DNA of 64,000 nucleotides, from contig CAVOHK010000005.1 in the NCBI GenBank assembly GCA_963695635.1, forward strand, positions 66,821-130,820. The letters run 5' to 3'. How positions within the stretch are numbered: the first letter of the stretch is position 1; each line of letters starts with the position of its first letter. The stretch comes from an uncultured Acidobacteriota bacterium (GTDB taxonomy: Bacteria; Acidobacteriota; Vicinamibacteria; Vicinamibacterales; CAVVIG01). The notes beneath the pieces are model-generated. The model ran no database searches and was not told the origin of the DNA. It saw only the letters and a list, made by a program, of their open reading frames with translations. Positions 1 through 64,000 of the stretch are shown one piece after another. The position numbers and the translations under genes are program-made.

Positions 1-1135
1 CCGCTTTGGAGCGGGCCAGCGAGAGCTCGCGTCCGTATTCCTTCGAGACGTACGGCTCGTCCGAGTATGAGGTCAGCAGCTTTTGCGCGACCGTTCCCCA
101 CACCGCTTCAAAGCCTTCGGTGTTCCCGAGCGGCGATGCGTCGATGTCTTCCTTGGCCAGGGCAAGCAGGCGGGGACGCTGCTCTTCGTCCTGCACCAGC
201 GACTGAAACGCCTCGGCCAGACGATCGGTTGCCGTGCCCTCGGCCACCACGTTGCGCGCCACGAATTTCGCGATCGTCCCATCCGACATCCGGCTGACCA
301 CCGCGTTCATCAAGCGCGGACCGTCGTCGCGGTCGCCGCGCTGACTGAACATGCCGAGCATCATTTCCGGCGACAATCCGCCGACCGCGCTCGCCATGTT
401 CCGAAGCGCCGGCTCCATCCGTTCAGGGTCGCGGTTGGACACCGCTTCGACGATGCCGCGGAGCATCCGCATTAAGGCGGCGGTCTTCGCGGTAACCCCT
501 GCCGAATCTTCCACAGCGCCTTCAACCGCCGTCAGGAGCTCGGCCAGCTTTTCGGGATCATTGGCGACCCCGAGCAATTCAGCAATCGACTCTTCGTCGA
601 GGTTGAACGTTGTGGCCTGCAGGCAGCTCTGAATCACCTTGTCCCAGGCGGCCGACTGGCCGCTTTTTCGTTCTTTCAGGACTTCGCTGTAGTCGATTTC
701 GCGGAGTTCGAGGTGACGTCCGGCCATCGTCGCCCACACCCGCGCGATGCCGCCTTCGGCCCGAACCGACTCCGGGCTGCGCCCGAGCAACAGCAGGAAA
801 CTGCGCCACGCCTCGATGTCACCGCCCGGCATGACGATCAGCAGTCCAATCAGATGGCTGTGGAGCAGCGTCGCCAATTCGCTCAGCGCCGCGTCGCTTT
901 TCGCCGGCGGACGCTCGTCGAGCAGCAGCGCATCGGGCATCACGGTGATCCGCAACGGCGCGGCGAGGGCAGCAGACGAGGTGATCGTCGCGATGCGGCC
1001 GAGCGTGGCGGCGATCGCCGGGTGTCCTCCCGGATAGAGCAGCACCGCGCGGGCCGCGGCCTTGAAGGCCCGCGCAAATTCGATCAATCGCGCGGTTTCA
1101 GCCGGTTCGAGCGGGGTAGGCGCGTCAACGGGCAT
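1..1135 (-). CDS. Hypothetical protein, 5' end complete, runs off the window start
   Basis: My own minus-strand translation starts at the ATG at 1135-1133 and stays open to position 1 (MPVDAPTPLEPAETARLIEFARAFKAAARAVLLYPGGHPAIAATLGR...). It is missing from the ORF track only because no stop lies in the window. No family recognised. Confidence 0.6.
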   Translation of the reverse strand, partial: MPVDAPTPLEPAETARLIEFARAFKAAARAVLLYPGGHPAIAATLGRIATITSSAALAAPLRITVMPDALLLDERPPAKSDAALSELATLLHSHLIGLLIVMPGGDIEAWRSFLLLLGRSPESVRAEGGIARVWATMAGRHLELREIDYSEVLKERKSGQSAAWDKVIQSCLQATTFNLDEESIAELLGVANDPEKLAELLTAVEGAVEDSAGVTAKTAALMRMLRGIVEAVSNRDPERMEPALRNMASAVGGLSPEMMLGMFSQRGDRDDGPRLMNAVVSRMSDGTIAKFVARNVVAEGTATDRLAEAFQSLVQDEEQRPRLLALAKEDIDASPLGNTEGFEAVWGTVAQKLLTSYSDEPYVSKEYGRELSLARSKA

Positions 1136-1252
1136 CGAGAAACGTCACCACACTGGACACGATTATCGTAACCGCAGCGCCCCTTTCGCCAAATCCGGCT
1201 CGACCTCCGAAGCGTTGAACATGGACCGTCGAAGTATACTGCCCCGACCCAC

Positions 1253-2557
1253 GTGCGAGCCGTAGACATCATCATCAATAAGCGGGATAGTCGTGCGCTT
1301 TCCCGCGATGAAATCCGCTTTTTCGTCGACGGCGTCACCGCCGGCACGCTGCCCGATTACCAGGCGTCGTCACTGCTGATGGCGATTTTGCTGCGTGGAA
1401 TGACCGCAGACGAAACCGCGTGGCTGACCGACGCGATGGTCCACTCCGGAGTGCGCCTGGACCTCCGCGACATTCCGGGGGTGAAGGTCGACAAACATAG
1501 TACCGGCGGCGTCGGCGACAAAACCTCACTGATTCTGGCGCCGCTGGCTGCCGCCTGCGGGGTGCCGGTGCCGATGATGTCGGGGCGGGGCCTTGGCCAT
1601 ACCGGTGGCACGCTCGACAAGCTCGAATCGATTCCCGGTTTCCGCGTCAATTTGACGCTCGACGAGATGAAAGCGGCGCTCCGGAAAACCGGCTGCGCGA
1701 TGATCGGTCAGACCGCGCAAATCGCCCCTGCCGACAAGAAGCTGTACGCGCTGCGCGACGTGACCGGCACCGTCGAAAGCATCCCGCTGATCAGCGCCTC
1801 GATCATGTCGAAGAAGATCGCCGAAGGGATCGACGCCCTGGTTTTGGACGTCAAGACCGGCAGCGGTGCGTTCATGAAGACCGAGGCGGATTCGCGGCGT
1901 CTCGCCGAATCGCTGGTGTCCATCGGCAACGCCTCCGGCGTAAAAACCGAGGCGATTATTACCGCGATGGACGCACCGCTGGGCGTCGCGGTCGGCAACG
2001 CGCTTGAAGTGATCGAATGCATCGATGTGCTGAAGGGACACGGGCCGCAGGATCTGATTGATGTCTCGATCGAGTTGACTGCGCGAATGCTCGTCCTCGG
2101 CAAAGTGGCGGACGATCGTGCCGACGGCGAACAGAAATCGCGCGACGCGATTGCTTCCGGTGCCGGCCTGCAACGCTTGCAACAGATCATCGAGGCACAA
2201 GGCGGCGACCCGCGGGTGGTTGACGACTACACCCGACTGCCAAGCGTGCCCGGCCGCTACCTGGTGAAGGCCACCCGGGGCGGCTTTATCAGCGCGGTTG
2301 ACGCGGAACTGGTAGGCCGCGCCTCGGTATCACTCGGCGCCGGCCGCGACCGCGTCGAGGATCCGGTCGACTTCGCGGTCGGCATCATCGTCCACGCCAA
2401 GCCAGGCGACCAGGTGGTCGCCGGCGATCCGCTGCTCGAACTGCACGTCCGCGACACCGCAAAACTCGACGCGGCGCTCGCGCTCGCCGGTCGGGCGGTG
2501 ACCATTGACGATGCCGCTCCGCCGCCGCGGCGGCTGATCGTCGGAGAGGTGCGCTGA
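1253..2557 (+). CDS. deoA: Thymidine / pyrimidine-nucleoside phosphorylase
   Basis: 434 aa ORF with the family hallmarks DKHSTGGVGDKTSLILAPLAAACG and SGRGLGHTGGTLDKLESIPGF. N-terminus IINKRD..LSRDEI is typical. Confidence 0.93.
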   Translation: MRAVDIIINKRDSRALSRDEIRFFVDGVTAGTLPDYQASSLLMAILLRGMTADETAWLTDAMVHSGVRLDLRDIPGVKVDKHSTGGVGDKTSLILAPLAAACGVPVPMMSGRGLGHTGGTLDKLESIPGFRVNLTLDEMKAALRKTGCAMIGQTAQIAPADKKLYALRDVTGTVESIPLISASIMSKKIAEGIDALVLDVKTGSGAFMKTEADSRRLAESLVSIGNASGVKTEAIITAMDAPLGVAVGNALEVIECIDVLKGHGPQDLIDVSIELTARMLVLGKVADDRADGEQKSRDAIASGAGLQRLQQIIEAQGGDPRVVDDYTRLPSVPGRYLVKATRGGFISAVDAELVGRASVSLGAGRDRVEDPVDFAVGIIVHAKPGDQVVAGDPLLELHVRDTAKLDAALALAGRAVTIDDAAPPPRRLIVGEVR

Positions 2558-3817
2558 ATGTCCGGGATTTTTCAGCCGATCTTTGGGGCCATCGTCATTC
2601 TCAGCATCGCCTATGCCTTTTCGACGGCGCGGCGCGCGATCAACTGGACGACGGTCGCGTGGGGATTGGGCCTGCAGGTGCTGTTTGCGTTGATCGTGCT
2701 GAAAACCAGCCTCGGACAGCGCGTGTTTGCGACGCTCGGGGCTTACATCACCAAGCTGCTCGGGTTCTCGGGGGTCGGTGCGTCGTTCGTGTTCGGTCCG
2801 TTGGGCGATGCCGGCGTGTGGGGCAGGGTGATGACCGCCACTCTGGGAGGTGAAGAAGCCGCCCGGTGGACCGTCATTTTCGCGTTTCAAGTACTGCCGA
2901 CGATTATTTTCATCGCCGCGCTGTTTGCGATCCTGTATTACTTCGGCGTGATGCAGATCATCGTCCGCATTTTCGCGGTGGTGATGCAGCGGGTGATGGG
3001 CGCCAGCGGCGCGGAGTCCTTGAACGTTGCGGCCAGCATCTTCATGGGACAGACCGAGGCGCCGCTAACCATCCGTCCCTACCTGCCGGAGATGACCCAG
3101 TCTGAACTGATGACGGTCATGACATCGGGCATGGCGCACATTTCGGGCGGCATCATGGCGGCCTACATCTTGTTCGGGATCGAGGCGAAGCATCTGTTGA
3201 CGGCGGTGATCATGACCGCGCCTGGCACGATCATGATGGCGAAGATGATGGTCCCTGAAACCGAGACGCCGAAAACCAGGGGATCGGTCGAGCTTGTAGT
3301 CGAACAGACCGATGTCAACGTGATCGATGCCGCCGGTCGTGGCACCGGCGAAGGGTTACATCTCGCGTTGAACGTCGGCGCCATGCTGATCTCGTTCCTG
3401 GCGCTGATTGCGCTGCTGAACGCGATTCTTCACACAGTGCCGCTTGGTGGCGCGCCGCTCAGCCTCGAGCGGATTTTCGGGTGGGTGTTCGCGCCGGTCG
3501 CGTGGTCGATGGGCGTGCCCTGGAAAGATGCGCCGGCGATTGGCAACCTGCTGGGAACGCGGATGGCGGTCAACGAGTTCGTGGCCTATTCGCAACTCGG
3601 ACCGATGAAGGCATCGCTCGATCCCAAGTCGTTCACCATTGCCACCTTCGCCCTGTGCGGCTTCGCGAATTTCAGTTCGATTGGCATTCAAATCGGCGGC
3701 ATCGGGGCGTTGGCCCCGAATCGGCGCCACGATCTGGCACGACTCGGGCTGCGGGCGATGTTCGCCGGCACGCTGGCGAATTTCATGACGGCCACTATCG
3801 CCGGATTCCTCCTGTAA
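2558..3817 (+). CDS. nupC: NupC/CNT-family concentrative nucleoside transporter
   Basis: 419 aa polytopic ORF abutting the deoA stop. The C-terminal motif CGFANFSSIGIQIGGIGALAPNRR is typical of NupC. Confidence 0.85.
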   Translation: MSGIFQPIFGAIVILSIAYAFSTARRAINWTTVAWGLGLQVLFALIVLKTSLGQRVFATLGAYITKLLGFSGVGASFVFGPLGDAGVWGRVMTATLGGEEAARWTVIFAFQVLPTIIFIAALFAILYYFGVMQIIVRIFAVVMQRVMGASGAESLNVAASIFMGQTEAPLTIRPYLPEMTQSELMTVMTSGMAHISGGIMAAYILFGIEAKHLLTAVIMTAPGTIMMAKMMVPETETPKTRGSVELVVEQTDVNVIDAAGRGTGEGLHLALNVGAMLISFLALIALLNAILHTVPLGGAPLSLERIFGWVFAPVAWSMGVPWKDAPAIGNLLGTRMAVNEFVAYSQLGPMKASLDPKSFTIATFALCGFANFSSIGIQIGGIGALAPNRRHDLARLGLRAMFAGTLANFMTATIAGFLL

Positions 3818-3820
3818 CCC

Positions 3821-4639
3821 ATGGCTTATTACGATCAGGTCAAAGAAGCGGCCGACGCCGTTCGCGCCCGAATTCGCACCGTTCCCGAAATTGCGATCGT
3901 GCTTGGCTCCGGGCTCGGCGATTTCGCCAACAATTTAGCTGATCCGGTAGTGATGCCCTACGACACGCTGCCGCATTGGCCGGCAGCGCGGGTGGTCGGC
4001 CATGAGGGCAAGCTGGTGGTCGGATCGATCCGCGGAAAAACGATTGCGGCGCTGGCCGGCCGGTGCCACCTTTATGAAGGTCATCCCGCGGCGACGGTCA
4101 CCTTCGCGGTCCGCACGCTCGGCCTGCTCGGCGTCAAGCTGTTGGTGCTGACCAACGCCGCGGGTGGCGTCAATACCGGCTTTGCTCAAGGCGCGTTGAT
4201 GATCATCGACGACCACATCAACCTGACCGGCCACAACCCGCTGGTTGGCGCGAACGACGATCGGTTCGGTGCGCGATTTCCGGACATGACCGAAGTGTAT
4301 TCGCGGCGGCTACGCGAGATTGCCGATCGCGCCGGGAAGGCGATGAGCCTGCTGCTGCCGCACGGCATTTACGTCGCGCTGCTCGGTCCAAGTTACGAAA
4401 CGCCGGCCGAAATCCGCTATCTCCGGACGATTGGCGCCGACGCCGTCGGCATGTCGACGGTCCCGGAGGCGATTGCCGCACGTCACCTGGGAATGGAGGT
4501 GCTCGGCATCTCCTGCATCACCAACATGGCCGCCGGCGTGTTACCGCAGCCGCTTAATCACGACGATGTCATGGCCACGGCGCGACGCGTTCGCGGCCAG
4601 TTCATCGCGCTGTTGGAGGGAATTATTGAACAGCTCTGA
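3821..4639 (+). CDS. punA: Purine nucleoside phosphorylase (trimeric PNP-I type)
   Basis: 272 aa with [16 protein letters not shown] and [28 protein letters not shown]. Confidence 0.9.
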
Positions 4640-5471
4640 AGGCAGTCGGCTGTCGGTCACACTGGTCGATGTCTCGCCGGACCACGAGAGCGATTTCGCG
4701 GTGGTTGCGACCGCGCTCGAGGCGCTGCTGATCCGCAAGAATTACGGCCGTGCGGACATGATTCGCGACGAGTCCGATCCGCTGCGCTATTACGCGGTAC
4801 GGCACTGGAACAGCGCCACCGCCGCGGAACAGTTTCACCGCGACCCCGAGGCGCAAACGGTGATCGCGCGCCTGTCGCAGATCGCGCGCCTGATCCACGT
4901 GGTTAACGGCGTCCGCAGAATTGATCCGGTCCGTCTGATCGTCGACGACCGGCGATCGGCCGTGCAGGGGGATCGCCGCGCTGGTTTCGATCGGCGCGCC
5001 AAGGACACCGGCCACCACGCCGGGGCCAACCGGCGCTCCTCCAAAGACCGTCGCCTCGGTCCGCGCCGTTTGCGCGATCGTCCGGGCGAAATCGACTTGG
5101 TCGAGGCGGCGCGTCGCGCCCGAGAGTTTGCCGATGCCGCCTATTCACGGTTCAAGGTCGGCGCTGCGCTGGAAGCGGCCGACGGCACCGTGATCGGCGG
5201 CTGCAATGTCGAGAACGCGACTTACGGGCTGACCGTCTGTGCCGAGCGGGTGGCGATGTTCAAGGCGCTGTCAGAAGGCCATCGCGTCTTCACCAGAATC
5301 GCCGTTGTGGCCGACACTGACGCGCCGACTCCGCCGTGCGGCGCGTGCCGCCAGATCCTGTGGGAGTTCGGTGGCAACCTCGAAGTGCAGCTGGCGAACC
5401 TCACCGAGAAGAAGGGTACGTATCAGCTGAAGGATCTGCTGCCGCTGCCGTTCGACGCGAGGCTGCTCGTA
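4626..5471 (+). CDS. cdd: ABM (antibiotic-biosynthesis-monooxygenase-like) domain fused to cytidine deaminase; no in-frame stop before mtnA
   Basis: Part of track ORF 4431..6614. A TTG at 4626 follows GGAGG at 4614-4618. The ABM-like N-terminus is [24 protein letters not shown], followed by an Arg/Asp-rich linker. The Cdd zinc motifs CAERVA and PCGACRQ are present. Homology ends at ..[11 protein letters not shown] near 5465. Confidence 0.75.
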
Positions 5472-5475
5472 GGCT

Positions 5476-5538
5476 GTCGCTCGTCGCTCGTCGCTCGTCG
5501 CTCGCCACTCGAGAGGCGAGCAGCGAGCCGCGAGAATC
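5476..5538. repeat. Heptamer tandem-repeat hairpin: (GTCGCTC)x4, GCCACTC, then GAGAGGC GAGCAGC GAGCCGC GAGAATC
   Basis: Read directly. It has strict 7-nt phasing and the two halves are roughly complementary. The same unit family occurs at 46457-46554. Confidence 0.85.
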
Positions 5539-5552
5539 GGTACAATTCCGCC

Positions 5553-6614
5553 ATGCTTCCCACCGTCGCGCGCGAGGCCGACGCGGTCGTGATGATCGAC
5601 CAGCGCAAGCTTCCCGCCCAGGAAATTTACGTTCGCTGCAAGACTGCCGCTGAGGTCGCCAAGGCAATTAAGACCATGGTCATTCGCGGCGCGCCGGCGA
5701 TCGGTGTCTCGGCGGCGATGGGCATCGCGCTCGGCATGCGCAAGAGCAAGGCGACCGGCACCCTGAAGTTCGGCGCGGAGTTTCAGAAGACGTGCGACCT
5801 GATGGCGGCGACCCGGCCGACCGCGGTCAACCTGTTTTGGGCGATCGAGCGGATGAAGCGGACGTTTGCGGCAGCGGCGCAAGCGGGCGACTCGGTTGAA
5901 CAAATCAAAGACAAGCTCGATCGTGAAGCGGACTTGATTCACGACGAAGACGTGGCCAGTTGCCGCGCGCTGGGTGCGTTCGGCGCCGACGTCGTGCCGG
6001 CCGACGCGCGCGTCTTGACGCATTGCAACGCCGGCGCGCTCGCGACCGCCGGATATGGCACGGCTCTCGGCGTTATCCGCGGCGCGGTCGAAAAAGGCAA
6101 GCGCGTCGCGGTGTTCGCCGACGAAACGCGTCCGTTCCTGCAAGGTGCACGTCTCACCGCCTGGGAACTCGTCAGGGACAACATTCCGACGACGGTGATT
6201 ACCGACAACATGACGGCGGCGCTGATGCGCCAGGGCAAAGTGGACCTGGTGGTCGTCGGCGCCGACCGGATTGCCGCGAACGGTGATACCGCGAACAAGA
6301 TCGGTACCTACGGCGTGGCGGTACTCGCGCGCGAGCACAAGATCCCGTTCTACGTGGCCGCGCCGCTTTCGACGATCGATTTGAACACGCCCGACGGCGA
6401 CCACATCCCGATCGAAGAACGCAATGCCCGGGAAGTGACCCATGTCGGCGGCACGCAACTCACGCCGCGCGGCGCCGAAGTGTGGAATCCGGCGTTCGAC
6501 GTGACACCGCACCAATACATCGCCGGCATCATTACCGAGCGCGGGATCTTCAGGGCGCCATACGTGGAATCGTTGAAGAGCGCGTTCGAAGCGCACGAGC
6601 TTGTGAAGCGTTAA
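5553..6614 (+). CDS. mtnA: S-methyl-5-thioribose-1-phosphate isomerase
   Basis: Internal ATG at 5553 of ORF 4431..6614. [21 protein letters not shown]..., [35 protein letters not shown] and FDVTP are typical of MtnA/eIF-2B-related isomerases. Confidence 0.9.
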
Positions 6615-6624
6615 AGCACGACGC

Positions 6625-7782
6625 ATGCTGATCCTCGGAATCGAAACTTCCTGCGACGAAACGGCGGCCGCCATCGTCGAGGAAACCGGCGATACGGCGA
6701 AGCCATGGGCGATCCGCTCGAACGTCATCGCCTCGCAGGTGCCGATTCATCGCGAGTGGGGCGGTGTGGTCCCCGAGCTGGCATCCCGGCAGCACATTCG
6801 AGACATCTGCGGCGTTGTCGAGCGCGCGCTGGAGGAGGGCCGGACATCGTGGCGACAACTGGGCGGCATCGCCGTCACCCAGGGACCTGGTCTGGTCGGG
6901 TCGCTCCTGATCGGTGTGTCGTTCGCGAAAGCAGCCGCGGCCGCAACAGGTTTGCCACTCGTACCGGTCCATCACCTGGCCGGACACATCGAATCGCTAG
7001 TCCTGCAGAACGGCGAGATGCCGTTGCCCGCCGTCGTGCTGGTCGTGTCTGGCGGACACACCAGCCTGTATCACGTCGAGCGCCCGGGCGAATACCAACT
7101 GGTCAGCCGCACCCGCGACGATGCCGCCGGCGAGGCTTACGACAAGGTGGCCAAGTTGCTGGGCCTCGGCTACCCCGGCGGTCCGGTGATCGACCGGCTG
7201 GCGAGGACCGGCGATGACCGCGCGGTTGCCTTGCCGACAATGCGCTTGACGCACGCCGATCGCAATGCGCCGCAACTGAAAGGCGATCTCGATTTCAGCT
7301 TCAGTGGCCTGAAGACCGCGGTCCTGCGATACGTGCGGGAGCGTGCGACGGCAGAGCCGCTCAGCCCCTCTGAAGTCGCCAATCTCTGTGCGAGTTTCCA
7401 GCGGATCGTCGTCACCGTATTGATCGATCGGCTGTTCGATGCGGCGCGCCGCTTCGCCGCTCGCAGCGTCGGCATTGCCGGCGGCGTATCCGCGAACAGC
7501 CGCTTGCGTGAAGAGCTCCAACGCCGCGGTGAGGCGCGGGAGATTCCCACGTATCTGCCGAGCCTGGCGCTCTCGACCGATAACGCCGCAATGATCGCTG
7601 CCGCAGGACTCCGCCGTTTCCACGCCGGCGTTCGCGCGACGGCCGATCTCAATGCCGACGCGTCACTGGCGCTGATGAAGGGTTTTTACCGATTACCTCT
7701 TTTTCAACACCAGGAAGCGCCAGGAGTTCGTTCGCATCACCGACGACATCCAGGCAATCGTCACGAAGAGCGGCGTCAGTGA
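6625..7782 (+). CDS. tsaD: tRNA N6-adenosine threonylcarbamoyltransferase TsaD; about the last 35 codons look like read-through
   Basis: [25 protein letters not shown] and VSGGHT are present. Homology ends near ..NADASLAL (about 7672). The tail overlaps the N-terminal coding region of the next gene in another frame. Confidence 0.9.
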
Positions 7783-8089
7783 CGGCACCGTGTTGGTGTC
7801 GGCGATGCACATCACGGCCGGCGTCTACGTCAACGATTGGGAAGACGGCCTGATTCACGACTTTCAGGAGTGGCTCGAAAAGTTGGCGCCGGCCGGACTG
7901 AATTACCGGCATCACCAGACCGGAGAAGACAACGCCGACGCACACTTGAAGCGGACAATCATCGGCCACCAGGTGGTGTTGCCGATCACCAACGCCAAAC
8001 TCGATCTTGGACCATGGGAGCAGGTGTTTTATGCCGAGTTCGACGGCCAACGGAAAAAACGTGTTGTCGTCAAGGTGATGGGTGTCTGA
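7679..8089 (+). CDS. YjbQ/UPF0047-family protein (secondary thiamine-phosphate synthase-like); start codon displaced by a frame anomaly
   Basis: Track ORF 7790..8089 ([15 protein letters not shown]...[14 protein letters not shown]...[13 protein letters not shown]). The same frame stays open and family-like upstream to 7679 ([22 protein letters not shown]). The only candidate ATG (7675) is one base out of frame. Confidence 0.75.
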
Positions 8090-8543
8090 CCGGGAGTTTC
8101 CGGCGCGCCCGATCCTCGGCGTCGGCGCGGTGGTCGTTGACGACGACCGCGTTCTACTGGTGCGCCGCGCCAACGAACCGCTCAAAGGCGAGTGGAGCCT
8201 GCCGGGTGGCGCCGTCGAACTTGGCGAGACACTTCACGCGGCGATTGCCCGTGAAGTGAAGGAAGAGACCGGTCTCGAGGTGGAAGTCGGGCCGATCATC
8301 GACGTACTCGATCGCCTGCGCTTCGACGCCGACGGCCGTCCGCGTTTTCATTATGTCCTCGTGGACTTCATCTGCCGACCCACAGGTGGAACGCTGGCCT
8401 GCGGATCGGACGCCGCCGGTGCAACGTGGGCCGACCTGGTCGAACTGCCTGAATACGGTGTTGCCGAATCAACGGTCAGTGTTATCGTCAAGGCCTTCGA
8501 TCGGTTGAAGTCCGGACCGTGGATCGCACGCGAGGTTTGCTGA
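8082..8543 (+). CDS. NUDIX hydrolase
   Basis: 153 aa with the Nudix box [32 protein letters not shown]. Confidence 0.85.
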
Positions 8544-9473
8544 AAGACCGACCATTGGGTTCGTTTCCGCTTGCGGCGATCCGGCGTGCGGTCGTGACCG
8601 GCATGCTTCTGATCCTCGCGCCGGTGTCGTCGGCATTGCAGAACCCGACCGGCGATCTGGTGGAACTCGATGTCGCCGTCGTGGATAAGTCGGGCGCAAC
8701 CATCGGCGAGCTCAGGCAGTCGGACTTTCAAGTCAAAGAGGACGGCAAAGCGGTCGAGATCAAAACCTTCACGCCGGTTTCGGCCGACGGTCTCTCGCCA
8801 GACACCAACCGTCAGCTCGTGCTGTTGCTCGACGACACGCTCCCGGTCGCAGGCACGCCGGTCATTCAGCAGTTGGCCAAGGCCGTCCTCTCGCGCTCAC
8901 GTCCCGACGACGAAGTGACTGTTGTGCGACTACACAACGACCGCGACGAGCCATTCGGCGATCTCGATACGGCGCTGACGCGGATCAGCGGCTACCGTGC
9001 CGGCGCGGTCCCGTTCCAGCGCCGCGCTACCGCCGAACGAATGTTGAAAGTGCTCACCGGCATCGCCCGTCAGCTCGAGACGGTGGAACACCGCCGCAAG
9101 GTGGTCGTCTGCGTCGGCTGGCCGAATGTCTGCAACGTCCTCGAGCCGCAGCCGCAGGGCTACAACCCGTTATGGCCGTCGTGGGTCGCGATGCTGTCTG
9201 CGGTCTCGCGTGCGAACGCGGCGGTTTATGGTGTGATGCCGGTCGCGCCCGGCACGCTGGTCGGCGTTGGAAGTGGTCTGGTCGAAATCACCGGCGGCAA
9301 CGCGTTCTTCAACACTACGAAGTTGGAGCCGTTCGTCGACAGCGTCTGGCGAGAAGCGAGTCAGTCACTATCTGCTCGGCTACTGGCCGCAGAATTCCAA
9401 ACGCGAGCTGCACGACATCCAGGTGAAGGTCACGCGTAAAGGACTACGAGTGCGTGCGCGCACGCGTCGGTAA
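8519..9473 (+). pseudogene. Secreted VWFA-related (TIGR03436-like, acidobacterial) protein with one frameshift near 9360
   Basis: ORF 8519..9439 has a signal-like N-terminus and LDVAVVDKSGATIGELRQSDFQVKEDGKAVEIKTF. The family-typical C-terminus HYLLGYWPQNSKRELHDIQVKVTRKGLRVRAR lies in ORF 9267..9473. Confidence 0.7.
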
Positions 9474-9476
9474 GCG

Positions 9477-11002
9477 CTAATTCTTCGGGCGCCAGGCGAA
9501 GTAAACCGGCACCCCCAGCAGCACGATGATCAGTCCCGGCCAGGTGGTCGACGACCGATAGATGAACAGCACGATCAGGATCGTGGCCGCGCCGACGATG
9601 TAGAGCGCCGGGACGACCGGATAGCCGAAGGCCCGGTACGGACGGTCGATGCTCGGCCGGGTCGGCGCAGCCGGAAGATGCCGGCGATGGTCAGGATGTA
9701 GAAGATCAGCGCGGCGGAGATGACGTAATCGAGCAGATTGTTATAGAGGTTGCCGTACGCGTCGGTCGCCGGATCGAAGGTTCGCGGCAGCACCAGGAAG
9801 ACCGCCCACACCCCCTGAAGCAGCAGCCCCCAGGCCGGCACTTTGGCGTCGTTCAGACTGACCGGCCGACCGGAAGAACAGGCCGTCTCGCGACATCGCG
9901 TAGTAGGCACGCGCGCCGGCGAGAATCAGGCCGTTGGTGCAGCCGAAGGTCGAGATCATGATGCCGACCGCCATGATCGTCGCACCGAACCCCGGAAAAA
10001 TGACGTTCAGCGTCGCCGTCGCCACGCGATCGCCCGGCGCGTGCTGGATCTGGTCGAACGGCAGCGTCACCAGATACGCCACGTTCGCCAGCAGATACAG
10101 GCGCGATCACGATGAACGTGCCGAGCGCAAGCGACAGCGGAATGTTGCGGCGCGGATCTTTCACTTCGCCGGCGGTAAAGGTGATGTTGTTCCAGGCGTC
10201 AGCGGAAAACAGCGATCCGGTCTGCGATACGCAAATCGCCACGAACAGACCGAACGCCGTCAAGCGCGGACAGGCCGGGAACGATGTCGACGGTGCCGCG
10301 AGCCTGCCACAGGTTGCCGAAGTTATCGGCGACCGCGGTGCTGTTCCAGCCAATCAAGACGCCGACCAGGATCAGCCCCACCAGGGCGCCGGTCTTCGCG
10401 GTGGTGAAGACGTTCTGGATGATTTTTCCGTATTCGAGACCGCGCGTATTCGTCCAGGTGAGCAGCGCAATCATCAGAACGCCGACCAACTGCGTCGTCG
10501 ACAGCGACAAGGCGTAGCCAGTGCTGATGTGGACCGGCGCAATCAGGTAGTTGTCGTCGCGAATCCACGGCACGCAGTGCACCGAAATAGCGCGCGAAGC
10601 CGACGGCGACCGCGGCGATCGTTCCGGTCTGGATGACGAGAAACAGCGTCCATCCGTAGAGAAAGCCCCAGAGCGGCGAGAACGCTTCGCGCAGGTAGAC
10701 GTACTGACCGCCGGCGCGCGGCATCATCGCTGCCAGTTCGCCGTACGACAGCGCACCGACCACGGTCAGCAGGCCGGTCAGCACCCAGGCGCCGAGCAGC
10801 CAGCCGGGCTGCCGATGTTGCGCGCCATATCGGCCGAGACGATGAAGATGCCCGAGCCGATCATCGATCCGACCACCACCATCGTCGAGTCGTAGAGCCC
10901 GAGGCCGCGATGGAATTCCGTGTCGAGCGCGGTGGCGGCGCGTTGCCGGTCGTCGCTCGCATAAGATGCCAAACCTAGCATGCTCAAGCTGGATTTGATC
11001 AA
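9477..11002 (-). pseudogene. APC-family amino acid permease, at least 5 frameshifts
   Basis: Pieces lie in ORFs 10778..11002, 10323..10784, 10199..10582, 9853..10353, 9741..10082 and 9575..9910. Examples are GSMIGSGIFIVSADMA and GALSYGELAAMMPRAGGQYVYLREAF. My own translation gives the C-terminus ..PVYFAWRPKN with a stop at 9477. Confidence 0.8.
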
Positions 11003-11103
11003 CGCCGTCGCCTTCGGCGGCGCGATGTCGGATTAATCGCCGCGTCGTTGGCCGCAGTTCGAGATTTCATCAACGCCGTATTGATTACGTTTCGTCTGAA
11101 CCT

Positions 11104-11678
11104 ATGGGCCTGAATCGAGACGACGCCTGGGCACTGCTCACCGAGTACACCAAGAGCGAAAGCCTGCTGAAACACGCGATGGCGGTCGAGGCCGCGGTCC
11201 GCGGCTACGCCCGTCAGTTTGGCGAAGACGAAGACGACTGGGGCGTTACCGCGCTGCTGCACGACTTCGACTACGAGCGTTGGCCGACGCTCGGCGACCA
11301 CCCGAACAAGGGCGCGGAAATTCTGCGTGCCAAGGGCTATCCAGAGTGGATGATTCGTGCGATTCTGTCGCACGCGATGGAAATCACCGGCGTGACCCGC
11401 GACAGCCAACTCGAGAAGACGCTGTTTGCGTGCGACGAACTCGCCGGTTTCATCACCGCGGCGTCATTGGTGCGTCCCAGCAAGAGCGTCATCGATCTCG
11501 AAGCCAGCTCGGTGAAAAAGCGGATGAAAGACAAGGCCTTCGCGCGCGGTGTGAAGCGTGAAGACCTGCGTGGCCGGCGCGGAACTGCTCGGTCTGCCGC
11601 TGGACCAGCACATTACGAATGTGATCGGCTTCATGCGTGAGAAGGCCGACGACTCTCGGACTGCGCGGAACCTTGTAG
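11104..11678 (+). pseudogene. HD/HDIG-domain metal-dependent phosphohydrolase, frameshifted near the 3' end
   Basis: ORF 11104..11640 has the LLHDFDYERW HD motif and SHA. It continues in ORF 11558..11827 (GAELLGLPLDQHITNVIGFMREKADD), then a third frame gives ..LGLRGTL with a stop near 11676. Confidence 0.7.
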
Positions 11679-11740
11679 GTCCGCCGCTCCGTATAAGACA
11701 GAGGATGACCGAATCAGCGACCGTTACCGCGCCTGAAGCG

Positions 11741-12681
11741 ATGGTTCGGGTGTCCCCGGATCCAGCGTTGTCACGCTCGAGAGCGTCACGGTTACGTACG
11801 GCAAGAATGCCGCGCTGCGCGACGTGACCGCGTCGTTCCCGGCCGGCGCCGTCGGACTGCTCGGCCCGAACGGCGCAGGCAAGAGCACGATGATCAAGGC
11901 GCTACTGGGGTTTCTGGTGCCGACCCGCGGCCGGATGCGCGTGCTGGGCCTCGACGTCGCGGATGTTCCGCTCGAAATTCGCGCCCGTGTCGGTTACATG
12001 CCGGAAAGCGACGGCCACATCCCTGGCATGAACGCGGTGTCGTTCGTCGCCTACTGCGGTGAACTGGCCGGGCTGCCGCGGGTCGACGCGATGCAGCGTG
12101 CCCACGAGGTGCTGTTCTACGTCGGGCTCGGCGAAGCGCGCTATCGCAACGTCGAGACGTATTCCACCGGCATGAAGCAGCGCATCAAGCTCGCCCAGGC
12201 GCTGGTGCACGATCCCGACCTGCTGTTCCTCGACGAGCCGACCAACGGCATGGATCCAAAGGGCCGAGACGAGATGCTCGAACTCGTTCGCGACCTGGCG
12301 CACAACAAAGGCGTCAATCTGATTCTGTCGTCGCACCTGCTGCCCGACGTCGAATACACCTGCGATCACGTGATCGTGCTCGACAAGGGAACCATCGCCA
12401 CCGCCGGTCCGATCAACGCGCTGAAACAGCCGCGCGGCCGCGTTTACGAATTGCGGGTGAAATCGGCAGCGGCACTCGAGGCGTTCATCGAACGGTTGCG
12501 GGTTGCCGGGCTTGATTGCCATGCGACCGATGAAGATGTCATGCGCGTCTTTGTCCCGGGCGCCGGCGGCGCGCGTGAAATTTTTGCGCTCGCGGCGGCG
12601 GATCGGGTGCAGGTGCGCCACTTGCGGCCGAGCGTGCCGACGCTGGAAGACGTGTTTGCGAAAGCAGTTGGAGAGGAGTAG
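11741..12681 (+). CDS. ABC transporter ATP-binding protein (start region frameshifted)
   Basis: ORF 11824..12681 has Walker A GPNGAGKST, signature YSTGMKQR and Walker B LLFLDEPT. The same frame is open upstream (SSVVTLESVTVTYGKNAALRDV), but the nearest ATG (11741) is in another frame. Confidence 0.85.
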
Positions 12682-12683
12682 CT

Positions 12684-12749
12684 GAACGCAGAGACCGCCG
12701 AGATCGCCGAGCTACTGGATTCTCGGCGCGCTTCGCGAGCTCGGCGTTC
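12684..12749. repeat. REP-like palindrome of the GAACGCCGAG family
   Basis: GAACGCAGAGACCGCCGAGATCGCCGAGC, a loop, then TCTCGGCGCGCTTCGCGAGCTCGGCGTTC. It sits between the ABC ATPase stop and the permease start. Relatives lie at 37500, 60098, 34843 and 49135. Confidence 0.8.
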
Positions 12750-12759
12750 TTCGTAACGC

Positions 12760-13596
12760 ATGCCCATTCATGATCAAGGCTACCGCCGCTACGGTGGTGG
12801 TAAGGCGCGCGGGCGGGGCTGGACGGTGATTGCCACCGCCGGCATTCGCACGGTGCTGGCCAAGAAATCGTTCATCGCGCTGATGCTGATGGCGTGGTTT
12901 CCCTTCATCGTCCGTGCGGTGCAGATCTATGCGGCCGCCAACCTGCCGCAGGCGGCGTTTCTCAGGCCGACCGCTGAAACTTTCCGGCAATTTCTCGACC
13001 AGCAGCAAATCTTTGTGTTCTTCGTGACCGTCTACATCGGCGCCGGCTTGATCGCCAACGACCGCCGCGCCAATGCGCTGCAGATCTACCTGTCGAAGCC
13101 GCTCACCAGAGGCGAATACATCTTCGGCAAGCTCGCCGTCTTGATGACGTTCCTGTTGCTCGTCACCTGGGTGCCGGCAATCGTGCTGCTGATCGTGCAA
13201 ATCGCCTTCGCCGGCAACTTCACGTTCTTCCGCGACAACATCTACCTGTTTCCGGCGATCACCGTGTTTTCCTTCATCATGGTGACGATGGTCGCGGCGT
13301 CGATGCTGGCGCTGTCGTCGCTCTCGAACAGTAGCCGCTACGTCGGCATTCTCTATTCGGCGGTGATTTTCTTCACGCAGGCGATTTACGGCGTCGTCTA
13401 CGCTGTGACCCGCAGCACCGCCCTGTCGTGGCTGTCGTTTTCCGCGAATCTCGCCCAGGTCGGCGACGTGATCTTCCGGCTGCCGCCAAAATACGACACA
13501 CCGTGGATTCTCTCGCTGGTTGCCATCATCCTCGTGATCGTCGCGTCGGGCCTGGTGCTCGAACGGCGCGTCCGCGGCGTCGAGGTGATCGCATGA
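12760..13596 (+). CDS. ABC-2-type permease-like membrane protein
   Basis: 278 aa polytopic ORF between two ABC ATPase genes. Its stop overlaps the next ATG (ATGA at 13593-13596). Confidence 0.6.
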   Translation: MPIHDQGYRRYGGGKARGRGWTVIATAGIRTVLAKKSFIALMLMAWFPFIVRAVQIYAAANLPQAAFLRPTAETFRQFLDQQQIFVFFVTVYIGAGLIANDRRANALQIYLSKPLTRGEYIFGKLAVLMTFLLLVTWVPAIVLLIVQIAFAGNFTFFRDNIYLFPAITVFSFIMVTMVAASMLALSSLSNSSRYVGILYSAVIFFTQAIYGVVYAVTRSTALSWLSFSANLAQVGDVIFRLPPKYDTPWILSLVAIILVIVASGLVLERRVRGVEVIA

Positions 13597-14553
13597 CCGC
13601 GAACGACGCGCGCGGGGCAGGGGCGCCGGGACTGGACGTCGTCACCGCCGACCATCTTTCCAAGTGGTACGGCCAGGTAATCGGCCTCAACGACGTTTCG
13701 GTGTCCGTCCCTGCCGGAATCACCGGATTGTTGGGTCCGAACGGCGCCGGCAAGTCCACCTTCATGAAGTTGATCACCGGTCAGCTGCGGCCCAGCAAAG
13801 GCTCGATCGCGGTGCTCGGCGAACCGATCTGGCAGAATCCGAAGCTGTATTTCCGGATTGGCTTCTGCCCCGAGCAGGATTCGTTTTACGAGCGGATGAC
13901 CGGCCTTGAGTGGGTGACCGCCCTGGTCCGGTTGAACGGCGTCAGCGACAGCGACGCCGACGCGATGGCGCGCCGGGCGATCGAAGCGGTGGATTTGACC
14001 GATGCGTCGAACAAGAAGATCGGCGCCTACAGCAAAGGCATGCGGCAGCGGATCAAGATGGCGCAAGCGATCGCGCACGATCCGGAACTGCTGATCCTCG
14101 ACGAGCCGCTGTCCGGAATGGATCCGCTGATGCGCCGCAAGACGATCCGGATGATCAAGGACTGGGGCCGGGCCGGGCCGCAGCATCATCGTGTCGAGCC
14201 ACATCCTGCACGAAATCGAATCGATGACCTCGAACATCCTCCTGATCAACCAGGGTCGCATCCTCGCTGAAGGCAACGTCCACCAGATCCGGGACCTGAT
14301 CGACGAACACCCGCACACGGTCTACGTCAAAGCCGACCAGACGCGTGCCCTCGCGCGCGAATTCCTCGCCTACGACGATGTGTTGAGCCTGAAGTTCGAG
14401 GAAGGCGCGGTCGTCGTCCAGACCGGCAAGCCCGATGCGTTTTACGCACGGCTGACCGACCTGGCGGCCTCGGAATCGATCGGCGCGATTCATGAAGTGA
14501 CGTCACCCGACGACAACCTGCAGGCGGTTTTCCAATATCTGGTGAAACAATGA
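13593..14553 (+). pseudogene. ABC transporter ATP-binding protein, one frameshift near 14170-14195
   Basis: The ATG at 13593 lies in ORF 13428..14270 (GPNGAGKST, YSKGMRQR, LLILDEPLSG). It continues in ORF 14191..14553 (SSHILHEIESMTSNILLINQGRILAEG). Confidence 0.85.
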
Positions 14554-15371
14554 CGCCGTCCGTCCTCTCGTCGGCATTTCGTATATTCGATTTGTCGCTT
14601 GGCCAGATGCTGTGGTCGCGGCGTTCGGTGTTCCTGGGCGTTCTGCTGGGCGGACCGGTCGTGCTGGCGATTGCGCTGCGCGTCATTTCCGAGCTCTACA
14701 CCAACGGTTTCCGGGTGAACGGCGCGATGGCCGGCGGCGAAGCGATTTTCGGGATGATGATTTGGCTGCTCTATATTCGATTCATCATTCCGGTCCTCGG
14801 CGTGTTTTACGGCACCGCGTTGATCGCCGACGAGGTCGAAGACAAGACGATCACCTATCTGTTTACCCGGCCGATCCCGCGGAGTGCCGTTCTGCTCGGC
14901 AAGTTTCTCGCGTATCTGGCGTGCACAGTTCTGCTCGTCCTGCCATCAATCGTGCTCGTGTTTTTTCTGATTGTGCCGATCGGCGGCGGTCGCATCGGTG
15001 CGGCATTCCCATCGCTGGTGAAAGACCTCGGCATGGTAGCGGTCGGCCTTGCGGCGTACGGATCGCTGTTTGCGTTCGTCGGGACGCGGTTGAAGCGGCC
15101 GCTGGTCGCCGGGCTGGTGTTCGCATTTGGCTGGGAGCCGGCTGTCTTGCTGTTTCCTGGGTATTTGAAACGGTTGACTGTGGGCTATTACATGCAGGCC
15201 CTGGTTACCCACGAAATGCCTCAGGATTCGGCGATCAGCTTGCTGATGCAGGTATTCCGGGAAATGCCGGGTATTTGGACCAGTTTGGCCGCGCCTCGCC
15301 GTCATCGTCACGGCGACCCTGTGGCTCGCGGGGCGAACCGTTGAGCAACGGGAGTACGTTTTGGAACAATG
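14550..15371 (+). pseudogene. ABC-2-type permease, frameshift near 15290
   Basis: ORF 14550..15344 is polytopic and includes EVEDKTITYLFTRPIPR. A third frame gives a hydrophobic C-terminus ..LAVIVTATLWLAGRTVEQREYVLEQ with a stop near 15369. Confidence 0.65.
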
Positions 15372-15411
15372 ACGGTTAACATCCCGTCTTAAGCTGTTGA
15401 GGGCGTAGGCC

Positions 15412-16439
15412 ATGACTGCGAGAACCCGTTATTTCGTGATCGTTTCGCTTCTGGTGGTGGGCGTCGGGCTCGGCACCGGGTTGGTGGCGTATTACGTTGG
15501 TTTCCCGGCCGGCGCGTTTACCCAGGCTGGCGGGCCCGCCGAACTGCAGTTGGTTCCGCGCAATGCCACCGTCGTCGCCTACGCCAACGTCGGCGAGATC
15601 ATGGCGTCCGACCTGCGGCAGAGGCTGCGCCGCGCCATTCCGATTCACGAAGACGGTCAGAAAGAACTCGAAGAGCGCACCGGCATCAACATCGAAACCG
15701 ACATCGACCGGATCATCGCCTGCCTGAATCCTGACCCGGAGAACACGAGCGGACCGGGCGCCGGCATGGTCGTCGCTCGCGGCCGTTTCAACGAAACCAA
15801 GATCGAATCGTTGATGCGCGAGCACGGCGCGCAGGTTGAAGACTATCGCGGCAAGCGCCTGATCGTCGCCGACAGCCACGTCAGCGGCACCGAAATCGGG
15901 GATCGGCGATTTGCCGCCGCGTTCATCGAGCCTGGCCTGGTTGCGCTCGGCTCCACCAAGCTGGTTCGTTCGGCCATCGACCTCCATCAAACCGGCGACA
16001 ATCCACAGGCCGGTCTGCAAAGCGTTACCGGCAATGAAGAGTTGATGAATCTGGTCCGCTCGCTCGAGAGCGGCAATGCGTGGGCGGTGGGACGCTTCGA
16101 CGCGCTGCAGTCGCAGGCGCGGTTGCCGCAGGAACGTCGTCGTCACGCCTGCCGGCGATTACCTGGTTCGCGGTCAGCGGCCACATCAACGGCGGCCTCC
16201 GCGGAACGGTTCGCGCCGAGACGCGCGACGAAGAGGCCGCCAACAACCTTCGCGACATCGTCCGCGGGTTCCTGGCCCTCGGCAAGATGCAGTCGACTGG
16301 CCGACCGGAGATTGCGGCGATGATGCAGTCGCTCGAACTGAGCGGCACCGGCAAAACTGTGGCGCTGTCGTTCACCGTTCCTGCCGAAATCTTCGACGTC
16401 ATCGGCACAATCGCACCGAAAAAGCCCGCCGTTCAGTAA
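15412..16439 (+). pseudogene. Hypothetical membrane-anchored/exported protein, one frameshift near 16140
   Basis: ORF 15412..16323 (N-terminal TM helix) joins ORF 16080..16439 (..AITWFAVSGHINGGLRGTVRAETRDEEAANNLRDIV..). It is the last gene of the ABC cluster and is followed by a strong terminator. Confidence 0.55.
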
Positions 16440-16456
16440 CGCTTGTCACTGGTTGT

Positions 16457-16490
16457 AAAGGGGACCGGGTTACAATCCGGTCCCCTTTTT
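16457..16490 (+). terminator. Rho-independent terminator
   Basis: AAAGGGGACCGG, loop gttacaat, then CCGGTCCCC followed by TTTTT. It lies 18 nt after the stop at 16439. Confidence 0.7.
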
Positions 16491-16510
16491 CGCGTACACT
16501 CCTCCGCACA

Positions 16511-16915
16511 TTGACCGACCTGGTGTTCTTCTACGGCACCTTGATGAGCGGCTTCAAGCGCGAAGGGCGTGCGCGGATGGACACCATGCTTGCGCCGCAA
16601 GGGCGCGCATCCATTGACGCGGCGTTATTCGACCTCGGCATCTATCCAGGCGCTATTCCGGCTCACGACAGCAAAGTATGGGGCGAGGTCTATCGGATGC
16701 TCGAAACCGATGCCGTCCTGACGACCCTCGACGAGATTGAGGGCGTCCGCCCGGGGCGGCCGGACGCCAGCCTTTATCGTCGCGAAGAAACCTCCGTGAC
16801 GTTCGTCGACGGCCGTCGCGCAGCCGCCTGGGCCTACTTCTACAACGCGCCGCTGGGCAGGGCGCAGCGGATCGAATCCGGCGACTACCTTCAACATCTC
16901 AAGGTGAAACGATGA
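16511..16915 (+). CDS. Gamma-glutamylcyclotransferase (AIG2/GGCT-like) family protein
   Basis: 3' part of ORF 16076..16915 with VFFYGTLMSGF, WGEVY and LDEIEG. The TTG start at 16511 is a guess. Confidence 0.7.
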   Translation: MTDLVFFYGTLMSGFKREGRARMDTMLAPQGRASIDAALFDLGIYPGAIPAHDSKVWGEVYRMLETDAVLTTLDEIEGVRPGRPDASLYRREETSVTFVDGRRAAAWAYFYNAPLGRAQRIESGDYLQHLKVKR

Positions 16916-18402
16916 CCACTTGGCAGGTCTGCGTGAAAGCGGCGGTTCGGATTGCGGTTGTCGTGCTCGCGCTGGCGTCTGGACTCAGTCAGCCGGCGTA
17001 CGCCCAGCAGATCGGATCCACGAATTACGCAGCTCGTTGTCAAGGTGTCCGAAGAGCGTCTGAGCAACATCCTCCGGAAGCTGCAGAGCTTCGAGACGCG
17101 CAGCTCGCTGTCGTCGACGGACTCGCACGACGCGCGGCGTCGGCGCCGCGCGCGAGTGGATTCTTCAGGAGATGAAGAGCTACAGTCCGAAGCTGCAGGT
17201 GAGCTTCGACAGCTATCATGGTTCCGCCGCAGGGGCAGCGCATCACCGCGCGACGTCGATTTGCGAAATGTGATGGCGATTCTGCCCGGGCGCAGCCCGC
17301 GGCGCATCTACATCAGCGGTCATTACGACACCGTCGCGCGCGCTGGCGGCCAGGGCGCGTCGAACGCGTCAGCCCGCCGCCGATCCCGACGCGGCGCCGG
17401 CGCGACCGGCCGATCCCGAGTGCGCCGCTCGACAACCTGGCGCCGGGCGTCAACGACGACGGCAGCGGCACGGCGCTGACCATCGAACTGGCGCGCGATT
17501 TTCAGCCAGAGCGGCATCGACTTCGACGCGACGCTGGTGTTCATGTGCCACGTCGGCGAGGAGCAGGGGCTGGTCGGCGCGCGGCTGCACGCGCAGAAGG
17601 CGGTCGGCCGAGAAGATTCCGATCGAGGCGGTGCTCAACAACGACATCGTCGGCAACGACAAGGGCGGCAACGGAATCATCGACGGCGCGACGATTCGGG
17701 TTTATTCCGAGGGACCGGAGGATTCGTCATCACGCGCGCTGGCGCGCTTCGTCCAGCGCTGGGGTGGCATGCTACGTGCCGTCGCACAAAGTCCGTCCGA
17801 TGTCGCGGCCCGATCGATTCGGGCGCGGCGGCGACCACTCCGCATACAACCAGTTGGGATTTACCGCCGTCGGATTCCGCGAGTCGCGCGAGAATTTCAC
17901 GCGGCAGCACGACGTCCGCGACACGTTCGAAGGTATTTCGCTGCCGTACCTCGCGCAGAACGCGCGCGTCAACGCCGCGGCCGCAGCCGCCCTCGCACTG
18001 GCGCCGCCGCCGCCGGCCGTCACCTCGCGAGCGCGGCCAACCGATGATCACGCGCGCGCCGTCCGGCTACGACGCCAACCTGAAATGGATCGCGTCGCCG
18101 GGCGCGGTTTCTTATCGCATATTCTGGCGTGAGGCGTGGGGACCCGACTGGCAGCACGACGTGCTGGTCGGGCAACGTCACGAACTTGGTGCTGCCCAAC
18201 ATGCAGATTGACGATTACGTGTTCGGGGTCGCCGCCATCGACGCCGCCGGCCACGAAAGCATCGGTCTCGGCCTACGTCACGCCGCCGCGGGCGAGCACG
18301 CCAATCAAAACGGTCGCAAAAACCCGATCGTCACGGCACGGACGTCAGGCCAGAGTCGTCATCTGCATGGATGTCTGCCGACTGCGACGACTGCGTCTTT
18401 AA
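16912..18402 (+). pseudogene. Secreted M28-family aminopeptidase with a C-terminal FN3-like domain; at least 6 frameshifts, 3' end uncertain
   Basis: Signal peptide in ORF 16912..17175. Other pieces are NVMAILPGRSPRRIYISGHYDTV, PGVNDDGSGTALTIELAR, FMCHVGEEQGLVGA, LNNDIVGN, DHSAYNQLGF and GYDANLKWIASPGAVSYRIFWRE, scattered over ORFs 16952, 17218, 17537, 17631 and 18136. Confidence 0.75.
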
Positions 18403-18743
18403 TCGCCCGGCGACCGTCTTGATCGCGTCAATGAACTCGACCACGACGTGTGCGACGCGCTCGGCCGGTTCGATGAATTCGATGCCGGAACGGTAGACCA
18501 CGACTTCCTGGTCGACGTCGCTGATGCTGCAGTGGACGATGCGTCCCTTGACGACGACCGAGCGGTCGCCGAGCGACAGGCGGAAATCGTGGAGGGAATC
18601 GAGCTGGAGGGGGAACGCCGTTTCGATCTGCATGCCGCCGCGGCTGATTTCCTGATGGCCATCGGCTCGAAGACCATCACTTCGCCGTGCAGCTCTCCGA
18701 GGATCTCGATGCGTTCCGCGTCGCGGTCTTTTCGCTCCTGCAC
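18331..18743 (-). pseudogene. PilZ-domain protein, one frameshift near 18650
   Basis: ORF 18399..18743 (QERKDRDAERIEI, RxxxR-like) joins ORF 18331..18804 (EISRGGMQIE, D/NxSxxG-like, followed by a beta-rich C-terminus). Confidence 0.6.
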
Positions 18744-18791
18744 GCGGGCGGATTATACCTATTCGGCTGCAGCCGACTTCGATTAGTCCAC

Positions 18792-19201
18792 TTAATTCAT
18801 CCACGCCGCAGGTTTCGGAACAAACATCTCGGTGTCGGACGGATCAGCGACCGGTTCTTCCGCTTCGTCGGAGTCACCTTCAGTGGCGTAGGTCAGCACC
18901 GGAATGCCGCGGGTATCGTCATCCAGCTTCAACATTGACAGCACTTGGAGACCGTCGCCGTCGTCGCATGCGGACACACAGGATCACCAAGTCGGGCTGC
19001 ACGCGTTTGATTTGCGAATAGGCATGCTCGCTCGATTCGACGAAGACGACGTCGTAGTGACCGGCGTCGAGGACGGTTTCGAGCAGCTCGAGGACCTCGG
19101 CGCTGCCGTTGACGATGACGACCTTTTGCGTGGTCGCGGCTGCGCTGCGACGATCGGCGGTGGCGCGTTGGTCAGCATCGCTGGTCCGTCTCCTCGGACA
19201 T
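18792..19201 (-). pseudogene. Single-domain CheY-like receiver, apparently degenerate, 2 frameshifts
   Basis: My own translation gives MSEETDQ.., then ..QKVVIVNGSAEVLELLETVLDAGHYDVVFVESSEHAYSQIKRVQPDLVIL.., then ORF 18792..18977 (DDGDGLQVLSMLKLDDDTRGIPVL). Confidence 0.55.
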
Positions 19202-19330
19202 CCGGAACAAATTCAGGATCCGTGCCACGGCCGGCGGGCGCAAAACGTAGCAATTCCGGCCACTTTTCTGTCGGTTCCGCCGGGCCGTTTATCTCCGGCT
19301 GACCCCGAAAGGTTCCATACCATCGTCGCC

Positions 19331-20833
<1,503 letters not shown>

Positions 20834-20905
20834 CGCGCGGGCTCGACGCAGACCCTTCACTGACGCTGCCGATCAGCTGAGCGCGGGTGCTAAGATGGAT
20901 GGTTT

Positions 20906-22105
20906 ATGGCAACCTCCGAGGTCGTCATCCTTAGTGGCCAGCGTACGCCGATCGGGAAGTATGGCGGTTCCTTCAAGGACATCCACCCTGCGGAACTCGG
21001 TGCGGTTGCGGCGCGCGCGGCAATCGAGCGTTCCGGCCTGACCCCGGCTGACATCGATGAAGTGTTGATCGGTCACGGCCGCCAGGCTGGCTCTGGTCCG
21101 AACCCCGCGCGTCAAGTGGGCCATCGCGCCGGTGTCAGCGATCGAGCGCCGGCGTTCACCATCAACAAAGCCTGCGCGTCTGGGATGCAGGCGGTGGTCT
21201 CGGGAGCGCAGTCCATTCTGCTCGGCGAATCGAATGTGGTTCTCGCCGGCGGCATTGAATCGATGAGCCGAATGCCTTATCTGATCGATTCGGCCGATGC
21301 CCGCTGGGGCCACAGGATGGGCAACTTCACGCTGGTGGACGCGATGTATCGCGACGGCTTCCAGTGTCCGTTGTCGAACCTGATCATGGGCGAAACCGCC
21401 GAAGTGCTCGCAAGACAGTACGGCATCAGTCGCGACCAGTCGGATTGTTTCGCGCTCGAGAGCCAGAAGAAAGCAGCCGCCGCGATTGCGGGCGGTCATT
21501 TCACCCGCGAGATCGCGCCCGTGACGATCACCGTCAAGGGTGCTCCGGTGACCGTCGATCGTGACGAGCATCCCCGCGACACCACCATTGAGACGCTCAG
21601 GAAATTGCCACTCGCCTTCCCCAAGGTAGAAGGTGAGACCGGAATTATCACGCCGGGGACGGCGTCGGGCGTGACCGATGGGGGAGCGGCACTGGTGCTG
21701 ACCTCCGCCGAGACAGCGCGGCAACGCGGCTTGCGGCCGCGCGCCAGGATTCTCGGCTGGGCGAGCGCCGGCGTCGATCCACGAATCATGGGAATCGGCC
21801 CGGTTCCGGCGATCGAGAAGCTGCAGCAGCGGATTGGCCTCGGCGCGGCCGATTTCGACCTCGTCGAGCTGAATGAAGCGTTCGCGCCGCAGGTGCTGGC
21901 GGTGCTCAAAGACGTTCCGATTTCCGGCGACCGCTTGAACGTCAATGGCGGCGCGATTGCCCTTGGGCATCCAATCGGTTGCACCGGCGCCCGGATCATC
22001 GTCACGCTGCTCCACGAGCTGGAGCGTCGTCAACTGAAACGCGGCCTGGCGACGCTGTGCGTCAGCGGCGGAATGGGAATGGCGATCGCCATCGAGATCG
22101 CGTAA
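20906..22105 (+). CDS. Acetyl-CoA C-acetyltransferase (thiolase II)
   Basis: 399 aa with INKACASGMQAV, NEAFA, NVNGGAIALGHPIGCTGARI and CVSGGMGMAIAIE. Confidence 0.95.
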   Translation: MATSEVVILSGQRTPIGKYGGSFKDIHPAELGAVAARAAIERSGLTPADIDEVLIGHGRQAGSGPNPARQVGHRAGVSDRAPAFTINKACASGMQAVVSGAQSILLGESNVVLAGGIESMSRMPYLIDSADARWGHRMGNFTLVDAMYRDGFQCPLSNLIMGETAEVLARQYGISRDQSDCFALESQKKAAAAIAGGHFTREIAPVTITVKGAPVTVDRDEHPRDTTIETLRKLPLAFPKVEGETGIITPGTASGVTDGGAALVLTSAETARQRGLRPRARILGWASAGVDPRIMGIGPVPAIEKLQQRIGLGAADFDLVELNEAFAPQVLAVLKDVPISGDRLNVNGGAIALGHPIGCTGARIIVTLLHELERRQLKRGLATLCVSGGMGMAIAIEIA

Positions 22106-23155
22106 ATGCGGGTCGCAGTCATACCCGGCGATGGCATCGGCGTGGAAGTGACCGCTGAAGCCGTCAAGGTGTTGCGGCGAGTCGGTGAAGTGTTCGGACG
22201 ACAGTTCGACCTTCATTCGCTGCCGTGGAGCGCCGATCATTTCCTGAAGACTGGCGAAACGATTCCGGCCAACGGCTACGCGATGCTCCGTGACGAGTTC
22301 GAAGCGGTGTTGATTGGCGCGCTCGGCGATCCGCGTGTGCCCGACAATCGTCACGCTCGCGACATTTTGCTCGGCACCCGTTTCGAACTCGACCTCTACG
22401 TCAACTATCGTCCGGTGAAACTGCTTCACGAGCGACTGTGTCCGCTCAAGAACCGGCAGCCCGCGGACGTCGACTTCGTGGTGTTTCGCGAAAACACCGA
22501 GGGCTTGTACGTCAACATCGGCGGCCGGTTCAAAGCCGGGACCGATGATGAAGTGGCGGTGCAGGAGGAAGTGAACACTTACAAAGGCGTGCATCGCATC
22601 GTGAAACACGCGTTCGAGTTTGCCCGCGGCAATGGCCGACGTCGTGTCTGCATGGCCGATAAGAGCAACGCGATGACGCACGGCCATGCGTTGTGGCAGC
22701 GGGTGTTTCGCGAGCTTGCAGCGCAGTATCCGGAGATCGAGGCGCGGCATCTCTACATCGATGCGCTGGCACTGCTGATGGTGCAGGACCCGTCGCAATT
22801 CGAGGTGATCGTGACGAACAACCTGTTCGGCGACATCGTCACGGACCTTGGCGCAGCGCTGCAGGGCGGACTCGGCCTCGCCGCGTCGGGCAATCTGCAT
22901 CCTGGCCGCACCTCGATGTTCGAACCGGTTCACGGCTCGGCGCCGCCGCTGGCCGGAAAAAACCTCGCGAACCCGATGGGTGCGATCCTTTCGGCCGCCT
23001 TGATGCTGCAGTCGATGGGACTGAAACTGGAAGGCGCGGCCGTCGAGGCCGCCGTTAAGCAGGCAGTCGTGAACGGCCAGGGCACGAAGGAAATCGGCGG
23101 ATCGCTCGGCACACGTGAAACGGGTGACTACATCACGAACGCGATCACCACATAG
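22106..23155 (+). CDS. Isocitrate/isopropylmalate dehydrogenase family protein (tartrate/D-malate or 3-IPM dehydrogenase-like)
   Basis: 349 aa with [51 protein letters not shown] and FEPVHGSAP. Substrate specificity cannot be called by eye. Confidence 0.85.
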
Positions 23156-23193
23156 TCTTCGCTTCGTGTTGAAACGTTATCGAACGAGGGAAC

Positions 23194-23259
23194 ATGCGGC
23201 CTGCCACCGCCTGCATCGGCGGCGGCCAGAGCATCGCCGCAATCGTAGAAACGATCTGA
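23194..23259 (+). pseudogene. Relic of a thiolase C-terminus (about 22-26 codons)
   Basis: My own translation is (IERGN)MRPATACIGGGQSIAAIVETI then stop. It matches the conserved thiolase end ..ATLCIGGGQGIA..E. There is no upstream body. Confidence 0.5.
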
Positions 23260-23264
23260 ATTAA

Positions 23265-23350
23265 GTCATCTAGTCGTCTGGTCATTTAGTCATTTGATTG
23301 GTCAATTGATCAATGCAATGACCAGATGACCAGATGACCAATGACCAGAT
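23265..23350. repeat. Tandem 7-8 nt repeat hairpin, unit (A)TGACCA(G/A) with complement GTCAT(C/T)T(A/G)
   Basis: GTCATCTA GTCGTCTG GTCATTTA GTCATTTGATTGGTCA, centre ATTGATCAAT, then ATGACCAG ATGACCAG ATGACCA ATGACCAG. It creates the spurious upstream ATG at 23341. Confidence 0.85.
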
Positions 23351-23367
23351 TCAGTATTGAGGTATTG

Positions 23368-24219
23368 ATGGCGATTAAGACGGTTGGCGTTCTGGGCTGT
23401 GGCCTGATGGGATCCGGCATCGCGCAAGTGTGCGCAGCGGCCGGCTATAAGACGGTGGTTCGCGAAGTGGACGACATCGCGCTTGCTCGCGGCGTCGGCC
23501 GGATCAAGAAATTTCTCGACGATGGCGTGGCGAAAGGGAAGGTTGAAGCGGCCGCGCGCGAGCAGACGCTCGCCAATCTTTCGGGGACGACCAACTTCGA
23601 CAGCCTCAAGGACTGCGATCTGATCATCGAAGCGATCATCGAAAACCTCGACGACAAGCGGCAGACCTACGCGTCGCTCGAAAAGATTGTCAAGCCTTCG
23701 ACGATCTTCGTGTCGAACACTTCGTCATTGTGCATAACCGAGCTCGCCGCGACGACCTCGCGGCCGGATCGATTTGGCGGCCTGCATTTTTTCAACCCGG
23801 TTCCGTTGATGAAGCTGGTTGAGGTGATCCGGGCGTTGACGACCAGCGATGAAACCTACCAGGCGGTCTTCAGCTTCGCGCAATCGCTCGGCAAGGAACC
23901 GATCACCGCGCCCGACCGTCCCGGGTTCATCGTCAATCGGCTGCTCGTGCCGTACCTGCTCGATGCGATTCGCGCTTACGAAAACGGGCTTGGCACGTTG
24001 GAAGACATCGACAAGGGGATGAAGCTCGGATGCGGCTACCCGATGGGGCCGTTCACGCTGCTCGACTTCGTCGGACTCGACACGACTTACTACATCGCGA
24101 ACATCATGTTCGAAGAATTTCGCGAACCGGCGTACGCACCGCCGCCACTGCTGAAGCGGATGGTGCTCGCCGGGCGGCACGGCCGGAAATCGGGGCAGGG
24201 CTTCTACAAATACGACTAA
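23368..24219 (+). CDS. hbd: 3-hydroxybutyryl-CoA / 3-hydroxyacyl-CoA dehydrogenase
   Basis: MAIKTVGVLGCGLMGSGIAQ (Rossmann fold), NTSS, HFFNPV and PGFIVNR. The ATG at 23368 is preceded by GAGG, and the track start at 23341 lies inside the repeat. Confidence 0.92.
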   Translation: MAIKTVGVLGCGLMGSGIAQVCAAAGYKTVVREVDDIALARGVGRIKKFLDDGVAKGKVEAAAREQTLANLSGTTNFDSLKDCDLIIEAIIENLDDKRQTYASLEKIVKPSTIFVSNTSSLCITELAATTSRPDRFGGLHFFNPVPLMKLVEVIRALTTSDETYQAVFSFAQSLGKEPITAPDRPGFIVNRLLVPYLLDAIRAYENGLGTLEDIDKGMKLGCGYPMGPFTLLDFVGLDTTYYIANIMFEEFREPAYAPPPLLKRMVLAGRHGRKSGQGFYKYD

Positions 24220-24850
24220 GGCCTAAGGGTTCGCGGGTTCGCGAGGTTCCGGGGTTCGAGAGCGCGGCGCGCAGACGCGCGAGCGACGACTGCATCAAGG
24301 CCTCGCCGGCCGCGGAATCCGGGCCGAGTTGACCGTCGATGGTCAGCATCGCAATGCCGTGCGACGTTGCCCAGACAAAGCGCGCGAGCTCGCCAGTGTC
24401 TCCAGGCTGCACCTGACCGCCGCGTTGCAAGGCCGCCAATGCGTCTACCAGCACCTGGAACGCCGACGCGGCGTCGGCGGCCAGCTCTGAATCGCGATCG
24501 CACAGCTCCTTGAAACCGCCGAACATCACGCGGTAATGGGCGCTGTTGTCCAACGCGAATTTCAGGTAGGCAAGCCCCATCGCATCGAACCCGACCAGCC
24601 CGCCGCCGGCGTCCGCCCAGACACGTTCGAGATCCGCACGAAAGCGCTGGAACCCTTCCCGGGCGACCGCCGCAAGCAGCGCCGCCTTATCCGTGAAATG
24701 GCGGTAGAGCGCGGTGCGCGACACGCCGAGCCGCCCGCCAACCGCCCGCAGGGTCAAGGCATCGACGCCATGGCTCTTGATCGTTCGCGCCGCCTCGCGG
24801 ACCAGAGCCTGGCGGAGGTTGCCGTGGTGATAGGCGCGTTTCTTCGCCAT
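24104..24850 (-). CDS. TetR/AcrR-family transcriptional regulator (3' end probably over-extended)
   Basis: MAKKRAYHHGNLRQALVREAARTIKSHGVDALTLRAVGGRLGVSRTALYRHF (HTH). The ORF reads through the repeat and overlaps hbd by 116 nt. Confidence 0.85.
   Translation of the reverse strand: MAKKRAYHHGNLRQALVREAARTIKSHGVDALTLRAVGGRLGVSRTALYRHFTDKAALLAAVAREGFQRFRADLERVWADAGGGLVGFDAMGLAYLKFALDNSAHYRVMFGGFKELCDRDSELAADAASAFQVLVDALAALQRGGQVQPGDTGELARFVWATSHGIAMLTIDGQLGPDSAAGEALMQSSLARLRAALSNPGTSRTREPLGLSRICRSPAPISGRAARRAPSASAVAAVRTPVREILRT
24227..24258. repeat. Tandem 8-nt repeat GGGTTCGC x2, GAGGTTCC, GGGGTTCG
   Basis: Read directly, just after the hbd stop. The TetR ORF on the other strand translates it as ..SNPGTSRTREP... 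Confidence 0.7.
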
Positions 24851-24871
24851 TTTCGGGCGATTATAACACAC

Positions 24872-24890
24872 ATGTTGACATCGTTAACAT
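24872..24890. promoter_or_regulatory. Candidate TetR operator (imperfect palindrome ATGTTGAC-atc-GTTAACAT)
   Basis: Arms match 7 of 8. It lies in the 64-nt divergent region between the TetR gene and the membrane protein gene, and it contains TTGACA. Confidence 0.3.
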
Positions 24891-24914
24891 TCGTATGCTA
24901 CGCTCGGCTCCATC

Positions 24915-25871
24915 ATGTTGACGATGACAACATTTCGCCGCTTCGACCGACGCCTCCTCACGACTGCCGCCCTGATGCTGGCCGCCCTCGGCGTCGCCAT
25001 CATCGGACTGGCCGTCGACCCGCGAATCATTGCCGGCGCACCCGCGTGGCTGAAGCCGGCGAAGTTTGCCATCTCAACCGTCATCTATAGCCTCTCGCTG
25101 GCATGGGTCTTCACCTGCTTGCCGGAGTGGAGACGTACCCGCGCGTTCGTCGCTTGGTCGACGGCGATCGTGTTCGTCTTTGAAATTCTCGTCATCGACG
25201 CGCAGGCCTGGCGCGGTACCACCAGCCATTTCAACGTCTCAACGCCGCTCGACGCCGTGCTGTTCGCGTCCATGGGCGCCGCGATCCTGTTCCAGACGAT
25301 CGGCAGCGTCTCGGTGGCGGTGGCGCTGTTCCGACAGCGGTTCGACGACGAGGCCCTGGGATGGGCGCTGCGACTCGGCATGACTATTACCATCGCCGGC
25401 GCACTCTCAGGCGGCTTGATGACGCGGCCCACCGGAACGCAACTCGCTGCGGCGCGCGCGACCCACACGATGGCCACGGCCGGAGCGCACACCGTTGGAG
25501 CACCAGACGGCGGTCCCGGCCTGCCGGGCACCGGCTGGAGCCGGGCCCACGGCGATTTGCGCGTCGGCCACTTCATTGGCCTTCACGCGTTGCAAATCCT
25601 GCCGCTGCTGACGTTCGCGGCGCGCCGCCGCCGGACGGTGATCGCCGCAGGCGCGAGTTATGCGGCGCTGTTCATGCTGTTGATATGGCAGGCGCTCCGC
25701 GGCGAAGGGCTGATCGAGCCGGGCGCGCTGACGTCGGCCGTGGTCGCCATCTGGGCTGTTGGGACTATTGCCGTCCTCCGTCGGCCTGCCATCAACGAGG
25801 CCACGGAGGACAGGGAGGCACGGTTCAACACGTTCCTCCGTCCCTTCCGTTTCACCCGCGGGGGGCGCTGA
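24915..25871 (+). CDS. Hypothetical polytopic membrane protein
   Basis: 318 aa with several hydrophobic helices, divergent from the TetR gene. The last ~20 codons run through an ACGGAGG-type hairpin. Confidence 0.6.
   Translation: MLTMTTFRRFDRRLLTTAALMLAALGVAIIGLAVDPRIIAGAPAWLKPAKFAISTVIYSLSLAWVFTCLPEWRRTRAFVAWSTAIVFVFEILVIDAQAWRGTTSHFNVSTPLDAVLFASMGAAILFQTIGSVSVAVALFRQRFDDEALGWALRLGMTITIAGALSGGLMTRPTGTQLAAARATHTMATAGAHTVGAPDGGPGLPGTGWSRAHGDLRVGHFIGLHALQILPLLTFAARRRRTVIAAGASYAALFMLLIWQALRGEGLIEPGALTSAVVAIWAVGTIAVLRRPAINEATEDREARFNTFLRPFRFTRGGR
25803..25850. repeat. Imperfect hairpin ACGGAGGACAGGGAGG ... CCTCCGTCCCTTCCGT
   Basis: Read directly. It shares the ACGGAGG/CCTCCGT arms with 55422-55441. 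Confidence 0.5.
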
Positions 25872-25928
25872 AAAGAAACATCGCGCCGCGCGCTTGCGTC
25901 ATAAAATGCGCCCGAAAGGCGGTGTCCA

Positions 25929-27392
25929 ATGCTGAAGAAGTGGCTGACCGTGCTCGGGCTGGCGGCGGTGTCGGTATGGGGCGTGTCCGCCCAGGACGCG
26001 AAGACCGTCGTGGCCAACGCGTCGAAAGCGATCGGCGTCGACGCGCTGAAGTCGGTGCAGTATTCGGCGACCGGGATACGACTTCGCGCTCGGCCAGGCG
26101 CCGAATCCAACGTCGCCGTGGCCCCGGTTCATCGAGAAGAGCTACACGCGGTCGATCGATTTCGAGAACGCCGGCGTCGCGCGTCGATCGCGTCCGGCTG
26201 CAGGGCGAGAATCCGCCGCGCGGCGGCGGCCAGCAGCCGATCGTCGGCGAGCAGCCGCAGACCCAGACGATCATCGTCGGCGCCGAGACGCCGTGGGCCG
26301 CAGCAGCTCGAGATCTGGATGATGCCGCACGGGTTCCTGCGCGCCGCCGCGGCTCGAAACGCAACCGTTGAGATCGAAAACGATCAGCGGCAAGAAGCTA
26401 CCAGGTCGTGAGCTTCGTCGGCGACAACAAAGCCAAGGTCAACGGCTACATCAACGACCGCAATCTGATCGATCGCGTCGAGACGTGGATCGACAACCCG
26501 TTCTCGGCGACATGCTGTTCGAGTCCATTTACTCCGACTACAGGGAGGCTGGCGGCGCGCCAGTTCCCGACGCACATCGTGCAGAAGCAGGCCGGTTATC
26601 CGATTTTCGACCTGACGCATCGCCGACGTGAAGGTGAACGCGGCGGTTGACATTCAGCCGCCGCAAGGGCGCGGTGGTGCCGGGGGTGCCGCGCCGGCGG
26701 CCGCGGCGGCTTCGCCGGCATCGGAGAAGCTGGGCGAAGGCATCTACCTGATTACCGGCGGCTACGCGTCGATCGCGATCGACTTCAAGGATCACATCAC
26801 GATCATCGAAGCCGGGCAGAGCGAGGCGCGCGGCCTGGCGGTGATCGCCGAGGCAAAGCGGCTGATTCCCGAACAAACCGGTGACAGTCGTCGTCAACAC
26901 GCACAGCCACATCGATCACTCGAGCGGGCTGCGCGCAGTCGGTCGCGGAAGGCGCGACCATCCTGACGCATCAGATCAACAAGGCATACCTCGAGAAGAC
27001 TCTGGCGCTGCCGCACACCTTGAACCCCGACAAGGCGCAGCAGAACGGCAAGAAGCCGGTGGTGGAAGCGGCCGGCGCAAAGCAGGTGTTGACCGACGGC
27101 ACGCGCGTCGTCGAGCTGCATCACCTGCCGAACTTCGGGCATCACGATGGCATGCTGCTCGCGTACTTCCCGAAGGAGAAGGTACTGCTCGAGGCCGACG
27201 CCTACAATCCGCAGGCGGCGAACGCGACGCCGCCGAGCCCACCGAGTCCGTACACCGTCAGCCTCGTCGACCACATCCAGCGGCTGAAACTGGATGTGCA
27301 GCGGATCGTGCCCGGTTCACTATCCGGCCGACAACCGCGTCGTGACCCTCGCCGAGCTGACGAAGTGGGTCGGTCGAGCGCCGACCCATTGA
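25929..27392 (+). pseudogene. Secreted MBL-fold metallo-hydrolase, at least 6 frameshifts
   Basis: Signal peptide in ORF 25929. Pieces lie in ORFs 26408, 26628 (GIYLITGGYASIAIDFKDHITIIEAG), 26881 (VVNTHSHIDHSSGLRA) and 27020 (HHLPNFGHHDGMLLAYFPKEKVLLEADAY). My own frame gives the end ..AELTKWVGRAPTH. Confidence 0.75.
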
Positions 27393-27416
27393 TGCGAACC
27401 GGCGGCGGCCTGCCGG

Positions 27417-28229
27417 CTACTTCACGGTCGCCAGCAGCCGCCGCGCCTTCGCCTTGAATTCCTGATCTTCAGGCGTCCACTGCGGGTCGAGCGGCGCGTC
27501 GAGCACCTCCTGCAGTTCGGCGCGCGCTTCGCTCTTGCGGCCTTCGTCTAACAGCACTTCGGCCAGGAAAAAGTGCGTCACGGTGCTGGTCGCGTTGTAT
27601 TGCAGCGACTTCCGCAGGTGCGCCTCCGCCTGTTTGTTGCTGCCGCCGAACAAGGCCGGAACCTTGAAATACCATCGGCCGAGCGCTCGGTCCGCGGATC
27701 CCTGTTGAAACGCCGGATCGATTCGCAACACGGTTTCGAGCGCATCCTTGATCGGCTTGCGGTACTTGAGGCCTTGGCGCAGCCCGAACGATTCGGCGAG
27801 TCCACCCATGTTTGCGGCCAGCCAGAAGTGCCCTTCAGGCCGATCGGGTTTGAGCGCGATCGCTTTTCGTGCCGGCATCGATACCGGTTTCGAAAGCTGC
27901 GTCGCTGCTCGGCTTCGGGCACGTGTCCGCCGAGCCAGTAATCGAGCGCGCGCCAGCTTCCACGCGGCATCGAAGGCTTGCGGATTACGCGCCAGCTCGT
28001 CGCTCCATGCCGCCGCCGCACCGCGCGCGCTGGCGAGGTTGGTGCGGTCCGCGTACAGCGCGTCGGCGGTTTGCGCCAGGACCGGGATATAGAATAGGAA
28101 GATGCAGGAACTAATTAAGAATCTGCTGATCGAACTCGGTGAAGATCCGAATCGCGAGGGCTTGCTCAACACGCCGAAGCGGGTCGCTAAAGCGTACGAG
28201 TTTCTGACCAGCGGATATCGCGCGGACAT
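27417..28229 (-). CDS. TPR-like hypothetical exported protein with a compensated double frameshift; N-terminus doubtful
   Basis: 270 aa ORF. The segment [27 protein letters not shown] looks out of frame, while ORF 27578..28021 reads [16 protein letters not shown] there. The first ~43 codons are antisense to folE. Confidence 0.5.
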
Positions 28230-28704
28230 CGATCAGGTGCTGAACAACGCACTGTTCACGGTCGATTATAGCGAGATGGTGATCGTCAAGGACATCGACT
28301 TCTACAGTCTCTGCGAGCATCACCTGTTGCCGTTTTTCGGGAAGTGCCACGTCGCCTACATTCCCAGCAACAAGGTGATCGGTCTCAGCAAGATCCCGCG
28401 CCTGGTCGATGTGTTCGCGCGCCGGCTGCAGGTCCAGGAACGCCTGACCAACCAGGTTGCCGACACCATTCGCGACGCGATCAAGCCGCTGGGCGTCGCG
28501 GTCGTCATCGAAGCGACGCATTTGTGCATGTCGATGCGCGGCGTCGAAAAGCAGAATTCGTTCGCGGTCACCAGCGCGATGCTTGGGGCGTTCCGCGATC
28601 AAGGCCGGACCCGGATGGAATTCCTCGAGCTGCTCAAACTGCGCAGCACCGTTCCCGGCCTGCAACATCAGCAGGCCGGGCTCGCGTGTATTGGGGAAGA
28701 GTAG
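28102..28704 (+). CDS. folE: GTP cyclohydrolase I
   Basis: [55 protein letters not shown] and [14 protein letters not shown]. Confidence 0.95.
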
Positions 28705-28715
28705 CCAGGTACCCT

Positions 28716-31639
28716 TCAGAACTTGAACGCTCCTCGGAAAACGATCGTCCTCGGTCCGAGAATCGCTGCTGGCGAGAGGAACTGCTGCAGCGTCGCGCGC
28801 TGACCGGTCGTCGGATCGGTGAACGTCGCGGCTTCCGTGCGGTTGCGAACCTGCCAGACCGTGTCGGAATTCAACAGGTTGTCGAAATCGACGGTTCCCT
28901 CGAAGCTCCGGTTGCCCGAGAGCCTGAACAGCTTGCCGACGCGCACGTCGATCTTGTTCAACGTGTCGATGCGCGAGTTGCCCATCGGCTCGAGGTTGAT
29001 GATCTGGTTGGTCGCGAAGCCGACGGCGCGGCTGATTTGCCGCGTGTAAGCCGGTCCCTGCTGCGAGCTGAAGTTGCCGCTGAGGATGACGTCGTGCCAC
29101 GGTAGCAGATACATCCCGGTCAGCTTGAACTGATTCGGCCGATCGGCGTTCGATGCGCCGCAGCCGGCGCATCGCGTCGATCCGCCAACGCCGGCGTCCG
29201 GGCTGATGTTGCCGTTGGCATTGATCAGGAAATTAGGAGAGGTATCGAGCGTTGCGTCGACCAGCTCATTTTTCGAGAACGTGTAACCGGCGAGCATCTG
29301 CCAGCGGTTGGTGAGACGCTTGTTGAGGGTGATTTCCAGACCCTTGTAAACTCTCTTTGCGTTCGGATCGTTGGTGATCACCGACCGATTTGCGGCGGAA
29401 GTGCGAGCGTAGAAACCGTAGGTACCGTCGTCCGCAGTGCCGACCACGCCGTCAATGCCCGGGTCGACAGCCGATGTCAACGTTGTCGCGTAGGCGTTGT
29501 CGGGATTGATCGACACCTGCAGGTTGGTGTCCCGGCGATAGGTAAACACGACGCCGAGCTTGGTATTGGGCATCACCTCGCGGTCGACGCCGGCACTGAA
29601 TTCATCCGTGTAGGGACGGCTGAACCCGGAGTCGATCGACGTGAGAATGGCGCCGTTGACGACGACCGCGCTGACCACTGGTACGCCGGTTTGCTCGCCG
29701 AGCTCGAATTTGCGGTTGGCGTTCGCGTCGTTCCAGGTGTACTGCTCGCTGTAGTTGGCGTTGCGATTGACCGCGCTGACGCCGCCGCCGCCGGTAGACA
29801 GCACGTAATAGTAACGTCCGTACGATGCCTTCGCGGCGGTCCTGCCGTCGCCGGTTGCGTCGAACACCGCGCTGACGCGCGGCCCGGTGGTATTCCACTT
29901 CACGATGTCACGCTGCTCGTCGTAGCTGCGCGGCTGAGCCGCGAAGCCGCCGATGTTTGCCGTCGCGAACGGCGAGGGCGGGCTCGATTGCGACGGCAGG
30001 TAGCCTTCCAACTGTTCGAATCGGAAAGCCGCCGATCAGCGTCAGGCGCTTTATCGAGATAGCTGTCCTGAGCGAACAGCGCCAGCACGTTGAGCGCGGT
30101 GGCGTCGTTTTGCGGTGTCGCGTACAACGTCACGTTGACCGGCACGAACGCACCGGTCGCCGATGTGTAGGTAGTCTGCACGTTGTCGACACGGTGCGTC
30201 TGGTTCTTGGTCACCGCATGCGAGTAGTCGAAGCCGAACTTGATTTCGTGGCGGCGCCGAGCGCCTGGTCGACGTAGTACTGTCCGGTGGCGTTGGCCTG
30301 ATAGCGGTCGCGATTGCGGATCACTTCGGTGGTGTTGTTCCCGTAGATGATGCCGGTCGCGTTGTCGATCGTCGACTGGTTGTTGCCGCCATTGAAATAG
30401 GTCGGGAACAGAATCTTGTTCAGACCGCCGCGAGCGTCGACGAAGAAGTTCTTGCCGAGAACGGCGTTCCACAGGCCCTGCGCGAGGTCGAACATGTCTT
30501 CTTCGTCAACCGTCGATTCGGTACGGTTATCGACGCGTTGTTGAGCAGCCGGTTCGGCTTGCTGTAACGCTGCCGCGAATAGAACCCGGTGAACCGATGA
30601 TTCTGATTGGCCTGGTAGGTGAAGTTGCCGAGGCCCGAGGTGATGTTGGTCTGGTCGAGGACGGTCTGTGAATTCTGCACCGGCACGTTCTGGTGAACGC
30701 GCCAGTCGCGGAACGACCCGAAGAACCGCAGCTTGTTCTTCACCAGTGGACCGCCGGCCGAGAAGTTGAAATCTGATACGAAGTCCGAGGTGTTGCCATC
30801 GGGTCGAAACCCGTACTTCTGGAGGTCCGGATTGTGATCGTTGCGGCCTTGCACCGGCTCGCCGGTCCACGTGCCGGTCGCCGTTCCGTTCCAGCGGTTG
30901 CCGCCGGTCTTGGTGATCATGTTCAGGAACACGCCCGAGGTCGGCACGGTGATGTCGTGCGAGCCGGTCGATACCTGGATGTCGTCGAAGGCGTCGAAGT
31001 CGTAATAGAAACCGGCCGCGCCGATTGCCGCCGGGTCGCCGACGTTCACGCCGTTCAGGAACGAGGTGTTCTGTGCGCTGGTCGTGCCGCGCGCGCTGAA
31101 CGTCCCCTGCAGGCCGCCCGACGTGCCGCCGACGTCCGGCCGGCTGATCACGAGGCCCGGTACCTTTGCTTCGACCAGCGCCCAGATGTCGCGCCCGCCG
31201 GGAGTGCCCTGAATCAACTGCTCGCTGAGGTTGACCGCTACGTTCGCGTCGTCGTGTCAACGGTCGGGGAGAGGCCGCTCACGGTGACTGTCTCGGCCAG
31301 CGTCGCGACTTTCAGCGACACGTCGATCGGCGTGGTTTGCCCGACGATCACGACGATGCCTTCGCGGAGCAGCGTCTGAAACCCCGACAACTCGAGCTTG
31401 ACGCTGTAGGTGCCAGGCACGAGTGACGGGAACCGTAGCACGCCGCCGGTGTCGGTCACACCGGTCATCGAACCGGCGACGAGCACCGGGCTGCTGATCG
31501 TGACGCTGACGCCGGGCATCACGGCGTTCTGTTCGTCAGACGCCTTCACCAGAATGCTGCCGGTCTGAACCTGAGCTTGCGCCACTGTGGCGGCTGCCAG
31601 AACGAGCAGCAGCACAAGACTTCTACTTACCAATCGCAT
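28716..31639 (-). pseudogene. Outer-membrane TonB-dependent-receptor-like protein with N-terminal CarboxypepD_reg domain, about 4 frameshifts
   Basis: N-terminus MRLVSRSLVLLLVLAAATVAQAQ..GVSVTISS..TDTGGVLRFPSLVPGTYSVKLELSGF is in ORF 31238..31714. Middle pieces are ORFs 30420..31217 and 29900..30472. The C-terminal barrel ORF 28716..30011 ends ..FRGAFKF. Confidence 0.8.
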
Positions 31640-31876
31640 TGCGTTCCTCCGTGCGGTCAGAACGGGACCAGATCCGATCGGGATTGTTTTAGCAGGTGCC
31701 CCGCGGCGAGACAACGAACTCTATAGGACAATTCAGAAAGATTCCGTTAATGACTGCGCCGGTTACGGAATCTTGAATGTCGGTGGCGTGGTTTGCGACA
31801 GCTGGGTCCGACCGATCGAGCGGCTCCGACCAGAACGTCGCTCCCGAACGGCGGAACGACTCGCTATACTGCGCGC

Positions 31877-34121
31877 ATGAAGAAACTCGCTGTTGCCGGA
31901 GCCCTTGCATACGCCGTCATAACGGCCGCGCCGGTGGCGACGCAGTCGTCGCAGTCGTCGTCGCCCGCGACAGGTCTCACGATCGATCAGCTGATCGATA
32001 TTCGGCACCCCGTCAAATCCGATGTGGACTCCCGACGGCAAATCGGTGGTCTTCGTCTGGGATCGGGCTGGAATTTCGAGCGTGTATATCGCGCCTGCGG
32101 ACGGCAAAACGGCGCCGCGCGAACTCCGAGAGGCCGGTGCATCCTTGAACGGCGCGTTCTGGAGCACAGATGGCACGGCGTTGATGGTGGCGCGCGCTGG
32201 CGACTTATGGCGCGTGCCGCTCGATGGATCGGCCGCGAGCGCCGTATGGACGACGCCGCAGAGCGAAACGAATATCACGCCGTCGCCGGATGGGACGCGC
32301 GTCGCGTTCATCCGGTCGGCGGTTGATGCGAACGCTGCGCAGTCGTCCAGCGGCGCTTCGACCGGCTCAGGGCGAGGCGGTCGAGGCGGTGGTGGAGGAG
32401 GCGCTGGCACCGAACTGTGGATTCGCTCGCTGAGCGACGGCCGGGAAACGAAGGTCGCCGCGCAGTCCGGCATAGGTGGTATCAGTTGGTCGCCCGACGG
32501 CCAACACCTCGTGTTCACCGTCCGGCGCCGGGGCGATCCGGCACGAGCAGACACCCGCGTACTCGGGCGCGAAAATCATCTACACGATCAACGAAAACGT
32601 GCCAGGCCAGACATCCGTGGTCGCCGCGTCCGGTGGCACGCCGACAGTCGCTCGCCGCAGGCGGTGGATTCGGTGGTGGCCGTCGCTGGCTCGACGCGCG
32701 GCACTTCGTTTTCGACCGCACATCTCCGGACTACAAACGCCGCACTTCTCTGCTGGTTGATATCAACGGCGGCGAGCCCAAACCGATCGTCGAAATCGTC
32801 GGAGGAGAAATTCTGGAGCATGACCGGCGACGCCAACGGCGACGCGCAGCCGTCACCCGACGGCAAATGGATTGCGTTTCTCAGCGACCGCGACGGCTGG
32901 GACCACCTGTATGTGATGCCGGCGGCAGGGGGCGACCCGGTCCAGATCACCAAGGGCAAGTTCGAGGCGTGGCGGCCGCAGTGGTCGCCCGATAGCCAGC
33001 GGATCGCCTTCGACGCCAATTCCGAAGGCAAGTATGGCGTTCGTCAGCTGTACGTCGCGACGATCGCCGGCAATCCCTCGCACGCGCGGATTGCGCAGGT
33101 GACGACCGAGCGCGGCACCAACATCGCACCTCAATGGTCACCCGACGGTAAGCGGCTGGTCTATCAGCACACCGACCCGCATAATTCGGCAGACCTGTAT
33201 GTCGTGAACGTCCCTGAACCGCCGATTGCGAACCAGGTGTACGGCGTCGCGCAGCGGCTGACCAACTCGATGCCAGCGTCGGTCAACCACGATGCGTTCG
33301 TCGAGCCGGAAGTTGTCCATTACGCCGGACCGGATGGTCAACAAGTGCCCGCCTACCTCTTTGTGCCGAAGAATCTCGATCGGTCGAAGAAGCATCCGAC
33401 TGTGGTGTGGATTCACGGCGATGGTGTGAACCAGAACTACGACGGCTGGCACGTGCAGCGGAATTACGCGGTCTATTACAGCTTCCACCAGTACCTGTTG
33501 CAGAAGGGCTACATCGTCATTGCACCCGACTATCGAGGCAGCATCGGTTACGGCCGTGCGTGGCGCGAAGGCGTCTACATGGATGTGGGCGGCAAAGACG
33601 CACAGGACGCCTGGATGGTGACGAACTACTTGAAGACGCTGCCGTACGTGGACATGAACCGGGTCGGCGTGTGGGGGCTCAGTTATGGCGGCTTCTTCAC
33701 GCTGATTGCCGTCACCGATCAGCCCAAAATGTTTCGCGCGGCGGTCGATGTCGCCGGCGTCGTCGACTACGCGATGTATTACGAGGATCCGTATCACGGC
33801 GGCTGGACGGCCAGCCGAATCGGAACGCCCGAGCAGAACCCGAAGGTCTATGCCAACGCGTCGCCGATTTCGAAGATTGATCGGCTCGAGACGCCGCTAC
33901 TGGTGCTGCACGGCACGGCGGACGTCAACGTCCCGTATCTGCACTCGGTCCGTTTGTTGGACGAGGTGATGAAAAAGAACAAGAGTCACCTGGTCGAGTT
34001 CATGACCTACCCCGGTGAATTTCATTACTTCACGCGCGAGCACGTGCTGCGCGACGCGTGGCGGCGGGTCGACGAGTTTTTTGACACGCACCTCAAGGGT
34101 AGTACGGCGGCCACCCACTAG
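31877..34121 (+). pseudogene. Secreted S9-family serine peptidase (beta-propeller plus prolyl-oligopeptidase/DPP-type hydrolase), at least 3 frameshifts
   Basis: MKKLAVAG.. is in ORF 31793. ORFs 32022..34121 and 32476 carry TolB-like repeats (WSPDG..). The catalytic domain has GVWGLSYGGF (GxSxG) and LVLHGTADVNV. Confidence 0.85.
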
Positions 34122-34135
34122 GGTACGATGTTGAC

Positions 34136-34837
34136 ATGCGGGTGAAACCAATCGCGTGGGGATTATCAGTCGCGTGGGTTGGCTGGGTATGTTTCGCGGG
34201 GCTCACGGCTCAGACGACCAAACCGCCGGCGAGCAAGCCTGCGGCCCCGCCCGCTTCTGCTCTGAAGAAAGAACCGGCCGAGGTGAGCTGTCCAGCGCCC
34301 CTCGGCGTCGGTGTCAAAACCAAGACAGCTTTTTGTAACGTGATCGCCGGCCGCGAACCGACGGCCGGCGTGCTGATCAAGATTCCGCCGCATCGCGGCA
34401 TCGCGACGCTGACCTTCGATCTGCACAACCTGCATCTGTATTCCGAAGAGCAGGTCAAGGCTAAGAAGGCTTTCGCTCGCTACACGGCGACGATTGGCGT
34501 GCTGACCATGGATAACACGTTGGTCAGCCGTGCGGCAGTGATGAGTGAATTCAGAACCGCCGCCGACTTTGTTGACCGTGTCAGCGGCGGAGCAGGCCCC
34601 GGCGGCGTCAAAGCGGTCGGCCCGACCGGCGTCGAACCGATCGTGATTCAAGTTAACGAAGCGGACCAGCAGGTCAGCCTGCTCGGTGAAAAGTTGACGG
34701 TCGAAAACATGATGGGCCCGCCGACAACCTTCTCGCAGCCGGGCCGGCCGATCGCCGTCGTCAGCAACGCGATGGTGGAGTACCGGCCCGCGCCGCCGAA
34801 ACCTGCCGGTCGCGGCCGCCGCGGCGGCGGCGGGTAG
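34136..34837 (+). CDS. Hypothetical secreted protein
   Basis: 233 aa ORF with a signal-like N-terminus and a Gly/Arg tail. No family recognised. Confidence 0.55.
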   Translation: MRVKPIAWGLSVAWVGWVCFAGLTAQTTKPPASKPAAPPASALKKEPAEVSCPAPLGVGVKTKTAFCNVIAGREPTAGVLIKIPPHRGIATLTFDLHNLHLYSEEQVKAKKAFARYTATIGVLTMDNTLVSRAAVMSEFRTAADFVDRVSGGAGPGGVKAVGPTGVEPIVIQVNEADQQVSLLGEKLTVENMMGPPTTFSQPGRPIAVVSNAMVEYRPAPPKPAGRGRRGGGG

Positions 34838-34842
34838 ACAGA

Positions 34843-34870
34843 TCTCGGCGACCTTCGCGGTCTCGGCGTT
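34843..34870. repeat. Half-copy of the GAACGCCGAG REP family (TCTCGGCGACCTTCGCGGTCTCGGCGTTC)
   Basis: Read directly. It matches the right arms at 37537-37566 and 60143-60170. Confidence 0.6.
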
Positions 34871-34899
34871 CATCTTCGGCTGCTTTTAACGGAGGGACG

Positions 34900-35388
34900 A
34901 TGCGTTTCGCAATCATTGGAGCCTTGCTACTGTTGCCAGTCTTCCTGACGGCGCAGACGCCGCGGCCGCATATCAAGCGGACGAATCCGCCGACGCTATC
35001 GAAGCCGACCGGATACACCCATGTGGTTGAAACGGTCGGCGCGGTGAAGACCGTTTATATCTCGGGCCAGATCGCCTTTGATGGCAACGGCAACGTCGTC
35101 GGGGCCGGCGACATGAAGGCGCAGGCCGAGCAGGTGTTCAAGAATCTCGAGACGGCGCTCCGCGCGGCCGGTGCGACTTTTGCGGACGTCGTGAAGATGA
35201 ACAGCTACACCACCGACATGTCGAAGGTCGCCGACGTTCGCGAAGTGCGGGCTCGATACTTTGGCGCGAACGCACCGGCCAGCACCTTTGTGGAAGTGAA
35301 AGGGCTGGTGCGACCCGAACTGATGTTGGAAATCGAAGTGATTGCCGCTGTCCGCGAAGGCGTCGGTGTGAGGCCTGTTTCGCAGTAG
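34900..35388 (+). CDS. RidA/YjgF-family protein with an N-terminal signal-like peptide
   Basis: YISGQIAFDGNGNVVGAGDMKAQAEQVFKNLETALRAAGATFADVVKMNSY and LEIEVIA. The N-terminus is MRFAIIGALLLLPVFLTAQT. Confidence 0.88.
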   Translation: MRFAIIGALLLLPVFLTAQTPRPHIKRTNPPTLSKPTGYTHVVETVGAVKTVYISGQIAFDGNGNVVGAGDMKAQAEQVFKNLETALRAAGATFADVVKMNSYTTDMSKVADVREVRARYFGANAPASTFVEVKGLVRPELMLEIEVIAAVREGVGVRPVSQ

Positions 35389-36336
35389 ATGACGACGCTC
35401 GACGCGCTCGAGCGTTGGCGAGCCACCGGGGCGATCACCGGTGAGCAGCATGCCGTGCTCACGACGATCGTCCGCAAAGATCGCTTTTCGGTCTTCCTCG
35501 AACTGAACGCCCTGTTTTATCTGGGCGTGCTGTCGTTCGTCGCCGGCCTTGGTTGGACGGTATACGAACACTTTGCGCGCTTGGGCGACGCCGCGGTCGT
35601 CGTGCCGCTCGGCGCAGTCTTCGCTGCCTGTCTTTACTACTGCTTCGCTCACGCGCGGCCGTACGATCCAGGTCGCGTCGACTCGCCGAACTTCGCCTTC
35701 GACTACGTGCTCTACCTCGGATGCCTGGTTTTCGCCGTCGAGCTTGGCTACATCGAGTTCCGTTTTCAGCTGCTGCGCGCGAACTGGGATTTCTACCTGC
35801 TCGCGTCGGCGATTCTCTACTTCGCGCTCGCCTATCGATTCGACAACCGATTCGTTCTGTCATTGGCACTCTCGACGCTTGCCGGGTGGTTCGGCGTGCG
35901 CTTTACCATGCTCGGGTTTCATATCGCCGGCTCGTTGCGCGGCGATGCCCTGGCCTACGCGACGGTTACTGCCGCGGTTGGATGGTCGCTGTATCAGTTG
36001 GCGATCAAGCCGCATTTTCTTGAAACCTATCTCCATGTCGCCGTGAACGCCGCGCTCGGAGCGCTGCTGTCCGGCGTCTTCGACAGTGACTACCGCAGCC
36101 TGTGGCTGGTCGCGTTGCTGGTGGGGAGTGGGGTGACGATTTACCGTGGCGTGCAGGGACGTCGATTCGTCTTCGTTGTTTACGGCGTGATCTATGGTTA
36201 CGTTGGATTGAGCTCGCGGGTGCTCGGGTCGCTGAAGGGGGGCATCTCGCTGATGTTCGCTTATTTCATCGTTTCCGGCATCGCTGTGCTGGTGGCGCTC
36301 GTCGCCTTGTCGCGGCGGGTGGGACGCGAAGAATGA
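35389..36336 (+). CDS. Hypothetical polytopic membrane protein (DUF2157-like?)
   Basis: 315 aa with a soluble N-terminal ~25 aa followed by many TM helices. Its stop overlaps the next ATG (ATGA). Confidence 0.6.
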   Translation: MTTLDALERWRATGAITGEQHAVLTTIVRKDRFSVFLELNALFYLGVLSFVAGLGWTVYEHFARLGDAAVVVPLGAVFAACLYYCFAHARPYDPGRVDSPNFAFDYVLYLGCLVFAVELGYIEFRFQLLRANWDFYLLASAILYFALAYRFDNRFVLSLALSTLAGWFGVRFTMLGFHIAGSLRGDALAYATVTAAVGWSLYQLAIKPHFLETYLHVAVNAALGALLSGVFDSDYRSLWLVALLVGSGVTIYRGVQGRRFVFVVYGVIYGYVGLSSRVLGSLKGGISLMFAYFIVSGIAVLVALVALSRRVGREE

Positions 36337-37487
36337 GAGCCTACTCGCGCGACGACGAGGAACGCGTCCGCCTGCAGGCACAGGTGCGGGAGTGGGCAGG
36401 GGCCGGCCTGATCGACGCCGCTGTCGGCAGTGCGCTCGACGCTGAACTCCGCACCGATCTGCGCCGCACCAACTCAATGCTCCGCAGCGTGCTCGCGTTC
36501 TTTACCGCCATTATCGTCGCCGCGGTGGCCGGCTTCGTCGTCGCATTTTTTCAGATTCGCGACGATCGGAGCATTGCCTGGTGGCTGATGATCGCTGCCA
36601 CCGTGTCGATCGTTGCAACCGAACGGTTGATTGCAACGGCGCGACTTTACCGGTTCGGCGTCGAAGAGGCGCTGGCGATGATGGCGGTCGCGCTCGGAAG
36701 TCTGTCGGTGGTGCTGGCGGACGAGGCCTCGACGACGGCGTTGGCGGTGTTGGCGTTCGCCGCCGTCGCCTGCATCGCCATCTTTGCGCGCTACGGGCTG
36801 GTTTACGCCGGCGTGGCGTCGCTCGCGTGCGCGGCGCTGATGCCGTTCCAACTGCACCTTGCCGAGTGGATCGAGCGCACCCTTTCCGCAGCGCTACTGC
36901 TGGTCGCGTTCGTCGCGGCGCGCGGTCATCATCTGCGGCACGGCGACGACTATCCAGGCGACGAATCGGCAGTACGACAAGCCGCCGCCTGGCTGGGCGC
37001 CTACCTGGTGATCAACGTTCAGATCACTCTTCAGTTGCTGGTCGGCCTCGCTCAATCGCCGGGCGCGCGAGGGTTTTACTGGACGACATACCTGCTGACC
37101 TGGGCGATGCCGGCTGTCGGGTTATGGCTGGGACTTCGGGAAAAAGATCGACCGTTTATCCGAGCGAACCTGGTGCTCGCGATCGTCACGATCGCAACCA
37201 ACAAGGCGTATCTCGGGTGGCCGCGGCATTCCTGGGACCCGATGATTCTTGGAGCCCTGTTGTTCGGCGCGGTGCTCGTGATTCGGCGATGGCTCGCGAG
37301 TGGTCCGGGGGCGCAGCGGTCTGGATTTACCGCGTCGCGAATCCTGGAAGGCGATCGTGACGTTGTGACCGCGCTCGGCCACGCGTCGGCGCTCTGGCAA
37401 CCCCATGCCGCCGCACCGCCCGACCGATCCGAACCCGGTTTCGGGGGCGGCCGGTCAGGCGGGGGCGGAGCAACGGGAACTTTCTAA
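36333..37487 (+). CDS. Hypothetical polytopic membrane protein with a Gly-rich C-terminus
   Basis: The ATG at 36333 is in frame within ORF 36102..37487 (MRAYSRDDEERVRLQAQVREWAGAGLID..). It ends ..GFGGGRSGGGGATGTF. Confidence 0.6.
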   Translation: MRAYSRDDEERVRLQAQVREWAGAGLIDAAVGSALDAELRTDLRRTNSMLRSVLAFFTAIIVAAVAGFVVAFFQIRDDRSIAWWLMIAATVSIVATERLIATARLYRFGVEEALAMMAVALGSLSVVLADEASTTALAVLAFAAVACIAIFARYGLVYAGVASLACAALMPFQLHLAEWIERTLSAALLLVAFVAARGHHLRHGDDYPGDESAVRQAAAWLGAYLVINVQITLQLLVGLAQSPGARGFYWTTYLLTWAMPAVGLWLGLREKDRPFIRANLVLAIVTIATNKAYLGWPRHSWDPMILGALLFGAVLVIRRWLASGPGAQRSGFTASRILEGDRDVVTALGHASALWQPHAAAPPDRSEPGFGGGRSGGGGATGTF

Positions 37488-37499
37488 AACGCGAAATCC

Positions 37500-37566
37500 G
37501 AACGCCGAGCTCGCCAAGAACGCCGAGAAACAATTGTTCTCTGCGGCCTCGGCGAGCTCGGCGTTC
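37500..37566. repeat. REP-like palindrome of the GAACGCCGAG family
   Basis: GAACGCCGAGCTCGCCAAGAACGCCGAGAA, loop acaatt, then GTTCTCTGCGGCCTCGGCGAGCTCGGCGTTC. It lies between convergent genes. Confidence 0.85.
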
Positions 37567-37575
37567 AACGTGTTC

Positions 37576-40500
37576 TCAGAACAAGAACTTCGCCGCGAAC
37601 TGAATCTGCCGCGCCGACCCGGAGTCGCCGGTCGGGAAGCGGGTATTCGAGATCACGCCGAACGACGTGCTGCCGACGGCGGCCGTGCGGCCCGGCTGGC
37701 CGAGGTTCCCCTGGTTGAACAGGTTGAACATTTCGACGCGGAACTGAGCGCGCGAGCTGCCGACCAGCTTGATGTTCTTGATGAACGACAGGTCCGTATT
37801 GCCGAAGCCCGGTCCGTACATCACGTTCCGTCCAAGGTTACCGAAGTGCGCGACGCCCGCTGCGTTGTACGGCAGCGCGAAGATCGACGAGGACGTGCAG
37901 GCGCCGGCGGTTCCCGCGGCAATGCGCGGATCGCAGACCGTCGTCTGGCCGTCAAACCACTGGTAGCTCACCGGGAAACCATTCTTGTCGTTGTTCGGTG
38001 TCGCCACGATGGACGGCAGCGTTCCGATGAGATCCGGCCGGACCGTTGCGGTGCCAGTAATCGTCGTGATGTTCGTGACGATGTTGAACGGGTTGCCGGT
38101 CTGGGCCTGCTCGACGACGACGATCTGCCATCCGTCCTTCAGGCGGTTGCCGTGGAACGGAAGATCCCACGACGCGTTCACCGACATGCGGTGGCGGACG
38201 TCGAAGTCCGATGCCCCCACCTGAGCCGGCGAGGTTCGTGTTGTCCTGGGCCGTCAAGGTGCCGTCGTACGAGTTCGTGTCCGTCGACTTCGACAGCGTG
38301 TACGAGCCTGAGAGCTGCAGGCCGTGCGAGTAGTGGTGGTTCGCCGTCACCCACAGCCCTTTGTAATCCGACCAGCCGAGGCTGGTTGCTTCCGTGATGT
38401 TGCCAAGCGCCGCACCGGGAAGAATCGGCGAGGTCGCCGAGAGCTTGGGATACGGACGCACCGTGCCGCCCGGCGTCGTGAACTGATTCAGGTTGATCGG
38501 AATGCGCTGCCGGTCGCCGTGCGATCCGAAGTAGCCGACCATCACGCCCATGCGGCCGATCTCTCGCTCGACGTTGACGTTCCAGGACTGCATCCGACCC
38601 GGCAGGAAGTTCGGGTCGGTGAAGGTCGGCGCGGACGACGTCGCCGCGCCCGCTCCGTTGATGGCGTTGTCCAGCTTGATGTTGCTGGCCGCCGTGCCGC
38701 TGGCTTGCGCCGACAGCGGCGTCACGATCGGCGGATTCCCGGTCTCGCCGGTAAAGTAGCCGGTGTTGCTCTGGTTCACCATGACGGCATAGGCGCCGCG
38801 GACCGACAGTCTTGCCATCACCCGTGGGGTTCCAGATGACGCCCGACGCGCGGCTGGAAGTCGCTGCCGTTTTTGGTGACCTGCGTGAACCCGCCCGGGC
38901 CGTTGATCTGCAGCAGCGACTGCGTCGCCGGATCGAACGCGACGAGCTTGTCGTCAGCCTCGGTCGGCGACGGCAGGTAGTCGTACCGCAGGCCGAGATC
39001 GAGCTTCACGTTCGAGCCGAGCGAGACTGAATCCTGGACGAAGGCGCCGATGGCGTTCACGTAGGCGTTGAACGCCTGCGTGCCGAGTGTGGTGGCAAAG
39101 GCGCTGCCGAATCCCTGCTGAAACGCTGCGACGCTGGGATAGGTGAAGGTGCCCGGATTCTGGCTGAAGCCGTAGTGCTTGACGCGCCGGGCTTCGCCGC
39201 CGAACTTGATGATCTGCTTGCCGTGCAGATACGTTGCGGTGTCGCCCACCGCGAACGTCGTCACCTCGCGGCCGCTCGGGAACCCGGCCGGACCTCCGAA
39301 GATCAGGCCCGGACCGGAAATCGTGATCGCCGGCAGCGCGATCGGCATGGTCGTTTGGCCGACGTTGATGCCGAGAGCGTTCGTGTCGACGAGCGTCTGC
39401 GGGATGAAGCGTGATGCTGATCCGGTTGTATCCGGCGCGCACTTCGTTCACCAGCGCCGAGTTGAAGATGTGCGTCTCGTTGACCGTCATGATCTGGCGG
39501 TGTCCGCCGCGCCGGTCCGGGAAGCCCGGCACAGTCTGTCCCTGCGCGTTCGACTCCAGGCGGGAGTCCTTCTGGAACGCGTAGTAGAAATGGAGGTCGT
39601 CGCTCTGCCGCAGGTTGTTGCGTGAATCGATCGTGTATTGATCGATGGTGACCGGCGCCAGCGGCGAGCTGATCGCGCGCGTACCGGTCAGGTCGTTGGC
39701 CTTCGGGATGTACTGGAGCAGATTCTTCGCCGTCGGATCGGTGACGCCGGCGCGTTGCGCGTCGGTCAGCGTGCCGGAATTCAGGTCGACGCCCTGCTCG
39801 TGGCGAAGCCCTTCGTAGCTGCCGAAGTAGAACGACCGGTTCTTCACCACGGCTCCGCCGAGGTTGACGCCGAACTGCTTCCGGTTGAACAGCGATTGCT
39901 GCGTGGTATTGCCCGACGTGTCGATGCTCGGCGGGATTGAAGTAGTTGCGCGAATCGAACTGGTCGTCGCGGTAGAAGTCGAACGCTTCACCGTGCATCT
40001 GGTTGGCGCCCGATCGCGTCGCGACGTTGACGATGGCGCCCGAGTTGCGGCCGTACTCGGCGCTGAACGTCGAGTTGTCCACCTTGAATTCCGACACCGT
40101 GTTGATCGACGGCTGGAACGTGACCTGCGAGTTGGACAGGTCGTTCAGGTTGATCCCGTTCAGCATCATGTTGACGGACGTCTCACGGTTGCCGGCCGAC
40201 ATGAACGAAAACGATCCCTGGCCGCGGAGCGGCGCGCTGAGGCCCGCGTTCTGTGGCGACGTCGAGCCGCCGGGCATCAGCGGACCGAGGTCGACGAAGT
40301 GGCGCCCGTTCAGCGGAATTTCCTGCACGGTCTTTTCCTGCCATCGCCTGGCCGACCGACGTCGTCGCGGTATCGATCAGCGGGGACGAACCGGTCACCG
40401 TCACGTTTTCGGAAAGCGACGCCGAGGCCGAGCTTCAAATTGAGAACGATCGTCTGGGCAGGCCCGAGATCGGTTTCGCCGTTCTGGTCCTTGAAGCCTT

Positions 40501-40744
40501 CCAGGTGCGCAACGACCGCGTAGTGGCCGGGCGGCAGCGATGCCGCGACATACTGCCCAGCGTTGTCGCTGACCGTCGTCCGTTCGATGCCGGTCGCGAC
40601 GTTGCGGATCGTCACCGTGACGCCCGGCATGACCGCACCCTGCGCGTCGGTGAGCAATCCCTGAAGGGTGGCGGTCGATTGGGCGTGTGCCGGGACGACC
40701 GAAACGAGAGCGACCGCCAGGACGAAGGAAACGAAACGAACCAT
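37576..40744 (-). pseudogene. Outer-membrane TonB-dependent-receptor-like protein with CarboxypepD_reg N-terminus, at least 6 frameshifts
   Basis: N-terminus MVRFVSFVLAVALVSVVPAHAQ..GVTVTIRNVATGIERTTVSDNAGQYVAASLPPGHYAVVAHLEGF is in ORF 40310..40744. Other pieces are ORFs 39303, 38954, 38818 and 37952. The C-terminal ORF 37576..38220 ends ..QFAAKFLF. Confidence 0.8.
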
Positions 40745-40877
40745 CGATCCTCCTTATGCGAACAGTGGCTGAAATTGGCATCGGATCGTAACGGGTTGCC
40801 TGCCCGCCAAATCACAAGGAAATCAAAAGGAAGGCGATTCTTGCAGCGGTCTACGGAAGGATGGATCGAAGATACCC

Positions 40878-40920
40878 AAAAAAGCGAAGGGCGCGGCCAG
40901 GTTTCCCCGACCGCGCCCTT
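40878..40920 (-). terminator. Rho-independent terminator of the radical SAM gene
   Basis: The minus strand reads AAGGGCGCGG, a loop, CCGCGCCCTT, then cgCTTTTTTGG. Confidence 0.65.
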
Positions 40921-40935
40921 AAGGGTCGTTAGATC

Positions 40936-40970
40936 CTAATCCCTGAATCCCCAATCCCCAATCCCTAATC
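40936..40970. repeat. Tandem heptamer repeat AATCCC(C/T) x4-5
   Basis: TAATCCCTGAATCCCCAATCCCCAATCCCTAATCAC sits immediately 3' of the radical SAM stop and before its terminator. Confidence 0.8.
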
Positions 40971-40971
40971 A

Positions 40972-43134
40972 CTACACGATCGGCTTGTGCAGCACTTCCG
41001 CCGGCTCCTGGGCCTTCTTCTTGCCGCCCAGGCCCTGAATCTGCAGGGTCGGTTGCTCTTTCAGCACGTGCTGGCGATAGAGCTTGGCCATTTCGGCGTC
41101 GCGCGCGAGTTCTTCGGGCGTCCTTGTCTTGTCCGGGGCCCCTCCCCCGGAGTGCTTGTCCGGGCTCCTCCCCCGGAGTGCTTCCGCGCCTGCGCCGCCA
41201 GCTTCTCTTCACGCGCGTTCTTGGCGATACCGAGATCGTCGAGGTCGGTCTGCGCGCCGGCGGCCACGGCCTCGTCGTTCAGCACCAACGAATGTTCGTT
41301 CGAATTCAGCTGCACGCTCTTGCCGCCGGCGAAGATTTCGTGGCGGCCGTGCTCCTCGTACCACTTGGTGAGCGTGGCCGTCATGTGCATCTTTTCAATA
41401 ATGTTTCTCCAGCCGATGCCGGTGTTATACGCGCAGAAGGAAATTTCGCCCTGCTGCGTGGCATACGGGATGATGCACATCTCGGTGCGACGGAAGTCGT
41501 AGTTGAAGAGATCCTGGAACCACATGCCGGCGACGAACAGGAAGTTCCAGCGATCGGCGCGGCGCTTCGCGATGTCGTCCATCGTCCGATCGCCCTCAAC
41601 CCGGCCGTACTTGCCCTTTTCCGCCGACTTGGTCGCACCGAAGGTCTTGTCGAACTTCTTCAGCAGATCGGTCAGCTTGAAGTGGGTCGGCGAGTTGAAC
41701 GAATCGTAGTTGCGGACGAGCGACAGCGCCATGCCGAACACCGACAGGAATCGGCCGCGGCCCGCGTCTGTCACCTGGGCAATATCCTTGGCGAGTTGTT
41801 CAGCCTTGAGGAACTTGGTGACGGGAACCGCTTCTTTGGTTTCCTTGTCGATCATGATCGCCATGCCGACGCCGCAGTTCGGGTGGCAGCCGCAGGTCAG
41901 CTGGCCGAATTCCTTTTCGGCGCCGTGCGTCACGTCGGCCCAGTCGGTGAAGCTGCCCATGAAGGAAATCGGGAACCAGTCACGGACCGGCTCGCCGATA
42001 CCGGTCTGGTTCTTCACGTCGTGCGCGAGGTGCGACAGCGTGTAGCGCTGCGCCGCGCGCCGCTCCGGCGTCACTTCTTCGTCCCGGCCGGTGAACGATA
42101 CCGGCTGGAACGAGAGGAAGTTGATCTTCTTCGGGTTGTCGAGCGCGAACTCGATGATGCGTCCGACCTGCTCGTTGTTGACGCCGTTGACGATCGTCAC
42201 GACCGGCACGATGTCGACGCCGGCGCTGTAGAGGTTCTCGATCGCGCGCAGCTTTACGTCGAACAGGTTGCCGACGCGGCGGTGCGAGTTGGCCGCGTTG
42301 CCGATGCCGTCAAACTGCAGGTAGGCGTAGCGCAGTCCCGCTTCAGCGGCCGCCTTGGCAAACTCCGGGCTCTTCGCGAACTCGATGCCGTTGGTGGCGG
42401 CCTGAACGCTGTTGTAGCCGACCTTGCGCGCGTAGCGAACGGCGTCAAGGAAGTATGGGGAGATCGTCGGCTCGCCGCCCGAGAACTGGACCGACATCTG
42501 TCGGCGCGGCTTGATGGTGATCGCGTTGTCGAGCACCGTCTTGATGTCTTCCCAGCGACAGCTCATGCACGAAACCAACCTGGTTCGCGTCCATGAAGCA
42601 TGGGTCGCACATCATGTTGCAGCGGTTCGTCAGGTCGACCGTAAGCACCGAGCCGCGGCCGTGCTTGATGGTGCTCGAGCCGTGGTTGTGCAGCTTATCG
42701 TCGTTATGGGCGCGGATGTCGCGGCCTGGGAACACTTCTTCGAGATGCTTGAAGAAATCGGTGTCGATCGCCATCACGTCCTCGAAGTGGCCGTGAATCG
42801 GGCAATCCTTCACCATGAGGATCTTGCCGTCGCGCTCGAGAATCGTCGCTTTGATTTCGCCGACCTTCTCGTTCAGCAGGACGCTGACGTCTTTCTTACC
42901 GTCGAGAATCGCCTGCCGCGCTTCGCGCGTGCAGGTCGGGCACAGCGAGTCGGTCTCGCGCGGCCAGCCAAGTGGCGGTTTCGTCTTTTCGTAAGACTTC
43001 AACAGCGGCTTGTCGGACCACTTCGGCGTAAAGGAAGGTCGCTGGTTGATTTTGTTCAGCGCATTGAAGACCACCCACGCACCGTTCGCGGCAATCGACA
43101 GGCCCTTCTCGGCGTATTTGATAGGCTCGTGCAT
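40972..43134 (-). pseudogene. Radical SAM protein, Tes/GDGT-MAS (membrane-spanning lipid synthase)-like; 1-nt indel near 42555 and a 26-nt tandem duplication at 41131-41183
   Basis: ORF 42445..43134 has SLCPTC...DCPIHGH and TNRCNMMCDPCF. ORF 41061..42578 has FSGGEPT and CGCHPNCG. My own third frame gives the end ..PDKTRTPEELARDAEMAKLYRQHVLKEQPTLQIQGLGGKKKAQEPAEVLHKPIV with TAG at 40972. Confidence 0.8.
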
Positions 43135-43230
43135 CCCTAAATAATAGAGGACAAACAGCTTACTGGATTACGTTTTCGGTGAACGGGCGTACGGACGGTG
43201 TGAAATGGCAGGAATCGCTGGTCGGATGGC

Positions 43231-43253
43231 CAAAAGACGACCGCAGCGGTCGG
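43231..43253 (-). terminator. Weak hairpin plus T-tract downstream of the receptor gene
   Basis: The minus strand reads CCGACCGCTGCGGTCG then TCTTTTGG. The stem is short. Confidence 0.3.
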
Positions 43254-43271
43254 AGTTTTGGCGGATCGTTT

Positions 43272-43366
43272 AGGGGACTGAGGGACTAGGGGGACTGAGG
43301 GACTGGGGAACTGCGGGCTGGAGTGACTCAGGACTAGTTTCCTAGTCCCCTAGTCCCCCAGTCCCC
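43272..43366. repeat. Tandem 7-9 nt repeat hairpin, unit G(A/G)GGGACT(G/A) with complement AGTCCCC(T/C)
   Basis: AGGGGACTGAGGGACTAGGGGGACTGAGGGACTGGGGAACTG...CCTAGTCCCCTAGTCCCCCAGTCCCC. It starts 6 nt after the stop at 43372. Confidence 0.85.
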
Positions 43367-43371
43367 ATTCT

Positions 43372-46290
43372 TCAGAACTTCATCTGCAGCCCGAACCGTG
43401 CGAACCGGCCGTCGACGATGCCGGTCGGCGTCAGCCACAGGTTCGTGCCGGTCGCCGCGTACGTCTGGTTCACGCTCGTGACGGTGCCGAGCGTTGAACA
43501 CGTTGAAGACGTCCATGAAACCCTGGATCCTGTACCGGTCGAAGCGGAACGTCTTGCCGAACCGCATGTCGAACCGATGCTGGCGTGTCGAGGAACAGGG
43601 TGTCCCGATTCCACCAGGTTGACGACCGTCGATGTCGTCGCCGGCCGTGGATCCGATGATCGGACGGCCCGCAATCGCCGCCGTCACCGTGTAGTTCGCC
43701 GCGATCGTGTTGGGGGCAGGAATCGGCCGAGAACGTAGCCGCTGACCTGGATGTCCTAGGGGAACGAGTAGGCGCCCGACGCCTTGACCGTGGTCCGGAA
43801 CGGCGGCAGCCGAGTCGCAGAAGCGCAGCGCCGTTCGGATTGTCACGCGTCGTCGCCGGCGTTCGCCGTCGCAGTCGTCGAGACGCGGCGATCGGTCGTC
43901 ACGCCACCGAACAGCAGGTACTTGGCGCCCCGCGCGTTGACCGTGAACTCGACGCCGTCGTAGGTGGTCTTGTTCTGCGTCGAGTACGTCGCGCAGGTTG
44001 TCCGTTGCGACGCCGACTTTGCTGCTGTTCAACGTGTACATCGAGATCGGCTGTCCCGCCAGCGGCAGCCGCGAGTCGGTCGGCGTGTTGATGCGTGTAG
44101 CGCGGTCCAGTCGGACTCGGCCCGACGTTCAGGTTGTCGTTCACCTGGAGGTTGTAGAAGTCGCGGCGGTAGTAGCCCGCCGTCGCCGACAGGCGCGGCC
44201 GCAGTTCGCGCTGCAGCACGACGCTGTATTCCCAGTTGTAGCCGCGCGGCAGGTTCGGATCCGGCCGCGACGTGACCTGGCCGAAGTTCGACGTGCCGCC
44301 GAGCACTTCGTTGGTCTGGATGCGAGCCGTCGGCGTTGAGGATCGTCTTGTCGCCGTTGGCGTCGTTCCAGCGTGCGCGTCTGCGGCACACCGGCAAGGG
44401 TGCCGCTCATGCCGTTGAACGTCTGCGCGAAGCCGGCCGCCTGCGCGGCGACGTACTTGCCGACGTTGCCCTTGAGCGCCGTCTTGCCGTCGCCGGTCAG
44501 GTCGTACGCCGCCGCGAAGCGGACCGCCCAGTCGTTCCAGTTCGGCACGTTCTTGATCTCGGCGAAGTTGCGCGCGCCGATCCAGGTCGACGCCGGCGAC
44601 GATTCCGCCGGAATCGACGCGTTGAAGTGCTCGAACCGGGCGCCGTAGTGCAGCGTCAGGCGCTTCATCGTCCAGGCATCCTGCCCGAAGAGGCCGAGGT
44701 CGCTGTTGACGTTCTGATACGACGGTGGCCGGTGAGTTGTAGACCGAAACCTGCGAACGGGAAGTCGATGAGCGGATCGTCGTGCCCGGCATGACGATGT
44801 TGACGGTGATCAGCGTGTTGATGTTCGCGCGCGGCGCGAACGTCCGCGAGTTCTCGCCCCAGAGGTTCGTGAAGCCGAACTTCATCGCGTGGCGAGCCGG
44901 TGACGTAGCTGGCCGACGCGAGGACGTTGTAGTCGTTGGTCGTCGCTCGTGTACGGCGGAATCAGGTAGCCGCAGCGGCCCGTGAGCAGGCCCGTCGAGA
45001 CATTGAGCTTGGGCAGCGCCATCGGGTTGGTCGCGTTCGCGAGCAGTTCTGCTCGTACGCCTGGTTGTACTGGGCGATGCCCGCCTCGAGGAGCAGCTTG
45101 TTCGAATGCGCGCGCGTCCAGCGCACCTGCGGAATCCAGCCGACGCCGAACGCGTCGGTTGACGCTTCAGGCGTCATGACGGCGTAGGTATTGAAGCCGT
45201 TGTAGAACTCGCCGTTGTATTGCTTCTCGATATATGCGCGGACCTTGTCCTTGCTGCCCAAAGCGACCGTCACGCGTCCGGCCCCGCTGTAGTTGCCCAT
45301 CAGATTGCGATACGCCTGGCTGCCGTCCGGGAACTTCGCGCTCGGGACGTAGATCTTGCATCCTGGTACTTGTAGGTGAAGAAGAACCAGGCCTTGTCCT
45401 TCACGATCGGGCCGCCGAACGCCGGATTGACCTGCCAGTCGTACGCCGTGCCGGCGATGGCGATGAGCGGGAGCCCGTTCGCCTGAATCGCCTTCATCTG
45501 ATCGGTGCGGTTGTCCGACTGCAGGCCGCTGCCCTGGTACGACAGGAAGAAGGATCCCGAGAAACGGTTGCCGCCGTCTTTCGGCACCTGGTTGACGCGG
45601 ATGCCGCTGCTCTGGATTTCGGCGGATTCGGATCCGGTCGCGTAGCTCAACTCCTGGATGGCGCGCGTCGTTCATGTAGAAGCCGCTGTACTGACCGCTG
45701 CCGCACAGGTTGTTGACGCGCAGACCGTCGATCGCCATCGTGAAGTCGGACGTCGAGGACCCGTGACTCGTCAGGTTGTACTGACCCAGCACGAACGGCG
45801 TCACGGTTGTTCCTGGAATCAGCAGCGCCCGCGCCGTGGTGTCGCGCCGGGTCGTCGGAATCGCGTCGAGGACGTCGCGGTTCGCGACGAATTCCTTCTG
45901 CGTGTTGATGACGTCGACGGTCGGCGTTTCCGCCGTGACGGTCAGCGTCTCTTCCATCGCGCCGACCTGGAGCTCGACGTTGATTTGGGCGACGAACGTG
46001 CCCTCAATCACGATGCCGCCGCGCCGGACGGTCTTGAAGCCTGTCAGCGTATAGGCCATCGAGTACGTCCCGGGCGGAAGGTCAACGATCTTGTACTGAC
46101 CTGCGCCGTCGGTTATTGCGGTGCGGCTCTTCTCAATCAGCGAGTCGCTGGATGCTTCAACGGTGACGCCGGGCATGATGGCGCCGCTGGTGTCTCGCAC
46201 CATACCGGCAATGCTGCCCTGCGCGAGCGCAATAGCCGGGACGAACAGAACGAATAGCGCGACCGTGAGTCGCACGCACAGCTTCCGCAT
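43372..46290 (-). pseudogene. Outer-membrane TonB-dependent-receptor-like protein with CarboxypepD_reg N-terminus, at least 8 frameshifts
   Basis: N-terminus MRKLCVRLTVALFVLFVPAIALAQGSIAGMVRDTSGAIMPGVTVEASS.. is in ORF 44962..46365. Other pieces are ORFs 45300, 44141, 43899 and 43334. The C-terminus ..GRFARFGLQMKF is in ORF 43372..43674. Confidence 0.8.
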
Positions 46291-46456
46291 CGGCCCTCCT
46301 CCGAATCGGATTCCACTTTCGACGGGTGTTTCGCGGACGTTAACACCGACCGGACGGTCGGTCAATCAGCTTTTGGCGCTGCGGGGCGCCGTTGCGGAGG
46401 GCGATCCGGAAGTCCGTATCAGCGGCGATTTGTTCGGATTTAGGCAGATTTTTGCC

Positions 46457-46554
46457 GTCACTCGGCACTCGCCGCTCGCCCTCGCCGCTCGGCCTTCGCC
46501 GCTCGGCTGCGCCAGCAACGAGCGACGAGCGACGAGTGACAAGTGGCGAGCGAC
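46457..46554. repeat. Heptamer tandem-repeat hairpin: (GCCGCTC-like)x8, then AGCAAC (GAGCGAC)x2 GAGTGAC AAGTGGC GAGCGAC
   Basis: Read directly. It has the same unit family and orientation as 5476-5538, and it abuts the LytTR gene stop. Confidence 0.8.
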
Positions 46555-47309
46555 TAGATGCCGAGGCGGGTTTTCAGGTCGCGGACGCGATCGCGCGCCA
46601 CGCTGAGCTCGGTCTTGCGGTCGTCTTTCAGTCGCACCAGCACCCCACCGTCGACCGCCGGATACAGTTCCTGCACGAATCCGGTATTCACGATGGTCGC
46701 GCGATGAATCCGGACGAAGCGCCGCGAATCGAGCCGTTCTTCGAGTTGCGACAAGGTGAGATCGACGACGTGGTCGCGCCCGCCGACAACTGCAAACGTG
46801 AGCTTGTCGCGGGCGACGAAGTGCGTCACGCGCGCCACGTCGAGCAGCGTGGTCCGTTCGCCAACCTTTGACGCAATCCGATCCAGCTTGCGGGAGGGCG
46901 AGAGCTGCGCCGCCAGTTCGCGGGCGAGCGCACGGACGTCAGGTTGCGGCGGCTGCTGAGCGTACCGCTCGACCTTGTCGAGGGCGCGCTCCAAACGTTC
47001 GGGTTCGATTGGCTTTAACAGATAGTCGATCGCGCTGGTCTGGAATGCGTTGAGCGCGTAGGCGTCGTATGCCGTTGTGAATACAACGGTTGGCGGGCGC
47101 TCGAGCCGTTCGAGCAGTTCGAACCCGGTCATGCCCGGCATTTGAATGTCCAGGAACAGCACGTCCAGTGCCAGCTGGTTCAGCGTTTCCAAGGCATCCT
47201 GCGAATCGGTGGATGTTCCGACGATTTGCACACGACCGGTGTCGCGCAGCAGCCGTTCCAACCGCTGCACCGCCAACCGTTCGTCGTCAAGGATGAAGGA
47301 ACGGATCAT
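46554..47309 (-). CDS. LytR/AlgR-family response regulator (receiver plus LytTR)
   Basis: 251 aa with ILDDE, DVLFLDIQMPGMTGFELL and the LytTR end FVRIHRATIVN. Confidence 0.92.
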   Translation of the reverse strand: MIRSFILDDERLAVQRLERLLRDTGRVQIVGTSTDSQDALETLNQLALDVLFLDIQMPGMTGFELLERLERPPTVVFTTAYDAYALNAFQTSAIDYLLKPIEPERLERALDKVERYAQQPPQPDVRALARELAAQLSPSRKLDRIASKVGERTTLLDVARVTHFVARDKLTFAVVGGRDHVVDLTLSQLEERLDSRRFVRIHRATIVNTGFVQELYPAVDGGVLVRLKDDRKTELSVARDRVRDLKTRLGI

Positions 47310-48355
47310 GCCGGGCGGTCGTGCGTTTCGGGGACCGTCAGGATGACGACCGTGTGGCCGGGAGAGCTGTTGATTGTGACGCTCGCCGACTGATTGAACA
47401 GCAGGGCGGTGCGATCCTTCAGCAACGCCAGGCCGTGGCCGGCGGTCACGACTGCCGGGTCGAACCCGGGACCGTCGTCTTCCACAGAAATCCTGAACGA
47501 CGTCGGCGCAGGCGGTCTCGACGTCGACGCGGTCGCCGTGATTGTGATCGACGCGCCCTGGCGGCTCGGCGAGACCGCGTATTTCACGCTGTTTTCGACG
47601 AGGGTTTGAATGCTCAGGCGTGGTATGCGTGCGCGACGGGCCGGCTCGTCGACGTCAATGCGATAACGCAGCCGCTCGCCGAACCGCACCTGTTCGATCG
47701 CCAGATAGTCACGGACGGTTTGTAATTCGTCGTCCAGTGCGACGAGCGGCGTTGCCTGTTGATCGAGCGACGATCGCATCAGCGATGCCAGTTGGCCGGT
47801 CATCCGCTCCGCGCCTTTCGGATCCTCGTGAATCAGCGCCGCAATCGAATTGAGTGTGTTGAAGAGGAAATGCGGTTGAACCCGCGATTCGAGCGACGCG
47901 AGCTGCGCTTGTACCGTTGCCTGGGCAACCCGCGCCTTGGTCATCTCGTAGGCCGTAATGAACAGTCCGATGGTCAGGGTAACAACGATCGCGATGCGAA
48001 TGCTCCCGCGAAACCAGTTGGCGAAATCCGTCGCGGGAATCATGCCGATGCCGAGCAGCACCGCGATCGCGGCCAGGCTGCCGACGATCGCCATTGCCGC
48101 CATTGCGATGGCGATGACGATCCAGTTCACCGGAAAGTGCGTCCGCTGCCATACCCACGGCGCGAGCCGCGGCATGACCGCCCCGACGAACGGTGCGATG
48201 CACGTGGAAAATAGCAGTGCGATGGCGTAAGCGCGAACCACCTGCGGTCCGGGCGTCCGCAGGGTGACGCCGCTGAACGCGAACAACACGACCGCCGACG
48301 CGATCAGGTTGCCGACGAAGATGCGGCGCCAGTAGCGGACAGTCTCGGGATTCAC
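47306..48355 (-). CDS. LytS/YehU-type sensor histidine kinase
   Basis: 349 aa with multi-TM N-terminus, QPHFLFNTLNSIAALI (His_kinase domain) and an HATPase_c end (VEDDGPGF). It overlaps the RR gene by 4 nt. Confidence 0.88.
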   Translation of the reverse strand: MNPETVRYWRRIFVGNLIASAVVLFAFSGVTLRTPGPQVVRAYAIALLFSTCIAPFVGAVMPRLAPWVWQRTHFPVNWIVIAIAMAAMAIVGSLAAIAVLLGIGMIPATDFANWFRGSIRIAIVVTLTIGLFITAYEMTKARVAQATVQAQLASLESRVQPHFLFNTLNSIAALIHEDPKGAERMTGQLASLMRSSLDQQATPLVALDDELQTVRDYLAIEQVRFGERLRYRIDVDEPARRARIPRLSIQTLVENSVKYAVSPSRQGASITITATASTSRPPAPTSFRISVEDDGPGFDPAVVTAGHGLALLKDRTALLFNQSASVTINSSPGHTVVILTVPETHDRPA

Positions 48356-49041
48356 TTGTGGCAGCCGACGCAGCCGAGCCCCTGGATCTTTGGCGCTTCA
48401 CCAGTCGCCAGATAGTCCTTCGCTTGCGGTGCGTGACCCGACGCCGGTGCGTGCTCGATCAGCTGATTGAAGTAGGTGCGCGCCTTGTCGGGTTGTCCCA
48501 GGCGCGCGTACCCTTCGGCAAGCCCGAACAACAATTCGCCTTTCGGATGATCGCCGAGCGTGGCGAAGACGCCCGATTTCGACTGGATGGCGAAGGTTTT
48601 TTCATAGTCGCCGAGTGCTTTTTCGATCAGCGGCCTGGCCATCTCGGGCGCCATGAACCGCGTTCCATTGAGCAGCACCGCGCCGCGGGGGATCAGCACA
48701 CCAACATTTTCAGGCGCGAGCGCGACGGCGTCATCCATTTCCTTTATGCCGCGTGTGAACAGCTCGATGCCCGATTTCTGATCGCCCTGCTGAAACGCCA
48801 TTCCAGCCTTGAAGTACAGACCCGACCCGTGCCAGACGAGCGCTTCGGCATGCTTCGGATTTTCTGCGAGTGCGCGCTCACAGGCGTCGAGTCCTTTCTG
48901 CAGCCGCGCCATGTCCCCGGCGAAACCGGCGAAGAAATCGTTGCGTACCTGCATGTCGAACCGTTCAGGCGCCTGCGCCTGGACGGCGATGCCGATCAGC
49001 AGAGACAAGAACCAGGTGACCACCGAAGCGATGAATTTCAT
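48352..49041 (-). CDS. Exported TPR-like protein ending in a CxxCH motif
   Basis: The internal ATG at 49041 follows GGAGGA. The protein starts MKFIASVVTWFLSLLIGIAVQAQA and ends ..KIQGLGCVGCHK. It overlaps the kinase gene by 4 nt. Confidence 0.6.
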   Translation of the reverse strand: MKFIASVVTWFLSLLIGIAVQAQAPERFDMQVRNDFFAGFAGDMARLQKGLDACERALAENPKHAEALVWHGSGLYFKAGMAFQQGDQKSGIELFTRGIKEMDDAVALAPENVGVLIPRGAVLLNGTRFMAPEMARPLIEKALGDYEKTFAIQSKSGVFATLGDHPKGELLFGLAEGYARLGQPDKARTYFNQLIEHAPASGHAPQAKDYLATGEAPKIQGLGCVGCHK

Positions 49042-49134
49042 GTGACGTTCCTCCAATACGAATCTAGCGGTCTCGGAGGAGCACCGGGGAGTCGCGCCGA
49101 CGAACGGCGCCGCTTTTCGGATGAACGGTTCCTT

Positions 49135-49164
49135 TTCTCGGCGGTCCCGGCGGTCTCGGCGTTC
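49135..49164. repeat. Half-copy of the GAACGCCGAG REP family (TTCTCGGCGGTCCCGGCGGTCTCGGCGTTC)
   Basis: Read directly. Confidence 0.55.
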
Positions 49165-49190
49165 TATCGTTTCGTGGGAAGCTCGCCACG

Positions 49191-51356
49191 CTATGGATTG
49201 GTGTAGGCGGCGGTCTTCTTCCCCTGGAGCCATTGATCCATCCAGCCGACGATGTGCTGGAGCCGTTCGATGCGGTGCCACGGTTCGCCCGAACGCGACA
49301 ACTCGTGCGTTTCACGCGGGAAGCGCACCATCACCGTCGGAATCTTTCGATATTTGAGAGCGCGGAACATCTCTTCGCCGCCGTTGGCGGGCGGCGTCCG
49401 GTAATCCTGATCACCGAGCACGAACATCGTCGGCGTCGTGACGTTGGCGACGTGGGTGATTGGCGAGCGCGCGATGAAATCCTGCGGATCCTCCCACGGG
49501 GCTTTCCGGAACCACGTCGGCTGGAACAGCGTGAAGTCCGCGGTGAACCAGAAGCCGTACCAGTCGGCGATGTCGCGTTGCGCCACCGCCGCCTTGAATC
49601 GTTGCGTCTGGGTGATCGTCCAATTGGTCAGCAGTCCACCGCCGCTTCCGCCGGTCACGCCGAGCCGGTTCGAGTCGATGTATCCCTTCTTGAGAATTTC
49701 GTCGACGCCGGCCATCAGGTCTTTGTAATCGTCGCCGGGGTAGTGGTACTGGATGATGTTGCCGAAGTCCTGGCCATACGACGTGCTGCCGCGCGGGTTG
49801 GTAAACAACACCACGTAACCTTTCGCTGCCATCCACTGGAATTCGTGCGTGTAGGTGTTGCCGTAGGCGGCGTGCGGCCCGCCGTGGATCTCGAGAATCA
49901 GCGGATACTTCTTCGCCGGATCGAAGTCCGGCGGTTTCAGAATCCAGCCTTGAATATTGCGGCCGTCGAAACTCTGTACCAGATTTCTTCAGGCTGGCTT
50001 TGGGTGATGCCGCCGAACAGTTCGTCGTTGACGCGGGTGATCTGGCGCGGTTTTTCACCCGGTCGGCGCAGCACCGCGATGTCGTTGATCGCCGTTTGCG
50101 TCGACAACGTCATCGCGATCGTCGATGTATCCGTGGTCGCGCTGTAGGCGATAACGTCCTGCAAGCCATCGGTAATCGGTTCGATCGCCCCGGACGCAAT
50201 CGTGATGCGCTTCAGGTTGGCGCTGCCTTTTTCGGCGGCGACCACCAGCAATGACGACTGATCGGCTGACCACAGAATCGGTTTGCGATTTTGCCCGCGC
50301 GGCGCCGCCTGATCGCCGCCGATGCCGCCGCTGATGTCGTAGTCGTAGGTGGCCGTCAGGTTTTTGGGCGTGCTGCCCGGCGTCGCGTCGGTCACCCACA
50401 GGTCTGACTGGCTGTACGAACGGATCGGTTTGCCGCTCAACGCCGCGACAAACGCAATGCGTTTGCCGTCCGGAGAAACCGAGATGCCGCCGATGCCGCC
50501 GTCGATACTCGCCACCTTGGTCAACTCGCCGCCCGCGGCCGGCACGCTGAAGAGTTCAGCGCCCGCCTCGGTGTAGTACGGCTCCGAGACGCGTGTGGAC
50601 GTGAAATAAATCTTCGATCCGTCCGGTGCCCACGCGATGCCACCTTCGTCGAACTCCCCGTCGGTGAGCTGCATGGGCGCGGGCTTGTCCATCGCGTCCG
50701 CAGGCACGCGGATGGTGAAAATGTGGGTGTGATGCTCGTTGTCCACGTAAGTCGGGTTACCGTTGGCGCGATACACGGCTCGAGTGATTACCTGCACGTC
50801 ACTCTCGTGTGGTTTCTCCGTGTCTTTCCCTGACTGTGCATCCTGCGCTTCCTGCTGCTTTCGCCCGGTGGACGCGCTGAACGCGATGGTTTTGCCGTCT
50901 GGAGACCATGTCGGGTTTCCGGCGCCGCGCTGCACGTCAGTGATCGCGCGCGCTTCGCCGCCGTCCATTGCCAATAAATAGATCTGCGACGGCTGGGGTC
51001 TTGTTGGCATTGTCTCCACCGCTCGATTGACTCGCGGGCGTGCGGACGAAGGCCAGCAGCCTGCCATCGGGCGACCAGCGCGGCGTGGTGTCGCGGATGC
51101 CGGACGTCAATCGCCGCGGTGCCGTCGATCCATCCGTGGGCACCGCGTAGAGAGACGACTCGTAACGGTTTTCCTTTTCATTCACCGTCACGCGAACGAA
51201 CGCCACCGTCGATCCGTCAGGCGAGATGTTCGGATCGGCGATCCAGGTGAATTTGAACAGGTCTTTTTCGGTAATGAAGCGTTTGCTCTGGGCGTGTGGT
51301 GAAACCACGCACAACACCACAACGGCGGAAACGGCGACCGCGACACGGCGCACCAT
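49191..51356 (-). pseudogene. Secreted S9-family serine peptidase (propeller plus hydrolase), at least 2 frameshifts
   Basis: The N-terminal ORF 50937..51356 has a signal peptide and WSPDG. The propeller is in ORF 49937..51067. The catalytic ORF 49191..49832 has [18 protein letters not shown] and ETHELSR. Confidence 0.85.
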
Positions 51357-51396
51357 GAAGTAGCTCCTTGAGAGAACGCGTTATTATCAACCGGAT

Positions 51397-52494
51397 ATGT
51401 CTGTTCGGGATGTCGTCATCATCGGCGCCGGGCCATCGGGACTGGCCGCCGCAATCGCTGCGAAAAAACGCAACCTCGACTATCAGGTGCTCGAACAGGG
51501 CGTTCTAGTCAATTCGATTTATCGCTTTCCGCCCCACATGGTGTTCTTTACGACACCTGAGCTGCTCGAAATCGGCGGCATGCCCTTTGTCTCACCGCAC
51601 GACAAGCCATCGCGCGGCGAAGCGTTGACGTACTACCGCAAGGTGGTCGACCGCTTCGATCTGCCGATCGTATTCGACGAGAAAGTGCTGTCGGTCACGC
51701 ACGACGGCGGAGAGCAGCTGTTCGAGCTCGAAACTCGGTCGTCGAAAGGCGCTCGCCGTGTGCGGCTGGCACGAAACGTGATCTTCGCGATCGGCTATTA
51801 CGATCATCCGGCGATGCTTGGCGTTCCCGGCGAAGACCTGCCTCATGTCAGCCATTACTTCGGCGATCCGCACCTACATTATCGTCAGCGCGTGGTGATT
51901 GTTGGCGGCGGCAACTCCGCCGCAGAGGCTGCGCTGCTGCTGTATCGCGCCGGCGTCCACGTCACGATGGTTCATCGCCATCCGGCGTTGAAGCGGACAA
52001 TCAAGTATTGGGTTCGTCCCGATATCGAGAACCGGATCAAGGAGGGTTCGATCGCGGCCCGGTTCAGCGCGCAGCTGACCGCGATCCGGCCGACGTCCGT
52101 GATCGTGCAGTCGATCGCCAATCCGGCCGCCGACGACGAAACGGCGCGACAGCGGGAATTGCTGGCCGACGCGGACGCTTCACAGGCGCCGGCCTCGACG
52201 ATCGCATCGCCGGCGGTTGCGGATGCGTCCGCGGTCGAGGAAATTCCTGCCGACGCCGTCTATCTGTTGACCGGCTACCGCGCCGACGCGGACCTGCTGT
52301 GTCGTGCGGGCGTGCGACTGAACGACCGCAATGCCCCGATGCACGATAAAGAGACGTTCGAAACGAATGTGCCGGGAATCTTCGTCGCCGGCGGCGCGAT
52401 TGCCGGAGTCGATACCGGAACCGTCTTTATCGAGAATGGCCGGTTTCACGGTGAGAAGATTGTCGAAGTCATAGCCAGTCGCGCGTCCAGCTAG
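51397..52494 (+). CDS. YpdA-family FAD/NAD(P)-binding oxidoreductase (putative bacillithiol-disulfide reductase-like)
   Basis: VVIIGAGPSGLAAAI, NSIYRFPPHMVFFTTPELLEIG and VVIVGGGNSAAEAAL. An Ala/Asp-rich insert of about 40 aa lies at 52114-52240. Confidence 0.7.
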   Translation: MSVRDVVIIGAGPSGLAAAIAAKKRNLDYQVLEQGVLVNSIYRFPPHMVFFTTPELLEIGGMPFVSPHDKPSRGEALTYYRKVVDRFDLPIVFDEKVLSVTHDGGEQLFELETRSSKGARRVRLARNVIFAIGYYDHPAMLGVPGEDLPHVSHYFGDPHLHYRQRVVIVGGGNSAAEAALLLYRAGVHVTMVHRHPALKRTIKYWVRPDIENRIKEGSIAARFSAQLTAIRPTSVIVQSIANPAADDETARQRELLADADASQAPASTIASPAVADASAVEEIPADAVYLLTGYRADADLLCRAGVRLNDRNAPMHDKETFETNVPGIFVAGGAIAGVDTGTVFIENGRFHGEKIVEVIASRASS

Positions 52495-52515
52495 AATCGA
52501 CGCCGGTCTCCGCGT

Positions 52516-54630
52516 ATGCGATCGCGGTTCGAAATCACCCTCAGCAGCCTCGCGTACGGCTACGTCCTGCGCGTCCCCATCCTGGTGTGCCTCTCGCTGC
52601 TGGCCCTGCCGTTCATCGCCATTCCAACCGACGCCATTGCCGGTCCGCTGCTGCGCGGTCTGTTTGACATTACCGATCAGTCCGCCCCGGCTGGCGGCGC
52701 CTCGTTCGCGCAAGTCGTCGTCGCCTTCGCACTGGTCACAGTGCTCGCGCTGATGGCCGCGGCCACGATCTGGGTAACCGCGTCGCTGATCGTCGCCGAC
52801 GGCGAAGAGCGATTCGGGCTGCGGCCAGTGGAGAAGTCGGCAGGACTGCAACTGCTGCTGCGGCTCTTCCCACTCCTCGCCGCCGTCGCTGTTGTCGGCG
52901 GCGCCTTCATTCAGAGCACCGGCACGGTCTTCGGCGGCCTGCTCGGCGCACTGTTCGGCATCGCGGTGTTCGTGTTGCTGATCCGGGTGCGCGAGATTTG
53001 GTGGAAACTGTTTCCGGCGCGCGCGAAGTCGGGATTGGCGCACTTTCTGTTCCGCCCATTCGTGTGGGTCGTGTCGCTGACGCCCGAGGGATTCACCGAT
53101 CCGCAAACGCGAGAGGTTCGGCTCCGCCATCTGTTTGCCCTCGTTCAGCTGTTCATCTCGATGCTGTTGTATGCGGTGCTGTTCGCGTTGAAATACGATG
53201 CCGACCTCCGGCCGATTCTTCGCGCCATTCCGACACTCTGCATCGTGTTGCTGCTGTCGATGATGCTGTGCTGGGGCTTGACGGCCATCACGTTCCTCTT
53301 CGATCGATTCCGCATCCCGGCCTTGCTGGTGCTGGCGACTTACGGGACGCTGGTCTCGGTTTTTCCCCAGGGCGACCACTTCTTCGCGTCGATTCCGACC
53401 GCGCGCACCGAACTACCCGTGCCTGCCGCGACCGTGCTCGCCCGCCGTAACGGAGACGTTGCGGTCGTTGTTGCCGCAACCGGCGGTGGCATTCAAGCGT
53501 CGGCCTGGGCGGCTCGGGTGCTGGCCGGCATTCAACACGACTCCGTGGCCTGCCGCACCGGCTTCGATCGAGCGCTGGTAGCAATCAGCGCCGTCTCGGG
53601 CGGTTCGGCGGGGGCGATGTTTTTTCTGGATGCCTACGACCCGGCGACCGGCGCGTTGCCGCCCATGAGCGACATCGACAGCGAGCCTTCGGTCAAGGCC
53701 GCCGAAGCATCGAGCCTGGATGAAGTGGCGTTCGGTCTGGCATATCCCGATTTAGTCTGGACGGTCGCGCCGTTCTTGAAGGGCCTCGACTTCAACCCGC
53801 CGTCGCTGTGGAACGGTCGCAACCTGACAGCCGATCGGGGGACGGCGCTGGAAGACGCATGGAAACGAACGGCGTCGCTTGGCACGTCCACGCTTCTGTC
53901 ATGGCGCGACGACACCGCCGGCGCGAAGCGGCCGGCGGTGATGTTCAACGCGACGGTGGTGGAAACCGGCCAGCGCATGGTGCTCGGTTCAACCACGGTC
54001 GCAAAGGCCGAGCGGCGCAGTCCGCTGCTCGATTTCCGTGAGGAATATGGCGACGTCGATCTGCTGGTTGCCACCGCGGCGCGGTTGTCGGCGACGTTTC
54101 CATACGTCTCGCCGCCGGCCCGCGTCAAACGTCGTGGAGTGTTCGAGAACGCAGTCCACCTCGTCGACGGCGGCTACTACGACAATTACGGTACCGCCAC
54201 GCTGGTGGAATGGCTGGACGAGGCGCTCAGCGACGGCACCGCCACGCCTCGCCGGATCGTGTTCGTGCAGATTCGCTCTTCTCCCTCGGGCGGTTTCGAT
54301 TCAACCGGCGGCAGCCGCGGCTGGTTGTTCGAGGCATTCCAGCCGCTGACGACGACGCTGGCAGTGCGCGGCACCGGGCAGTTGTCCAACAGCGACCTGC
54401 ACGTGCAACTCCTGCGGAATCAATACGGCGGCCATGTGATCGTCCCGGTGACGTTCGAGTTTCCACGCCGGCTGAATGCCGAAACCGACGATGTGGCACC
54501 GCCGCTGTCGTGGCATCTGACACCCAAGGATCGCGGACGGCTGCACGACGCCTGGAGCCTGATGCGCCGCGAACGACTTGAACTGCAGCATCAACTGAAC
54601 GACGCGAACAATGCGACTTGCGTTCAATAG
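52516..54630 (+). CDS. Patatin-like phospholipase with an N-terminal multi-TM domain of about 320 aa
   Basis: 704 aa with VVAATGGGIQAS (oxyanion Gly-rich), AVSGGSAG (GxSxG) and VDGGYYDNYG (DGG). Confidence 0.85.
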   Translation: MRSRFEITLSSLAYGYVLRVPILVCLSLLALPFIAIPTDAIAGPLLRGLFDITDQSAPAGGASFAQVVVAFALVTVLALMAAATIWVTASLIVADGEERFGLRPVEKSAGLQLLLRLFPLLAAVAVVGGAFIQSTGTVFGGLLGALFGIAVFVLLIRVREIWWKLFPARAKSGLAHFLFRPFVWVVSLTPEGFTDPQTREVRLRHLFALVQLFISMLLYAVLFALKYDADLRPILRAIPTLCIVLLLSMMLCWGLTAITFLFDRFRIPALLVLATYGTLVSVFPQGDHFFASIPTARTELPVPAATVLARRNGDVAVVVAATGGGIQASAWAARVLAGIQHDSVACRTGFDRALVAISAVSGGSAGAMFFLDAYDPATGALPPMSDIDSEPSVKAAEASSLDEVAFGLAYPDLVWTVAPFLKGLDFNPPSLWNGRNLTADRGTALEDAWKRTASLGTSTLLSWRDDTAGAKRPAVMFNATVVETGQRMVLGSTTVAKAERRSPLLDFREEYGDVDLLVATAARLSATFPYVSPPARVKRRGVFENAVHLVDGGYYDNYGTATLVEWLDEALSDGTATPRRIVFVQIRSSPSGGFDSTGGSRGWLFEAFQPLTTTLAVRGTGQLSNSDLHVQLLRNQYGGHVIVPVTFEFPRRLNAETDDVAPPLSWHLTPKDRGRLHDAWSLMRRERLELQHQLNDANNATCVQ

Positions 54631-55606
54631 ATTGTCGATCGCGACATTTTGGGTCGGCCTGGTGGCTGCAGGCCTCGGCCTGTGGACCGCGGCGCCGGCG
54701 CGATTGCGGCCGGCGCGGCCGCTCCCCGAAGGTGTCCATTCGCCGATGCTCGCGTTGGAGCTCCTGCGCGAACGGGATCGCGTGCATCTCCCGGAGTTTG
54801 TCGATCCACCGCAACAGGCAGTGTTCGGTGCGGAAGCGATCGGCACACGCGTCCGGCCGACGCGCGAGCGGGAGCATCTTCTCCGCGCGGTTCGCCGCGA
54901 CCGCTATTTCATCGCTGCCTACGATGCATTTCTGACGCTTGCCGGCACGCTGGCAATCAGGACACCGTTCGGCATCCCGCTGATCGTCGCGGCAAACGCC
55001 GCCGCTTACTACGATGTTCAGGAAAACCGGTTGCTCAACGGCGTGTTGACCGATGCCGCTACTGCGGTGCCGCGAGAGCCGTCGCTGAAGAAGTGGGCGT
55101 TCGTTTTCGGGGCGTTTCTCCTGATGGCGCCGGCGCTGGTGCCGCGCCGCGGTGCGATCTTCTGGCGGACGCTCGGCCTGGCCGGGGCCGCGTTTGCGCT
55201 GGTCGGCGGCGTTGAGGGTTTGCTCGCTATCGTTTACGCGAACGATCAACTGCTCGAATCCGCCGCCGGTCGTCTGACCGTGGCCTTTGTGTTCGCCGCG
55301 ATATTTTTTGGTACGTGTCGCGTGCTGGCCGAAGGCTTGCTGCCGGCGCTGGATCGCCTGGCGGCGACGCGCTGGCTTGGCTGGTTGTCGCGCTGGCCGC
55401 GGTCGGAGCCGAACGGACGTAACGGAGGGAAGTGCCTCCGTTGCTCTTTCAGTGAGCGACGTTGGATGCGGCAGGCGTGCGCGCCGCCATCATCTTCATT
55501 TCGAGCAGCTCGACCAGTGAGGTGGCGCGCGCCCGCAAGGACGGACGCTCGAGCAGCGCCTGCTTCTCCAGCGGTTCGAGATCCAGGTACTGCGACAGCG
55601 CGTTGA
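54611..55606 (+). CDS. Hypothetical membrane protein; 3' end probably over-extended
   Basis: 331 aa ORF overlapping the patatin gene by 20 nt. The hydrophobic body ends near 55400. The Arg/Ala-rich tail crosses a hairpin and is antisense to the LonN gene. Confidence 0.5.
   Translation: MRLAFNRLSIATFWVGLVAAGLGLWTAAPARLRPARPLPEGVHSPMLALELLRERDRVHLPEFVDPPQQAVFGAEAIGTRVRPTREREHLLRAVRRDRYFIAAYDAFLTLAGTLAIRTPFGIPLIVAANAAAYYDVQENRLLNGVLTDAATAVPREPSLKKWAFVFGAFLLMAPALVPRRGAIFWRTLGLAGAAFALVGGVEGLLAIVYANDQLLESAAGRLTVAFVFAAIFFGTCRVLAEGLLPALDRLAATRWLGWLSRWPRSEPNGRNGGKCLRCSFSERRWMRQACAPPSSSFRAARPVRWRAPARTDARAAPASPAVRDPGTATAR
55422..55441. terminator. Hairpin ACGGAGG-gaagtg-CCTCCGT between convergent genes
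   Basis: Perfect 7-bp stem with a weak T-rich tail (TGCTCTTTC) on the plus strand. Confidence 0.4.
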
Positions 55607-56096
55607 CGAGATCTTCGTCCGACATCGCCGCCGGCATTTTCGCGTCGAGGCGGACGTCCGGCGCGCCGGCCCGTTCGATCGCCGGCGCCAGAATCGATTC
55701 GAGCTTGGAGCGGCAGTTGCGGATTTCGTCGCGGTCGCGGGCGATCAGTTCGCCTTCGACCAGCGGCTCGATCAGCGCGCGGCGATAGCTGCAACCGTGA
55801 TCTTCGTCGAGAATCCCGAAGCGCTCGAGGCCGCGCAGCACGATATTGTAGCGACCATCAGGCAGCCGTTCGGCGTGAGTAATCACACCGCTGCAGCCGG
55901 TGCGATAGACCGGCGGCCGGCCCTCGTAATCTGATTCCCAGCCCGGTCGCAACAGCACCATCCCGATCAGCCGGTCGGCGCTGAGCGCGTCCGCCACCAT
56001 GTCGCGATAACGCGGTTCGAAAATGTGCAGCGGCAGGAATACATTCGGAAACAGCACGACGTTCGGCAGCGGAAAGATCGGCAGAAGGTCTGACAT
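55449..56096 (-). CDS. LON substrate-binding (Lon N-terminal) domain protein
   Basis: 215 aa. LPIFPLPNVVLFPNVFLPLHIFEPRYRDMV is the hallmark start of LonN-domain proteins. Confidence 0.85.
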   Translation of the reverse strand: MSDLLPIFPLPNVVLFPNVFLPLHIFEPRYRDMVADALSADRLIGMVLLRPGWESDYEGRPPVYRTGCSGVITHAERLPDGRYNIVLRGLERFGILDEDHGCSYRRALIEPLVEGELIARDRDEIRNCRSKLESILAPAIERAGAPDVRLDAKMPAAMSDEDLVNALSQYLDLEPLEKQALLERPSLRARATSLVELLEMKMMAARTPAASNVAH

Positions 56097-57454
56097 CAGT
56101 GAATCGTTCGCGTTTTCTTGTTCACGTAGTCCATCAATACGTACTGGCCGAGCGTGTAGGGTGTGGTGAAATACGCCTTGCCCTTGCAGATTTCGGCGAC
56201 GCGGCGCACGAAGCTGACCAGGTCGTAATCGCGCGCCAGCATGAAGGTGTTGATCATGATGCCGCTTTTACGGCACGCCGCGACCTCGGCGCAGGTTTCG
56301 GCGACGATGAACGGGTCGAGGCCGAATGCATTCTTGTAGATCCGGCCGTCCGGCTGGGTCAACGCCGACGGCTTGCCGTCGGTGATCATGATGATCTGCC
56401 GCATGTCTTTCCGCTGGCGATCGAGAATCCGTCGCGCCAGCCGCAGCCCTTCGCGGGTGTTGGTGTAGTAAGGACCGACCCTGACGCGCCCGAGTTCCGC
56501 GAGCGGAATTTCTTCGGCCGAGTCGTGGAACAACACCACTTTTAGCGCATCGCCCGGGTACTGCGACTTGATCAACTGCGCCAGCGCCAGCGCGACCCGC
56601 TTGGCCGGCGTGAAGCGATCCTCGCCGTAAAGAATCATCGAGTGACTGCAATCGAGCATCAGCACGGTCGCACACGAGCTTTGATACTCGCCTTGGGTCA
56701 CCATCAGGTCGCGGTGAGTGACATGAATGGGACGACGGGGTGCCGCGTGCTGGGTGCTGGGTGCTGGGTGCTGGTGCTGGGTGTCGGGTGCGGGTGCGGG
56801 TGCCGGGTGCGGGTGCCGGGTGCTGGTGCGCTCTGCTTCCGCTTCGCGCTGGACGGCGTTCAACAGCGTGCTGGTGGCGTCGAGGTTGAGCGTATCGCCA
56901 AATTCGTAGGGCTTTACTGCGCCGGTCGTCTCGACGCCGGTGGCCTGCTCGCGGGTGTCGTGGCGGCCGAAGCTGCTCTTGCCTAGCGAGCCGAGCAGAT
57001 CGCGCAGCGCGCGATAGCCGAGGAAATCGAGTGCCTTGTCGGTCACTTCGAACGTCACCGGACCCTGCTGGCCTTCACCCACGCCGCCGCCGCGCGCTTG
57101 CCGGCGCTCGCGTTCGGCCGCGAGATCGGGCGGCGTCGAAATGTAGCCTTCCTGGCCCATCCGCTCGATGATTTTCTGGATCAACTCTTCCAGCTTCGAC
57201 CGCGCGTCCGATTGATCCGCGTCGGCCGGATCGCCGAGCAGTCGCTCGATGGTTTCCTCGGGTAATACGCCGCCGTTGAACAACGCATCCAGAATCGCGT
57301 CATGCAGCGCCTGCATCGTCCGATCGTTTTCGTCGGTCGCGTACGGGTTGCTGAACCCGCTGGACAGCAGCAGATCGGAAAGCTTCGACACCAGATCCTC
57401 GAGATCCAGTTCGTCGAGCTCATCGCCGGTGAATTTCGTATATCGGTACTTCAA
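56096..57454 (-). CDS. VWA (CoxE-like) domain protein carrying an in-frame tandem-repeat insert
   Basis: 452 aa with a TTG start. The MIDAS motif is MLDCSHSM and the VWA body is ..[11 protein letters not shown]... A low-complexity segment [26 protein letters not shown] is encoded by the repeat at 56747-56829. Confidence 0.85.
56747..56829. repeat. Tandem 6-7 nt repeat (GTGCTGG / GTGCGG / GTGCCGG) inside the VWA CDS
   Basis: Read directly: GTGCTGGGTGCTGGGTGCTGGGTGCTGGTGCTGGGTGTCGGGTGCGGGTGCGGGTGCCGGGTGCGGGTGCCGGGTGCTGGTGCG. Confidence 0.85.
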
Positions 57455-57455
57455 A

Positions 57456-57505
57456 CAGTTCTCAGTTCTCAGTTCTCAGTTCTCTAGTTCTCAGTTCTTA
57501 GTTGT
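57456..57505. repeat. Tandem heptamer repeat (CAGTTCT)x4, CTAGTTCT, CAGTTCT, TAGTTGT
   Basis: It fills the whole AAA-VWA intergenic gap and supplies the last codons and stop of the AAA gene. Confidence 0.85.
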
Positions 57506-58987
57506 AGTACTCTTCTTCCCGCCCGGCATCCGAATCTCTTCGTCCAACGTCTGCTCTTCGCGACGTGTCGGACGGCGCGAGGCGGTTTCGGCGGCCGCGT
57601 AGCCGCGTTCTTCGCTGCGGCTGATCTTCTTCTGCGCGTAGAGGCCTTCGAGCACGAAATCGATTGCCGCCGCGACGACTGGTGCCGGGGCGCCCGGCGG
57701 CAGGCCGGCCTTTTCCGCCAGGTCGCGCAAGCCCTGAACGCCCTGCGCCTGCCCAATCACATCGTCCGACGACGTCGTATCGCTGAGCGGCAGCGACCCG
57801 CCGAGGTCGAACCATTCGACCACCTTCCGGGTGTCGATGCCGTCGAAGATGCCCGAGAAAACCGTTCCGACTGACGACCGGATCAGGTCGCGCGCCACTT
57901 GCTCGGCGCCACGTAGCTCGCCTTCGTACTCGAGCTCGAACTTGCCGGTAATCGACGGCAGCGCCGCATAGACGTCGGTTACCCGCGGCACCGCTACGCC
58001 TTCGTTGTTGGCCAGCGCGCGACGCTCGGCGTTCGACACCACGAGCTCGAGCGTGGTGATCGGCAGGCGCTGGCTGACGCCCGATCGTTTGTCGATCTTG
58101 CGATCGGCTCGAGCCTGAAAGGCCACCTCTTCGATGACTTCGCGCACGTAATCGGGGATCTGCACGTTGACCGCGCCGGTTCGATCGGTCCACGCTTCCT
58201 GCCGCGTAATCGCGAGGGCGTTATGGCGGGTCGCCGGATAGTGCGTGCGAATTTCCGAGCCGATCCGATCCTTCAGCGGCGTGATGATTTTGCCGCGCGC
58301 CGTGTAGTCTTCCGGGTTTGCCGTGAAGACGAGCATCACGTCCAGCTTCAGCCGTATCGGGTAGCCCTTTATCTGAACGTCGCCTTCCTGGAGGATGTTG
58401 AACAGGCCCACCTGAATCTTGCCAGCGAGGTCGGGCAGCTCATTGATCGCGAAGATGCCGCGGTTCGCCCTCGGCAACAGCCCGTAATGCATCGTCAGCT
58501 CGTCGGCGAGATCGAGACCGCCTTGTGCCGCCTTAATCGGGTCGATGTCGCCGACCATGTCGGCAATGGTCACGTCCGGCGTGGCGAGTTTTTCGACGTA
58601 GCGATCGTCGCGCGACAGCCACACCACCGGCAGGTCGTCGCCTTCGCGCAACACCCGTGCACGGCACGAGGCGCACAACGGCGCGAGCGGATCGTCATGG
58701 ATTTCGCAGCCTGGAACGACCGGAATCCGTTCGTCGAGCAGTCCGGCCAGACCGCGCAAAATCCGGCTCTTCGCCTGACCGCGCAGGCCCAGCAGAATGA
58801 AGTTGTGCCGCGACAGCACGGCGTTGACCAGCTGAGGGATGACGGTTTCGTCGTAACCGATGATGCCGGGGAACAACGGCGCGCCAGCGCGCAGCTTGCA
58901 GACGAGATTGTCGCGAATTTCTTGCTTGACCGGGCGCGAACGGTAACCGGATCGTCGTAGCTCTCCCAGGGTGCTGATGTCCGCCAT
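57491..58987 (-). CDS. AAA+ ATPase, Mg-chelatase ChlI-like / sigma-54-interaction-domain-like family
   Basis: 498 aa with [34 protein letters not shown] (Walker A-like), [11 protein letters not shown] (Walker B) and [18 protein letters not shown]. Confidence 0.85.
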
Positions 58988-59020
58988 GGCTCGATTCTAC
59001 ACAAGATAGACTTTCGCATC

Positions 59021-59773
59021 GTGCGCCATTCCTTCTTCGACACCGAGGCGCTGCGGCGACCGTTGGTGTTTGCCCATCGCGGCGGCAGCGCGTTGGCGCC
59101 CGAAAACACCATGGCGGCGTTCGACAATGGTCTCGCGCTGGGTGCCGACGGATTAGAACTCGATGTTCACCTGTCGTCGGACGGAGGTGTCGTCGTGCAT
59201 CACGACCGCACGCTCAATCGCACCACATCGTTGACCGGACCGGTTGCCGCGCGAACCGCCGCGGAACTGAATCGCGCGGCAGTCCCGTTACTGGACGATG
59301 TGTTGCGGCGGCATCGCGATGCTCGCGTCATCATCGAGCTCAAGGTCAACCACCCGACGCTCGCGCGCGCCGCGGTTGAGGCGGTCCGCGCCGCCGACGC
59401 GGTCGAGCGTGTCTGCTTCGGGGCGTTTGGCATTCGAGTGCTGTGCGCGGTCCGTGAACTCGAACCCGCCGCAGCCACCAGCGGCGCTCGTGAAGAAGTG
59501 CGATGGGCGCTCTATCGATCGTGGTGCCGGTGGCCGGTGAAACACGTCGCGTACGATGGCTATCAGGTGCCTGAATGGGCCGGGTCGACCCGCGTCGTGT
59601 CGCCGCGATTCGTCAATGACGCACATGCCGCTGGGCTTGGCGTTCAGGTGTGGACGGTGGACGATGCCGCGGAAGCGAAGCGGCTGCTGTCCTACGGTGT
59701 TGATGCTTTAATTACGGATCGCCCCGACACGATTGTTCCGCTGGTGCGCAGCCTCGCCGCGGAATGTCGTTGA
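59021..59773 (+). CDS. Glycerophosphodiester phosphodiesterase
   Basis: 250 aa with FAHRGGSALAPENTMAAF, LELDVHLSSDGGVVVHHD, VWTVD and LITDRPD. Confidence 0.9.
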   Translation: MRHSFFDTEALRRPLVFAHRGGSALAPENTMAAFDNGLALGADGLELDVHLSSDGGVVVHHDRTLNRTTSLTGPVAARTAAELNRAAVPLLDDVLRRHRDARVIIELKVNHPTLARAAVEAVRAADAVERVCFGAFGIRVLCAVRELEPAAATSGAREEVRWALYRSWCRWPVKHVAYDGYQVPEWAGSTRVVSPRFVNDAHAAGLGVQVWTVDDAAEAKRLLSYGVDALITDRPDTIVPLVRSLAAECR

Positions 59774-59791
59774 TGTATCATCCGATCGCCT

Positions 59792-60064
59792 ATGCCGCAG
59801 TACATCATCGAGCGTGAAGTACCGGGCGCCGGTCAGATGACCGACGATCAACTCGCCGCAGTATCGAAAAAATCGTTGGAGTCACTGGGACAGCTCGGCT
59901 CACAGATCCAATGGCTGCATAGCTACGTCACGCAGGACAAGATTTACTGCGTTTACCTGGCGCCGGACGAGGCGACGGTCCAGGAGCACGCGCGACGGAC
60001 CGGGATTCCAGCCAACCGGGTGTCGGCGGTGCGTCGCTTGCTCGATCCGGTCAACTATCGCTAG
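59792..60064 (+). CDS. DUF4242-family small protein
   Basis: 90 aa with MPQYIIEREVPGAG...IQWLHSYVTQDKIYCVYLAPDEATVQEHARRTGIPANRV. Confidence 0.7.
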   Translation: MPQYIIEREVPGAGQMTDDQLAAVSKKSLESLGQLGSQIQWLHSYVTQDKIYCVYLAPDEATVQEHARRTGIPANRVSAVRRLLDPVNYR

Positions 60065-60097
60065 CAGACCGTCTCGTCCGCTCGCTTAATCACGATG

Positions 60098-60170
60098 AAC
60101 GCCGAGCTCGCCAAGAACGCCGAGAATCACAATAAATTCACCCTCGGCGATCTTGGCGGTCTCGGCGTTC
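60098..60170. repeat. REP-like palindrome of the GAACGCCGAG family
   Basis: GAACGCCGAGCTCGCCAAGAACGCCGAGAA (identical to the 30-nt left arm at 37500-37529), a loop, then CTCGGCGATCTTGGCGGTCTCGGCGTTC. Confidence 0.85.
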
Positions 60171-60182
60171 CTCTTCGGACCG

Positions 60183-63100
60183 TTACTGCTGTTGGGGATA
60201 CGGTGCGCTAGCGGCGCTCGCGCACGCGATGGCGTCGTCGATCGACAACGCCGACCCTTCCACCCAACTGCGCGCCGCATCCCGCGCGTGCGGTCCGGTG
60301 CGGAATGCCCGTAACGAAACCTCGAGCGTCTCGCGTTCGACGCGCGACTGCGGTGCGCCAATCGTTTCGCGCAGCGATGCGGCCGCTCCCGCCAGCATCA
60401 AGGCACGCCGCGCGTCTCCCGATTCGCCGAACAGGATCGAGACCGCTTCAAGAATCCGCGACACGCCGCGCAGATCTCCGTGTTGTCGTGCGGCCGCGAG
60501 CGCTTCGCTGAAATGCCGCTGCGCATCGGCGCCGCGGCGTTCCTTGCGCGCAACATGACCGAGCGCTTCGTGGGCGCTGCTTACCCCCCAGTCGTAGTCG
60601 AGTCGTTGAAAGCGTTCCAGCGCTTCGCTATAGAGTCGCCTCGCAACCTCCAACTGATGTTGGCCGCGACGGACATCGCCCTCGTGTACGAGGCTCCAGG
60701 TCGCGCCGACGTCATCGCCGGCCTGATCAAACATTGCACGGCATTCCCGGTAACGCGCGATCGCATCGTCAGGTCGATTCTCGAGGGCGTCGATGCTGGC
60801 AAGGTTGCTGAGCGCGCGAGCTTGCGCGGTTAGATCACCGATCGTGCGCCAGGTTTCGAGGCTCTCTTCGAAGCTCTGCTGCGCCGACGCATATTCACCG
60901 AGTCCTCGCGAGGCGACTCCTACGGCGTTGGCCGCGATGGCGGCGCCGCGGCGGTCCCCGATTTCCAGATACAGATGACGCGCCTGCTCGGCCCAGCGTC
61001 GGCTTTCACTGTAGTGCGCTGACGGATTCAACAGCGTGCTCACCGCGAACATCGCCCGCGCCCGCAATTCGAGCGAGACCGTTGTATCGCCAAGATCGAG
61101 CAGCGTCGCCAATCGACGGTGGCCCTCCGCAAGATAGCCGCGCCCCTGCCAGTAGGGCAGTAATGCGATCGACAGTCGCAGTCCCCACTCCGTAGCGCGC
61201 GTTGCCGTGAGGTGATCGATCGCTGCGCGGATGTTGGCGAGTTCGAGGTCGCATCGGGTGAGCCAACGCGCCTGCGCGTTCGGGTCGGATGAATCGCCTT
61301 CCTCGGCGAGCACCATCAGGTACGCGGCATGGGCTCGCGCGGCGATTGGCGCGTCGTCTGAAGCGTCGAGTTTTTCGCGCGCGTATTCCCGGATCGTCTG
61401 CAACATCGTGAACCGCGGCTCGTCACTGCGGTCGAGCTGCTGGCAGAGGTTCTTTTCGACCAGCGACGTCATGCCATCGAGGATGTCCTGGCCGAGATCC
61501 TGACGCACGTCGCACACAGCCTCCGCCGCCTCGAGGCTCCATCCGCCGACGAATACCGCGAGGCGACGAAACAGCCGTTGGTCTTCCGTCGACAGCAGCT
61601 CGTGGCTCCAGTCGATGGCACTGCGAATGGTCTGCTGCCGCTCGGGCAGGTCGCGTGCGCCGCCGCCAAGCGTCAGCAGGCGGCCCTCGAGGCGCGCCAG
61701 CAGCGCGGCCGGCGTCAACATCTTGATTCGCGCCGCGGCGAGTTCGAGCGCCATCGGCAGGCCGTCGAGCCGTGCGCAGATTTCAGCAATAGCGGCCGCG
61801 TTTTCCGCCGTGACCGCGAAGCCCGCCCGGGCTGCGGCTGCGCGTTCGACAAACAGCGCGACTGCTGGCGCCCGGGCAACCACGTCGGCTCGGCTGCGTG
61901 CCGCGGCATCGGGCGAGTCCGAGCGCCGGGACCGGGAACTCGCGTTCGGCGGTCAGATGCAGCACCGACCGACTGGTCACCACGACGCAGACGCCGGGCG
62001 ACGCGTCGACGATTTCAGCGATTGTCGTTGCCGCGTCGGCCAGGTGTTCGAAGTTGTCGAGCACCAGTAACAGTCGGCCGGATCGCGCTCGCAAATGCGA
62101 CTTCAGCGCTGCGAGTGCGCCATCCGATCCGATGCGCACCTCGAGGATCTGGGCGATCGCCGATGGCACGAGCCGGAAATCGTCGAGCGGCGCAAGCGGG
62201 ACAAAGTAGATCCCGGCATCGAAATAGGCGGACAGACCGCGCACCGCTTCGGCCGCCAGCCGGCTCTTGCCGACACCGCCCGGTCCGGTCAGCGTGACGA
62301 GCCGGACATCGCCGCGGGTGAGCAGCTCGCGCAGTTGCGCCACTTCACGGTCCCGCCCAATCAGCGGCGTCGAGTCGGCGGGAACGGACCATTCGAGCGC
62401 GACCGGAGCCGACGCCTGCGGTTTTGACGCGTGTTCGTGCAGGACAACGGAGATCGCGATGCAGATCGCGCGTCGAGGTATAGCGTTCGTCGGCGCGTTT
62501 GGACAAGCAGCGCCGGATCGTCCATTCGAGCGGTTGTGGCAGCGTTGGGCACAGTTCGCGGATCGACACCGGTTCGTCGGTGATCGCGGCAACCGCCGTC
62601 TCGATCGCCGAGCTCTTCGCAAATGCGCGGCGGCCGGACAACAATTCGTACAAGATGGCGCCGAGCGCGAATTGATCAGCGGCGAAATTGGCGACTTCGC
62701 CGCGAGCCTGCTCTGGCGCCATGTAGCCCGGCGTGCCGAGAATCGTCCCGGCCTGGGTCGTCACCAACGAGCGGAGCGTCGGCGCCTCGGCGGGCGTGCG
62801 TGCCAGCCCGAAGTCGAGAATCTTCACCGTCTCGTCACTCTTGACGATGACATTTTCCGGTTTGAGGTCGCGATGAACGATGCCGTGGGCATGCGCCGCC
62901 GCGAGCGCATCGGCGATTTGAATCGCCAGTGCCAAGGCGCGGCTGGGCGAAATCGGACCGCCATGAACGATTTCGCGGAGCGTTCGCCCGAGCACCAGCT
63001 CCATCGCGAAGTACGACCCGATCCCGTCGGCCTCGCCGACATCATAGATGGTGACGATGTGCGGATGATTCAGCGACGAGGCGGCACGCGCTTCACGAAC

Positions 63101-63283
63101 GAAACGCTCGCGCGCGAGCGCATCCGCCTGTTCCGCGGCCAATACTTTGATGGCGAGGTCGCGCTCCAGCCGCGGATCGCGAGCGCGATAGACTATGCCC
63201 ATCCCGCCGACGCCGATCTGACCGACGATTTCGTAAGGACCGAGGCGCGTTCCCGGGGCAATCACTCCACGTAGATTATGCAT
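60183..63283 (-). pseudogene. Ser/Thr protein kinase fused to a STAND (NB-ARC/AfsR-like) NTPase and TPR repeats, 2 frameshifts
   Basis: The kinase is ORF 62345..63283 (GVGGMGIVYRA, HRDLKPENV, DFGLA). The P-loop is in ORF 61783..62622 (LTGPGGVGKSRLA, LLVLDNFEH). ORF 60183..61883 has LDGLPMALELAA, a winged-helix region and TPR repeats. Confidence 0.8.
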
Positions 63284-64000
63284 GCACCGCGTTTGCAGGA
63301 CATTGTTGCCGCACGACAGCGCGTTTATCGGCTGGTGCGGCCGACACCTCTACTACACCACGCGCTGCTGGCGCGGGAAACGGGTCTCGACATTCTCGTC
63401 AAGCACGAGAATCACAATCCGACCGGCGCGTTCAAGGTGCGCGGCGGGCTGAACCTGATTGGCAGCCTTTTGCCGGAGGACCGGCGCGGCGTGATTACCG
63501 CGACCACCGGCAACCACGGCCAGTCGATCGCGTTGGCGTGTCAACGCGAGGGCGTGCCCTGTGTCATCGTCGTTCCGCTCGGCAACAACCCGGAAAAAAA
63601 TGCCGCGATGCGCGCGCTCGGAGCCGAGTTGGTGGAGTTCGGCAAGGATTTTGACGAAGCGCGGGAAAAAGTCGAAGCAGATGCAGCACGAACGTAGGTT
63701 GCGCTACGTGCATTCCGCGAACGAGCCATTGCTGATTGCCGGGGTTGGCACTTACGGTCTCGAAATCTTCGAACAGATGCCCCGATGCCGACGTGATCAT
63801 CGTGCCGATCGGCGGGGGCAGCGGCGCGTGCGGATGTGCGTTGGTTCGCTCCGGACTCGGCAGCTCCGCCAAAGTCATCGGCGTTCAGGCCGAGCGTGCC
63901 GACGCATTCGCGCGTTCGTGGCGCGGTCCGTCGCGAGTCGTCGGAGACAAGGCTGACACGTTCGCTGAAGGAATGGCCACTCGAGTGACGTTCGACTTGA
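63278..64000 (+). pseudogene. PLP-dependent threonine/serine dehydratase family protein, at least 2 frameshifts, runs off the window end
   Basis: ORF 63278..63697 has HENHNPTGAFKVRGG and TGNHGQSIA. It continues in other frames as ..YVHSANEPLLIAGVGTYGLEIFEQ.., ..VIIVPIGGGSGA.. and ..KVIGVQAE... Confidence 0.8.

Follow-up and report, generated by a model that had tools for sequence, protein, structure and literature searches.

Short tandem-repeat arrays between genes in a 64-kb stretch of Vicinamibacterales DNA and in its relatives

Repeat arrays and neighbouring genes in the window

The window, meaning the whole 64-kb stretch of DNA analysed, comes from a soil member of Vicinamibacterales (Acidobacteriota) with 63% GC, which agrees with the non-cyanobacterial context expected for it. 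It holds arrays of short tandem units, most of them at gene ends (Table 1). TRF detected arrays at all eight loci (8/8) that the original prediction had grouped as one class. With thresholds set to a period of 4-12, three or more copies and a minimum score of 40, TRF gave 9 arrays in the window, against a mean of 0.105 and a maximum of 2 per shuffle in 200 dinucleotide-preserving shuffles. The enrichment over shuffled sequence is ~90-fold.

Table 1. Arrays, hairpins and terminators of the window. Several genes of the window are frameshifted, which makes precise copy numbers, and what is said about reading frames, less than fully reliable for this assembly. In the strand column "." means none assigned.
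Position	Strand	Feature	Evidence	Setting	Fold (kcal/mol; z)
5476-5538	+	hairpin array (GTCGCTC)x4.1, then imperfect GAGCGA-type complement	TRF 5476-5504, 100% matches	between cytidine-deaminase-domain gene and mtnA	-41.3; -3.15
12684-12749	+	degenerate third copy, GAACGCCGAG...CTCGGCGTTC hairpin family	pattern search; TRF 12687-12711	begins 3 nt past stop codon of gene 11824-12681	-34.8; just -1.0
23265-23350	+	hairpin array, degenerate (GTCATYTR)n left arm (23260-23295), (ATGACCAG)x4 right arm (x4.2 at 23318-23350), arms 0 nt apart	TRF, inverted-repeat pairing	thiolase C-terminal remnant (stop 23256-23258) upstream, hbd start 23368 downstream	-44.4; -8.06
24227-24258	+	one-sided array (GGGTTCGC)x3.9	TRF	7 nt past hbd stop; convergent TetR gene opposite, its ORF crossing the array	z +1.1
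37500-37566	.	hairpin, GAACGCCGAG...CTCGGCGTTC family, 9-10-nt period	TRF, inverted-repeat pairing	convergent genes 36333-37487 (+) and OMP fragment 37576-38220 (-)	-49.8; -7.06
40887-40920	-	canonical intrinsic terminator, 15-bp stem then T-rich tail CGCTTTTTTG	terminator scan, fold	downstream of 40936 array
40936-40970	-	one-sided array (GGGGATT/GGGATTG)n on mRNA strand, at least 4 G-tracts	TRF AATCCCC x3.6, 40946-40970	directly after stop (~40972-40977) of tetraether-lipid-synthase-like radical SAM gene
43238-43252	-	terminator-like hairpin CGACCGCTGCGGTCG then TCTTTTGG	terminator scan	downstream of 43272 hairpin
43272-43366	-	hairpin array (GGGGACTR)n / (YAGTCCCC)n; GGGACTGA at 43274-43317, its complement at 43341-43366	TRF, inverted-repeat pairing	~6 nt past stop (43372-43374) of TonB-dependent-receptor-like OMP gene, C-terminus ...GLQMKF*	-68; -5.5
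46457-46554	-	hairpin array, CTCGSCG / GAGCGAC heptamers; CTCGCCG-type units, then AGCGACG x5.9	TRF (46461-46554)	adjoins stop of LytTR response-regulator gene 46554-47309	-70.4; -5.0
56738-56829	-	coding heptamer array (AGCACCC)x13 on mRNA strand	TRF GGGTGCT x13	in frame within conserved vWA gene 56096-57454	z +1.05
57456-57505	-	one-sided array (AGAACTG)x6.7 on mRNA strand	TRF CAGTTCT x6.7, 57456-57503	entire 36-nt spacer from ATPase-like gene stop (57491-57493, inside the array) to vWA gene TTG start (57454)	z +1.1
60094-60173	.	hairpin, same family as 37500	inverted-repeat pairing, comparison with L161	convergent genes 59792-60064 (+) and 60183-61883 (-)	-50.2; -8.09

The unit was thought to be usually followed by its complement. 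This is true of only four of the eight loci (5476, 23265, 43272, and 46457), which fold into long hairpins with dG of -41 to -70 kcal/mol and z of -3.2 to -8.1, and inverted partner arms occur at about half of the array loci in the window but only about a third in relatives. The arrays at 24227, 40936, 56738, and 57456 are one-sided. Folded alone, three of these are unstructured and no better than shuffles (z ~+1), while in the fold of 40936 the adjacent terminator hairpin dominates and the array is largely unpaired. Three extra hairpin loci (37500, 60094, and the degenerate 12684) form one family, and the left arms at 60094 and 37500 are identical over 28 nt. Palindromic centres, without a spacer or near-perfect, were seen at 23265 (TTGATCAA), 37500 (CAATTG), and 5476 (CTCGAG). 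Fold analysis revealed no U-tracts at the window hairpins.

At 40936 and 43272 the array is indeed preceded by a stop codon and followed by an intrinsic terminator, as proposed. ORF lists also run across the arrays and turn them into spurious peptides, another point correctly foreseen. The 5476 array is free of stop codons in all frames, and the two genes flanking it therefore read as a single 662-aa ORF (4626-6614) with the Pfam domains dCMP_cyt_deam_1 (aa 160-249) and IF-2B (aa 353-642). A 26-nt tandem duplication is present inside one gene of the window.

The general placement of arrays past stop codons does not extend to 56738, which encodes a His/Pro/Ala/Thr/Gln-rich hypervariable linker reaching from LNAVQRE to IHVTHxDLMV. 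The coding-linker arrays all have lengths that are multiples of 3 (78, 93, 102, and 114 nt), and across relatives the coding array is kept in frame at 88-99% identity.

Density, position and turnover in relatives

The relatives were sampled around a few orthologous genes, so that the arrays cannot be counted as independent events. The near relatives contain 154 arrays in 948 kb (16.2 per 100 kb) and the more distant loci 4.6 per 100 kb. Among the 154 near-relative arrays, 85 have a period of 7, 33 of 8, and 25 of 9, and none has a period of 4-6 or 10. Intergenic arrays make up 124/154 (80%) in the near relatives, where 87% of the DNA is coding, and 131/163 when the window and 119 related loci are taken together (~87% coding). 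In co-directional spacers arrays start at a median of 7 nt past the upstream stop and end at a median of 41 nt ahead of the next start codon. Divergent spacers hold 5 array loci, compared with 23 expected by length and 13 by spacer number. The suspected bias toward gene 3' ends is thus present and strong. Arrays occupy 95 of the 692 spacers in the clade (~14%), and equivalent ones recur in shared spacers across well over 100 independent assemblies of differing projects and technologies. The 163 arrays comprise 125 distinct units.

Between genomes of ~95% nucleotide identity, arms have appeared or vanished, copy number has shifted, and some arrays have been replaced. The close relatives compared share 94-96% nucleotide identity; L165 is farther (90% identity in the vWA protein). 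In the spacer past hbd the unit is GGGTTCGC, AGTCTGA, GAATGCAC, AACTCAG, CCGTCGA, or TCGTTCG across relatives, and past Tes it is GGGGATT or TTCAGAA. L085 carries over 15 copies of the GGGTTCGC unit at the site equivalent to 24227. Copy number differs between close strains, as predicted, with ~8 units in L161 or L164 and ~20 in L162. A CTCG-heptamer hairpin is common to L161, L162, L164, and L165, where the window has the one-sided (AGAACTG)n array instead. From the 46457 hairpin the interior 85 nt are missing in L161 and a 16-nt seed (TCGCTCGCCACT joined to CGGC) remains, and at the 60094 site there are two arms in the window versus one in L161. Array lengths after a LON-domain gene form a graded series (22, ~80, and ~130 nt), and orientation is flipped in L099 relative to L001 and L087. 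In L165 alone, a new (CAATCTG)x4.6 array separates two genes which in the other genomes (5/5) overlap (TGATG). Birth and deletion were polarised by an outgroup just for this insertion and for the AAA-vWA spacer.

Origin of the arrays and competing explanations

The arrays are best explained, with a probability of roughly 0.6, as hypermutable STRR-like simple-sequence repeats with long units (7-9 nt, mostly heptamers) that are made in place. They populate a clade of Vicinamibacterales, and although the kind is long known from cyanobacteria and includes the heptamer repeats that are over-represented in several bacterial genomes, it has apparently not yet been described for this group. An array would arise from a short local seed via replication slippage, later expand, contract, and homogenise, and spread through unconstrained DNA from the stop codon to the next RBS/promoter or terminator. 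A tolerant protein linker may occasionally host an array, in which case just lengths in multiples of 3 would survive. Intrastrand (foldback) template switching could write the array into an adjoining reverse complement, yielding the hairpin or cruciform-capable form, and an arm could be lost equally easily. Slippage and template switching are suggested by the end states visible in the sequences; the palindromic, spacer-free centres at 23265, 37500, and 5476 are as foldback synthesis would predict. A point against growth in place is the preference for 7 nt, since no mechanism accounts for the choice of period. Nor is the GAACGCCGAG...CTCGGCGTTC family explained by it alone: no copy was found in 1.74 Mb of relatives, and its three copies in the window, two with the identical 28-nt arm, point to some intragenomic copying.

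Because a stop codon precedes the arrays and a terminator or another start codon follows them, they are probably transcribed as part of 3' UTRs and of intercistronic RNA. If so, paired arrays would be very stable stem-loops there and, by analogy with REP/STRR hairpins, could block 3' exonucleases or modulate termination or coupling, an effect which may be a by-product and not the reason for the arrays' existence. It is possible, though doubtful, that the arrays, chiefly the paired ones, are instead RNA stem-loops under selection, whose role would be to halt 3' exonucleases, to reinforce or stand in for terminators, or to fix the expression ratio between adjacent cistrons, with length change as a tuning knob. 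Predicted stems of -41 to -70 kcal/mol, the two arrays ahead of terminators, the occupancy of ~14% of clade spacers, the refilling of the same spacers by other units, and the like roles proposed for STRR hairpins (PMC2670836) agree with such selection. So do the tight placement at gene 3' ends and the scarcity in divergent promoter regions, but the filling of unconstrained DNA predicts the same bias. Half to two thirds of the arrays are one-sided and unstructured, the hairpins lack U-tracts, and strains of ~95% identity lose or shrink hairpins while their genes stay intact. In 24 co-directional hairpins, G·U-compatible mismatches numbered 51 in the sense and 43 in the antisense direction (p=0.47). 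This G·U versus A·C comparison thus shows no trace of selection on transcript structure, and an adaptive role of the RNA, while plausible, is unsupported.

One hairpin family recurs three times within the 64 kb, and its arms at 37500 and 60097 match over 28/28 nt amid unrelated flanks. This could also reflect REP- or MITE-like mobile elements copied from site to site, e.g. by a REP-associated or other transposase. GTCGCTC-type units at both 5476 and 46457 and a CACGAARN octamer hairpin at differing loci in relatives would fit. This origin is unlikely for the arrays as a whole and could apply to a subset only: 125 different units occur in 163 arrays, sites lacking the element are not clean but still carry a seed or a single arm, lengths are graded, one-sided and coding arrays do not fit, and neither target-site duplications nor GTAG/CGTC REP heads were seen in the array sequences. 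It is more improbable still that the arrays are binding sites or G-quadruplex/i-motif elements read in a 7-nt register, for instance by cold-shock-type single-strand binders or through the G4 regulation put forward for GGGNATC repeats. Several units have G3 or C3 tracts, the (GGGGATT)n of the 40936 mRNA strand corresponds to a unit investigated for G4 formation in Nostoc (PMC4692102), and CspB binds heptamer repeats (PMC4679880). However, most units lack G-tracts, and a sequence-specific reader does not fit units that are nearly all different. Assembly or sequencing errors, such as a repeat-prone and possibly long-read assembly might contain, are a very improbable source. The frameshifted genes and the 26-nt intragenic duplication could be read that way, and the short-read contig L085 terminates within an array, but equivalent arrays at the same spacers of well over 100 independent assemblies and the conserved frame of the coding array (88-99% identity) argue strongly against it.

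Comparison with known repeat systems

The STRRs of heterocystous cyanobacteria are similarly intergenic or intercistronic, hairpin-capable, and built of mostly 7-bp tandem units. They differ in phylum and in having a small genome-wide set of units, whereas here the DNA has 63% GC, the units are many, and 8- and 9-nt units are common. The window unit AATCCCC equals CCCCAAT, exactly a unit of the STRR1 type (reportedly from Mazel et al. 1990), and (AATGACC)n in a Luteitalea MAG matches STRR2. In that MAG a few other units of STRR1 or STRR2 type also occur, and STRR1-type units account for only 2/163 arrays. The suggested likeness to STRRs lies in the architecture, as described in PMC2670836, while the resemblance of units is mostly coincidence. 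In that work 7-bp repeats form hairpins between genes, e.g. hupS and hupL, and transcript stability or translational coupling was proposed as their role (PMC2670836).

REP/BIME elements are likewise extragenic hairpins past gene 3' ends, transcribed, and in species-specific families, a trait which the GAACGCCGAG...CTCGGCGTTC hairpin shares. They are copies of one 20-40-nt palindrome, whereas most elements here are locus-specific tandem arrays without a GTAG or CGTC head.

Long simple-sequence repeats of prokaryotes (Mrazek et al. 2007, as summarised in PMC4692102 and PMC4679880) have units of 5-11 nt with heptamers most abundant, a patchy taxonomic distribution, and a proposed origin in polymerase slippage, and those whose unit length is not divisible by 3 occur in intergenic DNA only. 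Acidobacteriota are not named among repeat-rich genomes in the passages considered. By comparison, a large fraction of the arrays here is paired into long hairpins and abuts stop codons, and turnover is documented at ~95% nucleotide identity. Rehm et al. 2015 (PMC4692102) describe GGGAATC in Xanthomonas and GGGGAYT in Nostoc, intergenic heptamer arrays with some inverted pairs. Related strains carry them between the same gene pairs with extensive variation in length and sequence, and among Xanthomonas strains the arrays at a given intergenic position differ in both (PMC4692102, PMC4679880). The 40936 unit is the same as in this system. Each of those genomes has one dominant G-rich unit and G4 formation was shown there, whereas many unrelated units occur here. 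The TAACTGA repeats of marine Beggiatoaceae (MacGregor 2015, PMC4679880) are also intergenic heptamer direct repeats that often adjoin a CDS. They are a single unit in 2-6 copies, mostly directly upstream of starts and with essentially no inverted pairs, whereas the arrays here are diverse, mainly just past stops, and often paired. The window unit AACTGAG is one position off a rotation of TAACTGA, and L161 contains GTAACTGA units, a further likeness to the Beggiatoaceae repeat.

Repeat arrays in the window

Tandem Repeats Finder (TRF) called an array at each of the eight loci that the original prediction had named from the sequence alone. Under fixed criteria the window contains nine arrays, against a mean of 0.105 and a maximum of 2 in 200 dinucleotide-preserving shuffles of the window, so the expected excess over chance was confirmed. 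The arrays are more frequent and longer than chance would give, and 7 nt is the commonest period (five of the nine), as in long-unit SSRs. An inverted-repeat scan with a pattern search uncovered three further hairpins (37500, 60094 and 12684), which form a single family, GAACGCCGAG...CTCGGCGTTC. Rfam (gathering threshold) and ARAGORN gave no matches within the window.

Arrays and hairpins of the window, with predicted folding of the transcribed strand (z-scores against shuffles; copy numbers provisional)
Locus	Coordinates	Repeat	Detected by	dG (kcal/mol)	z
5476	5476-5504	GTCGCTC x4.1, perfect	TRF	-41	-3.2
12684	12684-12749	hairpin, degenerate	inverted-repeat scan and pattern search		
23265	23318-23350	ATGACCAG x4.2; degenerate array on left side	TRF	-44	-8.1
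24227	24227-24258	GGGTTCGC x3.9	TRF		
37500	37500-37566	hairpin	inverted-repeat scan and pattern search	-50	-7.1
40936	40946-40970	AATCCCC x3.6	TRF		
43272	43274-43366	GGGACTGA and own complement	TRF	-68	-5.5
46457	46461-46554	CTCGCCG-type units, then AGCGACG x5.9	TRF	-70	-5.0
56738	56738-56829	GGGTGCT x13	TRF		
57456	57456-57503	CAGTTCT x6.7	TRF		
60094	60094-60173	hairpin	inverted-repeat scan and pattern search	-50	-8.1

Six loci are predicted to form long, very stable hairpins. The arrays at 24227, 56738 and 57456 folded no better than shuffles (z about +1), and at 40936 the neighbouring terminator hairpin dominates the fold while the array is mostly unpaired. The folding models suggest two structural classes, paired hairpins and unstructured arrays, rather than one. 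The claim that a unit is usually followed by its complement was upheld in half of the eight predicted loci and failed in the rest. Among the intergenic array loci of the relatives, an inverted partner is present at at least 38 of 111. An intrinsic (Rho-independent) terminator is a GC-rich stem-loop directly followed by a U-tract. No T-run follows any array hairpin in the window and separate canonical terminators lie downstream of two, so the array hairpins were rejected as intrinsic terminators. At least four tracts of three or more G with short loops on one strand, the sequence criterion for G-quadruplexes in GGGNATC-type repeats, were found on the mRNA strand at 40936 only (GGGATTGGGGATTGGGGATTCAGGGATTAGG) and likewise on the template strand at 56738, in both cases by sequence alone.

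The crude gene caller mis-splits frameshifted genes, and gene boundaries at the array loci were verified by hand and with Pfam. The 40936 array (minus strand) begins right after the stop of a tetraether-lipid-synthase-like radical SAM gene, and a textbook intrinsic terminator lies downstream at 40920-40887. The 43272 hairpin begins ~6 nt past the stop of a TonB-dependent-receptor-like gene, with a terminator-like hairpin downstream at 43252-43238. Both are therefore located between stop and terminator, as predicted, and at least these two arrays must be transcribed. At 46457 the array directly adjoins the stop of a LytTR response-regulator gene, and that at 24227 begins 7 nt past the hbd stop. 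The array at 56738-56829 is not placed after a stop codon and lies in frame inside a vWA gene. An ATPase-like gene and the vWA gene are separated by 36 nt, all of it taken up by the 57456 array, which also includes the stop codon; 23265 is flanked by a thiolase remnant and the start of hbd, and 37500 and 60094 each lie between convergent genes. All frames are open through the 5476 array and the reading frame is preserved, so that a 662-aa ORF (4626-6614) joins a cytidine-deaminase-domain gene to mtnA (IF-2B family). As foreseen from the ORF track, arrays lead annotation to spurious ORFs and to genes that seem fused.

Around hbd, a TetR-family ORF (24104-24871, minus) has no stop before the GGGTTCGC array, runs through it and overlaps the hbd 3' end by ~115 nt; the repeat appears to have extended the TetR C-terminus. 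Just upstream of the 23265 hairpin, a thiolase C-terminal remnant (23179-23258, ...ACIGGGQSIAAIVETI and stop) is preceded by a tartrate/isocitrate-dehydrogenase-like gene (22106-23155). Since many relatives have an intact thiolase directly upstream of hbd, the remnant looks like the trace of a rearrangement.

The radical SAM gene (40972-43134, minus) encodes ~700 aa in relatives. The window copy occupies three frame segments; one frameshift lies near 42555, and a 26-27-nt tandem duplication (CACTCCGGGGGAGG.GCCC.GGACAAG x2) at 41128-41183 repeats residues ~649-667 and disrupts the frame. Either the copy is a pseudogene or the assembly is in error here. At 43372-46365 and 37576-40328 (minus), two long genes of the CarboxypepD_reg / OMP beta-barrel (TonB-dependent-receptor-like) type each fall apart into a number of overlapping ORFs that differ in frame. 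Frameshifts are thus numerous in the window, a pattern that would agree with a long-read assembly left unpolished, and with several genes affected the exact copy numbers and the 5476 read-through are provisional at read level.

Distribution and turnover among relatives

The host is not a cyanobacterium, as had been stated: the best matches of the hbd protein are Vicinamibacterales / Acidobacteriota MAGs at up to 87-90% amino-acid identity. The hbd and thiolase proteins had no exact-sequence record, no same-strain sequence was found around hbd (best match 90% amino-acid identity), and close relatives were reached via the vWA protein only. Across 119 related loci with an hbd of at least 74% identity (948 kb in all), TRF found 154 arrays (16.2 per 100 kb), a count that does not represent independent events because the relatives sample the same few neighbourhoods. 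Periods of 7, 8 and 9 nt account for 85, 33 and 25 arrays and periods of 4-6 or 10 nt for none. Although 87% of the DNA is predicted to be coding, 124 arrays are intergenic. More distant loci, including high-GC Vicinamibacterales chromosomes, contain 4.6 arrays per 100 kb, and most of these are coding repeats with 9- or 12-nt units. Vicinamibacterales genomes of 68-72% GC were almost free of arrays.

By spacer type, 66 array loci are co-directional, 24 convergent and 5 divergent, against 59, 13 and 23 expected by length. In co-directional spacers arrays start a median of 7 nt past the upstream stop and end a median of 41 nt before the next start; with the deficit in divergent spacers, this bears out the predicted bias to gene 3' ends. 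Arrays occupy ~14% of all spacers (95/692). The spacers flanking hbd were rejected as a hot spot, as 21% of relatives carry an array downstream of the gene and 17% one upstream, near the overall figure. No description of repeats in Vicinamibacterales, Luteitalea or Acidobacteriota was found in the literature searched.

One and the same spacer can hold unrelated units, depending on the relative. Downstream of hbd, GGGTTCGC is shared by the window and L085 (>15 copies in the latter), AGTCTGA is found in L001 and L087 and, inverted and paired, in L099, and other relatives have GAATCTG-like units (L105), GAATGCAC (L097), AACTCAG (L010), CCGTCGA (L036) or TCGTTCG/CGAACGT (L104, L107). After the radical SAM gene the window has GGGGATT, and L168-L170 have TTCAGAA followed by a CACGAAAA/TTTTCGTG hairpin. 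Choice of units for stop codons in all frames after the gene was not convincing (23/73 sense vs 14/73 antisense).

Three close strains found via the vWA protein (L161, L162 and L164; 94-96% nucleotide identity) differ from the window and from each other. Between the ATPase-like and vWA genes, a one-sided (AGAACTG)x6.7 array in the window corresponds to an 80-90-nt CTCGTTG.../GAGTAAC, GAGCAAC hairpin in L161 and L164, and in L162 the right arm has grown to ~20 units in a 177-nt spacer. The suggested comparison of copy number between strains thus gave ~8 units (L161 or L164) against ~20 (L162). The CTCG-type hairpin is also found in L165, a more distant relative (90% amino-acid identity), which makes the window array the derived state; L166 carries (GGGAGTA)n here and L171 (GGGATTG)n. 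The LytTR spacer holds a 98-nt hairpin in the window and only TCGCTCGCCACT|CGGC in L161. After the LON-domain gene the spacer measures 22 nt in the window, ~80 nt in L162 and ~130 nt in L161 and L164, with one ACGGAG-octamer hairpin at all lengths. At 60094 the window has two arms and L161 one; L165 and L166 are rearranged here and at 46457, and so give no outgroup polarity for these presence/absence differences. At the vWA/LON junction five genomes, among them the window, L161, L164 and L166, have an overlapping stop and start (TGATG), and L165 has a new 46-nt spacer (11336-11381) with (CAATCTG)x4.6. This is clearly an insertion, and a plain case of array birth uncoupling two translationally coupled genes.

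The coding array at 56738-56829 lies within one highly conserved vWA protein (Rv0959_3rd + VWA_2), nearly invariant in the protein alignment A1 and in L161-L166 apart from one linker of ~17-60 residues. The linker is unrelated in length and sequence between relatives and frequently has a 7-residue periodicity, as expected from a heptamer array translated in all three frames; two other relatives (P0020, P0024), for example, have PAPGTQH repeats. Underlying it is (AGCACCC)n of 114 nt in the window, L162 and L164, 102 nt in L161 and 78 nt in L166, and (CAGTCGT)n of 93 nt in L165, all multiples of 3. Here heptamer arrays generate a hypervariable protein linker.

Relation to known repeat classes

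STRRs in the narrow sense are a few conserved units repeated genome-wide in (heterocystous) cyanobacteria, with STRR1-3 being CCCCA(A/G)T, TT(G/T)GTCA and CAACAGT. The arrays resemble them in their heptanucleotide units (5/9 in the window, 85/154 in relatives; the remainder 8-9 nt) and in their intergenic or intercistronic sites with hairpin potential (cf. PMC2670836). However, the 163 arrays of the window and its relatives use 125 distinct units (up to rotation and strand), not a few, and the closest genomes are Acidobacteriota; narrow STRR membership is ruled out by unit diversity and host. Only 2 of the 163 arrays are STRR1-type and none has STRR2, STRR3, TAACTGA or GGGAATC units in this hbd-centred set. 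The unit resemblance to STRR heptamers that had been noted is thus almost absent, and mostly coincidence. A Luteitalea sp. MAG (L171, GCA_009380045.1) has the (GGGATTG)n array before its vWA gene and a ~300-nt paired array (sites 2270-2320 and 5369-5673), the right arm of which, (AATGACC)x9, is exactly of the STRR2 class (TTGGTCA). STRR-type arrays then number 3-4 against ~0.5 expected by a rough chance estimate, which is only suggestive of the same few units recurring across phyla above chance.

MITEs have terminal inverted repeats, a target-site duplication and clean empty sites; here the empty or short alleles of L161 keep the seed or one arm, and no flanking direct duplication was found. 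REP/BIME elements are many copies per genome of one conserved 20-40-nt imperfect palindrome; in the 64 kb of the window one family has three copies and the other loci are unique. REPs are described in PMC3733652 with a conserved GTAG or CGTC tetranucleotide at one end. Neither was seen at the window hairpins, which end in GAAC...GTTC, GTCGCTC..., GTCATC... or GGGGACT....

The arrays match long-unit SSRs (5-11 nt, heptamer-rich) in that they exceed shuffles, periods rank 7 > 8 > 9, and copy number differs between close strains, in coding arrays as well (78 to 114 nt). In many bacterial genomes the most abundant long SSRs are reported to be heptamers, for which polymerase slippage was proposed (Mrazek et al. 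2007, as cited in PMC4692102 and PMC4679880). PMC4692102 describes Xanthomonas GGGAATC and Nostoc GGGGAYT repeats as intergenic, sometimes in inverted pairs, and lying between the same genes in related strains with varying length and sequence. STRRs of filamentous cyanobacteria are 7-bp repeats forming hairpins between cistrons, with a proposed role in transcript stability or translational coupling (PMC2670836). The window elements work like these repeats and fall into the same broad class. They stand out by their diverse units, their frequent pairing, their position next to stop codons and their turnover between strains; they are not categorically new.

Proposed origin and possible role

The arrays are real, lineage-wide, heptamer-dominated, located at gene 3' ends, extremely labile and often paired. 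From the compared end states, local seeds would give rise to arrays in place through slippage, and the arrays would extend until they reach constrained sequence, a stop codon on one side and a ribosome-binding site, promoter or terminator on the other. Such spread would account both for arrays that abut stop codons and for their rarity in divergent spacers. Foldback template switching would copy an array into its own complement, as suggested by spacer-free or near-perfect palindromic centres (TTGATCAA at 23265, CAATTG at 37500, CTCGAG at 5476), by one-arm and two-arm alleles and by the flipped orientation in L099. In 3' UTRs and intercistronic RNA the paired forms would necessarily fold into strong stem-loops, with a possible action like that of REP or STRR hairpins.

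This mutational, space-filling account is favoured with a probability of about 0.6. That the arrays are primarily selected for an RNA role is rather unlikely: the hairpins lack U-tracts, and mismatches show no signal of selection on the transcript strand (G·U-compatible vs A·C 51 vs 43, p=0.47), and the two readings are weighted on these grounds. Some REP- or MITE-like copying is needed at least for the three-copy GAACGCCGAG family, but cannot account for most loci. A quite improbable reading is that the arrays, instead of being passive slippage products, are written by a lineage-specific process that prefers a 7-8-nt register and acts at the site where ribosomes leave the transcript at the end of translation. 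A particular polymerase or primase might do so by foldback synthesis primed from an R-loop or a hairpin. The hairpins, which change fast, would then tune mRNA 3' ends and operon stoichiometry in a heritable way, and the recurrence of GGGGATT, TTGGTCA and AACTGA-like units in Acidobacteriota, cyanobacteria, Xanthomonas and Beggiatoaceae would reflect a shared mechanism, not chance.

Heptamer dominance in long bacterial microsatellites and the role of STRR-type repeats are questions dating from 1990 and 2007. With about one spacer in seven carrying an array, diverse units and many metagenome genomes at 85-99% identity, the clade is an unusually good natural experiment for them. Array births, expansions and replacements, and the gain or loss of arms, can be placed in order on a tree, and array density can be compared with candidate enzymes. 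The arrays could also serve as strain-typing markers for abundant soil Acidobacteriota.

The end of the L085 contig and the start of the L163 contig, both short-read, fall inside arrays. Arrays probably fragment metagenome assemblies of this clade, and long ones are probably under-reported. An octamer hairpin family absent from the window, CACGAARN ... NYTTCGTG, recurs at different loci in many relatives: upstream of hbd in L081, L105, L106, L111, L129, L089 and L090, at 4741-4817 in L168-L170, and at ~12120 in L171. This family may be dispersed, whether mobile or convergent.

Follow-up and report, generated by a model that had tools for sequence, protein, structure and literature searches.

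The minus-strand gene running from 43134 to 40972 of the window (the whole stretch of DNA analysed, 64,000 nucleotides) encodes a radical SAM protein which almost certainly belongs to the Tes/GDGT-MAS superfamily. Based on sequence comparison, it is placed in a long (~700 aa) acidobacterial clade, here called the Acid_2410 type, and not in the closest bacterial Tes type. Members of this clade have lost the N-terminal auxiliary cluster and retain every residue tied to C-C coupling, and are exceptionally conserved. The full proposal is that the gene encodes a functional Acid_2410-type enzyme of the Tes/GDGT-MAS family, broken only by assembly errors, which by analogy with the characterized archaeal enzyme would couple lipid tails. 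We consider this proposal, taken as a whole, about evenly balanced between right and wrong.

Gene structure and locus

The features of the locus are as follows.

40972–43134, minus strand: whole Tes-like radical SAM gene, from ATG at 43134 to TAG at 40972–40974; 711–720 aa after repair
42555–42556, minus strand: frameshift 1, one surplus base (TCG-C-TGG); the codon position there is C or G in relatives
41128–41183, minus strand: tandem repeat of 26 + 27 nt, coding for HSGGGAPDK twice; frameshift 2 is a C missing from the CCC run at 41162–41164
40887–40920, minus strand: intrinsic-terminator-like hairpin and T-run, with a 15-bp stem (11 GC), 52 nt past the stop codon
43238–43252, minus strand: terminator-like hairpin upstream of the gene, which fits termination of the preceding receptor gene

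In the reading of ORFs, two 1-nt indels split the gene over three frames. The sequence-only reading joined three pieces, namely the ORFs at 42445–43134 (minus strand, 229 aa) and 41061–42578 (minus strand, 505 aa) and a stretch in the third frame that stops with the TAG at 40972–40974. All three are present. At frameshift 1, DNA alignment shows CTGTCG-C-TGGGAA in the window against TCC/TCG TGG in seven relatives, and tblastn switches frames at 42554/42556 against every relative. Frameshift 2 is located in the tandem repeat, for which TRF gives a period of 26 and 2.1 copies. It can be repaired in two ways. Deletion of the 26-nt copy leads to 711 aa, and an extra C in the CCC run at 41162–41164 leads to 720 aa, in which HSGGGAPDK occurs twice without a change of frame. 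The latter corresponds to the length of about 720 aa proposed earlier.

Both breaks are most likely single-base errors of sequencing or assembly. Elsewhere in the 64 kb, about 20 further frame changes interrupt genes unrelated to this one, the two neighbours among them, and dN/dS against five relatives is 0.04–0.10 on either side of frameshift 1. These facts indicate assembly errors rather than a pseudogene, and the gene is very probably intact. It would be surprising, although the sequence as given carries two frame breaks, if both were real mutations and the organism had lost the function. Frameshift 1 is outside any homopolymer, as the frameshift sites of the window generally are, and this could be taken for a true mutation. 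However, the base that it adds is the alternative one of a wobble site varying between G and C, which consensus errors from a mixed population would be expected to produce, and purifying selection continues downstream of it. Frameshift 2 is a difference of C3 versus C4 between repeat copies that otherwise code for the identical nine residues. There are no in-frame stops in the repaired protein. Besides, the assemblies of several close relatives show similar breaks, for example at the 3′ end of the locus L007.

The gene was described earlier as standing alone with its own terminator between two outer-membrane receptor genes, with no lipid genes adjacent. This description holds. The hairpin with the 15-bp stem and the T-run is found at 40920–40887 on the minus strand, both flanking genes encode a CarboxypepD_reg domain and an outer-membrane beta-barrel (both are themselves frameshifted), and no lipid gene is found within ~10 kb. 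The upstream hairpin at 43238–43252 leaves a leader/promoter region of ~100 nt ahead of the ATG. A sigma-70 promoter scan gives no match on the strand of the gene. An Rfam scan of 40500–43700 with E up to 1 finds no riboswitch, and yields only spurious miRNA-like matches on a repeat hairpin.

The same isolation is observed in relatives. When ORFs within 7 kb were clustered for 80 loci, no neighbour was common to more than 12 loci, and none was lipid-related as judged by reading the translations. Among the neighbours, in different loci, are presumably folE, gatA/C, queG, mutY and msrPQ, as read from translations. Neither a precursor peptide nor a conserved selenium or pterin partner gene was found in the 80 loci. 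The gene of this clade always stands alone and its neighbourhood is not conserved. Because no neighbour is common to more than 12 of the 80 loci and none is lipid-like, the gene context gives no functional clue.

Family assignment and protein architecture

The repaired protein can be divided into the following parts.

43051–43128, minus strand: N-terminal helix, aa 3–28 (AF2 helix H3-28, pLDDT 86–95)
42769–42963, minus strand: rubredoxin-like/zinc-ribbon domain, aa 58–122 (PF23545, E 1.7e-13)
42634–42768, minus strand: aa 123–167, standing where GDGT-MAS has its N-terminal auxiliary [4Fe-4S] domain; Cys-free and partly disordered
42144–42633, minus strand: radical SAM core, aa 168–330 (PF04055, E 5.7e-19), with CX3CX2C and SGGEPT
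41874–41894, minus strand: C414-x-C416-H417-x-x-C420; H417 is invariant and C420 corresponds to C338 of MJ0619
41433–41525, minus strand: M537, C553, Y557 and C567, corresponding to Met439 (labile cluster ligand), C455, Tyr459 and C470 of MJ0619
40975–41360, minus strand: C-terminal extension, about aa 592–711, not present in Tes-type proteins of ~500–550 aa (alignment A1)

Membership of the Tes/GDGT-MAS (MJ0619-like) family had been proposed from the layout of motifs, and both sequence and predicted fold agree with it. The best PDB match by sequence is 7tol_A (E 1.1e-64, aa 93–592), followed by MoaA and SkfB at ~1e-6 to 1e-5. With the AF2 model (pLDDT 84.4, pTM 0.85), Foldseek places 7TOM/7TOL on top (E 1e-36, target-normalised TM 0.86–0.88, 555–564 aligned columns), with a lead of about 27 orders of magnitude over any other radical SAM protein, the runner-up being SkfB at 7e-9. 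The predicted fold spans the whole C-terminal lipid-binding domain. Pfam domains are PF23545 (Zn_ribbon_HMPTM) and PF04055. The top NCBIfam match is NF045702 (Tes; IPR034474), which covers model positions 2–483 of 486 with 312.8 bits, below the curated equivalog cutoff of 450 bits taken as the threshold of Tes membership. The clade relative P0121 scores 298.9, P0136 scores 413.8, and the shorter representatives score 474–593. In the neighbour-joining tree, the window protein is in a clade apart from every cutoff-passing sequence. In the comparisons suggested earlier, MJ0619 (7tol) is the best PDB match and the clade is ~30% identical to the Tes of M. acetivorans.

SPASM peptide maturases had been named as the family where the best matches could fall instead. 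They come far behind GDGT-MAS/Tes: SPASM/twitch maturase families score 26–73 bits against cutoffs of 265–650 and match in the radical SAM core only, and SkfB and SuiB are distant both in sequence (E about 6e-5) and in fold (TM 0.38–0.45). TrsS (NF045646), a radical SAM (seleno)protein family, is the second NCBIfam match with 211.8 bits, which is far under its cutoff of 490 and under the Tes score. JGI labels many relatives as dihydro-6-hydroxymethylpterin dimethyltransferase, although methanopterin synthesis is not known in bacteria of the phylum Acidobacteriota. IMG already labels relatives as tetraether lipid synthase. The old annotation of MJ0619 as 7,8-dihydro-6-hydroxymethylpterin dimethyltransferase is uncorroborated, and MJ0619 was shown to be GDGT-MAS (Lloyd et al. 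2022). Membership of any of these other radical SAM subfamilies is very improbable.

The motifs read earlier are in the sequence: SLCPTC (C65, C68) and DCPIHGH (C111, H114), the radical SAM CX3CX2C in TNRCNMMCDPCF (C172, C176, C179), and SGGEPT. C65, C68, C111 and H114 are at the ligand positions of the rubredoxin-like domain, whose motif in MJ0619 is C9X2C12X20C33X2H36 (Lloyd et al. 2022), with a helical insertion of ~22 aa relative to MJ0619. In alignment A1 (27 sequences), C68, C111 and H114 do not vary and C65 hardly does; a metal site is predicted here. The radical SAM cysteines, coded at 42598–42621, are nearly invariant in A1 and align to C98/C102/C105 of MJ0619.

A structure with three Fe-S sites and, in addition, a rubredoxin-like one had been expected, but the N-terminal auxiliary motif C73/C77/C80 is absent. 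Neither the window protein nor any other member of the clade has a Cys between H114 and C172, and pLDDT is below 50 at aa 143–149. H158 aligns with the His after C80 in MJ0619, taken as a His ligand, and is retained as a relic. The motif CPxxCGxCxxH is carried by nine of the ten Tes-type clade representatives. P0269, from Parcubacteria, also lacks it and yet is above the Tes cutoff with 584 bits, so the N-terminal cluster is not universal in Tes.

CGCHPNCG is present (in TCGCHPNCG; C414, C416, H417, C420), but it does not represent the special extra cluster that was read from it, because C420 is a family-wide ligand position and C414/C416 are seen in several cutoff-passing Tes. In the 7tol chain the tag gives an offset of +20, as verified with the published Met439, Tyr459, Cys102 and Cys105. 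C420/C553/C567 and M537 align with C338/C455/C470 and Met439 of MJ0619. As judged from sequence conservation, C420 is a putative ligand of [4Fe-4S]C, the C-terminal cluster, as are C553 and C567; the ligand named in the text of Lloyd et al. 2022 is Met439 only. [quoted passage not shown] Met439 and Tyr459 show full conservation in 1000 archaeal homologues (Lloyd et al. 2022).

The helix at aa 3–28 is part of an N-terminal extension of ~60 aa that most shorter Tes-type proteins do not have (A1). Its muH is 1.34, and nowhere in the protein does the mean KD of a 19-mer exceed 1.6. It may be an amphipathic helix for peripheral membrane association. The C-terminal extension has a conserved WYEEHGRHEIFAGG motif; beyond it are a linker of variable length and low confidence and a tail (MAKLYRQHVLKEQP) that is conserved; pLDDT is 31–69 past aa 620.

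Relatives and distribution

The window protein shows E=0 and 85–93% identity to thousands of full-length proteins of 690–712 aa, a signal far beyond chance. Across Vicinamibacterales, Terriglobia, Bryobacterales and Blastocatellia, amino acid identity is 74–93%, with at least 597 matches in species-representative genomes. The closest relatives are from Vicinamibacterales MAGs, in agreement with the acidobacterial context assumed earlier. Against the locus L002, the window protein is 94–95% identical while most flanking orthologues are 55–86% identical. The best 80 loci in a scan of genome contigs are all from MAGs, and with a Terriglobia orthologue as the query, Koribacter versatilis is the only organism named.

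Solibacter usitatus has two Tes homologues, which differ in their identity to MA_1486: Acid_2410 (714 aa, 30.1%) and Acid_5929 (545 aa, 40.2%). The window protein corresponds to the more distant one, Acid_2410 (Q025C7; E 4e-62 to MA_1486), in clade, architecture and the length of ~700 aa. A locus from a Solibacter-labelled MAG (L067), in the same clade as Acid_2410, matches the window protein at 75%, and the K. versatilis Ellin345 orthologue P0294 (706 aa) is 76% identical. The window protein differs from Acid_2410 and P0294 only in lineage, being from Vicinamibacterales, and in the variable C-terminal linker. Acid_5929 and the top Koribacter match (42%) reported by Zeng et al. 2022 share the superfamily, the proposed reaction and the phylum, but they are shorter and much nearer to archaeal Tes, and the window protein is not of their type. 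By analogy with cutoff-passing representatives of ~540–550 aa, the Acid_5929 type would carry the CPxxCGxCxxH motif of the N-terminal cluster. In Terriglobus roseus, the only visible relative is 43% identical and has lost the cysteines of the C-terminal cluster. With this relative as the query, a separate family of ~620 aa is seen, with 727 proteins and almost no named isolates. A literature search for Acid_2410, Acid_5929, Q025C7 or WP_014786616 by name found no paper.

Two characterized systems are among the closest known. GDGT-MAS/Tes of M. jannaschii (MJ0619; 7TOL, 7TOM; Lloyd et al. 2022) shares the fold and ~29–33% identity over ~500 residues, and its rubredoxin-like CX2C…CX2H, radical SAM CX3CX2C and the positions of C338/C455/C470, Met439 and Tyr459 are kept in the window protein. 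In contrast, C73/C77/C80 are all replaced, leaving no [4Fe-4S]N site; two [4Fe-4S] clusters and one Fe are predicted for the window protein, compared with three and one in MJ0619. The window protein also has the 22-aa rubredoxin-like insertion, the ~60-aa N-terminal helix/extension, the ~120-aa C-terminal extension and the additional C414 and C416 ahead of the invariant His, and its host is a bacterium with no phytanyl lipids. Mss, the membrane-spanning lipid synthase of Thermotoga maritima and Thermoanaerobacter ethanolicus (Sahonero-Canavesi et al. 2022), is likewise a radical SAM enzyme. Its tail-to-tail coupling of fatty acids, the activity proposed here, has been demonstrated, and the catalytic architecture of Tes is reportedly common to Mss models. 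However, Mss is a separate radical SAM family, set apart here by its published description, and its activity was seen only under anaerobic conditions.

Lipid coupling and its alternatives

The mechanism considered most likely follows that of GDGT-MAS. The radical SAM [4Fe-4S] cluster at C172/C176/C179 would cleave SAM to give a 5′-deoxyadenosyl radical, which would abstract a hydrogen at the methyl terminus of a lipid tail, in the case of Acidobacteria an iso-C15 acyl or alkyl chain of a glycerolipid. The termini of iso-C15 and phytanyl tails are identical (Zeng 2022), and GDGT-MAS also binds an ester-linked bacterial lipid (7TOM). The carbon radical would be stored at a sulfide in the C-terminal auxiliary [4Fe-4S] cluster, held by C420, C553 and C567 with the labile M537 and with Y557 nearby, as in the C-S intermediate on the C-terminal cluster of GDGT-MAS (Lloyd et al. 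2022). A second SAM-derived tail radical would then attack the stored carbon to form a C(sp3)-C(sp3) bond, and the product would be a membrane-spanning chain of the iso-diabolic type. Electrons might be relayed by the rubredoxin-like site (C65/C68/C111/H114), by a route that would differ from that of MJ0619 because the N-terminal auxiliary cluster is absent. The soluble enzyme may be tethered to the membrane by its N-terminal amphipathic helix. The data show the family, the fold, the conservation of ligands, purifying selection and the distribution, and the substrate, the product, the path of electrons and the attachment to the membrane are inferred.

The conservation of the radical SAM cysteines, of C420/C553/C567 and of the equivalents of Met439 and Tyr459 argues for lipid coupling, as do the orthologues Acid_2410 of S. 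usitatus, which produces brGDGTs (Halamka et al. 2022), and P0294 of K. versatilis. Against it are the score of 312.8 bits, the absent [4Fe-4S]N site, the T. roseus relative without the cluster cysteines and the lack of a conserved neighbourhood of lipid genes. The main alternative is a paralogue of the Tes family that acts on a hydrophobic chain in another way, by a different tail modification or on a non-glycerolipid substrate, while coupling in brGDGT makers is performed by the closer Tes homologue of ~545 aa or by an aerobic enzyme of another kind. This is a real possibility, with roughly one chance in three. The score below the Tes cutoff, the lost [4Fe-4S]N site, the separate clade in the tree, the two extensions and the presence of both Tes types in S. 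usitatus are consistent with it, and the true tetraether synthase could be Acid_5929. Degeneration is seen in the sister branches, where P0135, P0151 and P0186 have lost cluster cysteines and P0147 the radical SAM motif. An accessory lipid modifier would not usually show such extreme conservation, or neighbours of the housekeeping type (as read from translations).

Such a paralogue would nevertheless have kept all the hallmarks of C-C coupling by GDGT-MAS, namely the cysteine triad of the C-terminal cluster and the equivalents of Met439 and Tyr459, together with the entire lipid-binding C-terminal domain in the predicted fold. The loss of the N-terminal cluster does not define a separate function, because the cutoff-passing P0269 lacks it as well, and no neighbouring gene points to an alternative substrate. 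A more specific version of lipid coupling is that this ~700-aa clade, rather than the closer Tes homologue or Mss, makes iso-diabolic-acid-type chains and hence the brGDGT cores of aerobic soil Acidobacteria. This we regard as tentative and rather doubtful.

Published data stand on both sides. In favour of lipid coupling, Mss homologues were undetected in the selected acidobacterial genomes screened (Sahonero-Canavesi et al. 2022), although iso-diabolic acid is made by almost all species of SD1, 3, 4 and 6. Against it, Tes homologues were counted in only 3 of 14 iso-diabolic-acid-producing Acidobacteria (Sahonero-Canavesi et al.), a number that is ambiguous for the present clade because the identity cutoff of ≥30% lies just where the clade's own similarity to archaeal Tes does. 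Also against it, according to papers of 2025–2026, no bacterial Tes homologue is confirmed as a maker of membrane-spanning lipids, and a Tes homologue of T. ethanolicus gave no membrane-spanning lipid in E. coli (preprint).

The gene was put forward earlier as the best candidate in the window for poorly characterised biology, but the idea is not new. Tes-type lipid coupling in Acidobacteria was already proposed by Zeng 2022, Lloyd 2022 and Halamka 2022, and "one or both" of the S. usitatus homologues were suggested to condense iso-C15 diethers (Halamka et al. 2022). The window adds no new candidate, as both family and hypothesis were published in 2022. The contribution made here is to describe the clade more sharply, by the loss of the N-terminal cluster, the retained coupling residues, the exceptional conservation and the standalone gene. 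This is of help in deciding on the first homologue to test. Few terrestrial proxies for palaeotemperature and pH are as widely used as brGDGTs, and the clade of the window gene is one of only two candidate families in the phylum for the enzyme that joins their two alkyl chains. If the ~700-aa clade makes brGDGT chains, its wide distribution and extreme conservation in SD1, 3, 4 and 6 would make it the marker gene of the chief terrestrial producers of brGDGTs, and if the clade were shown to couple chains, producers could be followed by gene in environmental surveys.

Gene structure and the two frame breaks

The Tes-like radical SAM gene runs on the minus strand from the ATG at 43134 to the TAG at 40972-40974 via two frame changes. 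Both ORFs that the sequence-only reading joined, 42445..43134 and 41061..42578 (minus), are present, as is every motif it cited (SLCPTC, DCPIHGH, TNRCNMMCDPCF, SGGEPT and TCGCHPNCG). In the DNA alignment with seven close relatives, break 1 corresponds to a single additional base at 42555/42556: CTGTCG-C-TGGGAA in the window versus TCC TGG or TCG TGG in the relatives. Because the relatives carry either TCC or TCG here, the inserted base represents the other allele of a wobble position that varies. Break 2 lies within a 26+27-nt tandem repeat (41128-41183) in a length-variable linker. Removal of the 26-nt copy gives 711 aa; lengthening the CCC run at 41162-41164 by one C gives two 27-nt copies, each encoding HSGGGAPDK, and an ORF of 720 aa. 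The copies differ synonymously (GGA/GGG), and the region has the appearance of a genuine 27-nt duplication, recent and in frame, on which a 1-nt homopolymer error is superimposed. Since one extra base makes break 1 and one C restores break 2, both breaks are single-base indels. The repaired gene contains no internal stops.

Comparison of uninterrupted ORFs from related loci with the window by tblastn reveals frame changes within many unrelated genes, approximately one per 3 kb.

Frame changes in unrelated genes of the window
13422-14547: frame changes (tblastn)
15373-16430: frame changes (tblastn)
19327-20827: frame changes, four times (tblastn)
28719-31561: frame changes, four times (tblastn)
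44124-45659: frame changes (tblastn)
49900-51300: frame changes when compared with unbroken orthologues from related MAGs
63275-63999: frame changes (tblastn)

The dN/dS of the Tes-like gene against five relatives is 0.04-0.09 upstream of break 1 and 0.06-0.10 downstream. That the two frame changes are those of a real pseudogene is unlikely, with a probability of a few per cent. Based on the window-wide frame changes, the low dN/dS on both sides of break 1 and the lack of stops after repair, we conclude that the gene is most probably intact in the organism and that errors of assembly or sequencing account for the breaks. The whole window looks like an error-prone assembly, probably from long reads, so pseudogene calls anywhere in it need caution.

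Family, fold and metal sites

The repaired window protein matches PF23545 (MJ0619-type N-terminal zinc ribbon) and PF04055. Its best NCBIfam match is the Tes model, at 312.8 bits with near-full model coverage, short of the 450-bit cutoff; TrsS comes second (211.8 bits), with the SPASM families far behind. The best relative of solved structure is GDGT-MAS (7tol_A, E 1.1e-64, aa 93-592), while MoaA and SkfB reach only 1e-6 to 1e-5 by sequence. The AlphaFold2 model built from A1, the 27-sequence alignment (pLDDT 84.4, pTM 0.85), retrieves 7TOM/7TOL from the PDB with Foldseek (E 1e-36, TM per target 0.86-0.88), ahead of SkfB in second place (7e-9, TM 0.45). The assignment to Tes/GDGT-MAS is thus correct. 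The alternative of a SPASM maturase is rejected, since sequence, profile and fold matches are all led by Tes/GDGT-MAS.

MJ0619 has four metal sites: a rubredoxin-like Fe site (C9X2C12X20C33X2H36), [4Fe-4S]N (C73, C77, C80 and a His), the radical SAM cluster, and [4Fe-4S]C with the labile Met439; Met439 and Tyr459 show full conservation among 1000 archaeal homologues (Lloyd et al., PMC9433317). Numbering in the 7tol chain runs 20 ahead of the native one, as checked by Cys102, Cys105, Met439 and Tyr459 in the structure-sequence alignment, and the equivalences to MJ0619 rest on it. The window protein keeps the rubredoxin-like positions (C65/C68/C111/H114), the radical SAM cysteines (C172/C176/C179), and C420, M537, C553, Y557 and C567, equivalent to C338, Met439, C455, Tyr459 and C470. 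Between H114 and C172 there is no cysteine, and therefore the [4Fe-4S]N site is absent; its sole remnant is the aligned H158. Residues 143-149 are disordered in the model. The expectation of three Fe-S sites plus a rubredoxin-like site fails here; one mononuclear site and a pair of [4Fe-4S] clusters are predicted. CGCHPNCG, previously regarded as an extra Cys cluster, is present, but its cysteines are not peculiar to this protein: C420 is a family-wide position, C416 occurs in seven Tes-type clade representatives and C414 in two. H417 is invariant.

P0269, a 510-aa relative from Candidatus Parcubacteria/Minisyncoccales MAGs, also lacks the N-terminal auxiliary cluster motif and, at 584 bits, lies well above the cutoff of the Tes equivalog model. 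Loss of the N-terminal cluster alone is therefore not disqualifying. A near-canonical Tes would not have been expected in Parcubacteria (CPR).

Relatives and surroundings

A search of 1.84 billion cluster representatives yields 619 proteins at E up to 1e-30. The neighbour-joining tree of full-length representatives separates two groups. Members of one are 500-550 aa long, exceed the Tes cutoff where tested, and nearly always contain CPxxCGxCxxH; the other, a long bacterial group, includes the window protein. P0135 (Terriglobus roseus WP_014786616) is 40% identical to the window protein in A1 and 43% to P0001. It is one of several degenerate members of the long group, in sister branches of the clade: P0135 has lost the conserved Tyr along with the cysteines of the C-terminal cluster, P0151 and P0186 resemble it, and P0147 is devoid of the radical SAM CX3CX2C. 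In iso-diabolic-acid-producing Acidobacteriaceae, such relatives may have been repurposed or may have no catalytic activity. The T. roseus-type family (~620 aa, 727 proteins) lacks the same cysteines and Tyr. In P0020, an orthologue from a Vicinamibacterales MAG at NCBI that is otherwise 91% identical, Phe stands in place of the first cysteine of the radical SAM motif (TNRFNMMCDPCF); either this allele is inactive or the sequence contains an error.

Two S. usitatus proteins are homologous to MA_1486, the 509-aa Tes of M. acetivorans: Acid_5929 (545 aa, 40.2% identity, E 1e-139) and Acid_2410 (714 aa, 30.1%, E 4e-62) (Halamka et al., Table S5). This table settles the literature correspondence: the window protein is assigned to the Acid_2410 type, the more distant of the two acidobacterial Tes-like clades. 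Koribacter versatilis Ellin345 has a 706-aa protein (P0294) 76% identical to it. The clade is present in at least 597 species-representative genomes, and among the matches listed, identity is 74-93% in Vicinamibacterales, Terriglobia, Bryobacterales, Blastocatellia and others. A small number of matches at 83-93% identity bear non-acidobacterial labels, probably through errors in binning. Against one close relative, locus L002, the window protein is 94-95% identical, compared with 55-86% for most flanking orthologues. There is no conserved gene neighbourhood, no neighbour being common to more than 12 of 80 loci. The Tes-like gene is a conserved, free-standing unit.

Terminator-like hairpins at the Tes-like gene
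40920-40887, minus: strong hairpin with T-run, 3' of the stop codon
43252-43238, minus: hairpin ahead of the gene

The first bears out the proposal that the gene has its own terminator. As also proposed, two outer-membrane receptor genes flank it, each with CarboxypepD_reg and an outer-membrane beta-barrel, and the statement that no other lipid genes are adjacent holds out to ~10 kb.

A heptamer repeat (40935-40970; CCCTAAT/CCCCAAT, ~3.6 copies, GGGATTR on the gene strand) begins a few bases past the stop codon, before the terminator hairpin. An imperfect ~95-nt hairpin at 43271-43368, with 8-nt units GGGGACTR in one arm and YAGTCCCC in the other, overlaps the 3' end of the upstream receptor ORF (43334..44041, minus; the last one listed). 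It attracts spurious miRNA-like Rfam matches and may be a REP-like extragenic palindrome. The 490-aa antisense ORF at 41124-42596 (plus), with counterparts 60-75% identical in relatives, is the shadow to be expected from a conserved gene of high GC content rather than a second gene. Directly upstream of the upstream receptor gene, 46554-48355 (minus) encodes a LytTR-type response regulator and a His_kinase (PF06580) sensor, an order kept in related loci L001 and L002.

Proposed role

By homology, SAM would be cleaved at the radical SAM cluster and a lipid tail would lose a hydrogen from its terminal methyl; the C-terminal cluster would hold the radical as a C-S adduct, and the stored carbon would be coupled to a second tail radical. 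In GDGT-MAS, a carbon-sulfur intermediate of the substrate forms on a cluster, and an ester-linked bacterial lipid is also bound (PMC9433317). Iso-C15 chains end in an isopropyl group chemically identical to that of phytanyl chains (Zeng et al.). The window protein contains no transmembrane-like segments; an N-terminal helix modelled with confidence (aa 3-28) could plausibly serve as an amphipathic anchor. The data show the family, the fold, the conservation of the ligands and selection; substrate and product we infer, and the natural product would be an iso-diabolic-type C30 chain.

Several facts weigh against lipid coupling. Bacterial Tes homologues are unconfirmed in the literature, and one from T. 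ethanolicus was inactive in E. coli. Only three of 14 iso-diabolic-acid-producing Acidobacteria are reported to have Tes homologues, at a required identity of at least 30%, borderline for the window clade, and S. usitatus also has a closer Tes homologue. The lipid-coupling hypothesis for this clade is already published. The window protein is ordinary for an acidobacterial genome, and is a well-defined candidate of some value for the question of brGDGT biosynthesis.
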